Shown here: one piece after another, positions 1 through 64,000 of the stretch
Numbering within the stretch: the stretch's first letter is position 1
Layout of the letters: each line of letters opens with the position of its first letter
Source of the DNA: Candidatus Multivorans sp.
GTDB lineage: Bacteria; Acidobacteriota; Thermoanaerobaculia; Multivoradales; Multivoraceae
Reading direction: 5' to 3'
Length of the DNA: 64,000 bases
Assembly: GCA_965224025.1 (NCBI GenBank)
Contig: OZ245033.1
Coordinates: forward strand, 1,056,001 to 1,120,000
Made by a program: the position numbers and the translations under genes
Notes under the pieces: model-generated
The model's input: only the letters and a program-made list of their open reading frames with translations
What the model was told of the DNA's origin: nothing
Database searches by the model: none

Positions 1-67
1 GGCCTGTCGCATCAGCTTCTGGATGTTCATCGTGATGGTTCCTGTCGGGAATTGAGCTCGAGAGCGG

Positions 68-1765
68 TCAGTGGGTTCGGGGTCTTACGTCGACCACGGG
101 GCCGCCGAAGAGTTCGAGCACCGCCCGCACGGTCGGATCCTTCTCGGCGGCGGTGGTGCGTGCTTCTTCGCTCGGCGGCGCGCGGCGGCTCTCCGGCGAC
201 CCGGGCCGGCGGCCGGGCGCCGCTCCCCGGTCCGACGGCGGTGCGCCGGCCGGTGCGCCGCCGACCGCCGGAGCGGGGTCGTTCTCTCGTCCCGGGGGGG
301 CGGCGGGGATCGTCTTCCAATCGGCCTCGGGGCCCAGCACCGAGCGCACGGTGTCCTTCAGTTGGCCCGCTTTCGCCGCATCGCGGAGCGCTTCCTCGAG
401 CGCCGGAACGGCGGTGACGACGAGCGTGCAGCTCTGAACCGCGAACCGGGCCTTGTGAAAGTCGAGCAGGCCGGCCAGGGACGGCTGGCTGGAGGCGAGG
501 AGTCGTTTGATCTCGCCGGCGGCGTCCGGGGCGGCAGCGGGTACTGCCGCTTTGGCCGCGCTTGATGGTCTGGGGCCGGGGCCGCCAGGTTGCGGAGGCG
601 ATTCCGCGGTAGCCGGAAGACCGCCCGGCAGAGTGGCCCCAAGCGCCTCGATACGCACCAGCCGCGGCAACTCGGCTGCGCGGAGCAGGGCGACCTCCAG
701 AGCCAGGCCGGGCGCGTCGGCGCGCCGCACGACGGTCTCGCTGCTGAGCAACAGATGCAACAGGCGGAGCAGGTTCTCGTAGCCCGTGCCCGACGCCACC
801 CGCGCCAGTTCGGTCGCGGCTTCGGCGGGCAGGTCGAGTTGCTCGGGGTCGAGACCCTGCGCCAGGTGCAGGGCGCTGCGCAGGAAACCGAGGAAGTGGG
901 TGAACACCTGCCTGGGGTCGCTGCCGCCGTCCTCTATCGACCGGATCGTCTGCGACAGCCGCGCGCCGTCGCCGGCCAGGATGGCCTCGAGGAGCGCGGA
1001 GAGCAGCTCGGCGCCGATGCCGCCCAGCAGCCGGCCGACATCCTCGTGGGCGAGCTTGCCGCCGCCGAAGGTGGCGAGCTGATCGATGAGAGCCACCGCG
1101 TCGCGCACGCTGCCCTCCGAGGCGCGGGAGATCAGGCGCAGGGTCGCCGGGCTGGCCTCGATCTCCTCCGCTGCGCAGATTCTCGTCAGGTGGGCCACCA
1201 TCGGGTTCGCGGGTACGCGCCGGAAGTGGAACTCCTGGCAGCGGGACAAGATCGTCGCCGGCACCGTTTCGATTTCGGTGGTCGCGAAGACGAAGGTCAG
1301 GTGCGCCGGCGGCTCCTCGACGATCTTGAGCAGGGCGTCGAAGGCCTGCCTGGAAAGCCTGTGGATCTCGTCGAGAACGACGACCTTGTAGCGGTCCCGC
1401 GCGGGGCCGTACTTCAGGCTCTCGGTGAGCTCCCGGACCTGCTCGACCTTCGAGTAGGTGGCGGCGTCGATCTCGATCACGTCGAGGTCGCCGCCGCTCT
1501 TGATCTCGTTGCATACCAGGCATTCGTCGCACGGGTCGGAGGCCGGGGCGGTGGCGAAACCGTCGGCGCCGACGCAGTTCAGGGCCTTGGCCAGAATCCG
1601 GGCCGCGGTCGTCTTGCCGACGCCGCGGATGCCGGAGAAGAGGTACGCCTGGGCGATCCGCCCTTCGCTCAGCGCGTTGCGCAGGCCGGTGACGATCGCC
1701 TCCTGGCCGACGAGATCGGCGAACGTCTGCGGGCGCCATTTGCGCGCCAGCGCCTGGTACGTCAT
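68..1765 (-). CDS. dnaX: DNA polymerase III subunit gamma/tau
   Basis: N-term YQALARKWRPQTF, Walker A GIRGVGKT, Zn-Cys cluster, DEIH, TILSRCQ. Confidence 0.97.
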   Translation of the reverse strand: MTYQALARKWRPQTFADLVGQEAIVTGLRNALSEGRIAQAYLFSGIRGVGKTTAARILAKALNCVGADGFATAPASDPCDECLVCNEIKSGGDLDVIEIDAATYSKVEQVRELTESLKYGPARDRYKVVVLDEIHRLSRQAFDALLKIVEEPPAHLTFVFATTEIETVPATILSRCQEFHFRRVPANPMVAHLTRICAAEEIEASPATLRLISRASEGSVRDAVALIDQLATFGGGKLAHEDVGRLLGGIGAELLSALLEAILAGDGARLSQTIRSIEDGGSDPRQVFTHFLGFLRSALHLAQGLDPEQLDLPAEAATELARVASGTGYENLLRLLHLLLSSETVVRRADAPGLALEVALLRAAELPRLVRIEALGATLPGGLPATAESPPQPGGPGPRPSSAAKAAVPAAAPDAAGEIKRLLASSQPSLAGLLDFHKARFAVQSCTLVVTAVPALEEALRDAAKAGQLKDTVRSVLGPEADWKTIPAAPPGRENDPAPAVGGAPAGAPPSDRGAAPGRRPGSPESRRAPPSEEARTTAAEKDPTVRAVLELFGGPVVDVRPRTH

Positions 1766-1785
1766 GGTCGCCGCCGCCGGATGCA

Positions 1786-1915
1786 GAGAGAAGTCACTGA
1801 AGGGTTCCGGCTGAACTGCGCCCTCGAAACGAACACCCTATCGCTGCTCCCTTCCGGGCCTGACGAAGTTCGGGGCCGGTCGACACACAGGGCCCGAACC
1901 CTTCGGTCACCTCTC
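1786..1915 (-). ncRNA. ffs: SRP RNA (4.5S)
   Basis: Minus strand contains domain-IV motif GTCAGGCCCGGAAGGGAGCAGC inside a long hairpin (GAGAGGTGACCGAAGGGTTC...GAACCCTTCAGTGACTTCTCTC); usual position upstream of dnaX. Confidence 0.9.
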
Positions 1916-2186
1916 GATCCCTCGCCCGTGCGTGGAGACGAGGATCATGCCGGATGGTAGCAGCACGCAGTGACTCGCAGGGCTGTTCCAAAGTCCGGCG
2001 CTTAGCGCCGGATGCGGGCGAGACGCCCGCGTTCCCAGGCTCGGAGAGCCATCGCGGCGCCGATCCATCGATCCGGGAGTCGTTTCCGCACGTCCGGCTT
2101 CGGAACGGCCGACTCTTGAACAGCCCTGCAGTGACTCGTCTACGGCGTGCGAGGCGGAAGCGGGTGCTGCTACGGTTGCTCGCCGA

Positions 2187-2660
2187 GTGGACGCGGGGGA
2201 CGATCGAACGGCCATGGGGTTGGCTCTCGACGAGGCCCGTCTCGCGGCTGCCGCCGGAGAGGTTCCGGTGGGCGCGGTGGTTGTGCGCGACGGGGAGGTG
2301 GTCGGTCGCGGGCACAACCACAGGGAGTCCTGGGGCGACCCGATGGCGCATGCCGAGATGATCGCGCTGGCTCAGGCCGCCGCCCGCCAGCAGGGCTGGC
2401 GACTGGAGGGCTGCGCGGTGTACGTGACTCTCGAGCCCTGCGCCATGTGCGCCGGGGCGATGGTCAACGCCCGCGTGGACCGGCTCGTGTTCGGGGCGCG
2501 GGATCCGAAGGGAGGCTATTGCGGCTCGATCGGGAACCTCGTCCGTGAACCGAGACTGAATCACCAAATCACGGTATGCTCCGGCGTCCTGGCGGAGGAG
2601 AGCTCGGCATTGTTGCGCGCGTTCTTCCGGCGTCTACGGTCGAGCGGGCTTTTCGATTGA
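2187..2660 (+). CDS. tadA: tRNA adenosine(34) deaminase
   Basis: GEVPVGAV, HAE, TLEPCAMCAGA motifs. Confidence 0.95.
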   Translation: MDAGDDRTAMGLALDEARLAAAAGEVPVGAVVVRDGEVVGRGHNHRESWGDPMAHAEMIALAQAAARQQGWRLEGCAVYVTLEPCAMCAGAMVNARVDRLVFGARDPKGGYCGSIGNLVREPRLNHQITVCSGVLAEESSALLRAFFRRLRSSGLFD

Positions 2661-2661
2661 G

Positions 2662-2751
<90 letters not shown>

Positions 2752-2797
2752 TTCCGGGGTAGGAGAGGACGAGACGCGCCGAGTGGCCGACGAACGA

Positions 2798-2887
2798 GGA
2801 GAGGTGCCAGAGTGGTCGAATGGGGCGGTCTCGAAAACCGTTGACCGCGCGAGCGGTCCGTGGGTTCGAATCCCACCCTCTCCGCCA
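2798..2887 (+). tRNA. tRNA-Ser(CGA)
   Basis: Cloverleaf with CT-CGA-AA loop, long variable arm, encoded CCA. Confidence 0.95.
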
Positions 2888-2905
2888 TGCGTCGGACGAG
2901 ACCGC

Positions 2906-2974
2906 GGGGCGGTCTCCCGAGAATCCCTGGACCGCGCGAGCGGTCCGTGGGTTCGAATTCCACCTTCTCCGCCA
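2906..2974 (+). pseudogene. Degenerate partial copy of tRNA-Ser(CGA) (3' part)
   Basis: 2930-2974 repeats the variable arm, T-arm and acceptor 3' strand with 2 substitutions; 5' half and anticodon disrupted. Confidence 0.75.
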
Positions 2975-2999
2975 TGCCACACCCTAGGAAGGAAAGAAC

Positions 3000-3134
3000 G
3001 TGAAGAGGACATACCAGCCGAACAATCGGCGTCGCAAGAAGAAGCATGGCTTCCGGTCCCGCATGCGGACGAAGCACGGGCGGGCGATTCTCTCTCGCCG
3101 CCGCCGCAAGGGCCGCAAGCGCCTGACGGTCTGA
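3000..3134 (+). CDS. rpmH: 50S ribosomal protein L34
   Basis: Manual translation from GTG: [44 protein letters not shown] (not in ORF track). Confidence 0.97.
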
Positions 3135-3136
3135 CG

Positions 3137-3547
3137 TTGAGCCGATCGAACAGCCCGCGGTGCAACTCCGGCGTAGCACCGGGGGCCGAGCGGATCCGGT
3201 CGAGCCGCGACTATCGCAGGGTCTACCGCCGGGGTCGGCGGCTGCACGGCGACATCGCGGTGTTCCACGTGCGGGCGAATGGCGCCGGCCGCCCGCGGCT
3301 CGGGCTCACCGCCGGCCGGCGGGTGGGCGGCGCCGTGGTGCGCAACCGGCTGCGCCGGCGGGTGCGCGAGCACTACCGGCAGCAGGTCAGGCAGGACATG
3401 CTGCCCGCCGTGGACTTGGTGGTCCATCTGAAGGCCGCCGCGGCCGGGACCGACCGGCGCAGCTTCTACAGCGAGTTGAATCGCCTGTTTGGGGCGGTAG
3501 CCCGGTACGGCGCCGGTCCCTCCCGCCGCCGAAGGTCGCGGTCATGA
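3137..3547 (+). CDS. rnpA: Ribonuclease P protein component
   Basis: RLGLTAGRRVGGAVVRNRLRRRVRE motif; follows rpmH; start approximate. Confidence 0.93.
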   Translation: MSRSNSPRCNSGVAPGAERIRSSRDYRRVYRRGRRLHGDIAVFHVRANGAGRPRLGLTAGRRVGGAVVRNRLRRRVREHYRQQVRQDMLPAVDLVVHLKAAAAGTDRRSFYSELNRLFGAVARYGAGPSRRRRSRS

Positions 3548-3807
3548 GCATTGCGGTCCGCGTCGTCGTCGCGCTGCTACGGGCGTACAAACGTTGGTTG
3601 TCGCCGCTGCTGCCGCGCGCTTGCCGCTTCAGCCCGACCTGCTCCGAGTACGGGCAGATCGCGATGCGGAGCCACGGCCTGGTGATGGGGAGTTGGCTGA
3701 CGATCCGGCGCCTTCTCCGCTGCCAGCCTCTGGGCCGCGGAGGCATCGACTTGCCGCCCGCGGCGTTGCGATTGCGAGGCCCCTCGTGGCATGAGAGCCG
3801 AGGCTGA
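3544..3807 (+). CDS. yidD: Membrane protein insertion efficiency factor YidD
   Basis: YKRWLSPLLPRACRFSPTCSEY...RCQPLGRGGID; between rnpA and yidC. Confidence 0.93.
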   Translation: MSIAVRVVVALLRAYKRWLSPLLPRACRFSPTCSEYGQIAMRSHGLVMGSWLTIRRLLRCQPLGRGGIDLPPAALRLRGPSWHESRG

Positions 3808-5561
3808 TGGATAACCGGAGACTTCTCTTCGCTGCGCTCCTTTCCCTGGGTGTTCTGCTCCTCTGGCAGGCTCTCTTCGCGCCGCCGCCGCCAGTCGAGC
3901 GGGCGCCGGTGGAGATCCGCGGCGCCGAACAGGCGGCGGACGGCGAGGCTGCCGGCGAAGCGAGTTCGGCCGTCCCGGTTTCGAGGGCGCAGACGGCGCC
4001 GGCGCCCCTGCAGCCCGCGGTCGTCGAACGGGTGGAAGCCGGCGCCGAGCAACGGGTGGTGATCGAGTCGGGCAACGCGAAGCTCGAGTTCACGAACCGC
4101 GGCGCTCAGTTGCTGTCCTTCGAACTGCGCCGACCGAACGGCGGCGAGCCGGTGGAACTGGTGCGCAGGCGCGAGGGCGGCCAGCCCTACCCCTTCGCGT
4201 TTCAGGGCTCACAGCGCGGTTCGGCGCTGAACGACGCCCTTTTCGTTGTCGAACGCTGGACCGAGGACGGCGACACACGGCTCAGCTTTCGCTACAGCGG
4301 CGACCGGGGCGCCGCGACGAAGACGTTTCACATTCCAAAAGACACCGCCCAGGTGGGCGGCCTGACCTTCCGGTACCGAATCGAGTCGCCCGGCGACTCC
4401 TGGGGGCTGGTATTGGGTCCGGGAATCCGGAATCCGAGCGTGGACGAGTTGGAGAGCCGGTTGTCGAGCCAGCAGCGGCGCGCGGCGACCTGGTTCTCGG
4501 ATGGCGACTTGGAGTCGCTGCAGCCTCGGAAGGCCGAAGATCCGATCGATCTGGGCGGCAACCCCCGCTGGGTGGCGCTCGAGGACCGGTACTTCATCAC
4601 GGCCGTGGTCCCGGCCGGCGCCCGGGGAACCGTTCAGGCGCGGCCGGTTGCCAACCTGGAGGAAACTGACGGCAACCTGGGCGGCTTCGCCATGTTTGAG
4701 GCCGCGGACGTCGCCACGGCCGACCTGACACGGGATCTGATGCTGGTTCTTCGCTCCTCGGGCGGCGAACTCGCCGGACGGGCGTACTTCGGGGACAAGC
4801 AGTACGACGCGCTGGCAGCGATGGGCGTGCGACTGGAAAAAACGGTGCGGTACGGCTTTTTCGGCGTCATCTCGCGCCCGTTGCAGTTCGGTTTACGCTG
4901 GATTTACGACAACGTGGTCGCGAACTACGGGTGGAGCATCGTGTTGATGACCGTGGTCATCCGCCTGGTGCTGTTTCCGCTGACCCACAAGAGCCAGGTC
5001 TCCATGCAGCGGATCCAGAAGTTGAACCCGCGCATGGAAGCGATCCGCGCGAAGTACCGGCCCAAGCTCAAGGACGGGAAGGGCCGTCCGCGCATGGACA
5101 TGCAGCGCAAGATGAACGAGGAAATCCAGGCCCTGTTTCGTGAGGAGGGCGTGAATCCCGCCAGCGGCTGCCTGCCGATCCTGTTCCAGATGCCCGTGTT
5201 CTTCGGGTTCTTCCGGCTCTTGAGCGAGGCGGTGGAACTGTGGGATGCGTCGTGGCTCGGATGGATCCAGAACCTCGCGCTGCCGGATCCCATCTACGTA
5301 CTTCCCCTGGTCATGGGCGCCTCGCAGTTCCTCCAGCAGCGGATGCTGCCGCCGCCCGCGAACAAGACCCAGAAGCTGATCATCAACACGATGCCGATCT
5401 GGTTCACGATCTTTTCGTTCAGCTTCCCGAGCGGCCTGGTGCTCTACTGGCTGACGAACAACTTGCTGGGAATCGTGCAGACCGGGGTATACAACAAGCT
5501 GAAGAAGTCGGGCTACCTGGGCGGCGCTGTGGCCGCGCGGGCCACCGACACGAAGAAGTGA
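3807..5561 (+). CDS. yidC: Membrane protein insertase YidC
   Basis: NYGWSIVLMT, GCLPILFQMPVF, PSGLVLYW motifs. Confidence 0.96.
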   Translation: MDNRRLLFAALLSLGVLLLWQALFAPPPPVERAPVEIRGAEQAADGEAAGEASSAVPVSRAQTAPAPLQPAVVERVEAGAEQRVVIESGNAKLEFTNRGAQLLSFELRRPNGGEPVELVRRREGGQPYPFAFQGSQRGSALNDALFVVERWTEDGDTRLSFRYSGDRGAATKTFHIPKDTAQVGGLTFRYRIESPGDSWGLVLGPGIRNPSVDELESRLSSQQRRAATWFSDGDLESLQPRKAEDPIDLGGNPRWVALEDRYFITAVVPAGARGTVQARPVANLEETDGNLGGFAMFEAADVATADLTRDLMLVLRSSGGELAGRAYFGDKQYDALAAMGVRLEKTVRYGFFGVISRPLQFGLRWIYDNVVANYGWSIVLMTVVIRLVLFPLTHKSQVSMQRIQKLNPRMEAIRAKYRPKLKDGKGRPRMDMQRKMNEEIQALFREEGVNPASGCLPILFQMPVFFGFFRLLSEAVELWDASWLGWIQNLALPDPIYVLPLVMGASQFLQQRMLPPPANKTQKLIINTMPIWFTIFSFSFPSGLVLYWLTNNLLGIVQTGVYNKLKKSGYLGGAVAARATDTKK

Positions 5562-5578
5562 GGCAGGACGGGGACTAG

Positions 5579-6385
5579 ATGAACGCAACCACGAACAGCG
5601 TGTTTTTTTCGGGCGAAACGGAGGCGCGGGCCGTGTTGGCGGCCGCAAACCACTTTGGCGTATCGCCCGATCAGGTGGTGTTTGATCGGGTCGAGAAGCG
5701 ACACGGCTTCGTCAAGCGCCGTCGGGTGGTGATCCGTGTCGACCCGGAACAGGTCGGTTCCGGTCCAGAGCAGCACGAAGAAGTCGAGACGGAGTGCGGC
5801 GAGGCGGCAGCGGAGGAGTCCGCCGAAGGACTCTCGGCCTCCGCCTCCGATGACGCGGTATCGGGCGCCCCGGAAGAGACGCCGGTGAAGAGTTCGCCGA
5901 CCCAGGAGGAGGAGGAGGAGCGTCCGGCCCAGGACTCCGAAGAGGTCCTGGAGATAGCCCCGAGAGCATTGCGTCAACTGCTCGAACTGGCCGACCTCGA
6001 AGTATCGGCGGACATGGTCCTCGCCGACGGCCGGCTGGAAGTCGAGATCGAGGGAGTGGACCAGGAGCTGTTGGTAGAAGACGAAGGCCAGGTCCTCCTT
6101 GCGCTCCAGCACCTCCTGCCGCGGGTGATGTACGGGGAACTGGGACGAATCGTACCGTGCCGGCTCGATAGCGGCGGCTATCAACGGCGGAAGGAAGAGC
6201 GCCTGAGAGGCCTGGCGCGCCGTGTGGCCGACGAAGTCGTTTCCCGCGGCGGCATTCGCACTCTGCGGCCGATGAACCCGGCCGACCGGCGAATCGTCCA
6301 CATGGCTCTCGCCGACGATCCGGAGGTCGAGACCGAGAGCCACGGCAACGGCTACTTCAAGCGCGTCAACATCCGAAGCGTCTAA
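5579..6385 (+). CDS. jag: Jag/KhpB family RNA-binding protein (Jag_N, KH, R3H)
   Basis: C-terminal R3H PMNPADRRIVHMAL...TESHG; synteny after yidC. Confidence 0.88.
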   Translation: MNATTNSVFFSGETEARAVLAAANHFGVSPDQVVFDRVEKRHGFVKRRRVVIRVDPEQVGSGPEQHEEVETECGEAAAEESAEGLSASASDDAVSGAPEETPVKSSPTQEEEEERPAQDSEEVLEIAPRALRQLLELADLEVSADMVLADGRLEVEIEGVDQELLVEDEGQVLLALQHLLPRVMYGELGRIVPCRLDSGGYQRRKEERLRGLARRVADEVVSRGGIRTLRPMNPADRRIVHMALADDPEVETESHGNGYFKRVNIRSV

Positions 6386-6398
6386 CGCGCCCGTGGGG

Positions 6399-6591
6399 CA
6401 CCCGCTTGCCCCGGGGCCGAAGGAGAGTGTCCCAAGGGGCCGCTCGCGCTTGTTTGGTGAAAGAAGGGTTGGGCTCGCTTCGGTCGGCTGCGCTCCGGTT
6501 TGGCGACGTTCGATGAGAGGGCGTCGGGCGTCGCTTGCCGACAGCCCCCCTGGGACCCTTTCCTTCGGCCCCGGGGCGGGCGGGGCGGTCG
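6399..6591 (+). repeat. ~192-bp structured dispersed element, copy 1
   Basis: Starts CACCCGC; ~35-bp terminal stem (CCCCGGGGCCGAAGGAGAGTGTCCCAAGGGG / CCCCCCTGGGACCCTTTCCTTCGGCCCCGGGG); homologous to copies at 25887, 51041, 52849. Confidence 0.85.
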
Positions 6592-6854
6592 TCCGCTGTT
6601 CCGGGGGGCTCCACGGGGCTTGTGCTGGTGTTGGAGGGCGCCGGTTGTTGTCGGGAAGGAGAGGGCCCCTGTGGGCGCTCGCCGCCGGCTGCGGCCCGAA
6701 GCGTCACGGGGTCTGAGATGGCCGTCGTGTCGGTGTCCGGGAGATACCCTCCACGTGAACTTCGTTGGGGACAGTCCTTGTTGTTGGAGACCTGTGGAGC
6801 CGGGGAGAGCTACAGTCCGCGGTCGGCGTCGGCGACTATGGCATGTGCAGCGCC

Positions 6855-6870
6855 TGTTTCACGTGAAACA
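6855..6870. promoter_or_regulatory. parS: parS centromere site
   Basis: Perfect TGTTTCACGTGAAACA upstream of parAB. Confidence 0.95.
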
Positions 6871-6887
6871 GGGCTGATGCCCGCGGT

Positions 6888-7547
6888 TTGGGTCCCGGGG
6901 TGTTTCACGTGAAACATGCCGATCTGTTTCAGCGCGAGTTTGGTGACGAGTTGTCGCGGGAAGCTGTAGATCGGCTGATACGGCATGCCGAGCTCCTGGA
7001 ACGGTGGAACCGGGTGGTTCGCCTGGTCGGGGAAGAAGGGCCGGAGGACTGGATTCGGCGTCACTACGCGGAGTCGGTGGCGGCGCGGGCGTTCTGGCGG
7101 CCTTCAGCACGTAAGGGGAGCGGTGAGCCCGGGCTTCTCGATATCGGTAGCGGCGCCGGGTTCCCGGGTCTCGTCCTTGCGGCCCTCCATCCCGAGCGGC
7201 CGGTGACCCTGGTGGAGGCCCGCGAACGGAAGGCCGCGTTCCTCGCCGAGGCGGCGCGAGAGCTTGAACTTCCCCTCGTGCGGGTCATCCGGGACCGCTT
7301 CGACGTCGAACTCGCGGCGGGAGTGGCTGGGGCGGTAGAGTGCGCGACGATTCGCGGCCTTCGGCTTCCGGAGGCCACGATGGCTCGCTTGGTCCAGGTT
7401 CTGCCTGGTGAAGGGCGCCTGGTTGTGTGGGTGGGCCGGCAACTTGGGTCCGGCCTGGCGGGTATGTGTGCTGTGGAAGAAGAGATCAATCTGCCCGACA
7501 GCCGGCACCGCCGGCTTCTCGTGCTCCGGCCGCGTAGCCGTGGCTGA
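6888..7547 (+). CDS. rsmG: 16S rRNA m7G527 methyltransferase RsmG (GidB)
   Basis: LLERWN..., RHYAES, LDIGSGAGFPG; start may be GTG 6909. Confidence 0.92.
   Translation: MGPGVFHVKHADLFQREFGDELSREAVDRLIRHAELLERWNRVVRLVGEEGPEDWIRRHYAESVAARAFWRPSARKGSGEPGLLDIGSGAGFPGLVLAALHPERPVTLVEARERKAAFLAEAARELELPLVRVIRDRFDVELAAGVAGAVECATIRGLRLPEATMARLVQVLPGEGRLVVWVGRQLGSGLAGMCAVEEEINLPDSRHRRLLVLRPRSRG
6901..6916. promoter_or_regulatory. parS: parS centromere site
   Basis: Second perfect TGTTTCACGTGAAACA, overlapping the rsmG start region. Confidence 0.95.
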
Positions 7548-8298
7548 CGTCCTGGCGGTCGCCAACCAGAAGGGCGGCGTGGGCAAGACGACGTCGGCGA
7601 TCAACCTGGCGGCGGCTTTCGGCGCAATGGAGCGGAGGGTGCTGCTCGTCGATAGCGATCCGCAGGGAAACGCAAGCCGCGGCCTGGGTTGGTCGGGCTG
7701 GTCGCCGACACTGTTCGAAGTGCTCTCCGGCGAGGCCGAAGCCGCTGACGTGGTCGTCTCGAGCGGGTTCCCCTACGTCGACCTGCTGCCGGCGAACCGC
7801 GATCTCGTGGGAGCGGAATTCGGGTTGCAGCGCGACCGGGACTGGATCCGGCGGCTCACATCGTCGCTCAAGAAATTGGGCGAGAACTACGAACGTGTCT
7901 TCGTGGATTGTCCGCCGGCCCTGGGCCGGCTGACCCTGAACGCCCTCTATGCCGCGGACGCGGTCGTCGTACCGCTGCAGTGCGAGTACTTCGCGCTCGA
8001 AGGCATCAGCGAGCTGATGGCCACGGTGCAGCGGGTGCGGGAACTGGGACGGCCGGACCTGGCGATCGCGGGTGTGATCCTCACCATGTACGATGACCGC
8101 ACCAACCTGTCGCGGGACGTTGCGCGGGAGGTGCGCAAGCACTTCGGATCGATCGTCTGCGATACGATCGTTCCGCGCAACGTCCGTCTGGCTGAGGCGC
8201 CAAGTCACGGAATGCCGGTCCTGCAATACGACATCAAGAGCAAGGGCGCCCAAGCCTATCTGGGTCTGGCGCAGGAACTCGCGGCTCGCCGGCCCTGA
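7540..8298 (+). CDS. parA: Chromosome partitioning ATPase ParA/Soj
   Basis: ANQKGGVGKTT, DSDPQGN, LQCEYFALEG, PRNVRLAEAPSHG. Confidence 0.96.
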   Translation: MADVLAVANQKGGVGKTTSAINLAAAFGAMERRVLLVDSDPQGNASRGLGWSGWSPTLFEVLSGEAEAADVVVSSGFPYVDLLPANRDLVGAEFGLQRDRDWIRRLTSSLKKLGENYERVFVDCPPALGRLTLNALYAADAVVVPLQCEYFALEGISELMATVQRVRELGRPDLAIAGVILTMYDDRTNLSRDVAREVRKHFGSIVCDTIVPRNVRLAEAPSHGMPVLQYDIKSKGAQAYLGLAQELAARRP

Positions 8299-8316
8299 TC
8301 GCGCTGCTGGAGTCAC

Positions 8317-9195
8317 GTGAGTAGCAGACGGCGGGGCCTCGGTCGTGGACTGGACGAGCTGTTCGCCGAGAGCGGCGCTCGTTCTCCAGCCGCGCCGCGC
8401 GCGGAACGCGAGCTGCCGGTAGCGCAGCTCGAGCCGAACAGCCGGCAGCCGCGCGACCGGTTCGACGATGAGGAGCTGGCGGAACTCGCGAGTTCGATCG
8501 CGCAGCTCGGCGTACTCCAGCCGCTCGTCGTCACCGGGGGCCCGGAGCGCGGCGGCCGGTATCGCATCGTCGCCGGTGAGCGTCGCTGGCGGGCGGCCCG
8601 GAGGGCGGGGCTGGAAACGGTGCCGGTCGTCTTTCGGGACGTGGACGACGAGCGCGAACTGCTGGAGCTCGCCCTGGTCGAGAACCTCCAGCGTTCCGAT
8701 CTGAACGCGCTGGAAGAGGCGGAGGCGTTTCGGGCGCTGAGCGAAGAGTTCGGGCTTTCGCAGCAGGAGATCGCTGGCCGTGTCGGCCGGAGCAGGGCCG
8801 CGGTGGCGAATGCCCTGCGTCTGCTTCGCTTGCCTTCAGCGGTGCAGGAGCAGTTGCGGTCAGGAGCGCTGACCGCCGGTCAGGCTCGTCCCTTGCTGGC
8901 GCTTGGCGACGAACAAAGTCAGATTGAACTCGGCGCCCGCGCCGAGCGCGAGTCCCTGAGTGCGCGAGAACTGGAGCGCATCGCGGCCAGCAGGCGGCGG
9001 AAGACCGCCACAACGCGGCGCGTGGCAGCCCCGGAGAGCGACCCCCACACCGCCGATGCCGTCGAGCGGCTGACGCGTAGACTGCAGACACGTGTCGAAA
9101 TCCGCCGTCGCCGCCGGGGAGGCGGCGTCCTCAAAATCCACTTCCACTCCGAACCCGAATTGATCCGCATCTACGAGCGGTTGTCGGCGGAGTGA
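8317..9195 (+). CDS. parB: ParB/Spo0J partition protein
   Basis: GLGRGL, AGERRWRA, ENLQRSDLN, HTH. Confidence 0.96.
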   Translation: MSSRRRGLGRGLDELFAESGARSPAAPRAERELPVAQLEPNSRQPRDRFDDEELAELASSIAQLGVLQPLVVTGGPERGGRYRIVAGERRWRAARRAGLETVPVVFRDVDDERELLELALVENLQRSDLNALEEAEAFRALSEEFGLSQQEIAGRVGRSRAAVANALRLLRLPSAVQEQLRSGALTAGQARPLLALGDEQSQIELGARAERESLSARELERIAASRRRKTATTRRVAAPESDPHTADAVERLTRRLQTRVEIRRRRRGGGVLKIHFHSEPELIRIYERLSAE

Positions 9196-9728
9196 CAACT
9201 CCCAGCGAGCCCAGTATGTCGAAGATCCTCAAGAACAGCTCCCCAGCCGATCTGAACGGCTTTCTAGATGCCGGCAGCGAGATCCAGGGAGATCTCCGAT
9301 TTCGGAACACGTTCCGGGTGCACGGCCATTTCAAGGGCACGGTCGAATCGGAAGGCGAGTTGATCGTCGGTGAAGGGGGCGTGGTCGAAGGAGTCGTCAA
9401 GGTGGGCGAACTCAGCGTCTCCGGGCGGCTCGAAGGCCAGGTCGAGGCCACGAAGCGGATGGAAATCGGCGGGAACGGTCACGTCGAGGGCGAGATCAAC
9501 TCTCCGGTTCTCGTCATCGCGAGCGGGGCGTTCTTCCAAGGCCAGTGCATCATGAGCCCGTCCGAGGCCGTCCGCCCCGCGAGACCCGGCGTCGTGGATG
9601 GCGGTAAGCCGGCGCCGGCGACTGGGGACTCCGATCCGGCTCTCCAGCGATTCGCTCTTCCGGGAGGAACCGACTCGCCGGCCGAGTCAGTGAGCGGCGA
9701 CGGCGAATCCGCCGGCCAGCCCGAGTAG
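9192..9728 (+). CDS. Bactofilin (polymer-forming cytoskeletal protein)
   Basis: Beta-helix repeats GSEIQGDL...GHFKGTV...GVVEGVV...GAFFQGQCIM; overlaps parB stop. Confidence 0.88.
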   Translation: MTTPSEPSMSKILKNSSPADLNGFLDAGSEIQGDLRFRNTFRVHGHFKGTVESEGELIVGEGGVVEGVVKVGELSVSGRLEGQVEATKRMEIGGNGHVEGEINSPVLVIASGAFFQGQCIMSPSEAVRPARPGVVDGGKPAPATGDSDPALQRFALPGGTDSPAESVSGDGESAGQPE

Positions 9729-9792
9729 CCACGCCCAGTTCAGCCGCGGTCAGGGTGCCGCCATGCACCCGGTGACGGGCGCACGGACTGGT

Positions 9793-11472
9793 TCAGGGTT
9801 CGCGCGGATCGCGCCACCCGGGTTGGCGCGCGGTACCGGTCTTCGTTTCGTAGGACGGCACGAAGGCGATCGGCCGGCGAGCCAGTGTCGACGGTTTGAA
9901 GGCTTCGGTGATCACACGGCCGTCGATGTCGAGCGCGGTCGGCAGGTTCAAGGCGTAGAGCAGGGTTGGCGCCACGTCCTGAATGCCGAGCCGGGTCAGG
10001 AGAAGGCCCTCGTTGATTCCCTGTCCCCGTAGCAGGAGCAGCCCGTCTGGCGTGTTCTGGGAACCGCCCCCCGTCCCGCCGGGCGCCTTGCCGCGTACGC
10101 CGAACAGGCGACGCAGGGGCCCGGACCGCCTCCAACCGTAGGCGCTGACCACCGCCAGCATCCGGGGCGGCGGCAGTTGCTCCCAGGCCTCGGCCACCAG
10201 ACCGTCCACGAACGCGTAGTAGGCGGATAGCCAGCGCGCCCGGTCGATGCGAACCTGCTCCTGATCGCCGTCGAACTGGACCGCCTCGTAGGAGTCGTAG
10301 TAGAGGTGCGAGACCGCGGCCAGCCCGTCCATCACCGCGAAGACGACGAGCCCCGAATCGTCGTCCTGAGACCGCGCCGCCAGGATTTCCAGCAGTTGGG
10401 CCTGGGTCTCCAGATCACGGAGCGCCGCGGTATAGAGCGCGGACGGCGGACCGTCTCCGAGCCGGGCGAGCCGCTCGTCCTCCATGGCTGAACCGAGGGC
10501 CGCGGCCCGGGCGACGGGGGAGTCGGTGAGGCCGACGGCGAAGTCGAGTGCGAACACGTCGAGGCCGAAGCCCGCCGCGATCTGCCAGAGGGACGGAGCG
10601 GAAGGCAGGACCGGCGGGCCGCCCTCGATCGTGCCACGGTCGCCCCAGACGCTGAACGCGATACCGCGGGGCGCAAGGTGGAAGCGTTCGCCGCGAAGCG
10701 ACGGCGCGCCCCGGGTCTCCTCGGAGACGACGCCGTGCCGGAACGGGTACTTACCTGTAACCACCGTGGTCCAGAGAGGCAGGCGGCTCGCCGGTTCGAT
10801 GGACTCGGCGCGACCGTAGCTGCCGGTTCGCATCGTCTGTGAGAAGAACGGGAGCAGCCCTTGTTCGGAGAGGGGCAAGATGGCGTCGAGCGAGGCGCCA
10901 TCGAGGCCCACGATCAGGAGGTTGGGCGGTGGTGTGGACTCGATCGCCGCCGCGCGAGGCTTCCTAAGCGGCGGCGGCTCGAAGGCTTCGCGCCGTTCGA
11001 AGACCGAGTACACGGTCAGCACCGCCAGACTGGCGATGCCGAAGCGGCTGCGGGCGCCGTAGGGCCTCTGCCGGCGGTAGGTGTGAAGGAACGCGGTGTA
11101 GAGCGTGACCGCTGCCGCCAGGGCCAGCCAGAGTCCGGCCTTGATCAGGCGATCGTGGATGCCTGGCGGCAGGAACTGATCGTAGAAGGCCGCGTGGGCA
11201 AGGTCGAGGCCGGCAGCGGCGCCGAACACGCCCGCGAGGCACCAGGGAAGCAGCCGCCGCGCACGCTCGGGCGCCCGCCATGAGATGGGGATCAGCACCG
11301 CCATCGTGCTGAGCGCCCCAAGCAACCCGTAGTAGGCGCTGGTCCGGAACACCGGTCCGGGGTGAAACGGCAGGTGCGGGTTGAGGAAGAAGAGGAGCCC
11401 CGTCAGGTGGATCCCGGCCAGGAGTCCGGGTATCGCGCATGCAGCGCAACTGAGGAGCCGTTCCCGATTCAC
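9793..11472 (-). CDS. Membrane-anchored alkaline phosphatase/nucleotide pyrophosphatase-superfamily protein
   Basis: N-terminal TM helices, then IVGLDGAS, WTTVVTGK...HGV, DVAPTLL...DG; several metal ligands look degenerate; start approximate. Confidence 0.7.
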   Translation of the reverse strand: MNRERLLSCAACAIPGLLAGIHLTGLLFFLNPHLPFHPGPVFRTSAYYGLLGALSTMAVLIPISWRAPERARRLLPWCLAGVFGAAAGLDLAHAAFYDQFLPPGIHDRLIKAGLWLALAAAVTLYTAFLHTYRRQRPYGARSRFGIASLAVLTVYSVFERREAFEPPPLRKPRAAAIESTPPPNLLIVGLDGASLDAILPLSEQGLLPFFSQTMRTGSYGRAESIEPASRLPLWTTVVTGKYPFRHGVVSEETRGAPSLRGERFHLAPRGIAFSVWGDRGTIEGGPPVLPSAPSLWQIAAGFGLDVFALDFAVGLTDSPVARAAALGSAMEDERLARLGDGPPSALYTAALRDLETQAQLLEILAARSQDDDSGLVVFAVMDGLAAVSHLYYDSYEAVQFDGDQEQVRIDRARWLSAYYAFVDGLVAEAWEQLPPPRMLAVVSAYGWRRSGPLRRLFGVRGKAPGGTGGGSQNTPDGLLLLRGQGINEGLLLTRLGIQDVAPTLLYALNLPTALDIDGRVITEAFKPSTLARRPIAFVPSYETKTGTARQPGWRDPREP

Positions 11473-11562
11473 TGGGCCAACTCTACCGGGAGGACGCGGA
11501 GTCCGCGCCGCGTTTGGGGAAGCGGGACGTCGGCAGGCTCGCCCCACCGCGCGGCCGTGGAG

Positions 11563-11598
11563 TACCGGACGGCCTACCGGACGTCCTACCGGACGGCC
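11563..11598. repeat. 3 x 12-bp tandem repeat TACCGGACG(G/T)CC
   Basis: Directly visible in the divergent intergenic region before pyrK. Confidence 0.85.
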
Positions 11599-11647
11599 AC
11601 TCGGCTTCGACCGGAGGCGTGCCGGGAGTGCTACCCTCACTCGCGCC

Positions 11648-12475
11648 ATGGCGGCGCTGGACGCGAGAGGGAGAGTAATCGAGGTCCGGTCGTTGCCTCT
11701 TCGGCACTTCCTGCTCCGGATCCAGGTGGCCGGCATGCCGCCCGCCGCGCCCGGGCAGTTCGTCATGGTGGCTGGCACCAACCAGGCGGAGCCCTACCTG
11801 AGACGGGCGTTCTCGGTCTACGACCAGGCGCCGGCCGGAAACGGAGCGCTGGCGATCTCCCTGCTCGGCAAGGTGATCGGCCGGGGAACGGCGAACCTGG
11901 CGGCCTGTGTCCCAGGTGAAGACATCCCCGTTCTCGGCCCCTTGGGCACCGGCTTTCACAGTATGGCATTCTATGCGCCGCACGGCGGTCGCGCCGCGTT
12001 GGTTGCGGGCGGCATCGGATCGGCTGGCCTCGGCCTGTTGGCCCAGGCGTTCGCGCGTGCCGGAAGGCCCTTCGACTTCTACTACGGCGGTCGCAGCGCG
12101 GACGATCTGGTAGAGGCCGACGAATTCCGGCGCTTGAGCGAAAGCACCGGCGGTCGGTTGGTCAGGACGACAGAGGACGGCGCCGCCGGTGCCCGAGGGT
12201 TGGTCACGGAGGCGCTTGCGGCGACCCTCGGGGACGGCGCGACAGGGGCGCATGGCGCCTACAAGGCGCTCTACACCTGCGGTCCCCACGGTCTGATGGC
12301 TGCCGTAGCGCGGATCGCGGCCGATCACGGCATCGAAGGGGAAGCAGCGATGGAGACCCCGATGGGTTGCGGCTACGGCGCCTGCCTCGGCTGCGCGGTG
12401 GAGCTCAAGAAGGGCGGTTACGCACTGTGCTGCCGGCACGGCCCGGTCTTCGATCTCGGGGAGGTGGTTTGGTGA
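11648..12475 (+). CDS. pyrK: Dihydroorotate dehydrogenase electron transfer subunit
   Basis: PGQFVM, RRAFSV, AGGIG, CGP, MGCGYGACLGC...C..GPVF. Confidence 0.93.
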   Translation: MAALDARGRVIEVRSLPLRHFLLRIQVAGMPPAAPGQFVMVAGTNQAEPYLRRAFSVYDQAPAGNGALAISLLGKVIGRGTANLAACVPGEDIPVLGPLGTGFHSMAFYAPHGGRAALVAGGIGSAGLGLLAQAFARAGRPFDFYYGGRSADDLVEADEFRRLSESTGGRLVRTTEDGAAGARGLVTEALAATLGDGATGAHGAYKALYTCGPHGLMAAVARIAADHGIEGEAAMETPMGCGYGACLGCAVELKKGGYALCCRHGPVFDLGEVVW

Positions 12476-13407
12476 CCAGGAACACCGGCACATCCGGCGC
12501 CGACCTCTCCACGCGGGTAGGGCCTCTGCGGCTCCAGAATCCGATCCTGACGGCGAGCGGAACGTTCGGCTACGGCCTGGAGTTCGCCGAACGGGCCGAC
12601 CTGCGGCGACTCGGCGGCCTGGTGACGAAGGGGCTGTCGCTGGAGCCTCTGGCGGGGAATCCGCCGGTTCGGATCGTCGAGACTCGCGGCGGCATGCTGA
12701 ACTCGATCGGCCTGCAGAACATCGGCGTCGACCGGTTCCTGAACGATGTCCTTCCGGGTCTGGCGGGACTGCCGCCGAAGATCATCGTCAACCTGTTCGG
12801 GTACGACCAGGACGACTACGTGCGGCTGGCCGAGCGGGTCGACCCCCATCCCGGCGTGGCCGCGGTGGAGTTGAACGTGTCCTGCCCGAACGCGAGCAAG
12901 GGCGGGATGGAGTTCGGTCATGACCCCGACATCCTGTGCGGCCTGGTCCGGCGAGTACGTTCCGCGACCGGCAAGCCGGTGGTGGTCAAGCTGTCGCCGA
13001 ACGTCACCTCGCCGGCGGCCCTGGGCCAGGCTGCGAGCGCCGGCGGCGCCGATATCCTGTCGGCGGTGAACACCTTTGTCGGCATGGCGATCGACACGAA
13101 TACCCGGCGTCCGGTGCTGTCGACGGTTCGTGGCGGGCTTTCCGGGCCGGCGATCAAGCCGCTGGCGCTGCGGATCGTCTGGGATGTCGCCCGCGAGGTC
13201 GACCTGCCGGTGATCGGAATCGGCGGGGTCGAGACGGTTGACGACGTTCTGGAGTTTCTGCTGGCGGGCGCCTCGGCGGTGCAGGTCGGAACGGCGCTCT
13301 TCCGCGACCCCAGGACGGCGGAGCGCCTCGTCGATGGACTACGCGAGCGTCTCGAGGCGGATAGTGTGGACTCGGTGGCCTCCCTGATCGGGGCGGCAGC
13401 TTCGTGA
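12472..13407 (+). CDS. pyrD: Dihydroorotate dehydrogenase (family 1B) catalytic subunit
   Basis: ASGTFGYG, GMLNSIGLQN, ELNVSCPN, KLSPNV, GGLSGPAIKP. Confidence 0.95.
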   Translation: MTRNTGTSGADLSTRVGPLRLQNPILTASGTFGYGLEFAERADLRRLGGLVTKGLSLEPLAGNPPVRIVETRGGMLNSIGLQNIGVDRFLNDVLPGLAGLPPKIIVNLFGYDQDDYVRLAERVDPHPGVAAVELNVSCPNASKGGMEFGHDPDILCGLVRRVRSATGKPVVVKLSPNVTSPAALGQAASAGGADILSAVNTFVGMAIDTNTRRPVLSTVRGGLSGPAIKPLALRIVWDVAREVDLPVIGIGGVETVDDVLEFLLAGASAVQVGTALFRDPRTAERLVDGLRERLEADSVDSVASLIGAAAS

Positions 13408-14093
13408 CCGACCGGCTGGAGCGGGTCGCCGTCGCCCTCGACACGGACGATCGCGACACGTACCGCCGCTGGTGTTCCTTCTTCGGTCCTCGCGCCGGCG
13501 TCCTGAAGGTGGGACCGCGGGTCGTCCTGCGCTGGGGGCGCGCGGCGGTCGAAGAGGCTGCGAGAACTGGCGCGGAGGTCTTCCTCGACTTCAAGTTCCA
13601 CGACATCCCGAGTGCCGTCGCGGGCACCGTGGGCGCGGCGAAGGAGCTGGGCGTCTCCTACCTGACGGTGCATGCGGGTGGCGGCCGGCGGATGTTGGAG
13701 GCCGCGGTCGAAGCGGCTGGTGACGAGATCCGCGTGCTCGGGATCACGGTACTCACCCATCTCGCGCCCGAAGACCTCGAGAAACTGGATCTGCCGGGTC
13801 GGGCCGCGGATCGTGTTCTGGCTTGGGCGTCCACGGCGCAGCGGGCCGGTTGCGCCGGCGTGGTCTGTTCGCCGCTCGAGTTGGCCTCCCTGCGCGAGCG
13901 ACTTGGGCCGGAGCTGCTGCTGGTGAGCCCGGGAATCCGCTTCGGGGATTCCGGGAGCGACGATCAGCGCCGCGTCGCGACTCCGGCGGCAGCGCTACGG
14001 TCCGGGGCGGACCTGATTGTGATCGGGCGGCCGCTGACCCAGGCCGCCGACCCCGAGGCAGCCCTCGCGGCGCTGGCGGCGGCCGGCGCCTGA
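13404..14093 (+). CDS. pyrF: Orotidine-5'-phosphate decarboxylase
   Basis: VALD, FLDFKFHDIP, SPGIR, DDQRR, VIGRP. Confidence 0.95.
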   Translation: MTDRLERVAVALDTDDRDTYRRWCSFFGPRAGVLKVGPRVVLRWGRAAVEEAARTGAEVFLDFKFHDIPSAVAGTVGAAKELGVSYLTVHAGGGRRMLEAAVEAAGDEIRVLGITVLTHLAPEDLEKLDLPGRAADRVLAWASTAQRAGCAGVVCSPLELASLRERLGPELLLVSPGIRFGDSGSDDQRRVATPAAALRSGADLIVIGRPLTQAADPEAALAALAAAGA

Positions 14094-14121
14094 TCCGCGG
14101 GAGGCGCTTTCCCGAGACGGA

Positions 14122-14739
14122 TCACCGCGGGACGTGGAAGGTCCGCCGCCAGCGGACGGCCCATCTCCCGGCTTCCCCGTCACGCGACCAGTAGACGAGT
14201 AGCGGCCGGCCGCGCACCAGTTCGGTTCCGACGGGGCCGAAGAAGCGCGAGTCGCGGGATATGTCGCGGTTGTCGCCGAGACAGAAGAGGCGCCCGGCCG
14301 GCACGGGTTCGGGACCGTACTCATCGCGGCGCCAGAAACTCTCGTGAAGGAACTCCGACCGGGGATAGACCCGGTTGTCCGAGTGGACGACGTAGGCGGT
14401 CTCATCGACTTCGTGACCGTTGACGCGGAGCTTCTTCGAGTCGATTTCCACCTCCGCGCCGCCGGTCGCCAGGCAGCGTTTCAGCAGTTCGTGGGCGGGA
14501 TCCTCGATGCCGCGGAAGGTGACCAGGTCGCCGGGTCGGACCTCCCGCTGGGGTACGAGCGGTCCCCAACGACCCGCGCCGGCGCCGAAGATGAACTTGT
14601 TGATCAGCAAGTGATCGCCGACCATCAGCGCTGGTTCCATCGATTCGGAGGGAATGCGATAGGCCTGCACCAGGAAGGCCCGGACGAACAGGGCCAGGAT
14701 GGCCGCGACGAGCAGCACGTCCGCGCCGTCGCGCCACAC
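14122..14739 (-). CDS. lepB: Signal peptidase I (paralog 2)
   Basis: IPSESMEP, LLKRC, GDNRDISRDSR. Confidence 0.9.
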   Translation of the reverse strand: MWRDGADVLLVAAILALFVRAFLVQAYRIPSESMEPALMVGDHLLINKFIFGAGAGRWGPLVPQREVRPGDLVTFRGIEDPAHELLKRCLATGGAEVEIDSKKLRVNGHEVDETAYVVHSDNRVYPRSEFLHESFWRRDEYGPEPVPAGRLFCLGDNRDISRDSRFFGPVGTELVRGRPLLVYWSRDGEAGRWAVRWRRTFHVPR

Positions 14740-14865
14740 CTTGGGGCGTCCGGTGCGTGGACGAAGTCTCAGGGGAGGCTCCCGGCAGTTCTAGGAGTCG
14801 AGTCGCGGCGTCCGCGCCGCGCTGACGCACAGGAAACAGGGTTTGTTCCATGCAAGCGCGAGCTC

Positions 14866-15600
14866 CTACCGGATTACCTTGAAGGTGCGCTCCCAGCGGC
14901 TCTTGGTCAGGAAGCCCAGAGCCGTGTTCGCGAGCTGTTTCAGGCGGTGACCGAGACCGCGCCATGTGCCGTCCGGGGTATCGCCTCCGTACGACCAGTA
15001 GACCATCGCCGCCCGGCCCTTGACCAGGGAGAGCGGCACCGGGCCCCAAGCGCGCGAGTCATAGGACTCGTCGCGGTTGTCGCCCAGACAGAAAAGGTGG
15101 TCCTCCGGTACGAGGAGTGGTCCCCAGTTGTCTCGGAGGAAGTCTAGGCCGTACCTCCGCGTCGCTGTTTGGATACGGCGGTCGCGATGGATCGCGTAGG
15201 TGGCGTCATCCACCTCCTCGCCGTTCAGGAAGAGCCGCTTGTCGACCATCCGGATCTCGTCGCCTGGCAAGCCGATACAGCGCTTGACGAGGTCCATCTT
15301 CGGCGTCTCGGGCGACCGGAAGATGAGGATGTCGCCACGCCGCACATCGCGGCCCGGCAGCAGTTTCTGCTCGAGCGCCGTGGGGCGCGGCCCGAAGATG
15401 TACCGGTTGACGAACAAGTGGTCGCCGATCAGCAGCGTGTCCTCCATCGAACCGCTGGGGATGTAGAAGGTCTTCAGGACGAAGTTGTTCGTGAAGCCGA
15501 GGAAGATGGCCGCCACGATCAGGGCCTCGAGGTACTCGCGGATCACGGACGCGCGGCGTCCGCCCGCGGATTCCGGAGCCTTGTTCTCGCCGCTCGCCAT
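14866..15600 (-). CDS. lepB: Signal peptidase I (paralog 1)
   Basis: IPSGSMED, LVKRCIG, GDNRDESYDSR. Confidence 0.93.
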   Translation of the reverse strand: MASGENKAPESAGGRRASVIREYLEALIVAAIFLGFTNNFVLKTFYIPSGSMEDTLLIGDHLFVNRYIFGPRPTALEQKLLPGRDVRRGDILIFRSPETPKMDLVKRCIGLPGDEIRMVDKRLFLNGEEVDDATYAIHRDRRIQTATRRYGLDFLRDNWGPLLVPEDHLFCLGDNRDESYDSRAWGPVPLSLVKGRAAMVYWSYGGDTPDGTWRGLGHRLKQLANTALGFLTKSRWERTFKVIR

Positions 15601-15883
15601 CGGTTGGCTAATCTACACGAGCGGGGTGCCGCGCGATGGGCACGCCCGGGGCCTGATCGGTGGCCCTATCGCGTGTCAGAACGCTCCTGGAGTCGGACCA
15701 GCGGTACCGGGGCGTCTCGGCGCCCTACCGCGTGTCGAGAGTTTTGGATTCGGTCCAGCTCGCTTGACAGCAGGCCGTCGCAACCGCAGGTCCCGCCAAA
15801 TGAGAAAGATGCGGCCCGGAACCGCGCGAACGGGTCAAGGTCTCTTGACGAAACGGCTCCGTTTCTCGTTCCTGATGCCCGCA

Positions 15884-15908
15884 TAACGTGTTGATTCAAA
15901 GTGTCTTA
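15884..15908. promoter_or_regulatory. IHF-like binding site
   Basis: Minus strand AATCAACACGTTA matches WATCAANNNNTTR exactly, within a TAA-N19-TTA imperfect palindrome. Confidence 0.55.
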
Positions 15909-16112
15909 CAGGATTCGTGCGTGTTGGCCGGGAACTTGAAACAAGAAGCGGCATCTATACATTCGGGAGCAAGGAGGTGTCCAAGGGGTACCAGGGAAGC
16001 CAAGTTGGCAAAGGACCAGGGGGACACCTCGGTGTCCCCCTGGCATGCCACGATCCTTGCTCCGGGATGGCGGTTTTGACCAATACGAAAACCCCTGCGG
16101 GAACCAACGGAG

Positions 16113-16487
16113 ATGAACATGACAAGAAGGAAGAAGATCGCGTCGGTGGTAGTGCTCACGCTAGGCATGGTGGCTGCGCTGCCTGCCGGAGCGGCTGAAG
16201 GCGTAGTCAACATCAACAATGCGGATGCTGCCGCGCTCTCGCTCCTGCCCGGCGTCGGGCCGTCGACGGCGGGGAGGATCGTGGAGTTCCGTACGGAGAA
16301 CGGCAAGTTCGAGTCGGCCGCGGACCTGATGCTTGTCCGCGGCATCGGCGAACGATCGTTCGAGCGCATGCGGTCGTACGTGACGATCGAGGGGGACACG
16401 ACATTGACGGAGAAGGTGCGAGTCCCCAGGGAGAAGACCGGCTCCGACGAAGCGTCAGGGTCGGATGGCCCCACCGACGGCCCCTGA
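16113..16487 (+). CDS. comEA: ComEA-like helix-hairpin-helix DNA-binding protein, secreted
   Basis: Signal peptide, VNINNADAAALSLLPGVGP...L..VRGIG HhH2. Confidence 0.85.
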   Translation: MNMTRRKKIASVVVLTLGMVAALPAGAAEGVVNINNADAAALSLLPGVGPSTAGRIVEFRTENGKFESAADLMLVRGIGERSFERMRSYVTIEGDTTLTEKVRVPREKTGSDEASGSDGPTDGP

Positions 16488-16545
16488 TCGGCACGGAATC
16501 GTAGCGCTCGACGGCATGGAGGCGGGCGGGTCTTCGCCCGCCTCC

Positions 16546-17175
16546 ATGTTTCGTCCTGACTGCCGGGGTGCGAGAGTCGAGAGTGGCTTCACGCTTCTCG
16601 AACTCCTGGTTTCAATGACGATCCTTGCCTTGCTGGCCACGCTCGCCGTGCCCCCGCTACGCCAGCAGATCGCTCAACATCGCGTGCGGCTTGCAGCCGC
16701 TGAGGTTGCCTCGACGCTGTGGACCGCGCGGGGCAGTGCGGTCCACCACGGTGTCGCAGTCGCCGTCCGCTTCGAGGTGCAGGAATCCGAAGCGGACCCC
16801 GCGGTCGCCGTCTTTTCGCTCTACGCGGACGGCGACGGCGACGGCGTGCGTACCGCGGACCTGAGCGCCGGTACTGATCCACGGATAGGGCGTCCGGCGC
16901 GATTGCTTCACGTCGGCAGCGGCGTTCGTTTCGGCATCCCGGAGGACCTGGAGCCCAGGGAGTTCACGGGCTCAGACCGGCTCGATCGTTTGGACGATCC
17001 GGTGCGGTTCGGCCGTAGCGACCTCGCTTCCTTCAGCCCGGTCGGCACCGCGAGCCCGGGCACTGTCTTCCTCACCGACGGCTACCACCTGTTCGCGGTA
17101 CGCGTCTACAACCGCACCGGGAAGATCCGGATCCTGCGCTACGTCCGTGAACGCGAGCAGTGGAAGGGACTCTAG
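16546..17175 (+). CDS. GspH/FimT-like prepilin-type protein
   Basis: Prepilin cleavage motif GFTLLELL followed by a hydrophobic helix; start approximate. Confidence 0.82.
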   Translation: MFRPDCRGARVESGFTLLELLVSMTILALLATLAVPPLRQQIAQHRVRLAAAEVASTLWTARGSAVHHGVAVAVRFEVQESEADPAVAVFSLYADGDGDGVRTADLSAGTDPRIGRPARLLHVGSGVRFGIPEDLEPREFTGSDRLDRLDDPVRFGRSDLASFSPVGTASPGTVFLTDGYHLFAVRVYNRTGKIRILRYVREREQWKGL

Positions 17176-17238
17176 CCAGAGCCGCAACGCATGCCGAACA
17201 CTACGGTTCACTAGTTGTGGCGCGCTACGCTTCGCCGC

Positions 17239-18294
17239 ATGGAGGCCCCGAAGGCAGGCGCGGCGGCGGAGGGCTTCTCGCCCATTCGCTGGTCCGGCGA
17301 CGAACTGCTGCTGCTGGATCAGACCCTCCTTCCCGAGCGGGAGGTCTGGCTTCCATGCCGGCGCCCCGAGGACGTTGCCGGGGCGATCCGCCGCCTCTCC
17401 GTGCGCGGCGCGCCGGCCATCGGCGTGGCCGCTGCCTACGGGCTGGTTGTCGGCGCGGACGATTTCGGCGCCGCCTACGACCTGCTGCTCTCCACCCGGC
17501 CGACGGCGGTCAACCTGCGCTGGGCCCTGGAACGGGGGCGCGCGCTCCATGACCGCTGCATCGAAGCCGGCGAGCGGCATGAGCTGCGCGCCCGGTTGCT
17601 CGCGTGGGCCCGCGACCTGCACGGGCAGGATGTCGAGGCGAACCGCCGGATCGGCAGGTTCGGCCGGGAGCTGTTCGAGCAGGGCGACCGGGTCCTGACC
17701 CATTGCAATGCCGGCGCCCTGGCCACGGCGGGCTACGGCACTGCGATCGGAGTGGTCGAGGCGGCCTGGTCGGCCGGACGCCTGGCGAGCGTCTGGGTCG
17801 ACGAGACCCGGCCGCTGCTCCAGGGCTCGCGGCTGACGACCTGGGAGCTGGCGCGGCTCGAGATCCCGCACCGACTGATCACGGACAACAGCGCCGGTGC
17901 GATCATCGCCCGGGGCTGGGTCCAGAAGATCGTCGTCGGCGCCGACCGGATCGCCGCCAACGGCGACGTCGCGAACAAGGTCGGTACGTACCCCGTCGCC
18001 GTGCTCGCGGCCCGTCACGGCGTTCCCTTCTACGTCGCGGCGCCCCTGTCGACGATCGATCGCGCCACGCCGTCGGGGTCCGACATCCCGATCGAGGAGC
18101 GTGACGCGGACGAGGTGGTCCACGCCTTTGGCAAGCGGATCGCGCCCCAGGACACCGAGGCCCTCAACCTGGCCTTCGACGTGACGCCCGCGGAGCTCGT
18201 GGCGGCGTTGGTCACCGACGCCGGCGTGCTCCGGCCGCCTTACCGCGAGTCGATCGCCGCCGCGTTCAGCAGCCGGGACACGGCCGGTTCTTGA
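17239..18294 (+). CDS. mtnA: S-methyl-5-thioribose-1-phosphate isomerase
   Basis: LDQTLLP, VRGAPAIG, RPTAVNL, THCNAGALAT, ETRPLLQG, ADRIAANGD.ANKVGT. Confidence 0.95.
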   Translation: MEAPKAGAAAEGFSPIRWSGDELLLLDQTLLPEREVWLPCRRPEDVAGAIRRLSVRGAPAIGVAAAYGLVVGADDFGAAYDLLLSTRPTAVNLRWALERGRALHDRCIEAGERHELRARLLAWARDLHGQDVEANRRIGRFGRELFEQGDRVLTHCNAGALATAGYGTAIGVVEAAWSAGRLASVWVDETRPLLQGSRLTTWELARLEIPHRLITDNSAGAIIARGWVQKIVVGADRIAANGDVANKVGTYPVAVLAARHGVPFYVAAPLSTIDRATPSGSDIPIEERDADEVVHAFGKRIAPQDTEALNLAFDVTPAELVAALVTDAGVLRPPYRESIAAAFSSRDTAGS

Positions 18295-19336
18295 GCACCC
18301 ATCCGGAACTCAGCGCCGCCTTCGAGCAGTTCGCGCGCGTCGAGGCGCCGGACCTCGACTCGCCGATGTACGCGGAATTCGCGGCGGGCGTGGCGAGAGA
18401 CGGCGAACTGCTGGCGCTGGCGGCGCGCCGGCAGGCTGGACAGCCGGCGCCGAACATGCTGTTCGGGGCCGTGCAGTACCTTCTCCTGCAGGGAGTGGAG
18501 CACCCGCTGGCCGCGCACTACCCGATCCTCTCGGGCTCTGAGCGGCCGCAAGGGCCTGCTTTCCTGCTGTTCCGGGCGTTCTGCCTGGAACACCGCGAGC
18601 GTGTCGCCGAGCTGATCGCCACCCGCCGCACCCAGACCCAGGTCGTGCGGCGCTGCACCTGTCTGCTGCCCGCTTTCGGCCTGGTCTTTCGGGAGGCCGC
18701 GGCGCCGCTGGCCCTGATCGATGTCGGCGCCAGCGCCGGCCTGAACCTGAACTTCGACCGCTACGCCTACCGGTACCTGCGGGCCGGAAGGGAGGTCCTG
18801 CGCTGGGGAAGTGACACGGCGCGGGTCGCGCTCCAAGCCGATCTGCGGGGCCCCGGCACACTGCCGGAGCCGCCGGAAGAGATTCCGGTCGCCAGTCGCG
18901 ACGGAATCGACGTGAACCCCATCGACCTCGCCGACCGGGATGAATTGCTCTGGTTGCGCGCCTTGATCTGGCCCGAGCACGTGGAACGCCACGGCCAACT
19001 GGTAGACGCAACGGCCGAGCTGAAGTCCAGCCCGATCCGTCTCCACCGCGGGACGCAACGAGGGATCTGTGGCGCCTGCTGGAACGGGTCCCTGCCGAAC
19101 AGGCGCTGGTCGTCTACTCGACGATCGCCCTCTACCAGATTCCTCGTGAGGGCCGGCGGCGCATCACGAGGGCGCTGGAGGCCCAAAGCCGGGAGCGGCC
19201 CGTTTGGCGGGTCGCGCTCGAAGGCATCCACCCGCCGAGCCTGACGCTTACTCGCTACCTGGACGGCTCTGGCCAGACGGAGTTGCTGGCTCGGGCCTCG
19301 CCCCACGGCTGGTGGATCGAGTGGGGAAACTCGTAG
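18291..19336 (+). pseudogene. DUF2332-family protein, frameshifted at ~19051 (possibly a sequencing error)
   Basis: TQTQVVRR, GASAGLNL, LRALIWP; C-terminus continues in the -1 frame GDATRDL...SPHGWWIEW to TAG 19336. Confidence 0.7.
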
Positions 19337-19387
19337 GCGACGAAAGGAGGCCTGGTCGCCTGGGCAAGTTCCCCGGACGGCTTTCCG

Positions 19388-21991
19388 TCAGAACGAAACG
19401 GTGACCGTCATCGAGACCGACCGCGGCGGTCCGAGCCAGGCCGCGTTCTCGGTGATGGCGGCGAGATAGGCCTCGTCGAGCACGTTGTTCGCCACCAGGG
19501 AGAACTCCGTCTGCCGGAGCAAGTCGCTCAACGCCTCGCCCGAGAAGCTGATGTAGGCGTCCACCAGCCAATAGGCCTCGGTCGACCAGTCGGACGCCAG
19601 GCTGACGCGCCGCGGCGCCGTGTACTTGGCGCTGACCCCCGCGCTGAGAGGACCGGACCGGTCTAGCGAAACGACCCATAGACGGTCCGGCACGCCGGTG
19701 ACGTCGGCCCCCGCGACGATGTTCTGGCTCGCGTCGACGAGTGGATCTCCGCTGCCGATGTACTCCGAGTCGTTGAGCGTGTAGGCGGTGTAGAGCGACA
19801 TCTGGTGCGGCAGCGGCACCGTGGCGGCGAGTTCGATGCCGGTGGTCTCGATACCGCCCGCGTTGAAGTAGGCGCCGCCCCCCGGGATCAGGTAGTTGGG
19901 ACCGGCCGACGTCTGCGGACCGAGGTAGAAGATTCGGTTCTCGAAGTCGATCGTGTACCAGGTGGCGCTCAGGGCGATCCGTTCCCCCGAATACTGCATG
20001 CCGAGATCGATGTTCGAAGCGGACTCCGGCTCGAGCGCGTCGAGACTGCGTCCGGGCACCTCGAGCAGGTTGGCGCTGATCGCCTTGAAGTTCTCGGCGT
20101 AACCGACAAACAGGTCCAGGCCCTCGACCGGCGTCTCGTAGGTGACGCCGCCCGAGAGGAGGGCGCTCGAATCGGAATCGACCGTCAAGTCCGGGTCGAC
20201 ATGGAACAGGTCCTCGCGCGACACGTCGATCAGGTACTGCTTGACGCCCCCGCTCAAGGTAAACCGTCCGGCATAGATCGTCTCCTCCACGTACCACTTC
20301 AGGACATCCTGCGGGAAGTCCCACTCGTACTGGTGCCAGTAGGGATTCTCGTTCCACCGGAAGCTGATCGTTGGATCGAGGATTTGGTGCCAGTCCCGGC
20401 CAAGATCCCGCCGCGAGTCCTCGTACCAGATGCCGGCCCGGAGCTTGCTGCCGGCGGCGCCGAACGTGGTAAGCCACTCCTCGTCGAGCGTGACGCCGAG
20501 GCGGTCCTTTCCGTAGTGACTGTGGCGGTACGACTGCACCGCGGTGGCGCCCGGATGGCAAGCCGGATCGACCTCCGGGCCACCGGCGCCGTAGTAGTTG
20601 AAGATGAAGGAGGACGTGCAGCCGGGCGTCGGTCCGACGGCGCCTCCGTTCCGGCCCACGAAGCGGATCAGCCCGCGCTGGGCGCCGCCTCGCACCGGCG
20701 CCCCGCCCATCAGCTCGGATTCGGGTCCACCGTTGTCGTCGGTGAGATCGACGATGTAGGGGGGCAGCCAGTCGCCGCGGCCCCGGTGTCGATGGAAATA
20801 GGCGCCCAGTCTCAGCGCCAGCGCGTCGCTGAGCTTCCAGTCCGCCTTCAGGTAGCCGAACGTGTTGTTCCGCCGGGTCTGCCAGCCGGGCCGATAGAAC
20901 TGGTTGAGGTACGGCACTCCCGGCCAGTCGCCGGTCAACCGATCCCACCGCGGATTGGCCAGGAAGTCGCCCTCGCTGTAGAGCCGCTGGTAGACGTCTT
21001 CGTGGATGCTGTCGTACGAGAAGTAGCCGGTGAGATTCAGAGGCCCGTGCGACGAGATCAGCTTGGCGGCCACGTGCTCGCGCTCGTTCTGTGCCGAACC
21101 CTCCACCCAGTCGGTCGCTTCCTGGCGCACAATGGCGACCCAGGCGCGGGTCTGACCGCCGAACAGAGGCCCGGTGTCAGCCCGCATGAAGAAGCGTTGG
21201 CCGCCGTACTCACCCATCGTGGTCGAGGCGGTATAGGTCCGCTCCGCCGCCGGATCGTCGGTCTGGTAGTCGAACGTGCCGCCCAGCGCCTCGACCGAGC
21301 GCGAGGCGATGTCGGCCGTCCCCTGGGACACTTCGACTCCGCCGAGGTTCATCGGATCGATGAACCGGTTTGCCTTGGCGCCGCTCCAGTAGTCCGACGT
21401 GCCGTTCGGGAAGCCGTCGATCGTGGTGCCGATCTGCGCCTCGTTGATGGTCACTTGAAAGCCGCGCATGGCGACGTTGGCCGACCAGTCGTCGAAGCCG
21501 TACGAGTCCCCCTCCTGGACGGAGACTCCCGGCAGGTTGTCCACCACTGAGGTGATGTTCGTGATGTTCGACTGTTGCCGCATCATCGGTTGGGAGACGA
21601 TGTTCCTCGCGAAGGTCCGGGGCTCCTCGGCCACGACCGTGACCGTTTCGAGTAGCCTCGCGACCTGCAGAACGATCCGGACGTTCTCGGTGGCGCCCGT
21701 TGCAACGGAAACCGAAGTCTCCGTCGTCTCGAAGCCCGGCAGAAACGCCGTGACGAGATAGTCGCCGGCCGGCAGACCGGCGCTGGCGTAGGAACCGTCG
21801 GCGTCGGTCACGCGTTCCTGGCGCACGCCTGGGCCGGCCACCGTCACCATTACGCCGGGCAGGGGACTGCCGTTCGCGTCGACGACGACGCCTTCGATTG
21901 TTCCTGTTATCTGGACCGCGGCCGTTGTGGTGGCCGACAGCAGCACGGCGGCGATGGCGAGTCGTCCTCGCCAGAGGCATGGGGCATCCAT
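19388..21991 (-). CDS. TonB-dependent receptor with N-terminal carboxypeptidase-regulatory-like domain
   Basis: Signal peptide, G.V.D..G.PLPGV.V, plug, LEPESASN, NVLDEAY, C-terminal Phe. Confidence 0.9.
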   Translation of the reverse strand: MDAPCLWRGRLAIAAVLLSATTTAAVQITGTIEGVVVDANGSPLPGVMVTVAGPGVRQERVTDADGSYASAGLPAGDYLVTAFLPGFETTETSVSVATGATENVRIVLQVARLLETVTVVAEEPRTFARNIVSQPMMRQQSNITNITSVVDNLPGVSVQEGDSYGFDDWSANVAMRGFQVTINEAQIGTTIDGFPNGTSDYWSGAKANRFIDPMNLGGVEVSQGTADIASRSVEALGGTFDYQTDDPAAERTYTASTTMGEYGGQRFFMRADTGPLFGGQTRAWVAIVRQEATDWVEGSAQNEREHVAAKLISSHGPLNLTGYFSYDSIHEDVYQRLYSEGDFLANPRWDRLTGDWPGVPYLNQFYRPGWQTRRNNTFGYLKADWKLSDALALRLGAYFHRHRGRGDWLPPYIVDLTDDNGGPESELMGGAPVRGGAQRGLIRFVGRNGGAVGPTPGCTSSFIFNYYGAGGPEVDPACHPGATAVQSYRHSHYGKDRLGVTLDEEWLTTFGAAGSKLRAGIWYEDSRRDLGRDWHQILDPTISFRWNENPYWHQYEWDFPQDVLKWYVEETIYAGRFTLSGGVKQYLIDVSREDLFHVDPDLTVDSDSSALLSGGVTYETPVEGLDLFVGYAENFKAISANLLEVPGRSLDALEPESASNIDLGMQYSGERIALSATWYTIDFENRIFYLGPQTSAGPNYLIPGGGAYFNAGGIETTGIELAATVPLPHQMSLYTAYTLNDSEYIGSGDPLVDASQNIVAGADVTGVPDRLWVVSLDRSGPLSAGVSAKYTAPRRVSLASDWSTEAYWLVDAYISFSGEALSDLLRQTEFSLVANNVLDEAYLAAITENAAWLGPPRSVSMTVTVSF

Positions 21992-22051
21992 TGGGGCAGC
22001 ACCTCCCGAGAAGAAAAGAACCCGATCAGGGGTGAAGGACTGGCCGAAATT

Positions 22052-22399
22052 TGGTGGAGGCGGTGGGAATCGAACCCACGTCCGCGAGACTCGGCGCGAG
22101 GGATCTACGTGCGTAGCCTTCACTCGATTGGTCGCTGCCGGCTTGGGTAGAAGGCCACCACGGCCGGCGGTCTAGCTCCGAAGTGATCCGGTCTGAGTTC
22201 GGAGCAGCGCTCAGACGTTCGATCCACTTTGAGTGTCGCTCCTGACGGCGCCGTGAATCAAGGCTCCGGCAGGACCGTGGAGGTTTCTAAGCCGCCAGTG
22301 CCAATTCGTCGTTGGCGAGTATCAAGAAACCGGTTTACGAGTCGGACTCGGCACGCAACCCCCGAACCGCATGATCTCCCGTCGAAGCCATGCGCCCCC
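22052..22399 (-). ncRNA. ssrA: tmRNA copy 1 (tag ANDELALAA)
   Basis: 5' GGGGGCG...TTCGAC, 3' GGTTCGATTCCCACCGCCTCCACCA, tag GCCAACGACGAATTGGCACTGGCGGCTTAG. Confidence 0.95.
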
Positions 22400-22410
22400 A
22401 GGGACCGTGG

Positions 22411-22416
22411 ATTCTA
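22411..22416 (-). promoter_or_regulatory. -10 element (TAGAAT) of ssrA copy 1
   Basis: TGTAGAAT 12 bp upstream of the mature 5' end; conserved in both copies. Confidence 0.6.
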
Positions 22417-22524
22417 CACCAGACGGCTGCGCCCTGTTGGCAGAGGGCAACGGTTGCCAGCGAGCCGGCTGCCACTGCCGCCAGGACGCCTCGCCAGCGC
22501 CGGGTAGGCAATGCCGAAATCGCG

Positions 22525-25269
22525 CTAGAAGGTCATCCCGAGCTTCAGCCGGAACTCACGCGGAACGAGGTAGCCGCCGGCACTCGAACTCGGCCTTCCG
22601 TTGGCGAGATTCACCGACACCTGATCCTGCTCGTCGGTCACGTTCGCCACCTCGAAGCCGACTTTCCCCGCGAAGGCACCGCGAATCGGAAAGTCCCAGG
22701 CAGCGGCGACCGCCAGCGTCATCGTGTCGGGGAGCTTCTGCGCATCGCGGGGCTCGACGTAGGCCCAGGTGTTGATCCGGGCGCCCGACACGGGATGCAG
22801 CACGGCCGTGCTCGGGCGTAGCCCCCACCGCCGGCCCGCCTGTGCATTGACGATGGCACTCGCGACCACACTCTGATTGCCGATGTCCCAGCGCTTGACC
22901 CCAATGACGTGGGCTACGTACTCGCGATCGGTGTTCAGCCGGCCGTCGAGATTGCGGGCGGTGGGGTTGAGAACCCCAGTCCCAAGCTGGACTCCGCCGA
23001 GGCCCTCGAACTCGTTGCCCTGAGCGTTGAGATCATCTTCGTTGCCCTCGAGCTTGCCGACCGTCAAGTCGGTGCGCAGCGACCAACCCCCGCGGAAGTA
23101 GCGGTTGGCCGCCAGCATCAGCCCCCGGTACTCGCGGAACAGCTCGGGTCGGTTGACGATCTGTCTGAAGATCTGGCCGTCCGCGTCATATTGGTCGTTC
23201 GCCTGGTAGAGGTCTTTCGACTCGTTCCACATCAGCCGAGAGGTGAACACCCAGTTGGGGGCGAACTGCCAGTCCACACCCATCGAGACCTCGTCCTTGA
23301 ACCAGGGCTCGACTGACTGGATCTCGTTGTCGTTGGCCGCGATGAAGCTCCGTTGGAAGATGTCGTATCTCTGGGTTGCCGGGTTCCATCCGAACTGGTC
23401 GAAGGTATTCAGGCCGTTGGTGCCGCGGGTGAAGTGACGGAAGGCGAGGTCCAGCGGGAAGATCCGAACGGCGCGCCCGGCGGTCCCCCGAACCAGGAGC
23501 TTGCCGTCGGCGTTGACGTCGTAAACCGCCGAGAACCGCGGCGCGGGCTCCCGGTAGTCGTTGACCTGCTCGCCGATGTTGTTGGTTACGGTCTGATCGT
23601 CGAGGCGGAGCCCCGCGGTGACCACCCAGTGATCTCCGATGCTGATGCGGTCCTGGGCGTGGATCGCACGCATCGGGCTCTCGTATCTCGAAATGCCGTC
23701 TCCCCCCGGCGACACGTAGACCCGCTTGTTCACGGGTGTCGTGAAGCCGCTCGGCGAATTCAGGTCGTAGCCGCGACCGCGGTAGTCGGTGACGAGGTCG
23801 GCTTTCGCGTTGTAGAACATCGTGTGCTCATCGATCCCGAAGCGCCACTCGTGGTTGCCCTTGAAGAGTGACGCCGCGAGGTTGATCTGCTCGCGAGGAA
23901 AGTCGTTGAAGCCATCGCCGTTGGCCGCCGCGTTACCGTTGTATCGAACCCTGTCGTTGAGGTCCTGGTAGCGGAAGTTGGTGGCGAGCGGGCTATCCGG
24001 CGGAGCGTTGGGGTCGATTTCCCGACGATGCGTAACCCCGCGCGTCAGTTTGTCCGTGCTGTCCGCGACCTTCACCTCGAGGAAGAGGCTCCGGGTGGCG
24101 CTGAAGTTCCAGGCGGCGCTGGCGAGCTTGCTGTCGATCTCTGTCACTGAGAGGGAGTAGATATCCCCGCTGTTTCCCGCGCCCTCGTAGTCGCTCGGTG
24201 CCGTGAGGCCGGTGAACGAGAAATGATGCCGGTCTCCAGCCTGAACGTTGAACTTGCCGACGACCGGCTCGCCCCTCTGGGCAGTCTCGACAACGAAACC
24301 AGTGTTGGTCTGACTGTAGTAGCCGTCGAAGCTCTCACCGGTGGCGACGAAGAACCACGCCCTGTCGCGCCAGATGGGGCCTCCGAGTGAGGCCTCCCAG
24401 GAGTTGAGCTGCTTGTCCGGGCGAGGAAGGTCCGGAGCGACTTGGGAGACAGCGCGCCAGGTGGGGTTCTGACCGACGAAGAGCGCATCGCCGTGAAAGT
24501 CGTTCGTGCCCGACTTGATGACGGTATTGACGATCCCACTGGTGGAGCGGCCGTACTCGGCGCCGTTTCCTGCGACCTGCACGCTGATCGCGGCGGTGGA
24601 GGTGGTCGGCAGGTTGAAGCGGAACTCACCGCCGCGCCGGGTCTGGCTGATGTCGACGCCCTCGATGAACGAGCCCACTTCGTAGGTCAGGCCCCCTGGC
24701 GTGGCCATGAAGCTGCTGTCGTTGGCGGTGTTGCGTGAAGTGACCCCGGGAAGCTGATGCACAGCCGACCCGTACGCGCGACTGGAGAACGCCACTTCCT
24801 CGGTGACCTCAGAGCTCAACGTCGCCGTCAAAGTGGTCTCGAACTTGCTGATCAAGGGCGCCTCGGCGGTCACCGTGATCGCCTCGGCGGTCTCGGAGCG
24901 CAGCTCGAGGTCGATGCCGCGGCGCTCTCCGACCTGCAACTGCGTCGCTACTCTGGCCTGGCCCAGGCCCTCGAGTTCGCCGTGAACCTCGTAGGCGTCC
25001 GGCGGTAGAACGGCGAAGCGGTAGTTCCCGTCGGCATCGGTGATTGCCGTCTTGGTTCCCTGAGGGCCGGTCAGGGTCACCGTGACGCCGGGCAGGGCCC
25101 CACCCTGAGCGTCGAGAGCGCGGCCCTCGATCGTCCCAGTCTGCGGCCCGTCGGCCGACAGGGACATGGGAGCGCAGAGAACGAGGGTTGTGGCGAGAAG
25201 AAGGCGCGGTCGACTAAGTGTTTTCGTGAGCTCAGCTCCCCCAGGGTTTGGGCCGCTACGAACGGCCAA
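22525..25269 (-). CDS. Oar-like TonB-dependent receptor
   Basis: CarboxypepD_reg N-terminus, AEYGRSTSGIVNTVIKSGTNDFHG, LGGPIWRDRAWFF, C-terminal Phe; start uncertain. Confidence 0.9.
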   Translation of the reverse strand: MAVRSGPNPGGAELTKTLSRPRLLLATTLVLCAPMSLSADGPQTGTIEGRALDAQGGALPGVTVTLTGPQGTKTAITDADGNYRFAVLPPDAYEVHGELEGLGQARVATQLQVGERRGIDLELRSETAEAITVTAEAPLISKFETTLTATLSSEVTEEVAFSSRAYGSAVHQLPGVTSRNTANDSSFMATPGGLTYEVGSFIEGVDISQTRRGGEFRFNLPTTSTAAISVQVAGNGAEYGRSTSGIVNTVIKSGTNDFHGDALFVGQNPTWRAVSQVAPDLPRPDKQLNSWEASLGGPIWRDRAWFFVATGESFDGYYSQTNTGFVVETAQRGEPVVGKFNVQAGDRHHFSFTGLTAPSDYEGAGNSGDIYSLSVTEIDSKLASAAWNFSATRSLFLEVKVADSTDKLTRGVTHRREIDPNAPPDSPLATNFRYQDLNDRVRYNGNAAANGDGFNDFPREQINLAASLFKGNHEWRFGIDEHTMFYNAKADLVTDYRGRGYDLNSPSGFTTPVNKRVYVSPGGDGISRYESPMRAIHAQDRISIGDHWVVTAGLRLDDQTVTNNIGEQVNDYREPAPRFSAVYDVNADGKLLVRGTAGRAVRIFPLDLAFRHFTRGTNGLNTFDQFGWNPATQRYDIFQRSFIAANDNEIQSVEPWFKDEVSMGVDWQFAPNWVFTSRLMWNESKDLYQANDQYDADGQIFRQIVNRPELFREYRGLMLAANRYFRGGWSLRTDLTVGKLEGNEDDLNAQGNEFEGLGGVQLGTGVLNPTARNLDGRLNTDREYVAHVIGVKRWDIGNQSVVASAIVNAQAGRRWGLRPSTAVLHPVSGARINTWAYVEPRDAQKLPDTMTLAVAAAWDFPIRGAFAGKVGFEVANVTDEQDQVSVNLANGRPSSSAGGYLVPREFRLKLGMTF

Positions 25270-25482
25270 TGTTCACACAGCGTTCAATACGTTCCACTGT
25301 AGTACGGGAGGGGGCTGGGCTGTCAACCCGAGAAGTCAGAACGGCGCCCGAGAAGTGGCGCCTCGGGCGAGTTGGTGTCTTGCGACGTCCACGTCGCTCC
25401 CGGCCTCGGCACTGCCATGGGCTCGCTCTACAACTCCAGGATCACCGGTATGATGCGTATCACCGGGGCCGAGGAGGGGGGA

Positions 25483-25830
25483 TGGTGGAGGCGGTGGGAA
25501 TCGAACCCACGTCCGCGAGACTCGGCGCGAGGGACCTACGTGCGTAGCCTTCACTCGATCAGTCGCCGCCGGCTTGGGTAGAAGGCCACCACGGCCAGCG
25601 GTCTAGCCCCGAAGTGATCCGGCCTGAGTTCAGAGCCGCGCTCAGGCGTTCGGTCCACTTTGAGTGTCGCTCCTGACGGCGCCGCGAATCAAGGCTCCGG
25701 CAGGACCGTGACGGCTTCTAAGCCGCCAGTGCCAATTCGTCGTTGGCGAGTGTCAAAATTCCGGTTTACGAGTCGGACTCGGCACGCAACCCCCGAACCG
25801 CATGATCTCCCGTCGAAGCCATGCGCCCCC
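25483..25830 (-). ncRNA. ssrA: tmRNA copy 2 (tag ANDELALAA)
   Basis: Full-length 348-nt homologue of copy 1 with intact acceptor stem, T-arm, CCA and tag. Confidence 0.95.
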
Positions 25831-25841
25831 AGGGACCGGGG

Positions 25842-25847
25842 ATTCTA
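25842..25847 (-). promoter_or_regulatory. -10 element (TAGAAT) of ssrA copy 2
   Basis: Same position and sequence as in copy 1. Confidence 0.6.
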
Positions 25848-25886
25848 CACCAGTCTCGGCGTTGCTCGGGGGTTGCGCGTCGGTGA

Positions 25887-26077
25887 CACCCGCCTGACCC
25901 GGGGTTGAAGGAGGGGGTCCCAGGGGACGCTCGCGCTTTCGTGGTGAGTGGAAGATCGGCGCTCGCTTGGGTCGCCTGCGCTCCGGGAAGTCGTCGGTTC
26001 AGGGAAGGTCGTCAGCAGTAGCTTGGCTCCAGCCCCCTAGGACCCCCTCCTTCAACCCCGGGCCAGGCTGGACGTCG
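25887..26077 (+). repeat. ~192-bp structured dispersed element, copy 2
   Basis: CACCCGC start; stem GCCTGACCCGGGGTTGAAGGAGGGGGTCCCAGGGG / CCCCCTAGGACCCCCTCCTTCAACCCCGGGCCAGGC. Confidence 0.85.
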
Positions 26078-26472
26078 CCGGGCAGCGGGATACGCCCGCC
26101 TCCATCAGTGAGAGCCACGATCGCGGCCAGTGGATCTGTCGGGTCACGCAGAGATGAGGAGTGCCCCCAAACGCCACCCCGGCCCTTGTTTGAGAGGCCT
26201 GCCGGTGTTCGTCGCACAGGACTCGGTCCCACGACGAGGCCGGTGTGTTCATTGACGGACATGTGATTCACACTCCGGAAACGAGTAGTCTCGACGAAGC
26301 CCAGCGCGCATGTGGCCCCGCTTGGTTCCTTGGTGTCAAGTGATCGGGCGGCAACTCAACGTGCTCGCCGCCAGAATCTGGGGCATACTCCCCGGCATGG
26401 GAATGCCTCCTACGTTGTTGATCGAGGCTGCGAGCCCTATTCGGCCTGCTGCTCTAGAAAGGTGAAGCTCTA

Positions 26473-27648
26473 GTGCGGACTCACGACGCAGGAGACGTTG
26501 CAACAGCCTTAGGGGGCAAGTTGGCTGCCCGGTCACGACACGTATGCCTTTTCCTAGGCGCTGGTGCCAGCAAAGCCTGTGGCTTGCCGGACGTGGAGGA
26601 GTTGGAGGAGACTGTGCTGGACAGCCTTGCAGCTCCGGATGAGACCGTGCTGCGGAGGCTGCTAGAGGGCCGAACTCTCGAGCAGGTTCTAAGTCGCCTC
26701 CGCCGAATTGCGGGACTCGTCTCCGGTGAAGCTGCGGTTGATGGTCTAAGAGCAAAGGACGCTGAGAATCTAGATAACGCGGTGTGCCGGGCGATTGTGG
26801 ACGCGCTGAGTGTGGATAGCGCTTCACCCACTGCAGCCCACTATCTTGCTGTCTGGGCGGCGCGAGCAAACTACCGCGTTCCTGTGGAGCTCTTTACGGT
26901 GAACTACGATCTGCTCCTTGAGAGTGCGTTGGAGCATGTGGGGGCACCCTACTTCGATGGGTTCGTCGGGGCGCTTGAGGCTCGGTTCCATACCGAGTTA
27001 GTGGAGGCAACAGAGGGCAGGGATGACGAGACGGTGCCTCGGTTCTTTGTTCGGCTTTGGAAGCTGCACGGCTCTGTCAACTGGGTTCGAAGGGAGGAAG
27101 GAGGGATCGTTAGACTTGGACAGGTCGCCCCTAACACGCGACCGGCGGCGATCTATCCGTCGGATACAAAGTACGAGGAGTCTCGACGTGTCCCGTTCCT
27201 TGTCCTTCAGGACCAGTTCAGGAGGGCCCTTCATCGGCCGGAAACACTTGTGTTGATTAGCGGCTATTCCTTTGGGGACGAACACCTTAACGAGCACATT
27301 TACGGCGCGGCGACACGCCGAGCTCGGTCGGAGTTCATCGTGTTCTGCTTTGACGAGATTCCCGAGCCCCTAGCGGATCGCGCCATGTTGACGCCGAACC
27401 TCCAAGTCTTAGCCGCCCAAGAGGCGATTATCGGTGGCGTCAGGGGGAATTGGCAGGAACCGAAAACTCCTGTGACGGATGTCTGGCGCGATGATGCCTT
27501 CACGCTCGTCGACTTCAACGAACTCGCGAGACACTTGGCGCGCAGCACGGCCCCACAGTACGAAGACGGACGGGCCTTGGAGGAGTTGCTAGAGCGGCTC
27601 GGCGTCGGTGGCGGATCTGCGGTTGAGGGCGGAGAGAAGGGTGGTTGA
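26473..27648 (+). CDS. SIR2-like (SIR2_2) NADase, Sir2-HerA defence effector
   Basis: FLGAGAS, FTVNYD, KLHGSVNW, IYPS, GYSFGDEHLN. Confidence 0.9.
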   Translation: MRTHDAGDVATALGGKLAARSRHVCLFLGAGASKACGLPDVEELEETVLDSLAAPDETVLRRLLEGRTLEQVLSRLRRIAGLVSGEAAVDGLRAKDAENLDNAVCRAIVDALSVDSASPTAAHYLAVWAARANYRVPVELFTVNYDLLLESALEHVGAPYFDGFVGALEARFHTELVEATEGRDDETVPRFFVRLWKLHGSVNWVRREEGGIVRLGQVAPNTRPAAIYPSDTKYEESRRVPFLVLQDQFRRALHRPETLVLISGYSFGDEHLNEHIYGAATRRARSEFIVFCFDEIPEPLADRAMLTPNLQVLAAQEAIIGGVRGNWQEPKTPVTDVWRDDAFTLVDFNELARHLARSTAPQYEDGRALEELLERLGVGGGSAVEGGEKGG

Positions 27649-29403
27649 GCAGGATCCGACACGAATCGGGCAAGTCCTTCGGGTACGGGGCGCTGCCGTC
27701 ACGGTCGCGCTCGATCCCGACTTGGCCGGCACCTCGCCGATCTTCCGAGGGCGCCTTCACGCTGTAGGACAGATCGGATCGTTAGTTCGAGTTCCGCAGG
27801 GAGCTGTGGATCTCGTTGCCACCGTGGTCTTCGTCGGTATCACTGAAGGACAGAGCGACGTTGCGCCGACATCGGCACTCCAGCCGGAGGAACGGTACCT
27901 GCAGGTACAGTTACTCGGACAGATTGATCGCGGAACAGGGACGTTTCAGCGTGGTGTGGGGTCGTATCCTGGACTTGACGATCCAGTGCACTTCGCAACT
28001 CCCGAAGAACTGAAGGCGGTCTTTCCTGGCCCCGGGGATGAGAACCTACCTCTAGGACGTCTCGCTGCGGCTGAGGAGACTCCCGTGTGCGTGGAGGCAA
28101 AGAGCTTTGTTGTCCGTCACGCGGCGGTCGTTGGGTCGACGGGCTCGGGCAAGACCAGCGCCGTTGCGGCCACGCTCCAAGGCTTCGTCAAGGGAGGTTG
28201 GGATGCTGCGAACATCGTTGTGGTGGACCCACACGGCGAGTACTCCCGAGCCATGGACGGGTACGCGTCGGTCAGGAGCGTCCTAGGAAGTGGCGCAAAC
28301 CGCCTGCGTGTTCCGTTTTGGGCGATGGCGGCGAACGATATTGTCCGCGTCTTTTGTGGGTCTTGGGCGAGGGGACGTTCTACAAACGTTTCGTCGAACT
28401 CGTTACGCAGCACCGGCGGGAGTTCGTTAGGGCCGCCAACTGGCTTTCATTGGAGCCCTCGGCGGTTACAGCCGATACACCAGTGCCGTTCGATATTCGA
28501 GAAGTGTGGTATCAGCTTGATGCTGAGAACAACATGACTCTGAAAGAAAAGGGCAACCCAGACACCGTGTGTAAGAAGAGCGAAGGCAACGCTTCAGAAC
28601 TGCATCCCGCGACCTTTACACCCTACGGTGCTGGCGGTAGGTCGCCCCACCAGGGCCCGTACTACGGAGTCCATGGCACCTTACCGAACCAACTGCGGCT
28701 CGGCCTGCTGGACCCTCAACTGCGGGCCTTTCTGTCGCCGGAGGGTGAGACGGACGGTACAGACCCGATGATCGAGGTCGTGCAGAGTTGGCTCGGCGAT
28801 GAACGCCCAGTATCTGTGCTCGACTTTAGCGGAGTGCCAGCGATTGCGGCGGACCTTGCGATAGGCGTCGTACTGAACTTGATCTTTGAGATCTCTCTCC
28901 GTTGCGACTTCGGCGGGCCTGGCATCGGGCGGCCCTGTCCCGTCTTGATAGTCCTTGAGGAAGCGCATCGCTACCTTGGAAGCGAGGCCGGCGCTCTGAC
29001 ACGTCAATCCGTGAACAGGATTGCTCGGGAGGGTCGAAAGTACGGCGTCGGCATCATGCTTGTCTCGCAACGTCCGACGGAGCTCCCAAGTACTGCGCTG
29101 GCGCAATGCGGAACGTTGGTTGCACTCAGGCTTTCGAACTCGGGGGACCAGGGGGCGATTCGAGCGGCTCTGCCTGACGAGATTGGGGGCTTGGCTGCCG
29201 CCCTGCCTTCACTGCGTACGGGGGAGGCGATTGTGAGCGGGGAGTCCATGGTATTGCCGGCTCGCATTCTTTTTGATATGCCTGAGCCTAGGCCGAAGGC
29301 AGATGATCCAAGCCTAGAGGCTTGGCGCGGCAAGCCTGCGGTCCCGGACGTTGCGCCAGCTTTGATGGCTTGGCGTGGAACACATGAGGTTGCAGATGAT
29401 TGA
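27641..29403 (+). CDS. herA: HerA/DUF87 ATPase, split by a -1 frameshift at ~28359
   Basis: N-part: HAS barrel, GSTGSGKT, DPHGEY; C-part: LEEAHRYL, IAREGRKYG, SQRPTEL, LRTGEAI. Confidence 0.87.
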
Positions 29404-29614
29404 TTGGAAACCTGTGAGTAACTCTACGCGGATCGTCGCGGAAGCGTACGATCCGACGGCGGAGACGATTTACGTGCGCTTCCCTAGTGGAGTTGAGTGG
29501 TGGTACTCGGCATGTCCACCGGAGGTCTGGGGGGCTTTCACTGCTCCAGGGCAGTCGCGCGGCGCGTACATCCATGAGGTACTGAATCACAAGCCCCACG
29601 GGCGTCACGGCTAG
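29396..29614 (+). CDS. KTSC-domain protein
   Basis: S..I...AYDP...TIYVRFPSG...Y..CPPEVW..F......S.G.Y; overlaps herA stop by 8 bp, RBS GAGGT. Confidence 0.8.
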   Translation: MIDWKPVSNSTRIVAEAYDPTAETIYVRFPSGVEWWYSACPPEVWGAFTAPGQSRGAYIHEVLNHKPHGRHG

Positions 29615-29789
29615 CAAAGTGAGGCTAGGCATGCCTCCGTCCGTTGTGCCGGTGTTGTATGGAGGTGTAGGACGTTAGACGCCTAACCCGAACGAGCTTG
29701 GCAAGTACGCCGGGAAGAACCCTGTAACAGCGCCGGATCCGCGGCGACGTATGGCGGACCTCGGAGGCCGCGCGGGTACCTACGGAGGG

Positions 29790-29890
29790 GAACTCGGCTC
29801 TCGCTTCGGTCGGCCCCGTTCCCGGATGGGGCTGGTCTGGATCACGGTGACGACTGTCGCTGCCGACAGCGTTGGGGACTCTCCCCTAGG
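29790..29890 (+). repeat. Partial/degenerate copy of the ~192-bp element (internal core only)
   Basis: CTCGCTTCGGTCGGC and GTCGCTGCCGACAGC at 55-bp spacing, versus 56 bp in copy 1. Confidence 0.55.
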
Positions 29891-30006
29891 GATTTCTGCC
29901 GGCGAGCTTGCGGCAGGGACGCTCTCGCGCGCGGAACAGGTGGCCGCCACGGGTGATCGTCAGAGGCGGCTCGGATGACGTCCTGCAGGAACTGATCCCG
30001 GCTCGC

Positions 30007-32922
30007 TTATGGCCCACCGGTCCGCGGGCGCGTGGACTTTCCGCCATGCACCGTCGGCTCGGCGCACCACTGCCTGCGGAGCAGGTCGAGGGGTTCCATC
30101 GCGTCATCGGGCAGTCCGAGGAGATCCACGAGCACAGCGCGGTCAAGTGCCTGACGGGTTTCGTCGCGGTAGGCCTCGTTGGCGGGGAGAAACTCCCGGT
30201 CGCAGAAGTCGGCGAAGAGGTGTACGGAGGCGGCGTGTTGGGCGTCGGTCAGGCGGCGCGGGTCGAGGACGGGGAGGTCCGGGAGCGTCGAGAGGGTGAG
30301 GATGGCGCGGCCCTGTTGCTGGCGGGCGCCGAGCCACCAGAAGGACATTAGGCCGAGCGTGGTGTTGGACCAGAGGACGACAGGCGTTTCCCAGCGCTCG
30401 TCGTGGAGCTTGAAGTTAGGCCAGGCTCGGCCGCCGAGCGTCTTTCCGGGCGTCAGGCAGGCGGCGAGCGGCTGGGAGTTGAGACGGAAGTCCAGGTTGA
30501 AGTGCAGCTTAGTGGCGTGGCGGCGCCATGCTCTCACCGCACGCTCGCCGCAGTCGGGGCGTGGTTCCGCCCGGCAGTCCGGCTGCACGGTCAAGCGGCT
30601 TTCCCGTGATGCGTCGTGGCCCCACAGCGTCGGGTACGTGGGTACTGCCCCGTGGATGGTCGGGAGGATGTCGAATGGACCCCTGGGCGGCGTGCGTTCA
30701 GGATCGCCGTTGATGTCTCGGTGGAGTAATCCCCGACTGCCGATCTCGGAGAGCGGGACCACCGGGACCATAGCTTCCTCGTTCCGCCGGGGGAGCTTCA
30801 GCCGTCCCTTCGGCAAGGCCAGCATGGTCTGGGCGAGCCCGGCTTCCAGGATGCCCCAGGCGCCCCCGTTCTGAAGCTCCGTGCGGACGAAGACGCCGGC
30901 TTCATCTGCGTCCGTCAGAGGGATTCGTCCGGTCGATAGCATCGTTCGCTTGGCGGCGACCTCGTCGATGCGACGAGCGACGGAGACCGCTTCGAGGATC
31001 GAGCGCGGCCGTTGCCTGAGGTTCGTGAACAGTGTGTCGGACCTCCCGCTGCCGGTCTTTCTGGCCACGACGAGGACTTCTGCCATGCCTGTGTCGGCAG
31101 AGAAAGCGCGTCCCGACTGACCCGTATCGGCTATGGAGACGACCGTGAGTCCTTGGTAGCGGCCCGCGAACAGGTCGCGAGCGTTCCGCCAAGAACCGCC
31201 CTGCACGAAGGCTGCCGGCAGGACGAATGCCGCGACCCCGCCGGGCCGCAGCTTGGCGTGTGCCAGATCAACGAAGTTGGATGCCAAGCCTGCGTTGCCG
31301 TGGCCGGCTGGTTCGGCGAGCGCCCTCCTGTACTCGGCGAGCCGCCTTGACATCACCGCCTGTTCGCTCCTGCTCGTCGCGAAGCCCGCGAACGAGGGCA
31401 CGGGCACGGTCGTGCTCTCGTGGTTCGTCGGCCTGGTGAAAGGAGGGTTCATGATGACCAGGTCGAAGCCGCGGTCCGGCGCATCGACGTCGCGAAGCTG
31501 CTCCCGATCCCCGCCGGCGCCGCGGACCTGGGCCGCTCCCGTGCCGAACAACGGCAGCACGGGGTCGGACGACAGCAAGTCGAGTGAGCCGATGGCATGG
31601 GCTCGACCGCTGCCTTCGGGTTGTGCACCGTAGGGCATGGTGTAGATGCGGGTGTCATCGAAGGTCGCGTTGGGATGCACGCTCGACACGATGGACGCGG
31701 TGAGGTGCGTTGCCGCAGGCATGATGTCGGCGCCGAGCAGGACGCGCTCCATCATCGCGGCGTGCAGGGCCCGGTCGTCCCCGCCGGCGCGGCGATGCCG
31801 TGCGGCGACGCGATGGTAGGCGGCGGACAGCAGAGCACCGGTCCCGCAGGCGAAGTCGGCGATCCGCAGGCGGAGCACGTCGTCGGCGCTTGCCCAGTCG
31901 ACCTCGAGACGGTCGACCGCCAGTTCGGCTAGCAAAGTGGCGCTCGAGGGGAGGGTGTAAAAGGTGGCGAGGAACTTTCGGTCGGCGATCAGCCGCTGGA
32001 ACATGACTCCCGAGAGATCGTTCAGGGTCGTCGTGCCGATGTCCGCCAGTTCCGCGGCGGTCGCGATCAGACGGTCCAGGATCCCTGCCGCGTCGCGATC
32101 CGGGATCCTCTTCAACAGGTCGCGCGCGACCTTGAAGATCGGCCAGTAGTTGATCGTCAGCACATGCCGCCAACTGTCGAGGACCTTGATCTTCGACGCC
32201 TTTCCCCGCGCGCCGCGCAGGGAGCTGGGGTCCTCGATGTCGTGGTCGCCGGCGATGGCGGTCTGGAAGATGAAGGCGTTGAGCAGGATCGCCATCGCCA
32301 TCCGGGTGGTCTGCTCTCCTTCCTCCTGGCGCAGGCAGTCGGCTACGCTTCGCGGGACTTCCGGGCTTCGGTCGCGTGTCGTGGCCTGGAGCGTGCGCGC
32401 CGTGTTCAGAACGGCTCGTTCGAGAATCTCGGCGCCGCGGTCGATTCGCTGTTCGGACAGCGAGATCTGCTCGATGCAGTCCGCCAGTTCGTCGATTCCG
32501 CCGCGTAGCCAGCCGGAGCGCGGCCATCTGCGGACCGGGTCGCCGGGCAGGCGCGTCCCGGAGAAGGTGCAGAACAGAAAGGTTCCTGCCCGGATGCCGT
32601 CCAGGAGGTCGCCGGACCCTTCGCCGAGTTGACCGGGAATGCGAACCGCTACGGCCGCCTCCATGAGTTCGCCCTCGGGTTCCAGGATTCTCCCCAGCCG
32701 GTTTCGCGCGTCGGCCTCTACCGTCCTTGCGGGTTCGTACTCCGTCTCGATGACGACAGCCATGCCTCCCGGATGGCGAACGATGATGTCCGGCTGGGCG
32801 CCGGCGCTGTCCCGGAGGACGCCGGTCTGTTCGGCGCTGACGGCGGTCTTCCAGCGTGGATGCTTGCTCCGAAGAACGCTTGCCAGTGCGCCGTTGAAGG
32901 CGGTTTCGACGGTGCGGGGCAT
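30007..32922 (-). CDS. Single-chain type IIG-like restriction-modification enzyme (nuclease-like N-term, N6-adenine MTase, TRD)
   Basis: PDIIV...IETE, FYT, DFACGTGALL (motif I), MNPPF (motif IV). Confidence 0.8.
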   Translation of the reverse strand: MPRTVETAFNGALASVLRSKHPRWKTAVSAEQTGVLRDSAGAQPDIIVRHPGGMAVVIETEYEPARTVEADARNRLGRILEPEGELMEAAVAVRIPGQLGEGSGDLLDGIRAGTFLFCTFSGTRLPGDPVRRWPRSGWLRGGIDELADCIEQISLSEQRIDRGAEILERAVLNTARTLQATTRDRSPEVPRSVADCLRQEEGEQTTRMAMAILLNAFIFQTAIAGDHDIEDPSSLRGARGKASKIKVLDSWRHVLTINYWPIFKVARDLLKRIPDRDAAGILDRLIATAAELADIGTTTLNDLSGVMFQRLIADRKFLATFYTLPSSATLLAELAVDRLEVDWASADDVLRLRIADFACGTGALLSAAYHRVAARHRRAGGDDRALHAAMMERVLLGADIMPAATHLTASIVSSVHPNATFDDTRIYTMPYGAQPEGSGRAHAIGSLDLLSSDPVLPLFGTGAAQVRGAGGDREQLRDVDAPDRGFDLVIMNPPFTRPTNHESTTVPVPSFAGFATSRSEQAVMSRRLAEYRRALAEPAGHGNAGLASNFVDLAHAKLRPGGVAAFVLPAAFVQGGSWRNARDLFAGRYQGLTVVSIADTGQSGRAFSADTGMAEVLVVARKTGSGRSDTLFTNLRQRPRSILEAVSVARRIDEVAAKRTMLSTGRIPLTDADEAGVFVRTELQNGGAWGILEAGLAQTMLALPKGRLKLPRRNEEAMVPVVPLSEIGSRGLLHRDINGDPERTPPRGPFDILPTIHGAVPTYPTLWGHDASRESRLTVQPDCRAEPRPDCGERAVRAWRRHATKLHFNLDFRLNSQPLAACLTPGKTLGGRAWPNFKLHDERWETPVVLWSNTTLGLMSFWWLGARQQQGRAILTLSTLPDLPVLDPRRLTDAQHAASVHLFADFCDREFLPANEAYRDETRQALDRAVLVDLLGLPDDAMEPLDLLRRQWCAEPTVHGGKSTRPRTGGP

Positions 32923-32943
32923 GAGGAGTCGGAGGGGGGCTTC

Positions 32944-33627
32944 CTAGTCCAGGTCCGGGGCTTCTCCGACGGTCAGGATGCGTGGCGGTTCGGTCCAAGG
33001 ATACAGGTCCATGTCGAACCGGCGGAGCCACTTCAACTCGGAGCATCGGATCGCAAGCGCGAGTCGCTGCCACCGCTCATTGACGACCCGACCGTAGCTG
33101 GTGGTCAGGCGCAGCTGCTGATCGCTGTCCCTGTAGCCGCTGAGCAGCGGCACGAGGAGGATGCCTGTGTCGCTGCCGTCATCGGCAGTGCTGCTCTTGA
33201 TGATGAACCCCAAGTACGTTTTGCCGCTCGGAAAGGCGACTTCGATGAGACTGCCGTCATCGAAGGTGTCGCAGATGAGCTGGTCAACGAGGTCGCCTTT
33301 CTTGTCCGCCAGTCGCCGCCGAGCGCGGAGGGGCTTGTACCACCAGTTCAGGGGCACCGGCGCCAGCGCCGCGAGGAGCAAGCTGCCGACTGCCGCGCCG
33401 CTCACCTGTAACGCTGACCACCCCGGCAGGAGATCGAGCCAGCTATACAGGCTAGGGCACAACTGCCCAGCGACAGCAGCCACCAGATAGAGAGCCAGTC
33501 CGACCAATGTCGCCCTGAAGACGACGTGGTAGCCGGATTCTCGCCGGAGACCGAACTTCCAGATGTTCGTCAAGCGCAGGAGTAGGTACCCGGCGAGAGC
33601 CGGGACGAAGAACTCCCAAGCAGGCAC
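32944..33627 (-). CDS. Hypothetical membrane protein (3 TM plus C-terminal GKTYLG...PLLSGYR domain)
   Basis: Hydrophobic N-half, soluble C-half; directly upstream of the R-M gene. Confidence 0.65.
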   Translation of the reverse strand: MPAWEFFVPALAGYLLLRLTNIWKFGLRRESGYHVVFRATLVGLALYLVAAVAGQLCPSLYSWLDLLPGWSALQVSGAAVGSLLLAALAPVPLNWWYKPLRARRRLADKKGDLVDQLICDTFDDGSLIEVAFPSGKTYLGFIIKSSTADDGSDTGILLVPLLSGYRDSDQQLRLTTSYGRVVNERWQRLALAIRCSELKWLRRFDMDLYPWTEPPRILTVGEAPDLD

Positions 33628-33867
33628 TTATTCGAGCTTCCGCTTCCGCTCGGACTCCCCGCCGTCGCCCGTCTCCGCGACCTCGATACCCCGGTTGACG
33701 CTTGAGATTGTCTTCTGCACTCGCTTGCTCGCGAGGAAATCGCCGACGTTCTCGACGTAGAGAGCCCCGGATCCAGTCACCCTGAGTCGGTCGCCGTTCG
33801 CCCTCTCGCTGCTGTCGTTCTTCTGGTTTTGGGCGTCGGTCTCCTTCGGCAATGCGTCTACAGACAC
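33628..33867 (-). CDS. Small hypothetical protein
   Basis: 79 aa; stop abuts the start of the next gene (0-bp gap). Confidence 0.55.
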   Translation of the reverse strand: MSVDALPKETDAQNQKNDSSERANGDRLRVTGSGALYVENVGDFLASKRVQKTISSVNRGIEVAETGDGGESERKRKLE

Positions 33868-34071
33868 AGGCCTGGAACTACACTTCCCGACCGGCTGGGT
33901 TCCGTGGGGATCGGCTGCACGATGGTTCCTCCGGTTGTGGATCGGGTTCAGCGGAATTCTGTGCGGAAAACTTAGCCCATAAGCTGTCGACTTTCAACCT
34001 GCTGTCGGGACCGGTCAGGGACCGGTCACCGCCAGCCCTACGGTGACTTGACCCGGAGGACCGGTGGACAC

Positions 34072-36294
34072 CTACCGAGAGTCGCTCGGCCGGTAGGCCC
34101 GGGCCGTGTGGGCCTCCACGTCCTCCCAGTACAGCCATGCCGGCTTGAACCGCCTTTCCGAGAGCAGGCGGGCCTGGTCGAAGAAGTGCGGCGACTCGGG
34201 GCGATGGCTCTGGCCGTAGTGCAGGTAGCTCGCTCCGCGGGTCTTCTCGCCGAACTCGTAGACGGCCATGTAGGAGGCGCCGGTGGCGGCGTAGCGCAGC
34301 TTGCGCACCTCGCCGTTCTCGAGCGTGGTGGGCGGCGAGTGGTACAGCGTAAACGCTACGCCGAGCGGGCCCCGGACGCCGGCGAGCGGCAGGCTCGGCT
34401 CGTCGTCCGAGAAGGGAACGCCTGAGGCTGAGGGCTGGTTCGCGTGGCGCTGGATGCGGTGGATGTCGCCGTAGGGGACGCGCCAGTCGCCGTAGAACTC
34501 GGTGAGCTTCGAAGCGGCTTGCTCCAGGGCCAGGAAGCGTGCTGCCATGTCGCGCACGTACTCGGGCTTGAGGGTTTCGACCGGATAGCCGCGGCCGTAG
34601 AGCTCCTCGTACCAGCCGACCGCCAGGGTCGTCTGCGTGGATGCGAGCGAGCTCTTGAAGTCCCAGTCCAGCAGGTGCTCGAGGTAGGGGCGGACGCGGG
34701 CGGCGAGTTCCGGGTCCGTGCCTTCGAGCTGCTCGAGCCTGCGCGCATATCCGGGCAGCTTGGTCATCGGCCAGTAGAGGGTCGTGTCGTAGGCGAGCGC
34801 CTGGAAGTCCTCGAAGGTGATGTCGCGGGCGTTGCGGAGCAGGTAGCGGGCCATCTTCGCGCGGCGCTTGTCGTCGTGCTTGTCCTCGACCATGTAGGGC
34901 GGGAAGTCGAGCAGCGACGGGTTGCCGTCGTCGGTGGTCGTGAACGGCGTCGAGTTGCAGTTCTGGACGTATCCGGACGGCGGGTTGAGGACCTGCGGCA
35001 GTTCGTCGATGGGGTGGAACGGACCCCACTCGTTGTTCGGGTCGGCGCCGTCGACGGGTTTGGTCCAGTCGACCGACGGATCACGGCGGGCTACGGCGCC
35101 GTTGTAGAGGTAGAAGATGTTGCCGTCGGCGTCCGCGTAGGTCGTGTTGAAGGTCTGCAGCAGTTGCATGGACACCGCGGCGTACCACTCCTCGAAACTG
35201 CGCGCCTTGGCCTGCGCCAGCGCCTGGACCATGCGGCTGCCTTCGTAGAGGCGCGGTACGCGGACGGCCAGGTAGTGCCGGTCGTCCTCCCTGGCAATGA
35301 TCGGGCCGTAGCGCGACCGCCGGAGGACGACCTCGCGCGGCACAAGCGCGTCGCCCTCGCGGACGTGGATCGTGGAGCTCCATTCCTCGGCGTCGCGATA
35401 GCCGTCGCCGTAGCGGTACTTGAGAGGGTCGGTCGGGTGGTCGAAGGTCAGGCGGTAGGTGTCCGAGATGTCGGCGGCGTTCACGGTGTATGCCCAGCCC
35501 AGCCGCTCGTTGAATCCGGCGGTAGGCAACGGACCGCCCGGGTACATGGCGCCCGAGAAGTTGAGCCCCTCGTCGCTCACGACGTGCATCTCCGTGAACA
35601 TCCCCGAGCCGTACCAGGGCTGGTGGGGATTGATGAAGAGCATCGCGTTGCCGTCGCGCGTCTTCGACGGGGCGACGGCCCACTGGTTCGAGCCCAGCGA
35701 CGCGGCGAGTTCCTCCGCCAGACGAGGGAGCCTGCCGCGCGGCGCGTGGGCGGCGCCGAGCAGCCGGCCGAGGATCATGTAGCGCTCGAAGGCCAGCACG
35801 TGGAAGGGCTCCATGCGCGTCAGCAGGCGCGGCTTCTCGTCCGGGTGCTTCGCCAGGTAGTCGTTGTAGCCGGCCGCGAAGCCTTCGGCGATGCGCTGGA
35901 TGTTCTCGGGCAGGGTGGCGAAGTCGCGGCGCGAGGTCTCGACCAGGTCGAAGAGCGCCACCTCCAGGTCGCTGCGGAACCCGGACACGCCGACGACCTC
36001 CGCGTAGCGCCCGAGCGCCTTGATGTAGGTGTCCTCGAGCTGGAAGAAGTGGTCCTCGCACTGCGCCCACGCGGAGCCGAAGGCGACCGCGGCGTCGGTG
36101 GACCCTCTGATGTGCGGCACTCCCCACTCGTCGCGGTGAATGACGACGTCGGCGGCCCAGTCGGGCGTGCCCTGGGCGCCGGTAGCGGCCGCCGGTCTCT
36201 CTTGTGCGGTTTCGGTGTCGACCGCGCAGCCGATGGCCGCGAGCGAAAGGGCCGCTGCAGCGATTCGCCTCGTCCAGGGGTGTCTCAAGCGCAT
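34072..36294 (-). CDS. Penicillin acylase family (Ntn-hydrolase S45) probable lipoprotein
   Basis: RDEWGVPHI, GSNQWAV nucleophile, NPHQ, lipobox-like AAIGC. Confidence 0.9.
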   Translation of the reverse strand: MRLRHPWTRRIAAAALSLAAIGCAVDTETAQERPAAATGAQGTPDWAADVVIHRDEWGVPHIRGSTDAAVAFGSAWAQCEDHFFQLEDTYIKALGRYAEVVGVSGFRSDLEVALFDLVETSRRDFATLPENIQRIAEGFAAGYNDYLAKHPDEKPRLLTRMEPFHVLAFERYMILGRLLGAAHAPRGRLPRLAEELAASLGSNQWAVAPSKTRDGNAMLFINPHQPWYGSGMFTEMHVVSDEGLNFSGAMYPGGPLPTAGFNERLGWAYTVNAADISDTYRLTFDHPTDPLKYRYGDGYRDAEEWSSTIHVREGDALVPREVVLRRSRYGPIIAREDDRHYLAVRVPRLYEGSRMVQALAQAKARSFEEWYAAVSMQLLQTFNTTYADADGNIFYLYNGAVARRDPSVDWTKPVDGADPNNEWGPFHPIDELPQVLNPPSGYVQNCNSTPFTTTDDGNPSLLDFPPYMVEDKHDDKRRAKMARYLLRNARDITFEDFQALAYDTTLYWPMTKLPGYARRLEQLEGTDPELAARVRPYLEHLLDWDFKSSLASTQTTLAVGWYEELYGRGYPVETLKPEYVRDMAARFLALEQAASKLTEFYGDWRVPYGDIHRIQRHANQPSASGVPFSDDEPSLPLAGVRGPLGVAFTLYHSPPTTLENGEVRKLRYAATGASYMAVYEFGEKTRGASYLHYGQSHRPESPHFFDQARLLSERRFKPAWLYWEDVEAHTARAYRPSDSR

Positions 36295-36329
36295 CGGGCG
36301 GGCGAGTATCGCATGCGGCGCCTCCCTGC

Positions 36330-36728
36330 TCAGTCGGTTGCCCGGAGCCGCCGAATCTGCCCGGGCCAATCGAGCAACTTGCGGTCGGCCGTCACCAGGC
36401 GGTGGCCGGTCAGGGCTGTGGCGACGATGATCCGGTCGGCCGGGTCACCGTGCAGGTCGGTGAGGAGGCCCGCCCGCAACGCGATGTCGCCGTCCACCGG
36501 GATCTCATTCAGGCCGTGAAGAAGGAGGTATCGGCGTAGCACCTCCACAGCCAGGTCGATCTCGACACGGCCTTTCCTGAGCAGGGTCGCGATCTCCAAG
36601 AACGAGACCGCGGACACCGCGGCGTCGCCAGAGACGAAAGCCTCGTCGACTGCACAATGAGTGCCGGCCCCGAGGCGCCGATCGCGCATGGTCAGCCAGA
36701 GGAGAACGTGCGTGTCGAGGAGCAGCAC
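36330..36728 (-). CDS. vapC: VapC PIN-domain toxin
   Basis: LLLDTHVLLW, SAVSFLEI, HGDPADRIIVATA, LVTAD. Confidence 0.92.
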   Translation of the reverse strand: MLLLDTHVLLWLTMRDRRLGAGTHCAVDEAFVSGDAAVSAVSFLEIATLLRKGRVEIDLAVEVLRRYLLLHGLNEIPVDGDIALRAGLLTDLHGDPADRIIVATALTGHRLVTADRKLLDWPGQIRRLRATD

Positions 36729-36740
36729 GGCGCCTCTTGC

Positions 36741-37004
36741 TCAATCGGGATCTTCGCCCCGAATGAGGGCGATTGTACGCTCTTCGTCCCACTCGTCCAA
36801 CACAGGAGACATGATGTCGCCCAGGATCCGGATCTCGCCCGCGAAGCAGCCGTAGAGGCTCTTCGGCCGTTCCCGGTACGGCACCAGCCGCGACACGGGC
36901 TTGCCGTTCTTGGTGATGACCACCCCGGCGCCGCTCTCGGCGACTTCGTCCATCAGCTTGAGGCAGGTGGCCTTGAATTCCGACGCCTTGATCGTCCGTT
37001 CCAT
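36741..37004 (-). CDS. Phd/YefM-family antitoxin
   Basis: IKASEFKATCLKLMDEV...ITKNGKPVSRLVP. Confidence 0.92.
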   Translation of the reverse strand: MERTIKASEFKATCLKLMDEVAESGAGVVITKNGKPVSRLVPYRERPKSLYGCFAGEIRILGDIMSPVLDEWDEERTIALIRGEDPD

Positions 37005-37028
37005 GGTGCCGCTCACAGTATCACGGAT

Positions 37029-37044
37029 CATGGTCATGACCATG
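37029..37044. promoter_or_regulatory. Putative TA autoregulatory operator
   Basis: Perfect 16-bp palindrome CATGGTCATGACCATG 25 bp upstream of the antitoxin start. Confidence 0.65.
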
Positions 37045-37060
37045 GTCGCTAGAGCTCCGG

Positions 37061-37510
37061 CTACGTACCTTCCCCCGGCCGCGGCCCAAGGCTGGCCAGG
37101 AAGTCGGCGGCGCTACGGTGCCTGAGCCGCGAGCCGACGACGAGCCAAGCGAGCAGAATCAGGATGAAGCCGCTCCCAGCCAGATTCGGGGACGTCCCCG
37201 GGAGCAGCGGCCACGCGAGCATGGCCAGTACGCCCAGGGCGCCGAGCGCGAGGATGCCCACGGCGGCGGCGTTGGTCGAGTACTCGGAGCGTTCGACGTG
37301 GAAGAGAACGTGGACGCCGGCCGCGGTCGACCGCACCGAAACCGAGCCGTGCAACACGCCGTAGCGGAGACCGGCCGGAACCGGGAGGGTCAGTTGGCCT
37401 CCGGCGCCCCGCTGGCGCCAGGTCCCGTTCCAGGCGTCGGCGCCGTCGGAGAGCGCCTCCAGAGCTTCTTCGGGAGTCAGCTCCAACTCGATCTCATACT
37501 GTGGAAGCAC
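37061..37510 (-). CDS. Hypothetical membrane protein
   Basis: Two C-terminal TM helices; follows dusB. Confidence 0.6.
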   Translation of the reverse strand: MLPQYEIELELTPEEALEALSDGADAWNGTWRQRGAGGQLTLPVPAGLRYGVLHGSVSVRSTAAGVHVLFHVERSEYSTNAAAVGILALGALGVLAMLAWPLLPGTSPNLAGSGFILILLAWLVVGSRLRHRSAADFLASLGPRPGEGT

Positions 37511-37516
37511 GCTCCC

Positions 37517-38548
37517 CTACGCGGCCAGGTCGTCGAGCTGCTGGTGGAAGAAGTCCTCCACGGCGACCAGGAACTTCTCCACGGTGTCGAGCTGCTGGAT
37601 TTGCTGGCGCAGACGCTTGCCGTTGGGCAAGCCGTGAGTGTACCAGCCCGTGAACTTGCGGAGCTTGTGTAGGGCGAATCGGTTCGCTTCACGTTCCGCC
37701 ACCATGTGGAAATGACCCAGGATCAGGTCGCGCCGGTCGATCAGGGTCGGCGCCGGCGCCTCCTCACCGAGCAGGTGGCTCGTGATCTGGTGGAAGATCC
37801 ACGGGTTCCGCGTCGCGCCCCGGCCGATCATCACGCCGTCGCAGCCCGTCTGCCGGAGCAGGCGCTCGGCATCCTCGGGAACCACGATGTCGCCGTTGCC
37901 GATCACCGGAATGGAGAGGGTCTCCTTGAGCCGGGCGAGGTGGGTCCAGTCCGCTTCGCCGCGGAACATCTGCTTCGCGGTCCGGGCGTGCATCGCGACG
38001 GCGTCGGCCCCCAGGTCCTCGCAGAGCCGGCCCAGGTCGAGGTAGTTGGCGCGCCCGTGGTCCAGGCCCAGCCGGAACTTGACCGTCAGCGGAATGCGGA
38101 TGCGGCGGCGCACCTCGCTCACGATGCGGCCGGCGAGGTCGAGATCGCCCATCAGTGCGGCGCCGGCGCAGCCCTTGAGCACCTTGTTGGCGGGACAGCC
38201 CATGTTGATGTCGCAGATGTCGGCGCCCAGCGCTTCGACGACCTCGGCGGCCTCCGCCATGGTCTCCGCGTCGGCGCCGTAGATCTGGATCGCCAACGGA
38301 CGCTCTTCTTCGGAGAAGAACATCAGGTCTCGCGTGTGCTGGTTGCCGTCGACGATGGCCCGCGAGGAGATGAACTCCATCGACACCAGGCCGATGCCGC
38401 CGATGCGGCGCACGATCAACCGGAAGTCCCGGTCAGTGACGCCGGCCATCGGCGCCAGGAACAGCGGCGGGTCGATGGTCACCGCCCGCTCGCCCTGGCC
38501 GAGGACGATCGGCTCGAGCGGCGGCATCGCTGGCGAGGGCGTAGTCAT
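37517..38548 (-). CDS. dusB: tRNA-dihydrouridine synthase DusB
   Basis: LAPMAGVTD, DINMGCP, HARTA, IGNGDI, MIGRG. Confidence 0.93.
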   Translation of the reverse strand: MTTPSPAMPPLEPIVLGQGERAVTIDPPLFLAPMAGVTDRDFRLIVRRIGGIGLVSMEFISSRAIVDGNQHTRDLMFFSEEERPLAIQIYGADAETMAEAAEVVEALGADICDINMGCPANKVLKGCAGAALMGDLDLAGRIVSEVRRRIRIPLTVKFRLGLDHGRANYLDLGRLCEDLGADAVAMHARTAKQMFRGEADWTHLARLKETLSIPVIGNGDIVVPEDAERLLRQTGCDGVMIGRGATRNPWIFHQITSHLLGEEAPAPTLIDRRDLILGHFHMVAEREANRFALHKLRKFTGWYTHGLPNGKRLRQQIQQLDTVEKFLVAVEDFFHQQLDDLAA

Positions 38549-38719
38549 GGCGCCGATTCTACGCCCGTGTTGCCACTGCGGGGTCCGGTGTCGTGCAAGG
38601 CTGGGAGCTTGCGCCGCGGAACGACACGGGTGAGATCTGCGGGGAGAGCTGCTGGCGAGGATGGGTCGGGCCGGAATGCCTAGGACAGCCGAGGCATTCC
38701 GGGGCTAGGATCAGCCGCC

Positions 38720-40393
38720 GTGCCGAACCACGCCAAGAGGCCTGTTCCGGAAGGCCCCGATCTGTGCGCGTGCGGGTTGCTGGGCGAGTTGCCGCGGCGG
38801 TTCCTCGACGGGCGTGAGCTCGACCTGCTCGAACCGCTGCGGTTCGCATTGCCGGGCGACGAGGATTCCTTGACGGCGCCGGCCGCTCCGGCGCTTGACC
38901 GCGGGCCCATCGCGGCCGCACTCGGCGAGCGGAACCACCGCTACGGCCACGCCGGCGCCGTCCGGCTCGCCGAGGCGCTCGCCGATCCGGAAACCCTGGT
39001 CGCGATCACGGGCCAGCAGTGCGGCCTAGGGGCCGGACCTCTGTTTACGCTGACGAAGGCGGCCGCTTGCACGCTCTGGGCGGAGGAACTAACGCGCCGG
39101 GGCCGGCGCGCGGTGCCCCTGTTCTGGATGGCGTCGGAAGACCACGATTTCGCCGAAGTGGCGCGCGCCTACTTTCCGCCCGCGGGGCCCGAGGCCCTGA
39201 CCCTGGGCGAGGATCCCGCGCCGCTCAGACCGGTGGGCGACCGGCCGCTGGGGTCGCCGGCGGAAGCGCTGCTGGCGCGGGTTCTGGACGCGGCCCCGAA
39301 CGACGACTACCGGCGCCGGATCGAGGACTGCCGGCAGCATCTCCGGCCCGACCGCTGCTTTACCGAGTCCTTCTCGCGGCTCATGGTCCGGTTCCTGGGC
39401 GACCGGTGCCCGCTCCTGGTCGATTCGCAGCTTCCCGCGCTCAAGTCGGCCTCCGCGCCGGTGCTGCGCCGTCTGATCGAGCGGCGGCGTCCGGTCGACC
39501 GGGCCCTGGGGGCGGCGGCGGCGGAACTCAAGCGCCGGGACATCCGGCTTCCGGTGCGGTCGAAGAGCGGAGAGGCGCCTCTGTTTCTCATCGACGCCGC
39601 CGGCGAGCGGCGGGGGGTGATTTGGGACGGGAACGGCGGTTACCGGCTGCGCGGCGGCGGCTCGGGCACGTTGGAGGAACTGCTCGACACCCTGAGCCGC
39701 GACCCGGATTCCCTGAGCCCCGGAGTCCTGGCGCGGCCGGCGGTGCAGGATGCGGTCTTCGGAACCGCGCTCATGATCCTCGGCCCGGGTGAACTGGCCT
39801 ACATGACTCAGGCCCGCGCAATCTACGGGGAACTGGAAGTTGCGGCGCCGGCGATCACTCTGCGGCCCCAGGTTCTGCTGTTGGGAGCGCGCGAGCGCCG
39901 GTGGCTGGAGGGGATCGAGGCGGAGGGAATCGATCTCGCAGATGTTCTTTCCCGGCCCGAGGAGCTCGACTGGCGCCTCGCGGCGCGTTACGGGCTCGAG
40001 TTCATCGCCTCCGCCCGCGCCAAGGTCGAGGCTGCGGTCGACGATCTGGCGGCTGGCCACGATTCGGTCGACCCGTCCCTGGCCGCCGCCTGGAGCAAGA
40101 CCGGGGCGAACCTTAGGCGGACGCTCGACCAATTCGAGCGGAGGGTCGTGGCGGCCGCCGCGCGCCGCGATGACGTCCTCAAGGGCCGGATCGAGAGGTT
40201 GCGCGAGCACTGCCTGCCGAACGGCCATCTGCAGGAGCGGGAGTTCACGTCGCTCCATTGCCTGGCGAGCTACGGCGCGGAACTGGTGCGCCGGTTGTCG
40301 TCGATGGACAGGGATCCGCGGCGGCTGCAGCCGCTGGCGATGGACGGGACCCCGCCGGGGGCCGCTGCAACCGCGGGCGGAGAGACCGCGTAG
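38720..40393 (+). CDS. bshC: Bacillithiol biosynthesis cysteine-adding enzyme BshC
   Basis: ITGQQ...GPL...K, FWMASEDHDFAEV, SPGVLARP, GPGELAY, LQER. Confidence 0.88.
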   Translation: MPNHAKRPVPEGPDLCACGLLGELPRRFLDGRELDLLEPLRFALPGDEDSLTAPAAPALDRGPIAAALGERNHRYGHAGAVRLAEALADPETLVAITGQQCGLGAGPLFTLTKAAACTLWAEELTRRGRRAVPLFWMASEDHDFAEVARAYFPPAGPEALTLGEDPAPLRPVGDRPLGSPAEALLARVLDAAPNDDYRRRIEDCRQHLRPDRCFTESFSRLMVRFLGDRCPLLVDSQLPALKSASAPVLRRLIERRRPVDRALGAAAAELKRRDIRLPVRSKSGEAPLFLIDAAGERRGVIWDGNGGYRLRGGGSGTLEELLDTLSRDPDSLSPGVLARPAVQDAVFGTALMILGPGELAYMTQARAIYGELEVAAPAITLRPQVLLLGARERRWLEGIEAEGIDLADVLSRPEELDWRLAARYGLEFIASARAKVEAAVDDLAAGHDSVDPSLAAAWSKTGANLRRTLDQFERRVVAAAARRDDVLKGRIERLREHCLPNGHLQEREFTSLHCLASYGAELVRRLSSMDRDPRRLQPLAMDGTPPGAAATAGGETA

Positions 40394-40404
40394 AAGGGAG
40401 TCGG

Positions 40405-41634
40405 ATGCTTGTTGGGATCTGTTGCTTCCCGAGTTTTGGGGGCTCCGGGGTTGTTGCCTCGGAGTTGGCTCTCGCGTTGGCCGAGAGCGGCGACTCCGTC
40501 CACGTCGTCAGTTCGACGCGGCCGCCGCGTCTGGCGGAGGCGCCGGGAGTTCATCATCACCCGGTCGACGGTTCGGGAATCCTGGAGTACGGGCTCTTCG
40601 ATCATCCGCCCTACACGCTGGCCCTGGCGAACCGGCTGGCACAGGTGGTCCGGGACTGCCTGCTGGACCTGATTCACGTTCACTACGCGGCGCCGCACGC
40701 GGTGGCCGCGCTGCTGGCGCGAGAGATGCTCGCGCAAGCGGCGGGCGGGCCGGGGCCCTGCCCGGTGGTCACGACGGTCCACGGAACGGACGTGACCCTC
40801 GTGGGCGCTCATCCGAACTACGGCGACATCGTCGGCTGGGCGCTCAGGGGCAGCGACGGCGTCACGGTCCCCAGCCACGCCCTGCAGCGGGAGGTCGCGG
40901 AGCGGTTCGCTCTCGACGATCCGGTCGAGGTGATCCCGAACTTCGTGCCCGTGGCCCGGGAGCCGGTATCGCGGGCAGCGTCGCGGGTCGCCGGAGCGGA
41001 CAACGGTCATGGCCCAGCGGCGCCGGACGCGCCTTCGGAACCGGGCATGCGGATCGTCCACATCTCGAACTTCCGGCCGGTGAAGCGAGTGGCGGATGTC
41101 GTTGCGGCGTTCGCTCTGGTCCGGCGCCAGCTTCCGGCGCAGCTCTGCCTGGTGGGCGACGGTCCCGACCGTTCCGCCGCGGAACGCCGATGTCGCGAAC
41201 TCGGGATCGCAGGCGATGTCACCTTCGTCGGCAACCAGGCTCGGGTAGAGCCGATCCTGCAACGGAGCGATCTGTTCCTGTCGGCGTCGGAGACCGAGAG
41301 TTTCGGGCTGGCGTCGCTAGAGGCCCTCGCCTGCGGCGTGCCCGTGGTGGCCACGCGCACCGGCGGCGTGCCCGAAGTGGTCTGCGAGGGCCGCAACGGA
41401 ATCCTGTGTCCGGTCGGCGACGTCGAGGCGCTGGCGCGGAGCTGCGTCGCCCTGCTCGGCGACTCTCCACGCCGTGAGGCCTTCGCCAGTCACGGCCGTC
41501 GTTGGGCCCGCTCCCGGTTCGACCGCGACGCGATCGTGGCGCGGTACCGGGAGGTCTACCGCGCTACACTGACGCCAGGAGGCGCCTCAGCACACAGGCC
41601 CGGCGAGGCGCTCGATGGGAAGGTAGACGCATGA
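40405..41634 (+). CDS. bshA: N-acetyl-alpha-D-glucosaminyl L-malate synthase BshA
   Basis: PSFGGSGVVASEL, HVHYAAPHA, TTVHGTD, HISNFRPVKR, ESFGL. Confidence 0.92.
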   Translation: MLVGICCFPSFGGSGVVASELALALAESGDSVHVVSSTRPPRLAEAPGVHHHPVDGSGILEYGLFDHPPYTLALANRLAQVVRDCLLDLIHVHYAAPHAVAALLAREMLAQAAGGPGPCPVVTTVHGTDVTLVGAHPNYGDIVGWALRGSDGVTVPSHALQREVAERFALDDPVEVIPNFVPVAREPVSRAASRVAGADNGHGPAAPDAPSEPGMRIVHISNFRPVKRVADVVAAFALVRRQLPAQLCLVGDGPDRSAAERRCRELGIAGDVTFVGNQARVEPILQRSDLFLSASETESFGLASLEALACGVPVVATRTGGVPEVVCEGRNGILCPVGDVEALARSCVALLGDSPRREAFASHGRRWARSRFDRDAIVARYREVYRATLTPGGASAHRPGEALDGKVDA

Positions 41635-41999
41635 CAGAACCGGCAGCGCCCCCGCCCACCCCGCCGCCTCCTTCTGCTCCGGCATCGAACCGGAACCTGA
41701 TGGTGGTTCTCGCCTACCTCTGGATCCTGGTTCTCGTGCCCCTCCTCATCGAGGAGAAGGACGACGAGGTGAAGTGGCACGCGAAGCACGGCCTCGTCCT
41801 GATGGGCGCGGAGTTCGGGCTGTGGATCGTGATCCAGATCGCGCTGTTCGTGACCGGGGGCATCGGCTGCCTGCTGGCGCCGTTCATTTTCATGGCGTTC
41901 GTGGCCTTCGTGCTGGTGCGGATCGCGTGCATCGTGCAGGGAATCAACGGCCGACGACTCAAGGTGCCTCTGCTGACGCCATTGGTCGACCGCTTCTGA
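41631..41999 (+). CDS. DUF4870-like membrane protein
   Basis: LAYLWIL...KWHAKHG...3 TM, C-terminal K.P motif. Confidence 0.7.
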   Translation: MTEPAAPPPTPPPPSAPASNRNLMVVLAYLWILVLVPLLIEEKDDEVKWHAKHGLVLMGAEFGLWIVIQIALFVTGGIGCLLAPFIFMAFVAFVLVRIACIVQGINGRRLKVPLLTPLVDRF

Positions 42000-42049
42000 G
42001 CGTTCGACGCCAGACCCGAAGACTGAAGCTCTCCCCGAAGAGGGTGCTG

Positions 42050-42388
42050 ATGTTCGCGGCTCCGGCGCTCTGTGTCCTCTTGGCTTTCGACCTCGTGCGG
42101 CGGCCGGAGAACCAGTACGCCGTGAGGGTCGCCGATGCGCTGCTCGGCGTGTACCAGACGGCGCTTTCGCCGCTTCTTGTTCGCGCTGGTGTCCGCTGCC
42201 GCTTCGTGCCCTCGTGCAGCGAGCACGCCCGGGCGCAGGTCCGGGCGCGCGGTCTTGCTGCCGGCGGTCTGCGCAGTGTGGCGCGCCTGGCCCGGTGCGG
42301 GCCGTGGACGCCGTTCGGCACTGTCGATCCACCCACGCCACGCCGGGCGGTGGCCGCAGGCCGGCTGTGGCAAGAGACGTTGCGGTGA
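42050..42388 (+). CDS. Second YidD-like protein
   Basis: YQTALSP...CRFVPSCSEH...RCGPW...GTVDP; start approximate. Confidence 0.8.
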   Translation: MFAAPALCVLLAFDLVRRPENQYAVRVADALLGVYQTALSPLLVRAGVRCRFVPSCSEHARAQVRARGLAAGGLRSVARLARCGPWTPFGTVDPPTPRRAVAAGRLWQETLR

Positions 42389-42735
42389 CCATCTGGCCCA
42401 CCGAAGTACGGCGCGATCACGAAGCGCGGCTGCTGCGCGTCCGCTGGCAGGACGGCCACGAGAGCGACTACGAGTACGACGTCCTGCGCGGCTACTGCCC
42501 CTGCGCCGTGTGCCAGGGGCACAACGCCGGTCCACTGCGGTATCAACCGCCGCCGCGGCCGGTGACCGCCCAGACAGTGTCCCAGGTCGGCAACTACGCC
42601 CTCGGCATCGCCTGGTCCGACGGCCACTGGACGGGCATCTACCGCTTCGACCTCCTGCGCCGGCTCTGCCCATGTGACGAGTGCGGGGAGCGTCGATCAG
42701 GAGCCGGCGGGTCGCAGGGAGGCCGGGTCGAATAG
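42385..42735 (+). CDS. DUF971 / gamma-butyrobetaine hydroxylase N-terminal-like Zn protein
   Basis: W.DGH...LRGYCPCAVC, VGNYAL.I.WSDGH.TGIY. Confidence 0.88.
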   Translation: MTIWPTEVRRDHEARLLRVRWQDGHESDYEYDVLRGYCPCAVCQGHNAGPLRYQPPPRPVTAQTVSQVGNYALGIAWSDGHWTGIYRFDLLRRLCPCDECGERRSGAGGSQGGRVE

Positions 42736-43425
42736 CCGCCGGGCGCGATCCCAGTCGTCGGCCGTGTTCACGTTCAGCAGGACCCGGTCCGGCTCGCCGA
42801 AGCGCGCCGCTCCGATCGGCTCGATCTTCAGGCGCGAGCAGCGGGTGAGTGGATAGAGCCGAAAGTCACCGCGCTTCACCCGCGCCTCGAGCAGGGCGAG
42901 CGCCGCCGGTGTCCACAGTGCGCAGGTCGCGTTCATGGAGCGTGGGTCCGCCGGGTCCGTGGTGGCCGGCGCCAACTCGGCCTTGGAAGCGGCCACGGCG
43001 CCAAGCAGTGCCACGGGCGCCAGCGGGAGGTCGCAGGCGAGCACGAGCAGCCGACACTTCGGCCGTGACCGGGCCGCGCCGAGCACACCGGCCGCCGGTC
43101 CTGAACCAGGGCCATCGCCAACGACGGACACCGGCGCCTTGCGCCCCCTGGGAACGCGGGCGTCTCGCCCGCATCCGCCCGAATCGACTCTACTGTCGGC
43201 GTCGCCCGCAGCCACGACGACCTCTTCGACTGCGGCGACCTCGGTAAGTCGGATCACGGCCCATTCCACGAGCGTAGGCCCCGGCTCGCCCGGCCGCTGA
43301 CCCGGCAGACGAAGACCGGCCTTGCTTTGCCCCAGGCGGCTACCGGCACCGCCCGCCAGGACCACGCCCAGGAGACTGCTAGGCTCCGTCTCCGCGCCTG
43401 CGGCATGCGGCCCGGGCGGATTCAC
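42697..43425 (-). CDS. mobA: Molybdenum cofactor guanylyltransferase
   Basis: [29 protein letters not shown]; start approximate. Confidence 0.85.
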
Positions 43426-43442
43426 CTCTGGAGACTCGTCAG

Positions 43443-44033
43443 ATGCACAGTTCACGGGCCGGACCATGGAGTCGCTTCTTGATTTTCGCTGCTACGACCG
43501 TTCTTCTCGCCGCGCCGGCCGTGGGCCAGGACGCCGCCCCGAGGGTAGCCCTCGAAACGAACCACGGCACGATCGTGCTGGAACTCAATCCGGAGAAGGC
43601 GCCGATCACGGTAGCCAACTTCCTCCAGTACGTCGAATCGGGCTGGTACGACGGCACGATTTTTCACAGGGTAAGGGACGATTTCATGATCCAGGGCGGC
43701 GGCTTCGACACGAGGCTGCAGAAGAAGATCACCCGTGCGCCCATAAAGAACGAGGCTGATAGCGGGCTTCCAAACGACCGCGGCACGATCGCCATGGCCA
43801 GGACTGACGACCCGGACAGTGCCACGGCCCAGTTCTTCATCAACCTCTTGGACAACGACTTCTTGAATCGAGAGGAAGCTCGCGACGGATTTGGCTATGC
43901 GGTGTTCGGCAAGGTCGTCGAGGGCGTGGATGTGATCGATGCCATCGCAACCGTAGAGGTCAACCGGCCCGGTCAGTTGAGCGAGGCCCAGCCGGTCGAC
44001 ACCGTCGTCATCAAGAGCGCCAAGCGTCAGTAG
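43443..44033 (+). CDS. Cyclophilin-type peptidyl-prolyl isomerase, exported
   Basis: [41 protein letters not shown]. Confidence 0.94.
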
Positions 44034-44078
44034 CGGGCCGGTGGTTCGGCGGTGTCGCGGATTTTGGCGGTCGCCGCT

Positions 44079-44240
44079 TGAGGTGGTCCCGGAAAACTGG
44101 ACAGGTGGCTAAGGTGTACTCCTCGACCGAGAGGAGGAGTCAGGATGAAGAGGAAGCGTCGGAAGTTCACGGCGGCTTCGAACGGCCGCCAGCGAGCCGA
44201 ACGGCTGGGGCGGAGTGCCGTCCGCGATCTGAGCGTCGAT
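44079..44240 (+). mobile_element. IS3-family left-end remnant
   Basis: TGAGGTGGTCCCGGAAAACTGGACA resembles IS3-type IRL; strong RBS then decayed OrfA start MKRKRRKFT. Confidence 0.55.
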
Positions 44241-44581
44241 GTACTGCCTGGCCGTAGGCTTCGTCGGTGCGGCAGCCGTCCGGGGATCCAAGCCTCAGCC
44301 TGCGGCGCAGAGATCCGCCGCTGACAGAGTTATGCCTACGCGGCGTACTCGTTGGTCGGAGCATTCCAACTCAGCCGCAATGCGTTCCTCCGGGTCTTCT
44401 ATTTCGTCGGCAATTCGGCAGAGTGCCTCCGCTCTTGCTCAACACCTGGCAACGTCGGCCATGGCTGCGATGCAATGAGGGGCAGCACGATCCCATACTC
44501 GCGCGGGAATCCCCGCAATTGGTTCGCCGCCCCTCTGGCCGCTTGGTTCCAGGCAGGCTGTTTCCGTCTTCGCGGAGGTGG

Positions 44582-44666
44582 TGGTGCCGAAGGCCGGACT
44601 CGAACCGGCACGGGTTGCCCCACACGGCCCTCAACCGTGCGCGTCTACCAATTCCGCCACTTCGGC
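44582..44666 (-). tRNA. tRNA-Leu(GAG)
   Basis: GCCGAAG...TT-GAG-GG...CTTCGGCACCA; follows secG. Confidence 0.95.
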
Positions 44667-44702
44667 CCAGTCACGTCTCGTTGATTCGTCAGGTCGCTTG
44701 AG

Positions 44703-45101
44703 TCAGCCCTGGTTGCCGCTTCCGTCTCCGGCGTCCGGTTCGGCTGACTCGCCGTCCTCCGCCGGGGCCGTCTGAGGCTCGTCCGCCGGTGCGGCCGGCG
44801 CGGCGCCAGTCTCCGGCTCGGTGGCCTCGACCTCGTCCATGACGGAATCGACACCGCTCATGACTGACGATGTGCCTTGTTTCTGCACGATGTTGATGGT
44901 CAGCGTCGTCCCGATGAAGAGCACGAAGCAGACGACAGTCAGCTTGTGCAGCAGAGTCGCCGCTCCCCGGGCGCCGAAGGCGGCCTGGGACGCTCCTCCG
45001 CCGAACACGGACAGATCGGCACCCTTGCCCTGCTGCAACAGGACGACGAGAACCAGAAACAACGAGAGCGCCACGTGGACGGCATAGAAGACAAGGATCA
45101 C
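44703..45101 (-). CDS. secG: Preprotein translocase subunit SecG
   Basis: VLLQQGKGADL..FGGG..Q..FG.RG...L.KLT. Confidence 0.93.
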   Translation of the reverse strand: MILVFYAVHVALSLFLVLVVLLQQGKGADLSVFGGGASQAAFGARGAATLLHKLTVVCFVLFIGTTLTINIVQKQGTSSVMSGVDSVMDEVEATEPETGAAPAAPADEPQTAPAEDGESAEPDAGDGSGNQG

Positions 45102-45130
45102 GAGAATCTCCTCGAAGCGGTTCCGTTTGT

Positions 45131-45916
45131 CTAAGGCGCTGTACCGCCGGCGGAACCCGCAGAAAGACGAATGATACGCAGGAACGAGGCAGGATCAAGG
45201 CTTGCGCCGCCAATGAGAAAGCCGTCGATGTCGACGCGGCTCAGCAGATCCCGGCAGTTGTCGCCGTTGACGGACCCGCCGTAGAGGATGCGCGCGGTGT
45301 CGCCGAGGCCGGGCCGGTGGCCGTTGATCGCGCTCCGCAGGTGGCTGTGGACGGCGGCCGCGACCTCCGGCGAGGCGCTCAGGCCGGTGCCGATCGCCCA
45401 CACCGGTTCGTAGGCGAGCACGGCGCCGGCCGCGGCGTCACCGTCGGCGGCGTCCAGTACACCGAGAACGGCCGCCAACTGTGCGTCGAGGATCGCCTCC
45501 GTCTTGCCCTGCTGGCGCTGCTCCAGCGTTTCGCCGACGCAGACCATGGGCGTCAGATCGGCTGCGAGAGCCCGCTCGGCCTTGCGCGCGACGTCGGCGT
45601 TCGATTCGCCGTGGTACTGCCGTCTTTCCGAGTGCCCGGCCAGGGCCCACGTGGCGCCGGCGTCCCGGGCCTGGGCGGCGGCGACGTCGCCGGTGTAGGC
45701 GCCCTTCTCCTCGGCATGGACGTCCTGCGCCCCGACCGATGCCCACTGCGGCATGGCGCGGGCGGCCACATCCAGGTAGACCGGGGTTGGAAACAGGACG
45801 ACATCGAGGTCAGTCTCGCCCGGCCCGGCCGCGGCCAGCGCCCTGGCATAGGCGACGATCTCGGCCCGGAGCAGGTTCATCTTCCAGTTGCCGGCGATGA
45901 TGGGCTTGCGCTTCAT
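45131..45916 (-). CDS. tpiA: Triosephosphate isomerase
   Basis: AGNWKMN, GHSERR, AYEPVWAIGTG, YGGSV, GGASL. Confidence 0.97.
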   Translation of the reverse strand: MKRKPIIAGNWKMNLLRAEIVAYARALAAAGPGETDLDVVLFPTPVYLDVAARAMPQWASVGAQDVHAEEKGAYTGDVAAAQARDAGATWALAGHSERRQYHGESNADVARKAERALAADLTPMVCVGETLEQRQQGKTEAILDAQLAAVLGVLDAADGDAAAGAVLAYEPVWAIGTGLSASPEVAAAVHSHLRSAINGHRPGLGDTARILYGGSVNGDNCRDLLSRVDIDGFLIGGASLDPASFLRIIRLSAGSAGGTAP

Positions 45917-47145
45917 TGTTCTCTCCTGGCGGTCCTGCGCAACGCTTCGACCGCCGGCAGTTCTTCGCCCGCGAGCAACGCCAGGGAGGCGCCGCCGCCG
46001 GTCGAGACGTGATCGATCCGGTCGGCCAGACCCTCCTGCTTCACCGCGGCCACCGTCTCGCCGCCGCCGACGGCGGCAAACCCCGGGCAGGCGGCGACCG
46101 CACGCGCCACCGCCCGGCTGCCGGCATCGAAGGGCGGCGTTTCGAAGACGCCCATGGGTCCGTTCCAGAACAGCGTCGCGGCGTCCGCCGTGGCGCCGGC
46201 GAACGCGTTCCGGGTCGTGGGGCCGATATCGACCGCCAGCCACCCGCTTGGCACGCCGCCGTCGGCCGGCACCGTGCGGTGCTGTCTTCCATCCGCTGGC
46301 GCGTCGAGCGAGTCGGTGACCACGAGATCACTTGGCAGGAGCAGTTCGGCGCCGCGAGTCGCCGTGTCCGCTTCGATCGCTCCCGCGAGGTCGAGGCCCT
46401 CCCGCTCCACCAGGGAGGATCCCAGATCCACGCCCCGGGCGGCGAGAAAGGTGTTCGACATACCGCCGCCAACGAGCACGCGGTCGACCAGGGGCAGCAG
46501 GTGGAGCAGCGCGTCGATCTTGCCTCGGATCTTGGCGCCGCCGACGATCAGCACGAAGGGCCGCGGAGGATCGTCGAGCAGGCGGCCGAGCTGCCGCAGT
46601 TCGCGGTCCAGCAGCAGACCGCCAAAGGCCTGATCCACCCGGTCGCAGACGGCCGCGGTCGACGCGTGAGCGCGGTGCGCGGCGCCGAAGGCGTCGTTCA
46701 CGTAGATCTCGCCCAGGGCCGCAAGGTCGGCGGCAAGCGCCGGATCGTTGCGCTCTTCGCCGGCGTGGAAGCGGAGGTTCTCGCACAGGCAGACCCCGCC
46801 GTCGTCGAGAGCCTCCGCGGCCTCCAGGGCGGCCGGGCCGACGCAGTTCGCCGCGAAGGCGACGGCGCGGTCGAGTACCTTTGCCAGCGCGTCGGCCACC
46901 GGGCGCAGGCTGAACTCTGGGTCGACCCTGCCCCGGGGCCGGCCGCGGTGGGAAAGCAGGACGACACGGGCGCCGGCATCGCAGAGGGCGCGGATCGTCG
47001 GCGCCGCTTCGCGCAGCCTCGTCGCGTCGAGCACCTGTCCGCCCGCCATGGGAACGTTGAAGTCGACCCGTACGACGACTCGCCGGCCGCGGAGGTCGAA
47101 CGAACCGTCGGCGAGCGCGGCTTGGAGGCTGGGGGGAGGAATCAC
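45913..47145 (-). CDS. pgk: Phosphoglycerate kinase
   Basis: RVDFNVP, ENLRF, NDAFGAAHRAHAS, WNGPMGVFE, STGGGASL; start approximate. Confidence 0.96.
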   Translation of the reverse strand: MIPPPSLQAALADGSFDLRGRRVVVRVDFNVPMAGGQVLDATRLREAAPTIRALCDAGARVVLLSHRGRPRGRVDPEFSLRPVADALAKVLDRAVAFAANCVGPAALEAAEALDDGGVCLCENLRFHAGEERNDPALAADLAALGEIYVNDAFGAAHRAHASTAAVCDRVDQAFGGLLLDRELRQLGRLLDDPPRPFVLIVGGAKIRGKIDALLHLLPLVDRVLVGGGMSNTFLAARGVDLGSSLVEREGLDLAGAIEADTATRGAELLLPSDLVVTDSLDAPADGRQHRTVPADGGVPSGWLAVDIGPTTRNAFAGATADAATLFWNGPMGVFETPPFDAGSRAVARAVAACPGFAAVGGGETVAAVKQEGLADRIDHVSTGGGASLALLAGEELPAVEALRRTARREQ

Positions 47146-47239
47146 GGTGGTACTGGCGCGAAAGGTTCGTTCTTCGCGCAAAGCCGATGGCGCCGCTACC
47201 GGGCGCGGAACTGCGGAGGATGAGGATAACGTCGCCGGC

Positions 47240-48352
47240 ATGTCCTTGACGGCCGGGGATGCGACGGCGTTCCGGGGATTCGTCCTCGGCATCGAAACCT
47301 CCTGCGACGACACGGCATGCGCGGTGCTCGACGGCGAGGGTCGGGTGCTCTCGTCCCAGGTTTCGAGCCAACTGGAGGTCCATCGCCCCTTCGGTGGCGT
47401 TGTGCCGGAGGCGGCGTCGCGCGAGCATCTCCGGAACTGGCCGGCGGTTTCGGACGCGGCGCTGGCGGAGGCGGGGATCGGCTGGTCGGACATCGGGGCG
47501 GTCGCCGCGACCCGGGGACCCGGGCTGGTGGGGTCGCTCCTGGTCGGGCTGTCCCTCGGCAAGGCGATCAGCTACTCCCTGGGGACGCCGTTCCTTGCCG
47601 TCCACCACCTGGAAGGGCATCTGTTCTCGCCCCTGCTCGGGATCGACGGCGGGAGCCAGCCGCTGCCCGAGTCGATGCTGGGTCTGGTCGTGTCCGGCGG
47701 CCACACCAGCCTGCTCGAGGTGGACGGCGGAACGGGCGCCGTGACGAGCCTTGCCGAGACCCGCGACGACGCGGTCGGGGAAGCGTTCGACAAGGTCGGC
47801 CGCCGGCTCGGGCTGCCGTTTCCCGGCGGCGCCGAAGTCGACCGGCTGGCCGAACTGGGCGATCCGTCAGCGTGGCGGTTCGGCACAGCCAGAATCAGCT
47901 CGAACGAGCTGGCCTTCTCGTACTCGGGCCTGAAGAGTCAGGCTCTGCGGGCGCTGGGGGAGACCCTGACCCGGACCGGGATTCCGCCGGCGGCGCTCGG
48001 AGGTGACGACGATGCATGGCCGCGCGAAGTGCTCGACCTGCTGGCGGGCTTCCGGCGGGCCGCCGTGGACCAGTTGCTCCAGCGCCTGGACCGCCTCTGC
48101 GTCGAGCGTCCCGTGACGCGCCTCTCGGTATCGGGCGGCGTGGCGGCGAACCGTCTGCTGCGGCGGGAGGTGACGGCCTGGGGCGAACGCCGTGGCGTCG
48201 AGGTACTGCTCGTGCCGCTCCGGTTCAGCGGCGACAACGCGGCGATGATCGCGCACGCCGGCCTGCTGCGCCTTCGCAGGGGCGACGCGGACGATCCGCG
48301 CTCGGCGGACGCCGAAAGCAGGATTCCCTTCGCGCCGGGCGTCTCATTGTGA
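47240..48352 (+). CDS. tsaD: tRNA N6-threonylcarbamoyltransferase TsaD
   Basis: GIETSCDDT, GGVVPE.ASREH, HHLEGH, SGGHT, DDAVGEAFDK, GGVAAN, DNAAMIA. Confidence 0.96.
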   Translation: MSLTAGDATAFRGFVLGIETSCDDTACAVLDGEGRVLSSQVSSQLEVHRPFGGVVPEAASREHLRNWPAVSDAALAEAGIGWSDIGAVAATRGPGLVGSLLVGLSLGKAISYSLGTPFLAVHHLEGHLFSPLLGIDGGSQPLPESMLGLVVSGGHTSLLEVDGGTGAVTSLAETRDDAVGEAFDKVGRRLGLPFPGGAEVDRLAELGDPSAWRFGTARISSNELAFSYSGLKSQALRALGETLTRTGIPPAALGGDDDAWPREVLDLLAGFRRAAVDQLLQRLDRLCVERPVTRLSVSGGVAANRLLRREVTAWGERRGVEVLLVPLRFSGDNAAMIAHAGLLRLRRGDADDPRSADAESRIPFAPGVSL

Positions 48353-48438
48353 CCCGGGTCTTCTGACCCGGGCCAGGTCACTTGGGCCGCGCAAGACCGT
48401 CCCATAGTGACCCGGGTCTTCTGACCCGGGCCAGGTCA
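48349..48438. repeat. Two identical 32-bp palindromic (REP-like) direct repeats
   Basis: GTGACCCGGGTCTTCTGACCCGGGCCAGGTCA at 48349-48380 and 48407-48438, between convergent genes. Confidence 0.85.
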
Positions 48439-48452
48439 AAACGCCTAGCCGC

Positions 48453-49232
48453 TCACTCTATGACCCCGCCCACCGGCGAAGACGCGGTCGCATACAGCTT
48501 CCGGGGGATGCGGCCCGCGTGCGCAGCCAGCCAGCCGGCTTCGACCGCCAGCTTCATCGCCCGCGCCATCCGCACCGGATCCTCGGCGCCGGCGACGCCG
48601 GTGTTCATCAGCACGCCATCCGCGCCGAGTTCCATGGCCAGAGCGGCGTCGCTGGCGGTGCCGACGCCGGCGTCCACGATCACCGGCATGTTGGCCTGCT
48701 CGACGATGATCCGGAGATTGGCGGGATTGCGGATGCCCATGCCGGAGCCGATGGGCGCGGCGAGCGGCATCACGGCCGCCGCGCCGAGATCCTCGAGCTT
48801 GCGGCAGGTGATCGGATCGTCCGTCGTGTAGGGGAGGACGATGAAGCCGTCGGCAACGAGTTCCCGGGTCGCCACGAGCAGCTCCTCGTTGTCCGGGAAG
48901 AGGGTCTTCTCGTCGCCGATCACCTCCAGCTTGACCCAGTTCCAGCCACCCAGCTCGCGCGCCAGACGGGCGGTGCGGATCGCGTCGTCCGCGGTGTAGC
49001 AGGCGGCCGTGTTGGGCAGCAGCAGGTAGCGCTTCTGGTCGATGTGGTCGATCAGGGAGCCCTTTCCCAGGTCGTCGAGGTTCACCCGGCGCAGCGCCAC
49101 GGTGACCATCTCGGCGCCCGAGGCGGCGAAGGCGTCGACCATCACCTGCTCGTCGCGGTACTTGCCGGTTCCGAGGATGAGTCGCGAGCTGAACTCGCGG
49201 CCGGCGACAACAAGAGGCTCCGGTTTGGTCAT
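48453..49232 (-). CDS. thiG: Thiazole synthase
   Basis: [41 protein letters not shown]. Confidence 0.96.
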
Positions 49233-49245
49233 GGCGGTCTGTTTC

Positions 49246-49896
49246 TCAGAAGCTCTGCGCGGGGACGAAGTACTGCGTGCCCCGGATCGGTCGGGTGATG
49301 TGGTGCAGCAGTTCCTCGAAGTCCGCGGGTTTGTGTTCGAAGTCCAGGTTGCGGCTGTCCACCACCAGACGCGGGGACTGATCGTAGTGGTAGTAGTAGT
49401 GGTTGTAGGCCTCGATCAACTGGGCCAGGTAGTCGGCGGAGATGTGCTGCTCGATGTCGCGCGAGCGCTTGTGAATGCGCGCCATGCAGGTCTCCACGTC
49501 GGCGGTCAGAAAGATCAGCAGGTCCGGTCCGAGGAGCTGTGGTTCGAGCAGGTCGTAGAGCTTCTCGAACAGCATCAACTCGTCGTCGACCAGGTTGAGG
49601 TAGGCGAACAGCCTGCTCTTGGCGAAAGTGTAGTCGGCGAGGCGGATGGGATCGAAGAGATCGCCCTGGGCCAGTTCCAGTTGCTGCTTGTAGCGCGTCA
49701 GCAGGAAGTAGAGCTCGGTCTGGAACGCGGTCCCGGGCCGGTCGTGGTAGAAGGCCTCGAGAAAGGGGTTGTCCACGTCCTCGAGGATCTTCACGCCCTC
49801 GAAATGCTGCGCGAGCATCTCGACGAGTGTCGTCTTGCCTACGCCGATTGGTCCGTCGACGGCCAGGTACCGATACGGAAGCGCGTCAACGGGCAC
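49246..49896 (-). CDS. Deoxynucleoside kinase
   Basis: [31 protein letters not shown]. Confidence 0.9.
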
Positions 49897-49999
49897 TGCG
49901 CGGACTATACAATCCCCCGCGGCGCCGGGACCGTCGGGGCGGCGGGTTCGTCGCGCCCGAAGCGACGGCAAGAGAACTTCCGAGAGGGGGACGATAGAA

Positions 50000-51004
50000 G
50001 TGAATCCCTGGTGGCGGAGACCGGCGGCGGAAAATGGCCCCGCCAAGGCGGCGCCGGAGAGGGGCAGCGCCGCGGACACGGGCGTGCAGGAGGAAGAAAG
50101 CGGGCAGATCGAAGAACCCGCCGGCGAGCCGGAGGCTCAGGCGGCTGCCGAGGAGGTTGAAGCGGCCGCCGCGGAGGAGAGCGCACCGGCCGCCGATACA
50201 TCGTCTCCGCTGGTCGATGCCGGGGCGGCGCCCGCCGGGGATGCGGAAGCATGCGTTGATGCGCCGGAAGCCGCCGCCGATGCAGCCGCTCAAGAGAACG
50301 TGGCTCGGGAGGCGGATGCGGCGGCCGGAGACGACCCTGGTGAAGCGGGTGTTTCGCCGGCCCTTGAGGCGGCGACGGAACCTGCGCGGCCCGTCCGAGC
50401 GGCGCCCGCGGACGAGGACAAGCCGGCGCCGGCCAAACGCCGCCGCCGTCGCCGCCGGCGCGGCGGTCGCGGTCGGGCGGCGCAGAGTGAGGGCGAATCG
50501 GGCGCGCCGAAGGAAACCCGAGCCGTGCCCGCCGGTCCGCCCGCGGCGTCGCCGTCGGCGGCTGGACGGACGGCCGTGCTGCTCGATCTGGGTGCCCTGA
50601 AACGCAGCCTGGGAGCAACCTCCGGGCTCGATCCGGAGGGTCTGTTTACGCGCTTCGACGAGGACCTTGGGAAGCTCGTCCTGCGCCGCGTCTACGCGGA
50701 TGCGGGGGACCACGACCTGGATCGCGCCGCGCTTCACCGCGGCGGCGTCGAAGTCGTCGACGTGCCGTCGAACATGGAGGAGCGCGGTTGTTCCGCCGCG
50801 GTGCGGATCGTGGTGGATGCTCTCGAACTCTGCTACACGAAGCCCGGTGTCAACACCATGGTGCTGGTGGCGTCGTCGGTGCAGACGCTGCCCCTGGTGG
50901 CCAAGCTGCAGCAGAACGGCGTCAGGGTGATCGGCCTCGGCGGAGCGGATGCCGACGCGCGGGTGCGCGGCCAGTGCGACCGCTTCATCGATGTGGGCGG
51001 CTAG
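50000..51004 (+). CDS. NYN/LabA-like domain protein with disordered N-terminus
   Basis: C-terminal RRVYAD, IVVDALELCY, PLVAKL...GVRVIG.G, CDRFI. Confidence 0.7.
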   Translation: MNPWWRRPAAENGPAKAAPERGSAADTGVQEEESGQIEEPAGEPEAQAAAEEVEAAAAEESAPAADTSSPLVDAGAAPAGDAEACVDAPEAAADAAAQENVAREADAAAGDDPGEAGVSPALEAATEPARPVRAAPADEDKPAPAKRRRRRRRRGGRGRAAQSEGESGAPKETRAVPAGPPAASPSAAGRTAVLLDLGALKRSLGATSGLDPEGLFTRFDEDLGKLVLRRVYADAGDHDLDRAALHRGGVEVVDVPSNMEERGCSAAVRIVVDALELCYTKPGVNTMVLVASSVQTLPLVAKLQQNGVRVIGLGGADADARVRGQCDRFIDVGG

Positions 51005-51040
51005 CAGGCCCGCGTCGGGCTGGCGTTTCGGCGTCGGACG

Positions 51041-51350
51041 CACCCGCCCGTCTTGGGACAGGAGGGGTCGGCTCCCAGGTGACGTGAGCGCTTGAGAGGA
51101 GATGGGATGGGGTGGCGCTCACTCCGCTTCACTCGCTCCGGTTGGTCGTCGGTGAGTGCAACGTCGTCGGGCGTCGCTCGTTCAGAGGCACCTGGGAGCC
51201 GACCCCTCCTGCCCCGACTGGGCTGGCGGTCGTTGCCGAGAGGGCGGGCTATCGAGAGGGCTGGCCATAGCTCGCTCCGAGTCCGCAGGGACCCTCCTCA
51301 CAGGCCCCCGGACTGGCCGGAGGGCGTTGGGCTGATGAGCGGCCGGAACG
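51041..51350 (+). repeat. ~192-bp structured element copy 3 (51041-51232) plus ~120-bp tail shared with copy 4
   Basis: Inverted homologue of 52745-53040; internal stem GGGACAGGAGGGGTCGGCTCCCAGGTG / CACCTGGGAGCCGACCCCTCCTGCCCC. Confidence 0.9.
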
Positions 51351-51370
51351 GACGTGTTGGTGGGCGAGCG

Positions 51371-52681
51371 TTAGAGTTCTGAACCCGTGCTGGAAGCAGC
51401 CTGGACCAGGGAGTTTGCCGCGTAGTCCAACTGGCCCTCGGTGACCACCAACGGCGGCGCGATCTGCAGCACTGTGCCGGAAGCGCCGCCGCTCAGGGCG
51501 ATCACACCGCGTTCGAGGAGTTGCCGACTGAGGCGGGCCGCCCGTTCCGGCGCGTCGAGTTCCACACCCCACAGCAGCGCCGTGCCGCGGACGTCGACGA
51601 CGCCTGGTTGCTGCTCGAGCAACTCGAGGCGAGGGCCGAAGTGGCGGCCCATCTCTCGCGACCGCTCGATCAGGGCTGCACTCTCGATCACTTCGAGCGT
51701 CGCGAGGGCAGCGGCGCAGGCGAGTGGATGCGCGACGAAGGTCGCGGTGTGGCGGGCCTCGCCCTCTGTCTGCCAGGAGGCCATGACGTCCTTCTTTCCG
51801 AGCACGACTGCGATCGGGAGACCACCGCCCAGGGCCTTGCCGCAGCAGATGAGATCCGGCTCGATTTCCGACTCCGCGCTGAGGAACCACTCGCCGCAGC
51901 GGCCGAACGCGGTGAAGATCTCGTCGACCGCCAGGACCACGTCGTGCGCACGGCAGGCCGCGGCCAATCCGGCCAACCAGCCCGGAGGAGGCCATCGGGT
52001 CGCCTCGCGGCCGATCACTGGTTCGACCAGACAGGTTCCGATCTGCGGTTGGCGATGCAGCAGGTGTTGGACCTCTTCAAGTCTCGCGCCGTAGGGCAGT
52101 CGGTGAATCTGGTTCTCCAGCGGCTCGGTGAAGGGAGTCCGAAAGGCCGACCTCGAAGTGCCCTGGAGAGCCCCCAGAGTGGTGCCGTGGTACGCAGGCG
52201 TGAACGCGAGGATTCCCGGACGGCCGCTGTACAGGCGCCCGGTCTTGAGCGCGATCTCCACAGCGTCGGCTCCCGAAGCGGCAAAGTAGACGCGGGGTTC
52301 TGGAAAGGGCGCCAGGGAAACCAGCCTCTCGCCCAGTTCGATGCGGGCCGGATGGGCATAGACATCACCGAGCCCGTGGAGGAGGCGATCCGCCTGCCGC
52401 TTGACCGCCGAGACCACGGCAGGATGCCGGTGGCCCACCGCGGCGACTCCGAACCCGGCCGTCAGGTCGAGGTAGCGATTGCCGTCGATATCGAGCACAT
52501 TGCTGCCGAGAGCCTCCTCCCACAGCATCGCGGTGCTTCCGCCGACGAGGGTGTTGATCCCAGGCGCCTCGGCCGCGTCGAGCCGCCTGGCTGCCCTCCC
52601 GGCTCGTGGCCCCGGCAGCGACGTTCTCATCTGCGGCAGTTGATCACCGCTGTCGAGTCGGTGCGAACGAGGAGCAGCCAT
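51371..52681 (-). CDS. Class III PLP aminotransferase (GabT/ArgD-like)
   Basis: DIDGNRYLD, SGADAVEIALK, AYHG.T, DEIFTAFGR, GKALGGG. Confidence 0.9.
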   Translation of the reverse strand: MAAPRSHRLDSGDQLPQMRTSLPGPRAGRAARRLDAAEAPGINTLVGGSTAMLWEEALGSNVLDIDGNRYLDLTAGFGVAAVGHRHPAVVSAVKRQADRLLHGLGDVYAHPARIELGERLVSLAPFPEPRVYFAASGADAVEIALKTGRLYSGRPGILAFTPAYHGTTLGALQGTSRSAFRTPFTEPLENQIHRLPYGARLEEVQHLLHRQPQIGTCLVEPVIGREATRWPPPGWLAGLAAACRAHDVVLAVDEIFTAFGRCGEWFLSAESEIEPDLICCGKALGGGLPIAVVLGKKDVMASWQTEGEARHTATFVAHPLACAAALATLEVIESAALIERSREMGRHFGPRLELLEQQPGVVDVRGTALLWGVELDAPERAARLSRQLLERGVIALSGGASGTVLQIAPPLVVTEGQLDYAANSLVQAASSTGSEL

Positions 52682-52744
52682 GCCGAAGGTCAGAGGCTAG
52701 CGTCTTCTCTCGGACTCGCCTTGCCATCCGCTTGAGGCACTGCC

Positions 52745-53040
52745 CCGTTCTGGCCGCCAATCAGCCCGCCGTCCTCCAGCCCGTGCCGGGGCCCGTGAGC
52801 GGGTCCCGCGCGGACCCGGAGAGAGCGGTAGCCAACCCCTCTCGGCACCGACGTCCAGCCCAGTCGGGTCAGGAGGGGTCAGCTCCCAGGTGCCTCTGAA
52901 CGAGCGAAGCCCGACGACGTTGCACTCACCGACGCCCAACCGGAGCGAGTGAAGCGGAGTGAGCGCCATCCCCTCCCATCTCCTCTCAGGCGCTCACGCC
53001 ACCTGGGAGCTGACCCCTCCTGACCCAAGACGGGCGGGTG
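52745..53040 (-). repeat. ~192-bp structured element copy 4 (52849-53040) plus shared tail
   Basis: Reverse complement aligns to 51041-51350 with scattered substitutions. Confidence 0.9.
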
Positions 53041-53158
53041 CAGCGCAACGCCAGGCGGGTGCAGCGCAACGCCAGGCGGGTGCAGCGCAACGCCAGGCGG
53101 GTGCAGCGCAACGCCAGGCGGGTGCAGCGCAACGCCAGGCGGGTGCAGCGCAGCGCCA
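53033..53158. repeat. 6 x 21-bp tandem repeat GGCGGGTGCAGCGCAACGCCA
   Basis: Five exact units and one with a single substitution. Confidence 0.95.
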
Positions 53159-53189
53159 GGCGGCTGCGTCCGACGCCCCCGCGGGCACA

Positions 53190-54392
53190 CTACGCGGACG
53201 CGATGCGATCGCAGATGCGGTCCAGCGCCGACTCGTCGAGGTAGGGGTGCATCGGCAGGCTGACCACCCGGTCGGCCAGGCTCTCGCTCACCGGCAGCGA
53301 TCCCGGACCGCGGCTGTACCGCTCGTACGCCGGCTGCAGGTGCATCGGGCGCGGGTAGTAGACCGCGGTCGGAATGCCGGCGCGATCGAGATGGCCGCGC
53401 AGTGCATCCCGGGTGCGCGCCGACGGCCTTCCGGCCGCGTCGTCCACTCGTAGCGTGTACTGGGCCCAACTCGACTCCGCTTCGGCCCCGCACTCCGGCA
53501 CGGCGACGCGCCATGGCGTGGCCATCGACGTCGACGCGGCGGCCAGCCTTTCGGTGTAGCCGGCGGCCACCGCTCGACGGGCTGCGAGTTCCTGCTCGAA
53601 GATGGTCAGCTTCGCCAGCAGCACGGCGGCCTGCAGCGTGTCCAGCCGGCCGTTCATCCCCAGCCGCACGATGTCGTAGCGGTCGGCGCTCTGACCGTGC
53701 TCGCGCATCGAACGCACCACCTCCGCGGTGGCAGGTTCGGTGCAAAGGACCGCTCCGCCGTCGCCGTAGCCGCCCAGCGGCTTGGCGGGGTAGAAACTGG
53801 TCGTCGTCACGTCTGCCAGCGACCCGACGGGCCTGCCGCCGCGACGGGCGCCGAAGCTCTGGGCGGCGTCGGAGACGACCTCCAGCTCCCTTGCCGCCGC
53901 CCACTCCGCCAGCGGATGCTGGGGCATCGGCCGGCCAAACAGGTCGACGGTGATGACCGCTCTGGGAACGGCGCTTCCAGCGCGCTCCAGCGCGTCGAAC
54001 TCACGCCCGAGCGAATCGAGGTCGAGCAGAAAGTCATCCTCCCGCACGTCGACGAACACCGGGACGGCGCCTGCCAGCAGGACGACTTCCGCGGTCGCCG
54101 TGAACGTGAAGGACGGAACGAACACCGCGTCGCGCCGACATTCCGTTCGCCCAACGCCCAGCGCAAGCAGGGCGATCAGCAGGGCGTCCGATCCGCTCGA
54201 TACCGCAACCGCCGACGCGCCGCCCAGCCGGCCCAGTTCCGCCTCCAGTTCCTCGACTTCTGGGCCCATGACGTAGCGGCCGTGGTCGAGGACGGCGGCG
54301 ATTCGCCGATCGATCTCCGGCCGCAGCCGCCTCGACTGGGCTACGAGGTCGACGAAGGGAATCCGCTTCCCTGGGTCCGTGCGCGTCTTCAT
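53190..54392 (-). CDS. DegT/DnrJ/EryC1/StrS sugar aminotransferase
   Basis: IPFVDL, SGSDAL, PSFTFTAT, DAAQSFGA, SFYPAKPLGGYGDGG, NGRLDTLQA. Confidence 0.93.
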   Translation of the reverse strand: MKTRTDPGKRIPFVDLVAQSRRLRPEIDRRIAAVLDHGRYVMGPEVEELEAELGRLGGASAVAVSSGSDALLIALLALGVGRTECRRDAVFVPSFTFTATAEVVLLAGAVPVFVDVREDDFLLDLDSLGREFDALERAGSAVPRAVITVDLFGRPMPQHPLAEWAAARELEVVSDAAQSFGARRGGRPVGSLADVTTTSFYPAKPLGGYGDGGAVLCTEPATAEVVRSMREHGQSADRYDIVRLGMNGRLDTLQAAVLLAKLTIFEQELAARRAVAAGYTERLAAASTSMATPWRVAVPECGAEAESSWAQYTLRVDDAAGRPSARTRDALRGHLDRAGIPTAVYYPRPMHLQPAYERYSRGPGSLPVSESLADRVVSLPMHPYLDESALDRICDRIASA

Positions 54393-55519
54393 GGCCCGGA
54401 GTGTATTGGCCCGCGGGCCAGCGACTTTCTCAGCACCCCAAGGGACTTGCCGAGCAGCGATGACGTCGGCAGATCGTCGATCTCCTCGAGAGCAAACCAC
54501 TCCAGGCCGCACCGGCCTGATCCGGCCCGCGACGCACCGGCTTCCGGGGCCGGCCGGTCCGGCCGCCAGCGGGCGAGCGCAACCCGCACAACGAAGTCAC
54601 GATAGGTGACCGTGTGCCGCACCGCGACATCGTCGTCGTCGCATTCCCAGGCGCCGCCGAACTCCATGCGGAGCAGCTCTGCCGCATGGCTCGCGGACTC
54701 ATGGCCCCTCACGAGCTCGACCGTCGGCAGATGCCAGCGGCCGGCTAGCCAATCCGCGCCGTTCGGGCGGCGGTGCAGCAGCAAGCCGCGACCACTCTCG
54801 ACCACCGCCGTAAAGCAGTGAATCGCCCGTCGCGTTCGACGCCGGCCCGCGACGGGATACGCCCGGGGATCCAGCCCGCTCGTCTGGAAGGCCCTGCAGC
54901 CTGGAGCGAGCGGACAGAGGCCACAGTCGGGGCGCCGGCGCCGGCAGACGAGCGAACCCACCTCCATCAAGGCCTGATTCGAGTCCCCCGGCCGGTTCGG
55001 GTCCAGGAACCTCGCCGCGGTCGCCAGCAGCTTCCTTCGGGCTTCGGCCTGCTTGGGCGGCCGCGAGGAAGCCAGGAAGCGGCTCAGCACGCGTTCGACG
55101 TTGCCGTCGAGCACCGGCGCACATTCTCCGCCCAGGCGGCTGGCAAGCAGCGCCGAAGTGTAGGCCCCTACGCCGGGCAACTCGCTCCACTCCGCGGCGG
55201 TCCGGGGAAACTCGCTCCGTTCGGCCAGGAAGCGGGCGGCACGATGGAGGTTCCGGGCCCGGCGGTAGTACCCGAGGCCCGACCAGGCGGCCTCGACCTC
55301 CTCGACCCCGGCCGCGGCCAACGCATCAAGAGTGGGAAACCTGTCGAGGAAGCCCGGATAGCGCGAAGCAACGACCTCGCTCCGGGTCTGCTGAAGCATG
55401 ACTTCCGCAACCAGTATCTCGTAGGGATCCCCGGATCGGCGCCACGGCAGATCGCGCCGGCAGCGGTCGAACCAGTCCAGCAGCCCGTCCCTAAGCTCCG
55501 CTGGTTGAAGTAACTGCAA
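54389..55519 (-). CDS. mutY: A/G-specific adenine glycosylase
   Basis: RDLPWR, EVMLQQT, WSGLGYYRRARNL, LPGVG.YT, DGNV.RV, 4Fe-4S Cys motif. Confidence 0.95.
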   Translation of the reverse strand: MQLLQPAELRDGLLDWFDRCRRDLPWRRSGDPYEILVAEVMLQQTRSEVVASRYPGFLDRFPTLDALAAAGVEEVEAAWSGLGYYRRARNLHRAARFLAERSEFPRTAAEWSELPGVGAYTSALLASRLGGECAPVLDGNVERVLSRFLASSRPPKQAEARRKLLATAARFLDPNRPGDSNQALMEVGSLVCRRRRPDCGLCPLAPGCRAFQTSGLDPRAYPVAGRRRTRRAIHCFTAVVESGRGLLLHRRPNGADWLAGRWHLPTVELVRGHESASHAAELLRMEFGGAWECDDDDVAVRHTVTYRDFVVRVALARWRPDRPAPEAGASRAGSGRCGLEWFALEEIDDLPTSSLLGKSLGVLRKSLARGPIHSGP

Positions 55520-55724
55520 GAGGGATCAGAGCCTAGGCCGCCGGAGCGGAGCCGTGGCGCGACCAGCGCTCAAGAAAAGATGAAGAAAGTGCCAAGAAAC
55601 CTCTTGTTCCCGCCAAGGCCCGCTGCTATCCTGCCCATCTCGCGCAACGGAGACCGCCCGGCCTGAGACCACAGGACGCCTGCTTGTCCGAGAACCGCCA
55701 GTTTCTGCGCCGGTCGTCCCGAGT

Positions 55725-55756
55725 TTTTCCACATTGTGCGGAAAAGCTGCGGAACA
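55725..55756. promoter_or_regulatory. DnaA-box-like sites upstream of dnaA
   Basis: TTTTCCACA (55725-33), inverted TTTTCCGCA (55737-45) and TGTTCCGCA (55748-56). Confidence 0.55.
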
Positions 55757-55886
55757 TGGTTCTACGGAGCGGCTTGTCCCTAGTGAACGCCTAGGGCATA
55801 GGTGGTGACTGCGCGGTTGGTGTCGGAGGGACAGGTGCGTCTCGGGGACAAGCAAAGGGAAGAGGAAGTAGAACGGACTGCGCGGC

Positions 55887-57221
55887 ATGCCTAGTTCGGT
55901 TTGGCCGACTCTACGCCGGCAGTTGCGCGCCGATCTGCCACCGGACGAATTCCGCACCTGGTTCCACCCACTCAGGGTCGCCTCGGAGGACGCCGAACAG
56001 TTGGTCCTTGAAGCGCCGAACTCCCGCTTCGTCGCGGCGCTGGAGGAAGGCTTCCGGCCCATCGTCGACTGGGCGATCGCGGATCTCAAGGGGCCGACCT
56101 TCCAGGTTCTCTTCAAGAGCAGCGATTCGGTCAGACGGACCGCCCGCCCGGCGGCGACTTCCCGAAGGACACCGGCGGTTGTAGACGACGACGCGGCTGG
56201 CGGCAGCTCCCTCAACCCACAGTACCGCTTCGACTCGTTCGTGATCGGCAACTCGAACCGCTTCGCCTGCGCCGCCTCCCAGGCGGTGGCCGAGAAGCCC
56301 GGACTCGCGTACAACCCGCTTTTCCTCTACGGCGGCGTGGGCCTTGGGAAGACCCACCTCCTGCACGCGATCGGGAACCGCCTCCGGGGAACCGTCCCCG
56401 GTACGCGCGTCGTCTATCTGGCCGCCGAGGACTTCGTCAACGACTTGATCACGTCGATCCGGTTCGAGCGCATGCCCGCCTTCCGGGAGCGCCACCGGAC
56501 AATTGATGTTCTCCTGGTCGACGACATCCAGTTTCTGGCCAAGAAGGAACGATCGCAGGAGGAATTCTTCCACACCTTCAACGTGCTCTATACGCGGCAA
56601 AAGCAGATCATCGTCACCTCCGACGCGCAGCCGCGGGATCTGGCCGACGTGGAAGAGCGGCTGCGGAGTCGTTTCGGCTCCGGCCTGCTCGCGGACATCC
56701 AGCCCCCGGACCTCGAGACCAAGGTCGCCATTCTCCAGCGCAAGGCCCGCCAACTCCAGGGCCTCGACCTGGACACCGATGTCGCCCTCTTCATCGCCCG
56801 GCAAGTGCACTCGAACGTGCGGGAGCTCGAGGGGCTGCTCAACCGCGTCACCGCCTTCGCGTCGCTCTCCGGCGCGCGTCTCGACCTGGACTTCGCGAAG
56901 GAGGCGCTGCGCGATGTTCTCCCGGAGCATGACCGTCCGGTGTCCCCGGCGCAGATCGTCAAGCTCGTGGCCCATCACTACGGGCTCAAGGTGCGCGAGA
57001 TCAAGAGTAAGAGCAACTCGCGGCAGATCACCTATCCCCGACAGATCGCGATGTTCCTCTGCAAGCGACTGACCGAGATGTCCTATCCGGAGATCGGCAG
57101 GCTGTTCAACGGCAAACACCACTCGACGGTCATGTACTCCGTCGAGCAGATCGAGCGGCGTCGCGACGACGACGAGCGCCTGGCTGCTCAACTGGAGCGC
57201 TTCACCCGTCAACTCGGTTGA
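55887..57221 (+). CDS. dnaA: Chromosomal replication initiator DnaA
   Basis: YNPLFLYGGVGLGKTHL, DDIQF, QEEFFHTFN, NVRELEG, RQIAMFL. Confidence 0.98.
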   Translation: MPSSVWPTLRRQLRADLPPDEFRTWFHPLRVASEDAEQLVLEAPNSRFVAALEEGFRPIVDWAIADLKGPTFQVLFKSSDSVRRTARPAATSRRTPAVVDDDAAGGSSLNPQYRFDSFVIGNSNRFACAASQAVAEKPGLAYNPLFLYGGVGLGKTHLLHAIGNRLRGTVPGTRVVYLAAEDFVNDLITSIRFERMPAFRERHRTIDVLLVDDIQFLAKKERSQEEFFHTFNVLYTRQKQIIVTSDAQPRDLADVEERLRSRFGSGLLADIQPPDLETKVAILQRKARQLQGLDLDTDVALFIARQVHSNVRELEGLLNRVTAFASLSGARLDLDFAKEALRDVLPEHDRPVSPAQIVKLVAHHYGLKVREIKSKSNSRQITYPRQIAMFLCKRLTEMSYPEIGRLFNGKHHSTVMYSVEQIERRRDDDERLAAQLERFTRQLG

Positions 57222-57562
57222 GCCGACGCACGCGCCCAAAGACAGCCCCTGGCGCCACCTGGAAGACGAACCATCCTGCGGAATCCCAGCGGATCGGCCC
57301 CGGAGCGAACTGCGAGGCAGCGGCGGATTGACCGAGCGTTCGCTTCGGCCATTCTGCGGACAGAATTCGCGGCTGCCTGCACCGAAGCGTGAAACTCCGC
57401 ACAATGCACAACGAATCCACCGCATCGTCCACCACTTACCGTCAGAGATACAAAGCCATAAGTTGCTCTGTTTGAATGGTTTACATGGCACATGCACAGA
57501 CGCGGCCAAAGCCTTCTACGACAACTTGGATGGTGTATATTGACTCCCTGAGGAGAGCGTAG
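57222..57562. other. Candidate oriC (dnaA-dnaN intergenic)
   Basis: Several degenerate TCCGCA/TCCAC 9-mers, AT-richer segment and an IHF-like palindrome at 57459-57483. Confidence 0.5.
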
Positions 57563-58675
57563 ATGAAGACCAGGGTTGAACGAAGAGAACTGCTGATCGA
57601 ACTCGCGGCGATGCGCGGCATCGTGGAGAGCAGGTCGACGATTCCGGTCCTGTCCCACCTCCTGTTGCGGGTTCGCGAGAACCGCTTGGAACTGGCTGCG
57701 ACCGATCTCGATGTTTCGCTCACGTCTTCGTGCGCGGCCGAGGAAGGGTTCGGCGAGCCGGGCGCCACTGCCGTTCAGGCGCGCAAACTCCTGGAGATCG
57801 TCCGCGCTCTCGGTGACGGTCCGGTCGAGTTGTCGACCGGCGAGTCCAACTCGCTCCACATCGCTGCCGGCTCCTCGCGGTTCCGCATCAACGGTCTCTC
57901 GGCCGAGGACTTTCCGACTCTGGCCGCGGTCGATCCCGACTCGGCCTCCGCATCCTTCGAGGCGCCGTTTGCCGAATTCAAGCGAATGATTGGCAAGGTC
58001 ATCTTCGCGGTCTCCGCCGAAGAGTCACGGTTTCAGTTGAACGGCGCTCTGCTCAAGTTGAAGGAAGGCGCGGTCGAGCTGGTGGCCACCGACGGCCACC
58101 GCCTTGCCCTGATCCAGGTGGAGATGTCCGGCGTCGCCGAGGCGGACGGTGTGCTGGCGCCGCGCAAGGCCCTGCTGGAACTGATGCGCTTCGACAGCGA
58201 CGAGAGCGTCATCTTCCGGCGCGGCGAGCACCATCTCGCCTTTGTGATCGGGCGTCGCGAGCTGACCTGCCGCATCCTCGAGGGCACATTCCCGGACTAC
58301 GAGAAGGTCATCTCGAAGGACAACGACCGGAAGACCACCTTCGACCGCCAGGAGCTCTCCGAGGTCGTCCATCGCGTTTCTCTGCTGACCGGCGATCGGG
58401 CGCCCATGGTGAGGTTCAAGTTCGACGCGCAGTCGCTGCTCGTGTCGTCGTCCAATCCGGATCTGGGAGAGGCCGAAGAGAGCCTCGAATGCGACTACGA
58501 GGAGGAGAATCTGGAGATCGGCCTGAACCCCGCCTACGTGCGGGACTTCCTGGGCGCGGTCGAGACCGACCGGGTCGAGTTCGCGCTGAAGGACGAGAAC
58601 AGCCAGTGCCTCGGACACCCGGTCGACGGCGCCGATCCGCGCTACCTGTGCGTGATCATGCCGATGCGCATCTAG
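57563..58675 (+). CDS. dnaN: DNA polymerase III beta clamp
   Basis: STIPVLS, ATDL, VATDGHRLA, GTFPDY, VIMPMR. Confidence 0.97.
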   Translation: MKTRVERRELLIELAAMRGIVESRSTIPVLSHLLLRVRENRLELAATDLDVSLTSSCAAEEGFGEPGATAVQARKLLEIVRALGDGPVELSTGESNSLHIAAGSSRFRINGLSAEDFPTLAAVDPDSASASFEAPFAEFKRMIGKVIFAVSAEESRFQLNGALLKLKEGAVELVATDGHRLALIQVEMSGVAEADGVLAPRKALLELMRFDSDESVIFRRGEHHLAFVIGRRELTCRILEGTFPDYEKVISKDNDRKTTFDRQELSEVVHRVSLLTGDRAPMVRFKFDAQSLLVSSSNPDLGEAEESLECDYEEENLEIGLNPAYVRDFLGAVETDRVEFALKDENSQCLGHPVDGADPRYLCVIMPMRI

Positions 58676-58743
58676 CCGTCCTGAACCGCTCCCCGACCCC
58701 TCCTCTAAACCTCCTGTTTTCAAATAGTTACAGGTCGCAATGA

Positions 58744-61287
<2,544 letters not shown>

Positions 61288-61297
61288 TCGGCTTGAC

Positions 61298-63949
61298 GTG
61301 ACCAAGGGCGAACCCCCCATCGTCGCGCCCCCGCCGGAATCGCCGCCGGAGGGCAGGGCGCCGGGCCACGAGACGATACCGGTCCAGCTCGAGCGCGAGA
61401 TGCGCCGGAGCTACCTCGATTACGCGATGAGCGTGATCATCGGCCGCGCGCTGCCCGATGTCCGCGACGGCTTGAAGCCGGTTCACCGGCGTGTGCTCTA
61501 CGGCATGTGGGAGGCCGGCAACACCGCCGGGCGCGCGTACAAGAAGTCGGCGCGCATCGTCGGCGACGTGATGGGAAAGTACCACCCTCACGGCGACGGC
61601 CCCATCTACGACACGGTGGTGCGTCTGGCGCAGGACTTCTCCATGCGCTATCCCCTCGTCGATGGCCAGGGCAACTTCGGGTCGATCGACGGCGACAACC
61701 CGGCCGCGATGCGCTACACGGAGGTGCGCCTGACGCGGATCGCCGAGGAGATGCTGCGCGAGGACATCAACAAGGATACCGTCGACTGGGTACCGAACTA
61801 CGACGGTTCGGAACAGGAGCCGTCGCCTCTCCCGGCGCGAATTCCGAACCTTCTGGTCAACGGTTCGGCCGGTATCGCGGTCGGCATGGCAACCAACATT
61901 CCGCCGCACAACCTCGGCGAAGCGATCGCGGCGGTCAAGCTGCTGATCGACCGTCCGCGGGCGTCGCTGGACGAGCTGATGGACCTCGTCCCCGGGCCGG
62001 ACTTCCCGACCGGAGGGTTCATCCACGGCCGCGCGGGCATCCGCAGCGCCTATGAGACCGGCCGCGGCTCGATCCAGGTGCGCGCCAGGGCGGAGATCGA
62101 GGACAAGGGCTCGGACCGCCAGTCGATCATCGTCTCCGAGATTCCCTACCAGGTGAACAAGGCGCGGCTGATCGAACGGATCGCGGAACTGGTACGCGAG
62201 AAGAAGCTGGAGGGCATCCGCGATCTGCGCGACGAGTCGGATCGCGACGGCATCCGCATCGTGGTCGACCTGAAGCGGGGCGAAGTGGCGGAGGTCATCC
62301 TGAACACCCTCTACAAGATGACCAGGCTCCAGGTCAGCTACGGCATGAACATGCTCGCGATCGTCGACAACCAGCCGCAGGTGCTGACCCTGCGCGACCT
62401 GCTGAGCCGCTTCCTGGACCATCGCCGCACGGTCGTCGTCCGGCGCTGCCGCTACGAGCTGGCCCGGGCGGAACAGCGCGCCCATGTGCTCGAGGGCCTG
62501 CTCATCGCCCTCGATCATCTGGACGAGGTGATCGCCGCGATCCGCGCCAGCCGTACGCCGCCGGAGGCCCGGACGCGGCTTACCCTGGACTTCGCCCTGA
62601 CCGAGCCCCAGGCGCAGGCGATCCTCGACATGCGTCTGCAGCGGTTGACCGGACTCGAGCGCGAGAAGATCCAGGAGGAGTACGGCGAACTGATCGCCGA
62701 GATCGGCCGGCTGCGCGCCATTCTGGGATCGGACGCGCTGTTGCTGGCCGAGATCCGAGGCGAGCTCGACGCGATCGAAAAGCGCTACGGCGATCCGCGC
62801 CGCACCGAGATCATGGCCCACTCCTCGGACATCACGATCGAGGACATGATCGCCGACGAGGACATGGTCATCACGGTGACGCGGTCGGGCTACGTCAAGC
62901 GCTCGCCGCTCAGCCTGTACCGGGCCCAGCACCGCGGCGGCAAGGGCCGAACCGGCATGGCGACGAGGGATGGCGACTTCGTCGAGCAGCTCTACGTCGC
63001 TTCCGCCCACAGCTATGTCCTCGTGTTCACCGACCGGGGCCACTGCTACTGGCTCAAGGTGCACCAGATTCCTCAGATGGGTCCGGCGGCGCGGGGCAAG
63101 GCGATCGTCAATCTGCTGCGGCTCGACAGCGGCGAGACGGTCGCCGCCACGGCCGCGGTGCGCGAGTTCCCGGAAGACCGGTTCCTGACCTTCGCCACCG
63201 AGGCCGGCGTGGTGAAGAAGACGGCCCTGTCCCACTACTCGCGCCCCCGCCCCAGTGGCATCATCGCGGTCCGGATCGACGAGGGCGACCGGCTGTTGAC
63301 GGTCAAGGTCACCGACGGCGGCAGCGACCTGGTGCTGGCGACGCGGATGGGCTACTCGGTCCGGTTCCCCGAGAGCGGCCTGCGCTCCCTGAGCCGGGCG
63401 ACCCGGGGCGTGCGCGGGATCAGCCTGCGCCGCGGCGATCGGGTCGTCTCGATGGAGTGCCTGCTGCCGCGCGCGGCGCCCGACGAACCCGGGCGGCGCG
63501 AATCCGCGCCACCCGCCAACCAGTCCGAGCGCTCGTCATCGAGCGCTCGGATGGAACCGCAGCCGCCGGAGACGACGCTGCTGACGGTCAGCGAGAACGG
63601 CTTCGGCAAGCGGACCGCACTCGGCGAGTACCGCCGCCAGTCGAAGGGAGGCCTCGGGATCATCAACCTCAAGGTCTCCGGTCGAACCGGAGCCGTGGTC
63701 GGCGTCCGGGAGGTCACGGACGACACCGGCCTGATGCTGATCACCCACGAGGGGAAGATCATCCGCATCACCGCGGGCAGCGTGTCCCGGATCGGACGCG
63801 CCACCCAAGGCGTCAAGGTCATGGACATGGGCGACGGCGACCGGATCGTCGCCCTGGCCCGGATCCCGGATCGCGGCGAAGAGGACGGCGCCTCCGCGGA
63901 CGACGAAGCCCCGGAAGCTGCAGCCGACGATGCTGAACCGATCAACTAG
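61298..63949 (+). CDS. gyrA: DNA gyrase subunit A
   Basis: [26 protein letters not shown], GyrA-box QHRGGKG. Confidence 0.98.
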
Positions 63950-63968
63950 CGCTTAGAGGGCCTCGGGC

Positions 63969-64000
63969 ATGAAGTTCTTTCTCGACACCGCGGACACAGG
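63969..64000 (+). CDS. Transaldolase / fructose-6-phosphate aldolase (5' fragment)
   Basis: MKFFLDTAD at the window edge. Confidence 0.75.
   Translation, partial: MKFFLDTADT

Follow-up and report, generated by a model that had tools for sequence, protein, structure and literature searches.

What kind of element is a folded sequence of about 192 bp that recurs between genes of a Candidatus Multivorans genome (G000), and by which means does it spread? The question arose from a window of 64,000 nt (GenBank assembly GCA_965224025.1, contig OZ245033.1, positions 1,056,001 to 1,120,000), in which a first, sequence-only reading had described four complete copies and a partial fifth. All four copies lie where described, measure 193, 191, 192 and 192 nt, start with CACCCGC and end near GGC(T/G)GG, and the fifth, which a covariance model also recovered, is real. 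The features of the window are as follows:

6399..6591, + strand: copy 1, subfamily with a Watson-Crick inner helix (covariance model, 154 bits)
25887..26077, + strand: copy 2 (covariance model, 177 bits)
29724..29910, + strand: fifth, degenerate copy inside the SIR2/HerA/methylase island (31.7 bits, E 1e-4)
51041..51232, + strand: copy 3, young subfamily with a tandem G-A inner helix (198 bits)
about 51043-51081 with 51189-51226: closing stem of copy 3
51084-51091 with 51115-51122: helix P2 of copy 3
51124-51136 with 51176-51188: helix P3 of copy 3
51253..51333, + strand: remnant of an older, decayed copy (3' half), immediately 3' of copy 3
51371..52681, - strand: class III aminotransferase gene, flanked by copies 3 and 4 in opposite orientations
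52770..52835, - strand: decayed 3' remnant beside copy 4 (weak; 18.8 bits, E 0.025)
52849..53040, - strand: copy 4, inverted, 93-94% identical to copy 3 (192 bits)
53033..53158, - strand: 5' end of the element repeated six times head-to-tail, in units of 21 nt

The jag gene (5579-6385, R3H protein) ends with its stop codon 14 nt before copy 1, and the stop codon of an NYN-domain gene lies 37 nt upstream of copy 3. The tmRNA gene (25483-25830, - strand) is divergent from copy 2, and its promoter region adjoins the 5' end of this copy; a scan for promoters and terminators around copy 2 found none. The six 21-nt head repeats fill the space between copy 4 and the stop codon of DegT (53190), and their number varies in relatives.

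Fold, ends and strand asymmetry

Folding z-scores of -7.2 for copy 1 and -5.1 for copy 3, with 0 of 200 shuffles equally stable, agreed with the stable closing stem described before. Based on covariation, however, the element is not a simple rod but a three-way junction, consisting of a 35-bp closing stem and two inner helices. Paired cells amounted to 94.9%, and the covariation score was 0.39 compared to 0.15 after shuffling and at most 0.08 when slid. The claim of a maintained structure held, since both partners vary in 25 of the 37 pairs and none of 500 shuffles reached the score. The compensatory stem words given as examples in the sequence-only reading are present in the sequence; they fall within the long closing stem, in which copying between the arms might yield them without selection. 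The two inner helices, which had been overlooked, are the stronger evidence for a maintained structure.

A fixed length of about 192 bp applies to the four copies (191-193 nt), but the element itself is slightly longer, with a conserved motif of 11-12 nt beyond each end. A 186-nt core and this GTCGG-type motif at either end add up to about 205-215 bp in total. The terminal motif is direct and lies outside the internal inverted repeat, and no TA was seen. An extra 3' hairpin with at least 7 pairs occurred in only 15 of 166 copies and was excluded from the element definition. According to the sequence logo, about nine of ten copies carry a CGTC/CCTC word at the antisense stem's 5' foot. The search against Rfam resulted in no match above the gathering score (best: a plant miRNA hairpin that scored 26.6 bits where 150 were required), in line with the earlier statement that no family was recognised. 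The word GAAGCGG is limited to one subfamily; for this reason, and as no supporting literature was found, its reading as a primosome assembly site was rejected.

The two ends differ: one is sharp, with head repeats and low-complexity filler, while the opposite one fades. Head duplications numbered 13 versus 1 in 166 copies, and the filler is family-specific, being CGGCG-rich in the main family and GGCTG-rich in the divergent genome G011.

Read on the strand opposite to the upstream gene, the mismatches that are conserved form G-A pairs, and on this antisense strand eight of ten unpaired column pairs examined read G-A/A-G, in whole or in one subfamily. In the closing stems of 166 copies, again read on the antisense strand, we counted 90 G-A versus 11 C-T, 32 G-G versus 5 C-C, and 78 G-T versus 50 A-C; wobble pairs numbered only 50-78, compared with 4918 Watson-Crick pairs. 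These mismatch counts are non-independent, as kin and orthologous loci were included. With the ends trimmed imprecisely, folding favoured the sense strand for 70 of 72 copies using RNA energies and for 48 of 72 using DNA energies. This predicted preference counts against the antisense working strand of the reading favoured below.

Distribution, placement and constraint

Counting genome-wide, as had been suggested at the outset, we found 56-59 element matches in G000, 31 of them full length, and the element in 40 of 42 Ca. Multivorans genomes. The divergent genome G011 possesses its own variant with 118 matches, including one 6-unit tandem array. No element was detected in 150 other Acidobacteriota (covariance model, strict filters), in 16 genomes of other families (BLAST), or in viral contigs, plasmids and phages. 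Metagenomes contributed 17 element loci, and all of those with comparable genes closely resemble G000 proteins. The host genus comprises sponge-associated Acidobacteria and is a common sponge symbiont.

In 38 cases, the orthologue of a G000 gene in another genome has a copy beside it, and 18 of these G000 genes have one as well. When G011 sites were tested in the same way, one of 25 genes carries a copy in G000 and the other 24 are empty. A young, star-like subfamily is spread over many loci. As judged from these sequence comparisons, the element spreads within the genus, i.e., it is mobile. The closest genomes are about 90-93% identical, many 'empty' sites hold remnants, and no clean filled/empty pair was found.

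Placement is polar: the 5' end of the element hugs a stop codon or a promoter. The 5' gap is shorter than the 3' gap in 28 of 31 full-length G000 copies (p 5e-6), and the 5' end adjoins the stop codon of a gene with the same orientation in 33 of 42 G000 copies, in 73 of 86 copies from 80 other loci, and in 34 of 55 copies of G011, where it lies at a promoter instead in 21 of 55. Convergent gaps hold 18 of 42 G000 copies, compared to 15% of gaps of at least 200 nt. Copies also tend to be neighbours (nine neighbours within 5 kb versus 2.3 expected, p 0.002), while a replichore bias is absent in G000 (29 leading versus 25 lagging; 16 versus 12 in the clean-skew region). The upstream genes are core genes (recA, recR, ruvA, rplQ, valS, relA) with no common function.

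Resident copies appear to be constrained. Locus-specific subtypes persist, with one subfamily each at jag (15/15) and ruvA (17/17). Based on 14 complete copies among 30 ruvA loci (91 pairs), four-fold sites differed by a p-distance of 0.28 and the P3 loop by 0.30, compared to 0.16 for the closing stem and 0.12 for the inner helices; old copies thus seem to keep their helices while the loop drifts like synonymous sites. Together with the co-oriented stop codons and the better folding of the sense RNA, such slow helices and stable subtypes would suit a once-mobile repeat that is now kept mainly for the host, its stem in the 3' UTR blocking 3' exonucleases or being cut by RNase III, and so tuning the upstream gene. 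Such roles have been proposed for REP, ERIC, Correia and YPAL repeats, and ERIC and Correia repeats are precedents (PMC2229807, PMC3049150). We regard this explanation as possible but rather unlikely. In the mRNA, those inner mismatches that are conserved would set pyrimidine against pyrimidine, and much of the co-orientation stems from convergent gaps, the excess in head-to-tail gaps being only 15:7 in G000 (p 0.13) and 14:8 in G011. Copies are frequently lost or broken, e.g., 10 of 30 jag loci lack an element match, and patchy gene conversion could also slow helix change. The promoter-side copies of G011 and the lack of a function common to the upstream genes speak against it as well.

Rearrangements, other elements at the junction and the search for a helper enzyme

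Tandem and nested copies were found whose joints share one GTCGG. Furthermore, copies are crossover points of inversions, with the crossovers falling inside the copies, as in the inversions hinged on the element at ruvB and at an origin-side block in the window. Over 49800-53030, contigs of four runs broke at the repeats; their opposite-strand joints are indistinguishable from other copies of the repeat and were left out of the evidence. The aminotransferase gene between copies 3 and 4 is an ordinary gene, and its orientation relative to DegT varies among relatives. A cognate, REPtron-like gene between inverted copies was rejected, as the genes differ by pair (aminotransferase, ruvB, sialidase-like, others).

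Three unrelated mobile elements target one junction of the element, within a span of about 45 nt, namely a tyrosine-integrase island carrying McrBC, a group II intron with a reverse transcriptase (RT) in 6 of 42 genomes, and a 65-nt REP-like unit. All split copies inspected were decayed or interrupted by other elements. None of them showed an IS110 insertion, and of 31 IS110 matches in G000 the nearest lies 2.8 kb away. The use of the element by the island and the intron, the crossovers within copies, and a bottom-strand fold co-oriented behind stop codons recall an unusual integron-type, attC-like site for a tyrosine recombinase. This idea is extremely improbable and largely refuted by gene context: core genes and not cassettes lie upstream, no gene-element-gene arrays were found, the attC end boxes R and L are not at the stem foot, and the island enters the element at its centre, not its foot.

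The sequence-only reading had also proposed looking for target-site duplications and a linked RAYT or other transposase, and neither search succeeded. In 166 copies, shared flank words did not exceed those of swapped pairs, in a test that is blind to duplications of 2-4 nt. RAYT-type Y1 genes gave 31 matches in 25 of 42 genomes, but none in G000; the element was within 1.5 kb of a RAYT gene in 0 of 30 loci examined, and the RAYT genes of the genus are flanked by other REPs. IS91 Y2 matched weakly in 1 of 42 genomes, with a control search that itself matched 0 of 14 genomes, and Rep_trans in 0 of 42. RT matches occurred in 22 of 42 genomes, but not in G011, G042, G050, G006 and G007. Five genomes with at least 34 element matches, including G011, had neither Y1 nor RT matches, and none of RAYT, IS91, Rep_trans and RT tracks the element. 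A GIY-YIG search was uninformative, as each genome yielded a single long protein, whose size suggests UvrC. Finally, no matching transposase ends were found, nor an IS with the same ends among the split copies inspected. Thus, of the proposed non-autonomous mobile element, mobility stands, and REPIN-like describes it best; it is non-coding, has a long stem-loop and, at under about 200-400 bp, the size of a MITE, but without target-site duplication or matching transposase ends it is not a classical one.

The element might also be an RNA-templated short retro-element, analogous to SINEs, in which an antisense transcript (e.g., read-through from a convergent gene) would be copied from its 3' end by an RT onto a nick behind the stop codon, stuttering at the start. 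The sharp end with its head repeats and tail-like stutter, the fading other end, a sense strand made on a G-A-rich antisense template, the absent replichore bias and the enrichment in convergent gaps would all follow, and an RT-bearing intron already targets the element. This explanation is nevertheless decidedly unlikely, given an RT distribution that leaves out element-rich G011, an intron found in six genomes, no target-site duplication and wobble pairs that are very scarce for an RNA helix. Moreover, the head repeats may equally have arisen when tandem copies collapsed across the hairpin and slippage later expanded what was left.

Proposed mechanism and comparison with known systems

The reading that we favour, at about an even chance, is a non-coding, non-autonomous, REPIN-like single-strand mobile repeat moved by an enzyme encoded elsewhere. 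This trans-encoded enzyme would act on the element in the form of a folded single strand and copy it into new intergenic sites. The folded strand is probably the template strand of the upstream gene, because on it the conserved mismatches take the form of G-A, G-G and G-T pairs and A bulges. A strand-transfer enzyme may recognise the conserved stem foot and join at the terminal motif, and old copies would therefore be preferred targets. Events at the 5' end would trim the flank or stutter, halting only at a stop codon or promoter; this could be why this end hugs genes. The closing stem would be re-perfected by arm-to-arm copying. The apparent constraint on resident copies counts against this REPIN-like reading, as selfish copying alone does not predict it, and so does the lack of replichore bias, since IS200/IS605 elements are lagging-strand. 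Quite unlikely, in our view, is a bacterial short interspersed repeat moved by no known transposase family, whose G-A-rich antisense strand (RNA or ssDNA) would be copied onto the coding strand behind stop codons by an RT or a core host enzyme, and whose multi-copy Y-junction would be a common docking site and inversion hinge; the element would then be the first such repeat to be well resolved.

The family is a sharp test case for the spread of short repeats without a linked transposase, with a defined fold and strand, polar ends, a 118-match genome without Y1 or RT matches, and old copies with measurable constraint. As target and inversion hinge, the element also shapes genome order and the uptake of defence genes in its host.

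Among known systems, REPINs and REP-BIMEs with RAYT (PMC3116915, PMC6006769, PMC3733652) resemble the element in their non-coding, intergenic hairpin units, which have conserved ends and a compensatory variable spacer, form tandem arrays, nest in one another, favour positions 3' of genes and are targeted by other elements. For REPINs, PMC3116915 covers compensatory changes, arrays in tandem and insertions into copies already present. In contrast, our element shows no GTAG-type REP of 20-40 nt at either end (logos, alignment), forms a three-way junction with G-A pairs and polar ends, and flanks no RAYT gene. ERIC/IRU, Correia (NEMIS), RUP, YPAL/RU-2 and SPRITE repeats share the size of 100-200 bp, the long stem-loop, the intergenic location and the enrichment in convergent gaps, according to PMC2229807, PMC3049150 and PMC3184786; there, YPAL likewise has internal inverted repeats without TA ends and is not AT-rich, and SPRITE lies close to 3' ends. 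The element differs from this group of repeats in having no TA termini, no detected target duplication, no IS found with matching ends and no U tract, and in that non-canonical pairs are conserved on its template strand. CGTC-tagged repeats, as presented in PMC3733652, also carry the CGTC/CCTC word and have no dedicated transposase, but their stems of 8-9 bp with loops of 4-5 nt contrast with a 35-bp stem closing two further helices; that paper leaves open how transposase-less short repeats spread and persist. As a host repeat serving as a multi-copy safe harbour, the element resembles attC, targeted by group IIC-attC introns, and REPs, targeted by IS1397 and IS621 (PMC4424553 and PMC3184786, where homing sites, terminators and attC are given as group II intron targets). 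What sets it apart from these targets is that three unrelated mobile elements converge on a single junction.

Conserved copies and their distribution

The four intergenic copies claimed by the sequence-only reading at 6399-6591 (+), 25887-26077 (+), 51041-51232 (+) and 52849-53040 (-) aligned end to end over their full length and scored 154-198 bits against a covariance model of 51 copies, which also revealed a degenerate fifth copy at 29724-29910. The proposed folding into a stem was confirmed as well, since copies 1 and 3 were far more stable than shuffles (z -7.2 and -5.1); on the antisense strand, i.e., opposite to the one first read, copy 3 reached z -6.1 as DNA and -7.0 as RNA. That the repeat matches no known family held in Rfam for copies 1 and 3, which gave no meaningful match; tmRNA, tRNA, and SRP were the sole matches in the window.

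In the Ca. Multivorans source genome (G000), where the window covers C1:1056001-1120000, two profile searches resulted in 59 and 56 matches, 31 of them full length. Within the genus, the covariance model found the element in 40 of 42 genomes (2 to at least 60 matches each); 150 further Acidobacteriota genomes gave it no match, and searches of phages, plasmids, and viral contigs likewise ended without one. A pattern scan of species-representative genomes yielded at least 115 stretches with the element; the 80 listed were titled as Ca. Multivorans, Thermoanaerobaculia, Holophagales, or Acidobacteria MAGs, two of them as a Vicinamibacteraceae MAG; these bacteria are sponge symbionts. The Vicinamibacteraceae-titled copies (L236, L248) are intact and either moved between bacteria that live together or sit on mis-binned contigs. 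Altogether, the element is real and genus-restricted.

Around copy 2, the following features were annotated:

22052-22399, minus strand: full-length tmRNA gene
22525-25269: TonB-dependent receptor gene, between the two tmRNA genes
25483-25830, minus strand: full-length tmRNA gene
26473-33627: SIR2-like/HerA/Eco57I-like methylase island behind copy 2, holding the degenerate fifth copy

Both tmRNA genes (c. 94% identical) share the same tag peptide and -10 word; the entire gene has been duplicated here, whereas integration usually leaves just a 3' fragment. The island genes look like anti-phage defence, and HerA, split over two frames that overlap (27608-28537 and 28087-29403), looks frameshifted. 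Two perfect palindromes of parS type, conserved in relatives (6855-6870 and 6901-6916), lie between jag and rsmG-parA-parB, 260 nt downstream of copy 1. At 2662-2977, two tRNA-Ser genes precede a third copy of the tRNA 3' portion (2922-2977), possibly an integration scar.

Fold, covariation, and strand

Based on 166 distinct copies, the core comprises about 186 nt, with a closing stem (P1) averaging 34.5 Watson-Crick pairs and carrying two inner helices, P2 and P3, which are joined nearly linker-free and have loops of c. 24 and 40 nt. Outside the stem, each end displays an 11-12-nt motif with GTCGG or a variant, and at tandem joints the adjoining ends have only one such motif between them. Flanks shared no longer words than swapped pairs; therefore, no sizeable target duplication was found. 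In alignment A2, 94.9% of 1878 cells were paired and 25 of 37 pairs varied on both sides, in agreement with the claim that pairing is kept while stem sequence changes; two-sided change affected four pairs each in P2 and P3. None of 500 shuffles, nor any slid register, approached the structure score. Since the consensus structure was derived by RNAalifold from the same alignment, with one pair added by eye, and kin copies are not independent, these statistics are support short of a formal test.

Unpaired positions inside the helices were conserved, being G-A or A-G when the antisense strand is read, namely at the stem foot (49/51 copies), in P2 (38/51 and 37/51), and at the inner end of P3 (51/51 and 50/51). 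Sporadic P1 mismatches in the 166 copies were likewise read on this strand as G-A rather than C-T (90 vs 11) and G-G rather than C-C (32 vs 5), and 132 of 201 P1 bulges on it were A. In a YGAR context, tandem G-A pairs are stable in both DNA and RNA folds. Counter to an antisense reading, energy models for RNA gave the sense strand the better fold in 70 of 72 copies. According to PMC5737381, folded DNA motifs are hard to tell from RNA motifs computationally; its supplementary motifs were compared through Rfam only. Wobble pairs make up only about 1% of P1, and in one subfamily the P2 mismatch has turned into a perfect inverted repeat, which suggests that arm-to-arm copying at the DNA level keeps the stem matched.

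Placement, rearrangement, and turnover

Using our own codon-based gene calls, the 5' end of the element was found to lie beside the stop codon that ends a co-oriented gene in 33/42 G000 copies, in 73/86 copies of 80 scanned loci (median c. 30 nt, orthologous loci uncollapsed), and in 34/55 copies of G011, a divergent genome with its own variant; remaining copies mostly adjoined, at 50-140 nt, the region where a divergent gene starts. The firm placement result is polarity, seen in the gaps and in the head duplications given below. Among 31 full copies, 28 had a smaller gap on the 5' side than on the 3' side (medians 47 and 253 nt). In G000, convergent gaps were enriched and divergent ones depleted (18/42 and 2/42 copies; p 4e-7), with an orientation bias of only 15:7 in head-to-tail gaps; no replichore bias was found with the origin placed by skew and parS. 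One convergent gap (L205) contains two copies in tail-to-tail arrangement, both preceded by a stop codon of their own. Upstream genes were a mix of core and metabolic genes (64/73 checked against Pfam). A host 3' UTR role as the main reason for persistence, compatible with REPIN-like copying, is conceivable, though we consider it rather unlikely.

Of 166 copies, 13 had short tandem duplications at the 5' end and one at the 3' end; the 21-nt array preceding copy 4 belongs to these head repeats, its unit count varying among relatives. Behind jag, 20 of 30 loci matched, several as arrays of 2-4, and a second locus held a copy or stub in 9 of the 25 loci listed. Among 38 G000 genes with the element at orthologues elsewhere, 18 carry a copy in G000; the same test for G011 resulted in 1/25. 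The G011 variant (118 matches) has a shorter P1 with P3 and foot mismatch unchanged, and at L369:1020-2470 it forms a 6 x 234-nt tandem array directly behind a stop codon. In L012/L112, another form of local amplification repeats the element 3' half with a flank piece at 180-nt spacing. A tree of 63 copies, omitting those missed by the end-finding rules, split into two subfamilies, showed retention at particular loci, and placed 12 G000 copies in a young radiation; neighbouring copies were closer together and more alike than expected by chance. At the ruvA locus, divergence of the P3 loop (0.30) resembled that of four-fold sites (0.28), with P1 (0.16) and the inner helices (0.12) less diverged, so these copies are either old residents under constraint or conversion-patched.

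In five relatives, the aminotransferase start faces recR, and all five have a tRNA gene behind the NYN-domain gene. In G000, the NYN flank is joined through copy 3 to the sequence that G052 and G016 have after their DegT copy, and the DegT flank is joined through copy 4 to recR-side sequence, an arrangement that two inversions with crossovers inside copies would explain. Read by eye, at least 4 of the 27 loci listed have ruvB inverted with respect to ruvA.

Insertions at the junction, copying, and known repeats

Three elements insert at the element junction. A 65-nt two-hairpin REP-like unit (17 distinct copies with differing stems) occupies the P1/P2 boundary, always in one orientation. A 14-kb island in G052, carrying McrBC and a tyrosine integrase with Arm-DNA-binding, central, and catalytic domains, splits a copy with an overlap at model positions 81-92; G000 has three related left junctions and G019 has one. 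A group II intron, identified by Rfam and Pfam matches, has its 5' junction at the same element base at four different loci in four genomes (G056, G053, G012, and G000 at 4443709); only one in-element 3' junction was readable, with an element match of only 4 nt. One further intron site lies outside the element and is common to G052 and G000 contig 2; these sites account for all intron junctions but one. In G056, the intron-bearing copy follows a Topoisomerase VI subunit A gene (L325:10093-11121). Contig 2, which may represent a second strain (contamination figure 5.66%), also holds an internally deleted copy (G000:C2:21420-21580) behind a gene resembling that before the copy at C1:2353251.

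No helper co-distributed with the element was found among RAYT-type Y1, IS91-type Y2, Rep_trans, and reverse transcriptase genes, and RAYT genes of the genus have other REPs on either side. This absence is weak evidence, given that hundreds of REP-type repeats persist in G000 although it has no RAYT. Single-strand, REPIN-like copying by a putative trans-acting enzyme, a reading to which we give an even chance, is favoured ahead of the host 3' UTR, RNA-templated, and attC-like readings; copying from an RNA template appears improbable to us, and a site resembling attC very improbable. Other REP-type families occur at 2009-2039, 43147-43177, and 48340-48438, whose sister sequences flank RAYT genes in relatives, G000 itself having none.

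In the full-text literature searched, which covers few subscription papers, neither this repeat nor any repeats of Ca. Multivorans are described; the element is uncatalogued in the sources searched and of the hairpin intergenic repeat kind. By the tests that define them, the element does not belong to the MITE, REPIN, or attC families. Known repeats and their targets were compared via PMC3184786, PMC3116915, PMC6006769, PMC3733652, PMC2229807, PMC3049150, and PMC4424553; in its enrichment in convergent gaps, the element resembles the pneumococcal repeats (PMC3049150).

What the first reader, a model, noticed from the sequence alone, without database searches (positions are those of the whole stretch)
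26473..29614. Sir2-HerA defence operon with a translationally coupled third gene encoding a KTSC-domain protein
Seen: a SIR2-like gene, herA and a 72-aa KTSC gene each overlap the previous stop by 8 bp, and the block is visibly less GC-rich than the flanks. Known: Sir2-HerA is a two-gene NAD+-depleting anti-phage system, and KTSC domains have been reported to bind single-stranded nucleic acid. Inference: a three-component variant in which KTSC is a sensor, regulator or antitoxin of the NADase complex. I do not know of KTSC as a described Sir2-HerA component.
Basis: partly seen in the sequence, partly recalled or inferred. Interest (0 to 1): 0.75.

Follow-up and report, generated by a model that had tools for sequence, protein, structure and literature searches.

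The report
Sir2-HerA defence operon with split-off KTSC subunit
This is a Sir2-HerA anti-phage operon, broken in this strain by a one-base deletion in herA, whose small third gene (KTSC) is conserved across a whole branch of these systems and appears to be a detached piece of HerA itself.

Summary
SIR2 (26473-27648), herA (27641-29403) and a 72-aa KTSC gene (29396-29614) overlap by 8 nt each and sit in a lower-GC block. herA has lost one G from a G4 run (28365-28367).

The third gene is not a chance neighbour. Of 53 loci in species genomes that encode a close KTSC relative, 51 carry SIR2-herA-KTSC in the same order. These span many bacterial phyla and haloarchaea. KTSC is the best conserved of the three proteins.

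From the HerA side, KTSC marks one HerA clade (support 99). Every placed row with known gene context has KTSC: most as a separate downstream ORF, one as a C-terminal fusion (L089), one a homologue of the solved HerA. More distant Sir2-HerA systems lack it.

That clade includes the closest homologue of the Paenibacillus sp. 453MF HerA. That HerA is about 95 residues longer than the window-clade HerA. The published "unique C-terminal arm domain" lies there, and my KTSC model matches those HerA chains.

Best reading: KTSC is HerA's arm module made as a separate, translationally coupled subunit. It is probably not an antitoxin. Its position on HerA and its role are inferred.

Verdict: a new variant of a known system, of moderate interest.

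The parts
26473..27648 (+). SIR2-family NADase gene (391 aa). The catalytic residues N144, D146 and H199 are present.
   Evidence: PADLOC PDLC04093 E 8.2e-105. Pfam SIR2_2. Aligns to PsSIR2 chain 8w9l_A at E 1.1e-44, with the NYD and KLHGS motifs opposite N163/D165/H212 (residue numbers from the PMC11472057 passage read).
27641..29403 (+). herA (HerA/FtsK-type ATPase), a pseudogene in this strain. It starts at a GTG that overlaps the SIR2 stop by 8 nt. The frame shifts by -1 at the G run.
   Evidence: ORFs 27608-28537 and 28087-29403 lie in different frames. PADLOC PDLC04105 matches at 7-254 and 263-572. The junction in relatives is read.
28365..28367 (+). Site of the lesion: GGG where close relatives have GGGG (one G lost).
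   Evidence: Alignment with L002, GTCTT-GGGCG against GTCTTGGGGCG. The only indel in laid contigs is 'G put in behind 28364'. An intact 590-aa herA is present in L062.
29396..29614 (+). KTSC-domain gene (72 aa). Its ATG overlaps the herA stop by 8 nt, and GAGG lies at 29386-29389.
   Evidence: PF13619 27.2 bits. AF2 model with pLDDT 92.6 and a beta3-alpha2-beta pattern. Foldseek TMq 0.84-0.85 to the KTSC crystal structures 7x8c and 4rgi. 51 of 53 homologous loci share the operon.
25839..29893 (.). Variable segment that carries the cassette. It is missing from two genomes of the same genus.
   Evidence: G196 has 773 bp in place of 25839-29893. G236 lacks 25862-34079. G349 is collinear with the window.
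25483..25830 (-). tmRNA gene at the left border of the variable segment (context only).
   Evidence: ARAGORN. Conserved in all 5 same-genus genomes searched.

Best explanation
The block is a Sir2-HerA abortive-infection system. It belongs to a large, horizontally spread clade in which HerA works with a KTSC module.

In this clade the roughly 73-aa KTSC protein is usually encoded by its own ORF, which overlaps or abuts the herA stop. Ribosomes that finish herA can therefore restart on it. This coupling would give about one KTSC per HerA subunit (inferred). In some relatives the same module is fused to the HerA C-terminus.

In the Paenibacillus sp. 453MF system, whose structure is solved, I read a diverged copy as the distal part of the 'C-terminal arm domain'. 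The authors report that this arm wraps the neighbouring RecA-like domain and stabilises the split-spiral HerA hexamer.

I therefore read the window's KTSC as the detached arm subunit of HerA. It would bind the HerA ring and support its assembly or conformation. The HerA-Sir2 assembly in turn switches on the Sir2 NADase and the HerA ATPase/helicase, as published for the Paenibacillus system.

Shown here:
- the gene linkage;
- the coupling;
- the natural fusions;
- the clade distribution;
- the fold match.

Inferred: physical binding, its site on HerA, and the stabilising role.

In this particular strain herA has lost one G from a G4 run. The system is therefore most likely inactive, and KTSC could only be made from its own Shine-Dalgarno site.
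For: Linkage from the KTSC side
- 51 of 53 KTSC-family loci in one-genome-per-species contigs carry SIR2-herA-KTSC.
- The herA stop to KTSC start gap is -8 (16 loci), -4 (14), -1 (4) or +4 to +26 (13) among the 51.
- Median identity to the window, over 44 loci (42 for SIR2) that passed my intact-frame and gap filters out of 51: KTSC 73%, HerA 66-68%, SIR2 58%.

From the HerA side
- In 80 metagenome loci, the 13 HerAs closest to the query profile all have KTSC: 12 downstream, 1 fused. Of the other 67, 57 have none and 10 could not be judged.
- FastTree on 87 rows gives one clade (support 99) of 33 rows. It holds 30 rows with a separate KTSC (two rows are duplicates), the L089 fusion, P0149, and P0143 whose gene context is unknown. 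No row outside the clade has KTSC.
- An IQ-TREE quick tree of 42 rows recovers the same clade with SH-aLRT 99.

Fusions
- L089: a 721-aa ORF with DUF87, HerA_C and KTSC (71.9 bits, aa 661-716).
- L063: KTSC at 52 bits.

Paenibacillus link
- The KTSC model hits HerA chains of 8wld, 8wof, 8wiv and 8wj3 at TMq 0.77-0.83 and probability 1.00. These come directly after the two KTSC crystal structures. The next hits have E > 0.1.
- Window-clade HerA aligns only to residues 10-601 of the 696-aa chain.
- The tail of the close homologue P0149 hits PF13619 as its only Pfam family (E 0.0041). It folds as beta3-alpha2-beta at pLDDT 75-96, after a disordered linker.
- The P0149 model aligns over 682-696 columns to chains with 602-673 residues modelled, and over 556-568 columns to the other chains of these entries, which have 354-560 modelled.
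- The arm description comes from passages of PMC11472057.

KTSC follows HerA without SIR2 in L175.

Lesion.
Against: - Foldseek prints no residue ranges, and the two aligners that would print them were unavailable. That the match lies in the arm is therefore inferred, not read off.
- The sequence signal between the fused Paenibacillus-type tail and KTSC is weak. Pfam gives 17.2 bits, below the cut-off of 25. hhalign against the window family gives E 0.044 and probability 1.2%. None of 20 long HerA representatives had a Pfam KTSC hit at E <= 0.01.
- The window-clade KTSC is very strongly conserved. It has its own invariant residues (W4, W35, C40, W45, the PGQSRG motif). By contrast the P0149 and 8wiv_A tails do not even align to each other. 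The split protein may therefore be under different, additional constraints and may do more than brace the ring.
- No fused form of the window's own KTSC subfamily was found among longer proteins. The tool itself calls this weak evidence.
- The protein is not basic (pI 6.4). This gives no support to nucleic-acid binding and is neutral for the brace idea.
Confidence: 0.62

Rival explanations
1. KTSC is a separate nucleic-acid sensor or adaptor. It would bind phage DNA or RNA ends and load or trigger HerA. The fusions would reflect this functional link rather than a structural brace.
For: - Iyer et al. call KTSC DNA-binding or RNA-binding, by prediction (passages read).
- It is the most conserved protein of the operon, with subfamily-specific invariant surface motifs.
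- KTSC folds are common in phage proteins.
- It accompanies HerA with different effector partners.
Against: - I found no experimental nucleic-acid binding data.
- The pI is 6.4.
- The equivalent part of the Paenibacillus HerA is described as contacting the neighbouring subunit, not DNA.
- This reading is not exclusive of the best explanation.
Confidence: 0.2
2. KTSC is an antitoxin-like inhibitor that holds the Sir2 NADase off until infection.
For: It is a small ORF tightly coupled to a toxic effector system. Degraded copies of the cassette are frequent: 7 of 51 loci plus the window, by my frame test. That is consistent with a costly system.
Against: - It is covalently fused to HerA in L089 and L063.
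- It lies last in the operon, and it follows HerA rather than SIR2.
- Sir2 in the solved system is reported as auto-inhibited on its own and activated by HerA (abstract of PMC11472057, seen).
- The lesions that break the cassette hit herA, not KTSC.
Confidence: 0.05
3. The herA frameshift is an assembly or base-calling error at a homopolymer, and the system is intact in this organism.
For: The lesion is one G in a G4 run. The same sample also holds a +G form. Records of close relatives look like long-read MAG assemblies; this is my own inference from the record titles.
Against: - In two runs of one sample, a 166-nt contig is identical to the window (0 other letters; depth 35.8 and 43.8).
- The +G contig differs at 9 other positions, so it is another strain and not the corrected form of this one.
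- Caveat: these runs may be the window's own source and are therefore not independent.
Confidence: 0.12
4. KTSC is an unrelated neighbour that happens to lie next to herA.
For: None beyond its small size and a Pfam score close to threshold (27.2 against 25).
Against: 51 of 53 loci share the operon across many phyla and haloarchaea. The overlap is conserved, natural fusions exist, and KTSC presence is restricted to one HerA clade.
Confidence: 0.01

Closest known systems
Paenibacillus sp. 453MF SIR2-HerA (PDB 8WLD, 8WIV and others; NAR 2024, PMC11472057)
   Same: - It is the closest solved relative of both proteins: HerA 324 bits (E 2.1e-95), SIR2 156 bits (E 1.1e-44).
- Its homologue P0149 falls in the same HerA clade.
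- The SIR2 catalytic N, D and H are conserved.
- The HerA chains hold a part with the KTSC fold.
   Different: There HerA is 696 aa with a fused 'arm domain' (aa 576-696), and the system is described as two genes. Here HerA stops after the conserved WR helix (about residue 601 of the solved chain), and the KTSC module is a separate 72-aa ORF with far higher sequence conservation. The passages I read never call the arm KTSC, and that paper was not among the hits for 'KTSC' plus 'HerA'.
E. coli and S. aureus Sir2-HerA (8SU9/8SUB, 8XAU, 8YHX), and more distant Sir2-HerA in general
   Same: SIR2 NADase plus HerA ATPase in a two-gene core. They match the same PADLOC models at weaker scores.
   Different: They are more distant (HerA 72-167 bits). 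In my samples, HerAs outside the KTSC clade had no KTSC: 57 of 57 judgeable metagenome loci and 5 of 5 genomes searched whole.
HerA + KTSC + endoDNase variant mentioned by Iyer et al. 2022 (PMC9503650, section 3.7.1, 'LA, unpublished observations')
   Same: It makes an explicit HerA-KTSC gene coupling. L051 (Kineococcus) has a YhcG PDDEXK nuclease, a 513-aa protein and KTSC, which fits the remark in part.
   Different: The remark concerns systems with a nuclease in place of the sirtuin and gives no data. The window has the sirtuin. In L051 the middle protein gave no HerA hit with Pfam or with my HerA profile.
Stand-alone KTSC proteins with solved structures (7X8C Methanolobus vulcani; 4RGI YPO2434)
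   Same: Same fold: TMq 0.84-0.85, rmsd 1.4-1.6 A, 24% identity. Same size.
   Different: Their function is unknown. The sequence relation is only marginal (E 0.0086 and 0.028). In the window family the first Y of the central Y-x-Y is a W (WWY), and there are extra invariant residues.
DUF4297-HerA systems (8ZIQ, 9C1M)
   Same: A HerA of the same broad family (192-206 bits) with an alternative effector.
   Different: The effector is different. I did not examine whether they have KTSC.

Membership tests
Sir2-HerA defence system | SIR2-family protein that matches the system-specific profile | tested here: met
   PADLOC PDLC04093, E 8.2e-105, profile positions 1-387 of 395.
Sir2-HerA defence system | Sirtuin catalytic residues (N, D, H) | tested here: met
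   N144, D146 and H199 align to N163, D165 and H212 of PsSIR2 (residue list from the passage read).
Sir2-HerA defence system | HerA-type ATPase encoded next to SIR2 on the same strand | tested here: met
   PDLC04105 matches at 7-254 and 263-572. Pfam DUF87 and HerA_C also match. The gene overlaps SIR2 by 8 nt.
Sir2-HerA defence system | Intact herA reading frame | tested here: not met
   One G is missing at 28365-28367, and the N-terminal frame ends at 28537. The locus is a member by descent but is probably inactive.
Sir2-HerA defence system | NAD+ depletion and phage defence | not testable with these tools
   Needs experiments.
KTSC domain (PF13619) | Score above Pfam's gathering cut-off | tested here: met
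   27.2 bits against a cut-off of 25, E 3.1e-6, profile positions 1-53 of 58. The margin is narrow.
KTSC domain (PF13619) | KTSC fold | tested here: met
   AF2 model with pLDDT 92.6. Foldseek TMq 0.84 to 7x8c and 0.85 to 4rgi. 19 BFVD hits at E <= 0.001, most of them named KTSC.
HerA clade with a KTSC module (includes the Paenibacillus-type HerA) | HerA falls inside the clade | tested here: met
   Clade support is 99 in FastTree (33 rows) and SH-aLRT 99 in IQ-TREE quick (22 rows). Window-clade rows and P0149 are both inside.
HerA clade with a KTSC module (includes the Paenibacillus-type HerA) | KTSC module fused to HerA as a C-terminal arm | tested here: not met
   It is a separate ORF here. 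HerA aligns only to residues 10-601 of the 696-aa solved chain. No longer fused relative of this KTSC subfamily was found.
HerA clade with a KTSC module (includes the Paenibacillus-type HerA) | KTSC protein binds HerA at the arm position | not testable with these tools
   Needs a solved or biochemically tested complex.
Toxin-antitoxin pair (antitoxin reading of KTSC) | The small protein neutralises the toxic enzyme, and its loss is toxic | not testable with these tools
   Indirect evidence speaks against it: fusion to HerA and linkage to HerA without SIR2.

The most novel reading that the evidence does not exclude
The free KTSC subunit is a regulated, exchangeable 'arm'. Its binding to or release from the HerA ring would set the ring's state (split spiral or closed) and so gate Sir2 NADase activation. 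Phages encode many stand-alone KTSC-fold proteins, some fused to portal or virion proteins. Phage KTSC proteins could then be either the trigger that this subunit senses or decoys that displace it as a counter-defence. More broadly, KTSC would be a protein-protein brace for ring-shaped translocases rather than a nucleic-acid-binding domain.
Probability: 0.12. Interest if true: 0.75.

Novelty: new variant of a known kind. Interest (0 to 1): 0.5.

Why it matters
Sir2-HerA is treated as a two-gene system. PADLOC 2.0.0 has no model that matches this KTSC, and the structural papers I read describe two genes.

For a whole clade, a third small ORF belongs to the system. In my scan that clade turned up in many bacterial phyla and in haloarchaea. 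Anyone who clones only two genes may get an inactive or misassembled complex.

The result also gives a domain identity (KTSC) to the 'unique C-terminal arm' of the Paenibacillus HerA. It supplies natural split and fused versions with which to test what that arm does in hexamer assembly and NADase activation.

It offers a first concrete functional context for the uncharacterised KTSC domain.

For this genome the practical message is ordinary: the cassette sits in a variable spot beside tmRNA and is probably dead.

Tried and rejected
- Complex prediction of HerA (alignment A4) with KTSC (A5) gave no verdict: runs 0.36, 0.00, 0.07 against a mark of 0.32. I do not use it either way.
- The fold search libraries pdb_via and pdb_via_wide were not on the machine. 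I could not obtain residue ranges for the KTSC match in the HerA chains.
- The viral-contig scan with the KTSC alignment found 33 pattern matches but no relative. The cassette was not found on phage contigs.
- The search for homologous proteins for longer proteins with the window KTSC returned none. The tool calls this weak evidence.
- Twenty long HerA representatives were scanned with Pfam for a fused KTSC at E <= 0.01, and none hit. The fused forms came instead from the locus survey.
- A profile of the window KTSC family against PDB sequences at E <= 10 found only 4rgi and 7x8c, not the HerA chains.
- hhalign of that profile against the P0149 tail aligned in register but was not significant.
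- The promoter and terminator scan of 25800-30050 found nothing above the shuffled expectation.
- Programmed frameshifting at the G run was considered and dropped. Close relatives simply have GGGG and an open frame.
- In L051 the 513-aa gene between the nuclease and KTSC could not be shown to be HerA.
- Supplementary files of the papers were closed. Supplementary figures S7, S8 and S11 of PMC11472057 may show the arm in detail, and I could not see them.
Full report
**1. What is in the window**

Three co-oriented genes occupy 26473-29614.

- The first (391 aa) is a SIR2-family protein. Pfam SIR2_2 gives E 4.6e-12. PADLOC model PDLC04093 gives E 8.2e-105 over its whole length. Its alignment to the SIR2 chain of the Paenibacillus sp. 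453MF complex (8w9l_A, E 1.1e-44) keeps the NYD and KLHGS motifs. These hold the residues that the authors name as catalytic: N163, D165 and H212 there, and N144, D146 and H199 here (passage of PMC11472057 read).
- The second is herA. Pfam DUF87 and HerA_C match, but the gene lies in two frames. PADLOC HerA model PDLC04105 matches positions 7-254 in the ORF that ends at 28537 and positions 263-572 in the ORF that ends at 29403.
- The third is a 72-aa ORF. It passes the Pfam KTSC cut-off narrowly (27.2 against 25 bits) and matches no PADLOC model.

Both junctions are 8-nt overlaps: GTGGTTGA at 27641-27648 and ATGATTGA at 29396-29403. Purine-rich motifs lie upstream of each start. GC content is 0.58-0.62 across the block and 0.65-0.69 beside it.

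**2. The break in herA**

Relatives read ...VPFWA..(I/V)FxGxxGxxTF... straight through the junction.

- The nearest genome record (L002, 97% identical in KTSC) has GTCTTGGGGCG where the window has GTCTTGGGCG. One G of a G4 run is missing at 28365-28367.
- A genome of the same genus (G349, locus L062) has an open herA that is 94-98% identical.
- I laid Logan contigs of four runs on 27600-29650. The only indel reported was 'G put in behind 28364'.
- Two runs of one sample hold both forms. One is a 166-nt contig identical to the window (depth 35.8 and 43.8). The other is a 167-nt contig with the extra G and nine other differences, which is a second strain.
- Two runs from two other studies hold contigs of 13.2 kb and 7.6 kb. 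These span herA and KTSC with 46 and 42 substitutions, and their single gap is the one +G indel reported.

The lesion is therefore strain-specific and is probably real. The two runs that reproduce it may be the window's own source, so they are not independent.

In L002, herA is broken in a different way, by a ~1.3-kb insertion that encodes a DDE_Tnp_1/DUF4372 transposase. By my simple frame test, 7 of the 51 cassettes found elsewhere also have a split or prematurely stopped herA.

**3. Is the third gene part of the system? The view from KTSC**

- The window genome has a single KTSC match, this one.
- The protein has 258 relatives at E <= 0.001. The 120 listed are all at least 70% identical, and nearly all are 73 aa.
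- A scan of one genome per species (185,579 species) with an alignment of these proteins gave 76 pattern matches and 53 confirmed loci.
- In 51 of the 53, tblastn finds SIR2 and both halves of HerA directly upstream, in the same order and spacing.
- The 51 loci come from the following groups:
  - Acidobacteriota, Gemmatimonadota and Binatia;
  - Alpha-, Beta-, Gamma- and Deltaproteobacteria;
  - Planctomycetes, Chloroflexi and Eubacteriales;
  - Rhodothermales, Verrucomicrobiota and Actinobacteria;
  - Polyangiales and Eisenbacteria;
  - two haloarchaea.
- The two exceptions are L051 (Kineococcus) and L054, where the KTSC match is partial.
- Four plasmids carry the cassette. RefSeq names the genes 'SIR2 family protein', 'ATP-binding protein' and 'KTSC domain-containing protein'.
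- No relative was found in viral contigs.
- The herA stop and the KTSC start overlap by 8, 4 or 1 nt in 34 of the 51 loci. They lie 4-26 nt apart in 13. The other 4 are degraded copies.
- Median identity to the window is 73% for KTSC, 66-68% for HerA and 58% for SIR2, so the smallest protein is the best conserved. These medians use 44 loci (42 for SIR2) that passed my intact-frame and gap filters out of 51.

**4. The view from HerA**

*Sample from the window's phylum.* Among 401 genomes, 44 match PDLC04105 at E <= 1e-10.

- The window-type cassette occurs only in four genomes of one genus, and all four have KTSC.
- Six further genomes have distant Sir2-HerA pairs (27-33% identity). One of these (L056) has a strong KTSC directly after herA (73.9 bits).
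- The other five have no KTSC anywhere in the genome.

*Metagenome sample.* I scanned with a broad HerA alignment. I then searched these loci with a KTSC profile that I built from 150 or so stored KTSC proteins.

- The 13 HerAs that score highest against the query profile all have KTSC. Twelve have it as the next ORF, and one (L089) has it fused.
- Of the remaining 67, 57 have no KTSC within at least 250 nt downstream. Ten end too early to judge.

*Trees.* A FastTree of 87 near-full-length HerAs puts all KTSC-linked rows in one clade with support 99. The clade has 33 rows:

- 30 with a separate KTSC (two rows are duplicates);
- the L089 fusion;
- P0149;
- P0143, whose gene context is unknown.

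The sister clade of 10 rows, and everything else, has none or could not be judged. An IQ-TREE quick tree of 42 rows that I chose from these recovers the same clade at SH-aLRT 99.

Two KTSC-linked HerAs were left out of the trees because the profile covers them only partly.

- L063 is an N-terminally truncated HerA-KTSC fusion.
- L075/L175 is a distant HerA followed by KTSC. Its upstream gene encodes a 645-aa protein with no Pfam match and no SIR2 signal.

KTSC therefore tracks HerA, not the sirtuin.

**5. Fusions, and the link to the solved structure**

Pfam confirms natural fusions. L089 is a 721-aa open frame with DUF87, HerA_C and KTSC (71.9 bits, aa 661-716). L063 has KTSC at 52 bits at its C-terminus.

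The AlphaFold model of the window KTSC is confident (pLDDT 92.6). Its strands are at 15-19, 24-28 and 34-37, its helices at 42-48 and 55-61, and a last strand at 68-71.

Foldseek against the PDB gives these hits in order:

- the two KTSC crystal structures 7x8c and 4rgi (TMq 0.84-0.85);
- chains of 8wld, 8wof, 8wiv and 8wj3 (TMq 0.77-0.83, probability 1.00, 18-24% identity);
- nothing better than E 0.17 after that.

Those chains are the HerA of the Paenibacillus sp. 453MF SIR2-HerA complex. It is the closest solved relative of the window-clade HerA (324 bits). It is 696 aa long, and the alignment stops at its residue 601.

The paper describes aa 576-696 as a 'C-terminal arm domain'. It calls this a 'unique C-terminal extension' that wraps the neighbouring RecA-like domain and stabilises a split-spiral hexamer (abstract and passages).

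A close homologue of that HerA is P0149 (684 aa, 527 bits).

- Its 81-residue tail, scanned alone, hits PF13619 as its only Pfam family. The hit is below the cut-off (E 0.0041, 17.2 bits).
- In an AlphaFold model the tail folds, after a disordered linker at 605-622, into strands 626-632, 637-642 and 647-650, helices 655-663 and 667-675, and strand 681-683, at pLDDT 75-96. This is the same order of elements as KTSC.
- The model aligns over 682-696 columns to the chains that have 602-673 residues modelled. It aligns over only 556-568 columns to the other chains of these entries, which have 354-560 modelled.
- P0149 sits deep inside the KTSC clade.

I conclude that the distal arm of the studied HerA is a diverged, fused KTSC module, and that the window encodes the same module as a separate subunit. 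Foldseek prints no residue ranges, and the aligners that would have printed them were not available. This last step is therefore inferred from several concordant results, not read off directly.

**6. How it most likely works**

The published work on the Paenibacillus system reports that HerA binding changes the Sir2 oligomer and activates the NADase and nuclease of Sir2 and the ATPase and helicase of HerA (abstract of PMC11472057).

I propose that KTSC is made in step with HerA by translational coupling. It would bind the outside of the HerA ring where the fused arm sits and help set the ring's assembly or conformation.

- **Shown:** linkage, coupling, fusion, clade restriction and fold.
- **Inferred:** binding, its site and its effect.

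The very high conservation of the split protein, with its own invariant residues, contrasts with the fast-diverging fused tails. This leaves room for an added role such as sensing.

An antitoxin role is unlikely. The module can be fused to HerA, it follows HerA rather than SIR2, and the copies that decay do so in herA.

In this strain the cassette is probably inactive.

**7. Genomic setting**

The block lies in a variable spot on the 5' side of a tmRNA gene.

- G349 is collinear with the window.
- G196 has 773 bp in place of 25839-29893.
- G236 goes from the tmRNA straight to the penicillin-amidase gene and lacks 25862-34079.
- Two other genomes of the genus carry a 60-69% identical cassette at a different locus.

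This pattern, with the GC dip, indicates horizontal gain.

**8. Novelty**

Searches for 'KTSC' with 'HerA', 'KTSC' with 'SIR2', 'KTSC domain', and 'KTSC' as a whole word from 2020 returned one relevant statement. Iyer et al. 2022 note, as an unpublished observation, HerA coupled to a KTSC protein and an endoDNase in place of the sirtuin.

The two structural papers I consulted were read as passages only (PMC11472057; PMC11514289). Neither appeared among the KTSC hits.

The conserved SIR2-herA-KTSC operon, its clade, the split/fused relation and the KTSC identity of the arm are thus not in print within the library searched. Subscription journals and supplementary files were not visible to me.

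It is a new variant of a known system, not a new kind of system.

Noticed in passing
window 22052-22399 (-) and 25483-25830 (-): There are two full-length tmRNA genes with the same tag peptide (ANDELALAA). They differ at about 20 of 348 positions and flank a 914-aa TonB-dependent-receptor-like gene (22525-25269). In the same genus, G349 also has two copies. G196 has one copy and no receptor gene. G236 has the receptor gene and one copy.
   Followed up: partly
window ~25857-26090: A ~200-nt stretch between the tmRNA and SIR2 recurs many times at 67-77% identity in all five same-genus genomes searched. It looks like a dispersed repeat or miniature mobile element.
   Followed up: no
window 30007-32922 (-): A 971-aa protein with weak methyltransferase signals (Pfam Eco57I E 2.3e-4; PADLOC MTase_II, mad2 and PglX at weak E-values) lies next to the cassette in the same variable region. 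It is 76.6% identical over part of its length in G196 and absent from G236. It may belong to another defence system.
   Followed up: partly
L002 3680-4975 (Ca. Multivorans MAG record): The nearest relative of the cassette has herA interrupted by a ~1.3-kb element that encodes a DDE_Tnp_1/DUF4372 transposase on the opposite strand. This inactivation is independent of the window's frameshift.
   Followed up: yes
L051 2922-9272 (Kineococcus sp.): Here a KTSC of the window's subfamily (60% identity) follows a YhcG/DUF1016 PDDEXK nuclease and a 513-aa protein with no Pfam or HerA-profile match. A KAP-family NTPase follows it. This may be the nuclease variant mentioned by Iyer et al..
   Followed up: partly
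L175 2027-7346 (G077): A distant HerA (581 aa) with a canonical KTSC 10 nt downstream is flanked by co-oriented 645-aa and 433-aa proteins that have no Pfam match. It is a HerA-KTSC system with unknown partners.
   Followed up: partly
BFVD hits to the KTSC model (no window coordinates): The KTSC fold is common in phage proteins: 19 hits at E <= 0.001. They include larger proteins, one annotated as a PBSX-family portal, and proteins annotated as structural or virion proteins.
   Followed up: no
G186 C1:4449516-4451237 and G332 C1:2151358-2153076 (L060, L061): Two genomes of the same genus carry a second lineage of the SIR2-herA-KTSC cassette (60-69% identity to the window's). It lies at a locus far from their tmRNA gene, which implies separate acquisitions within one genus.
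   Followed up: partly
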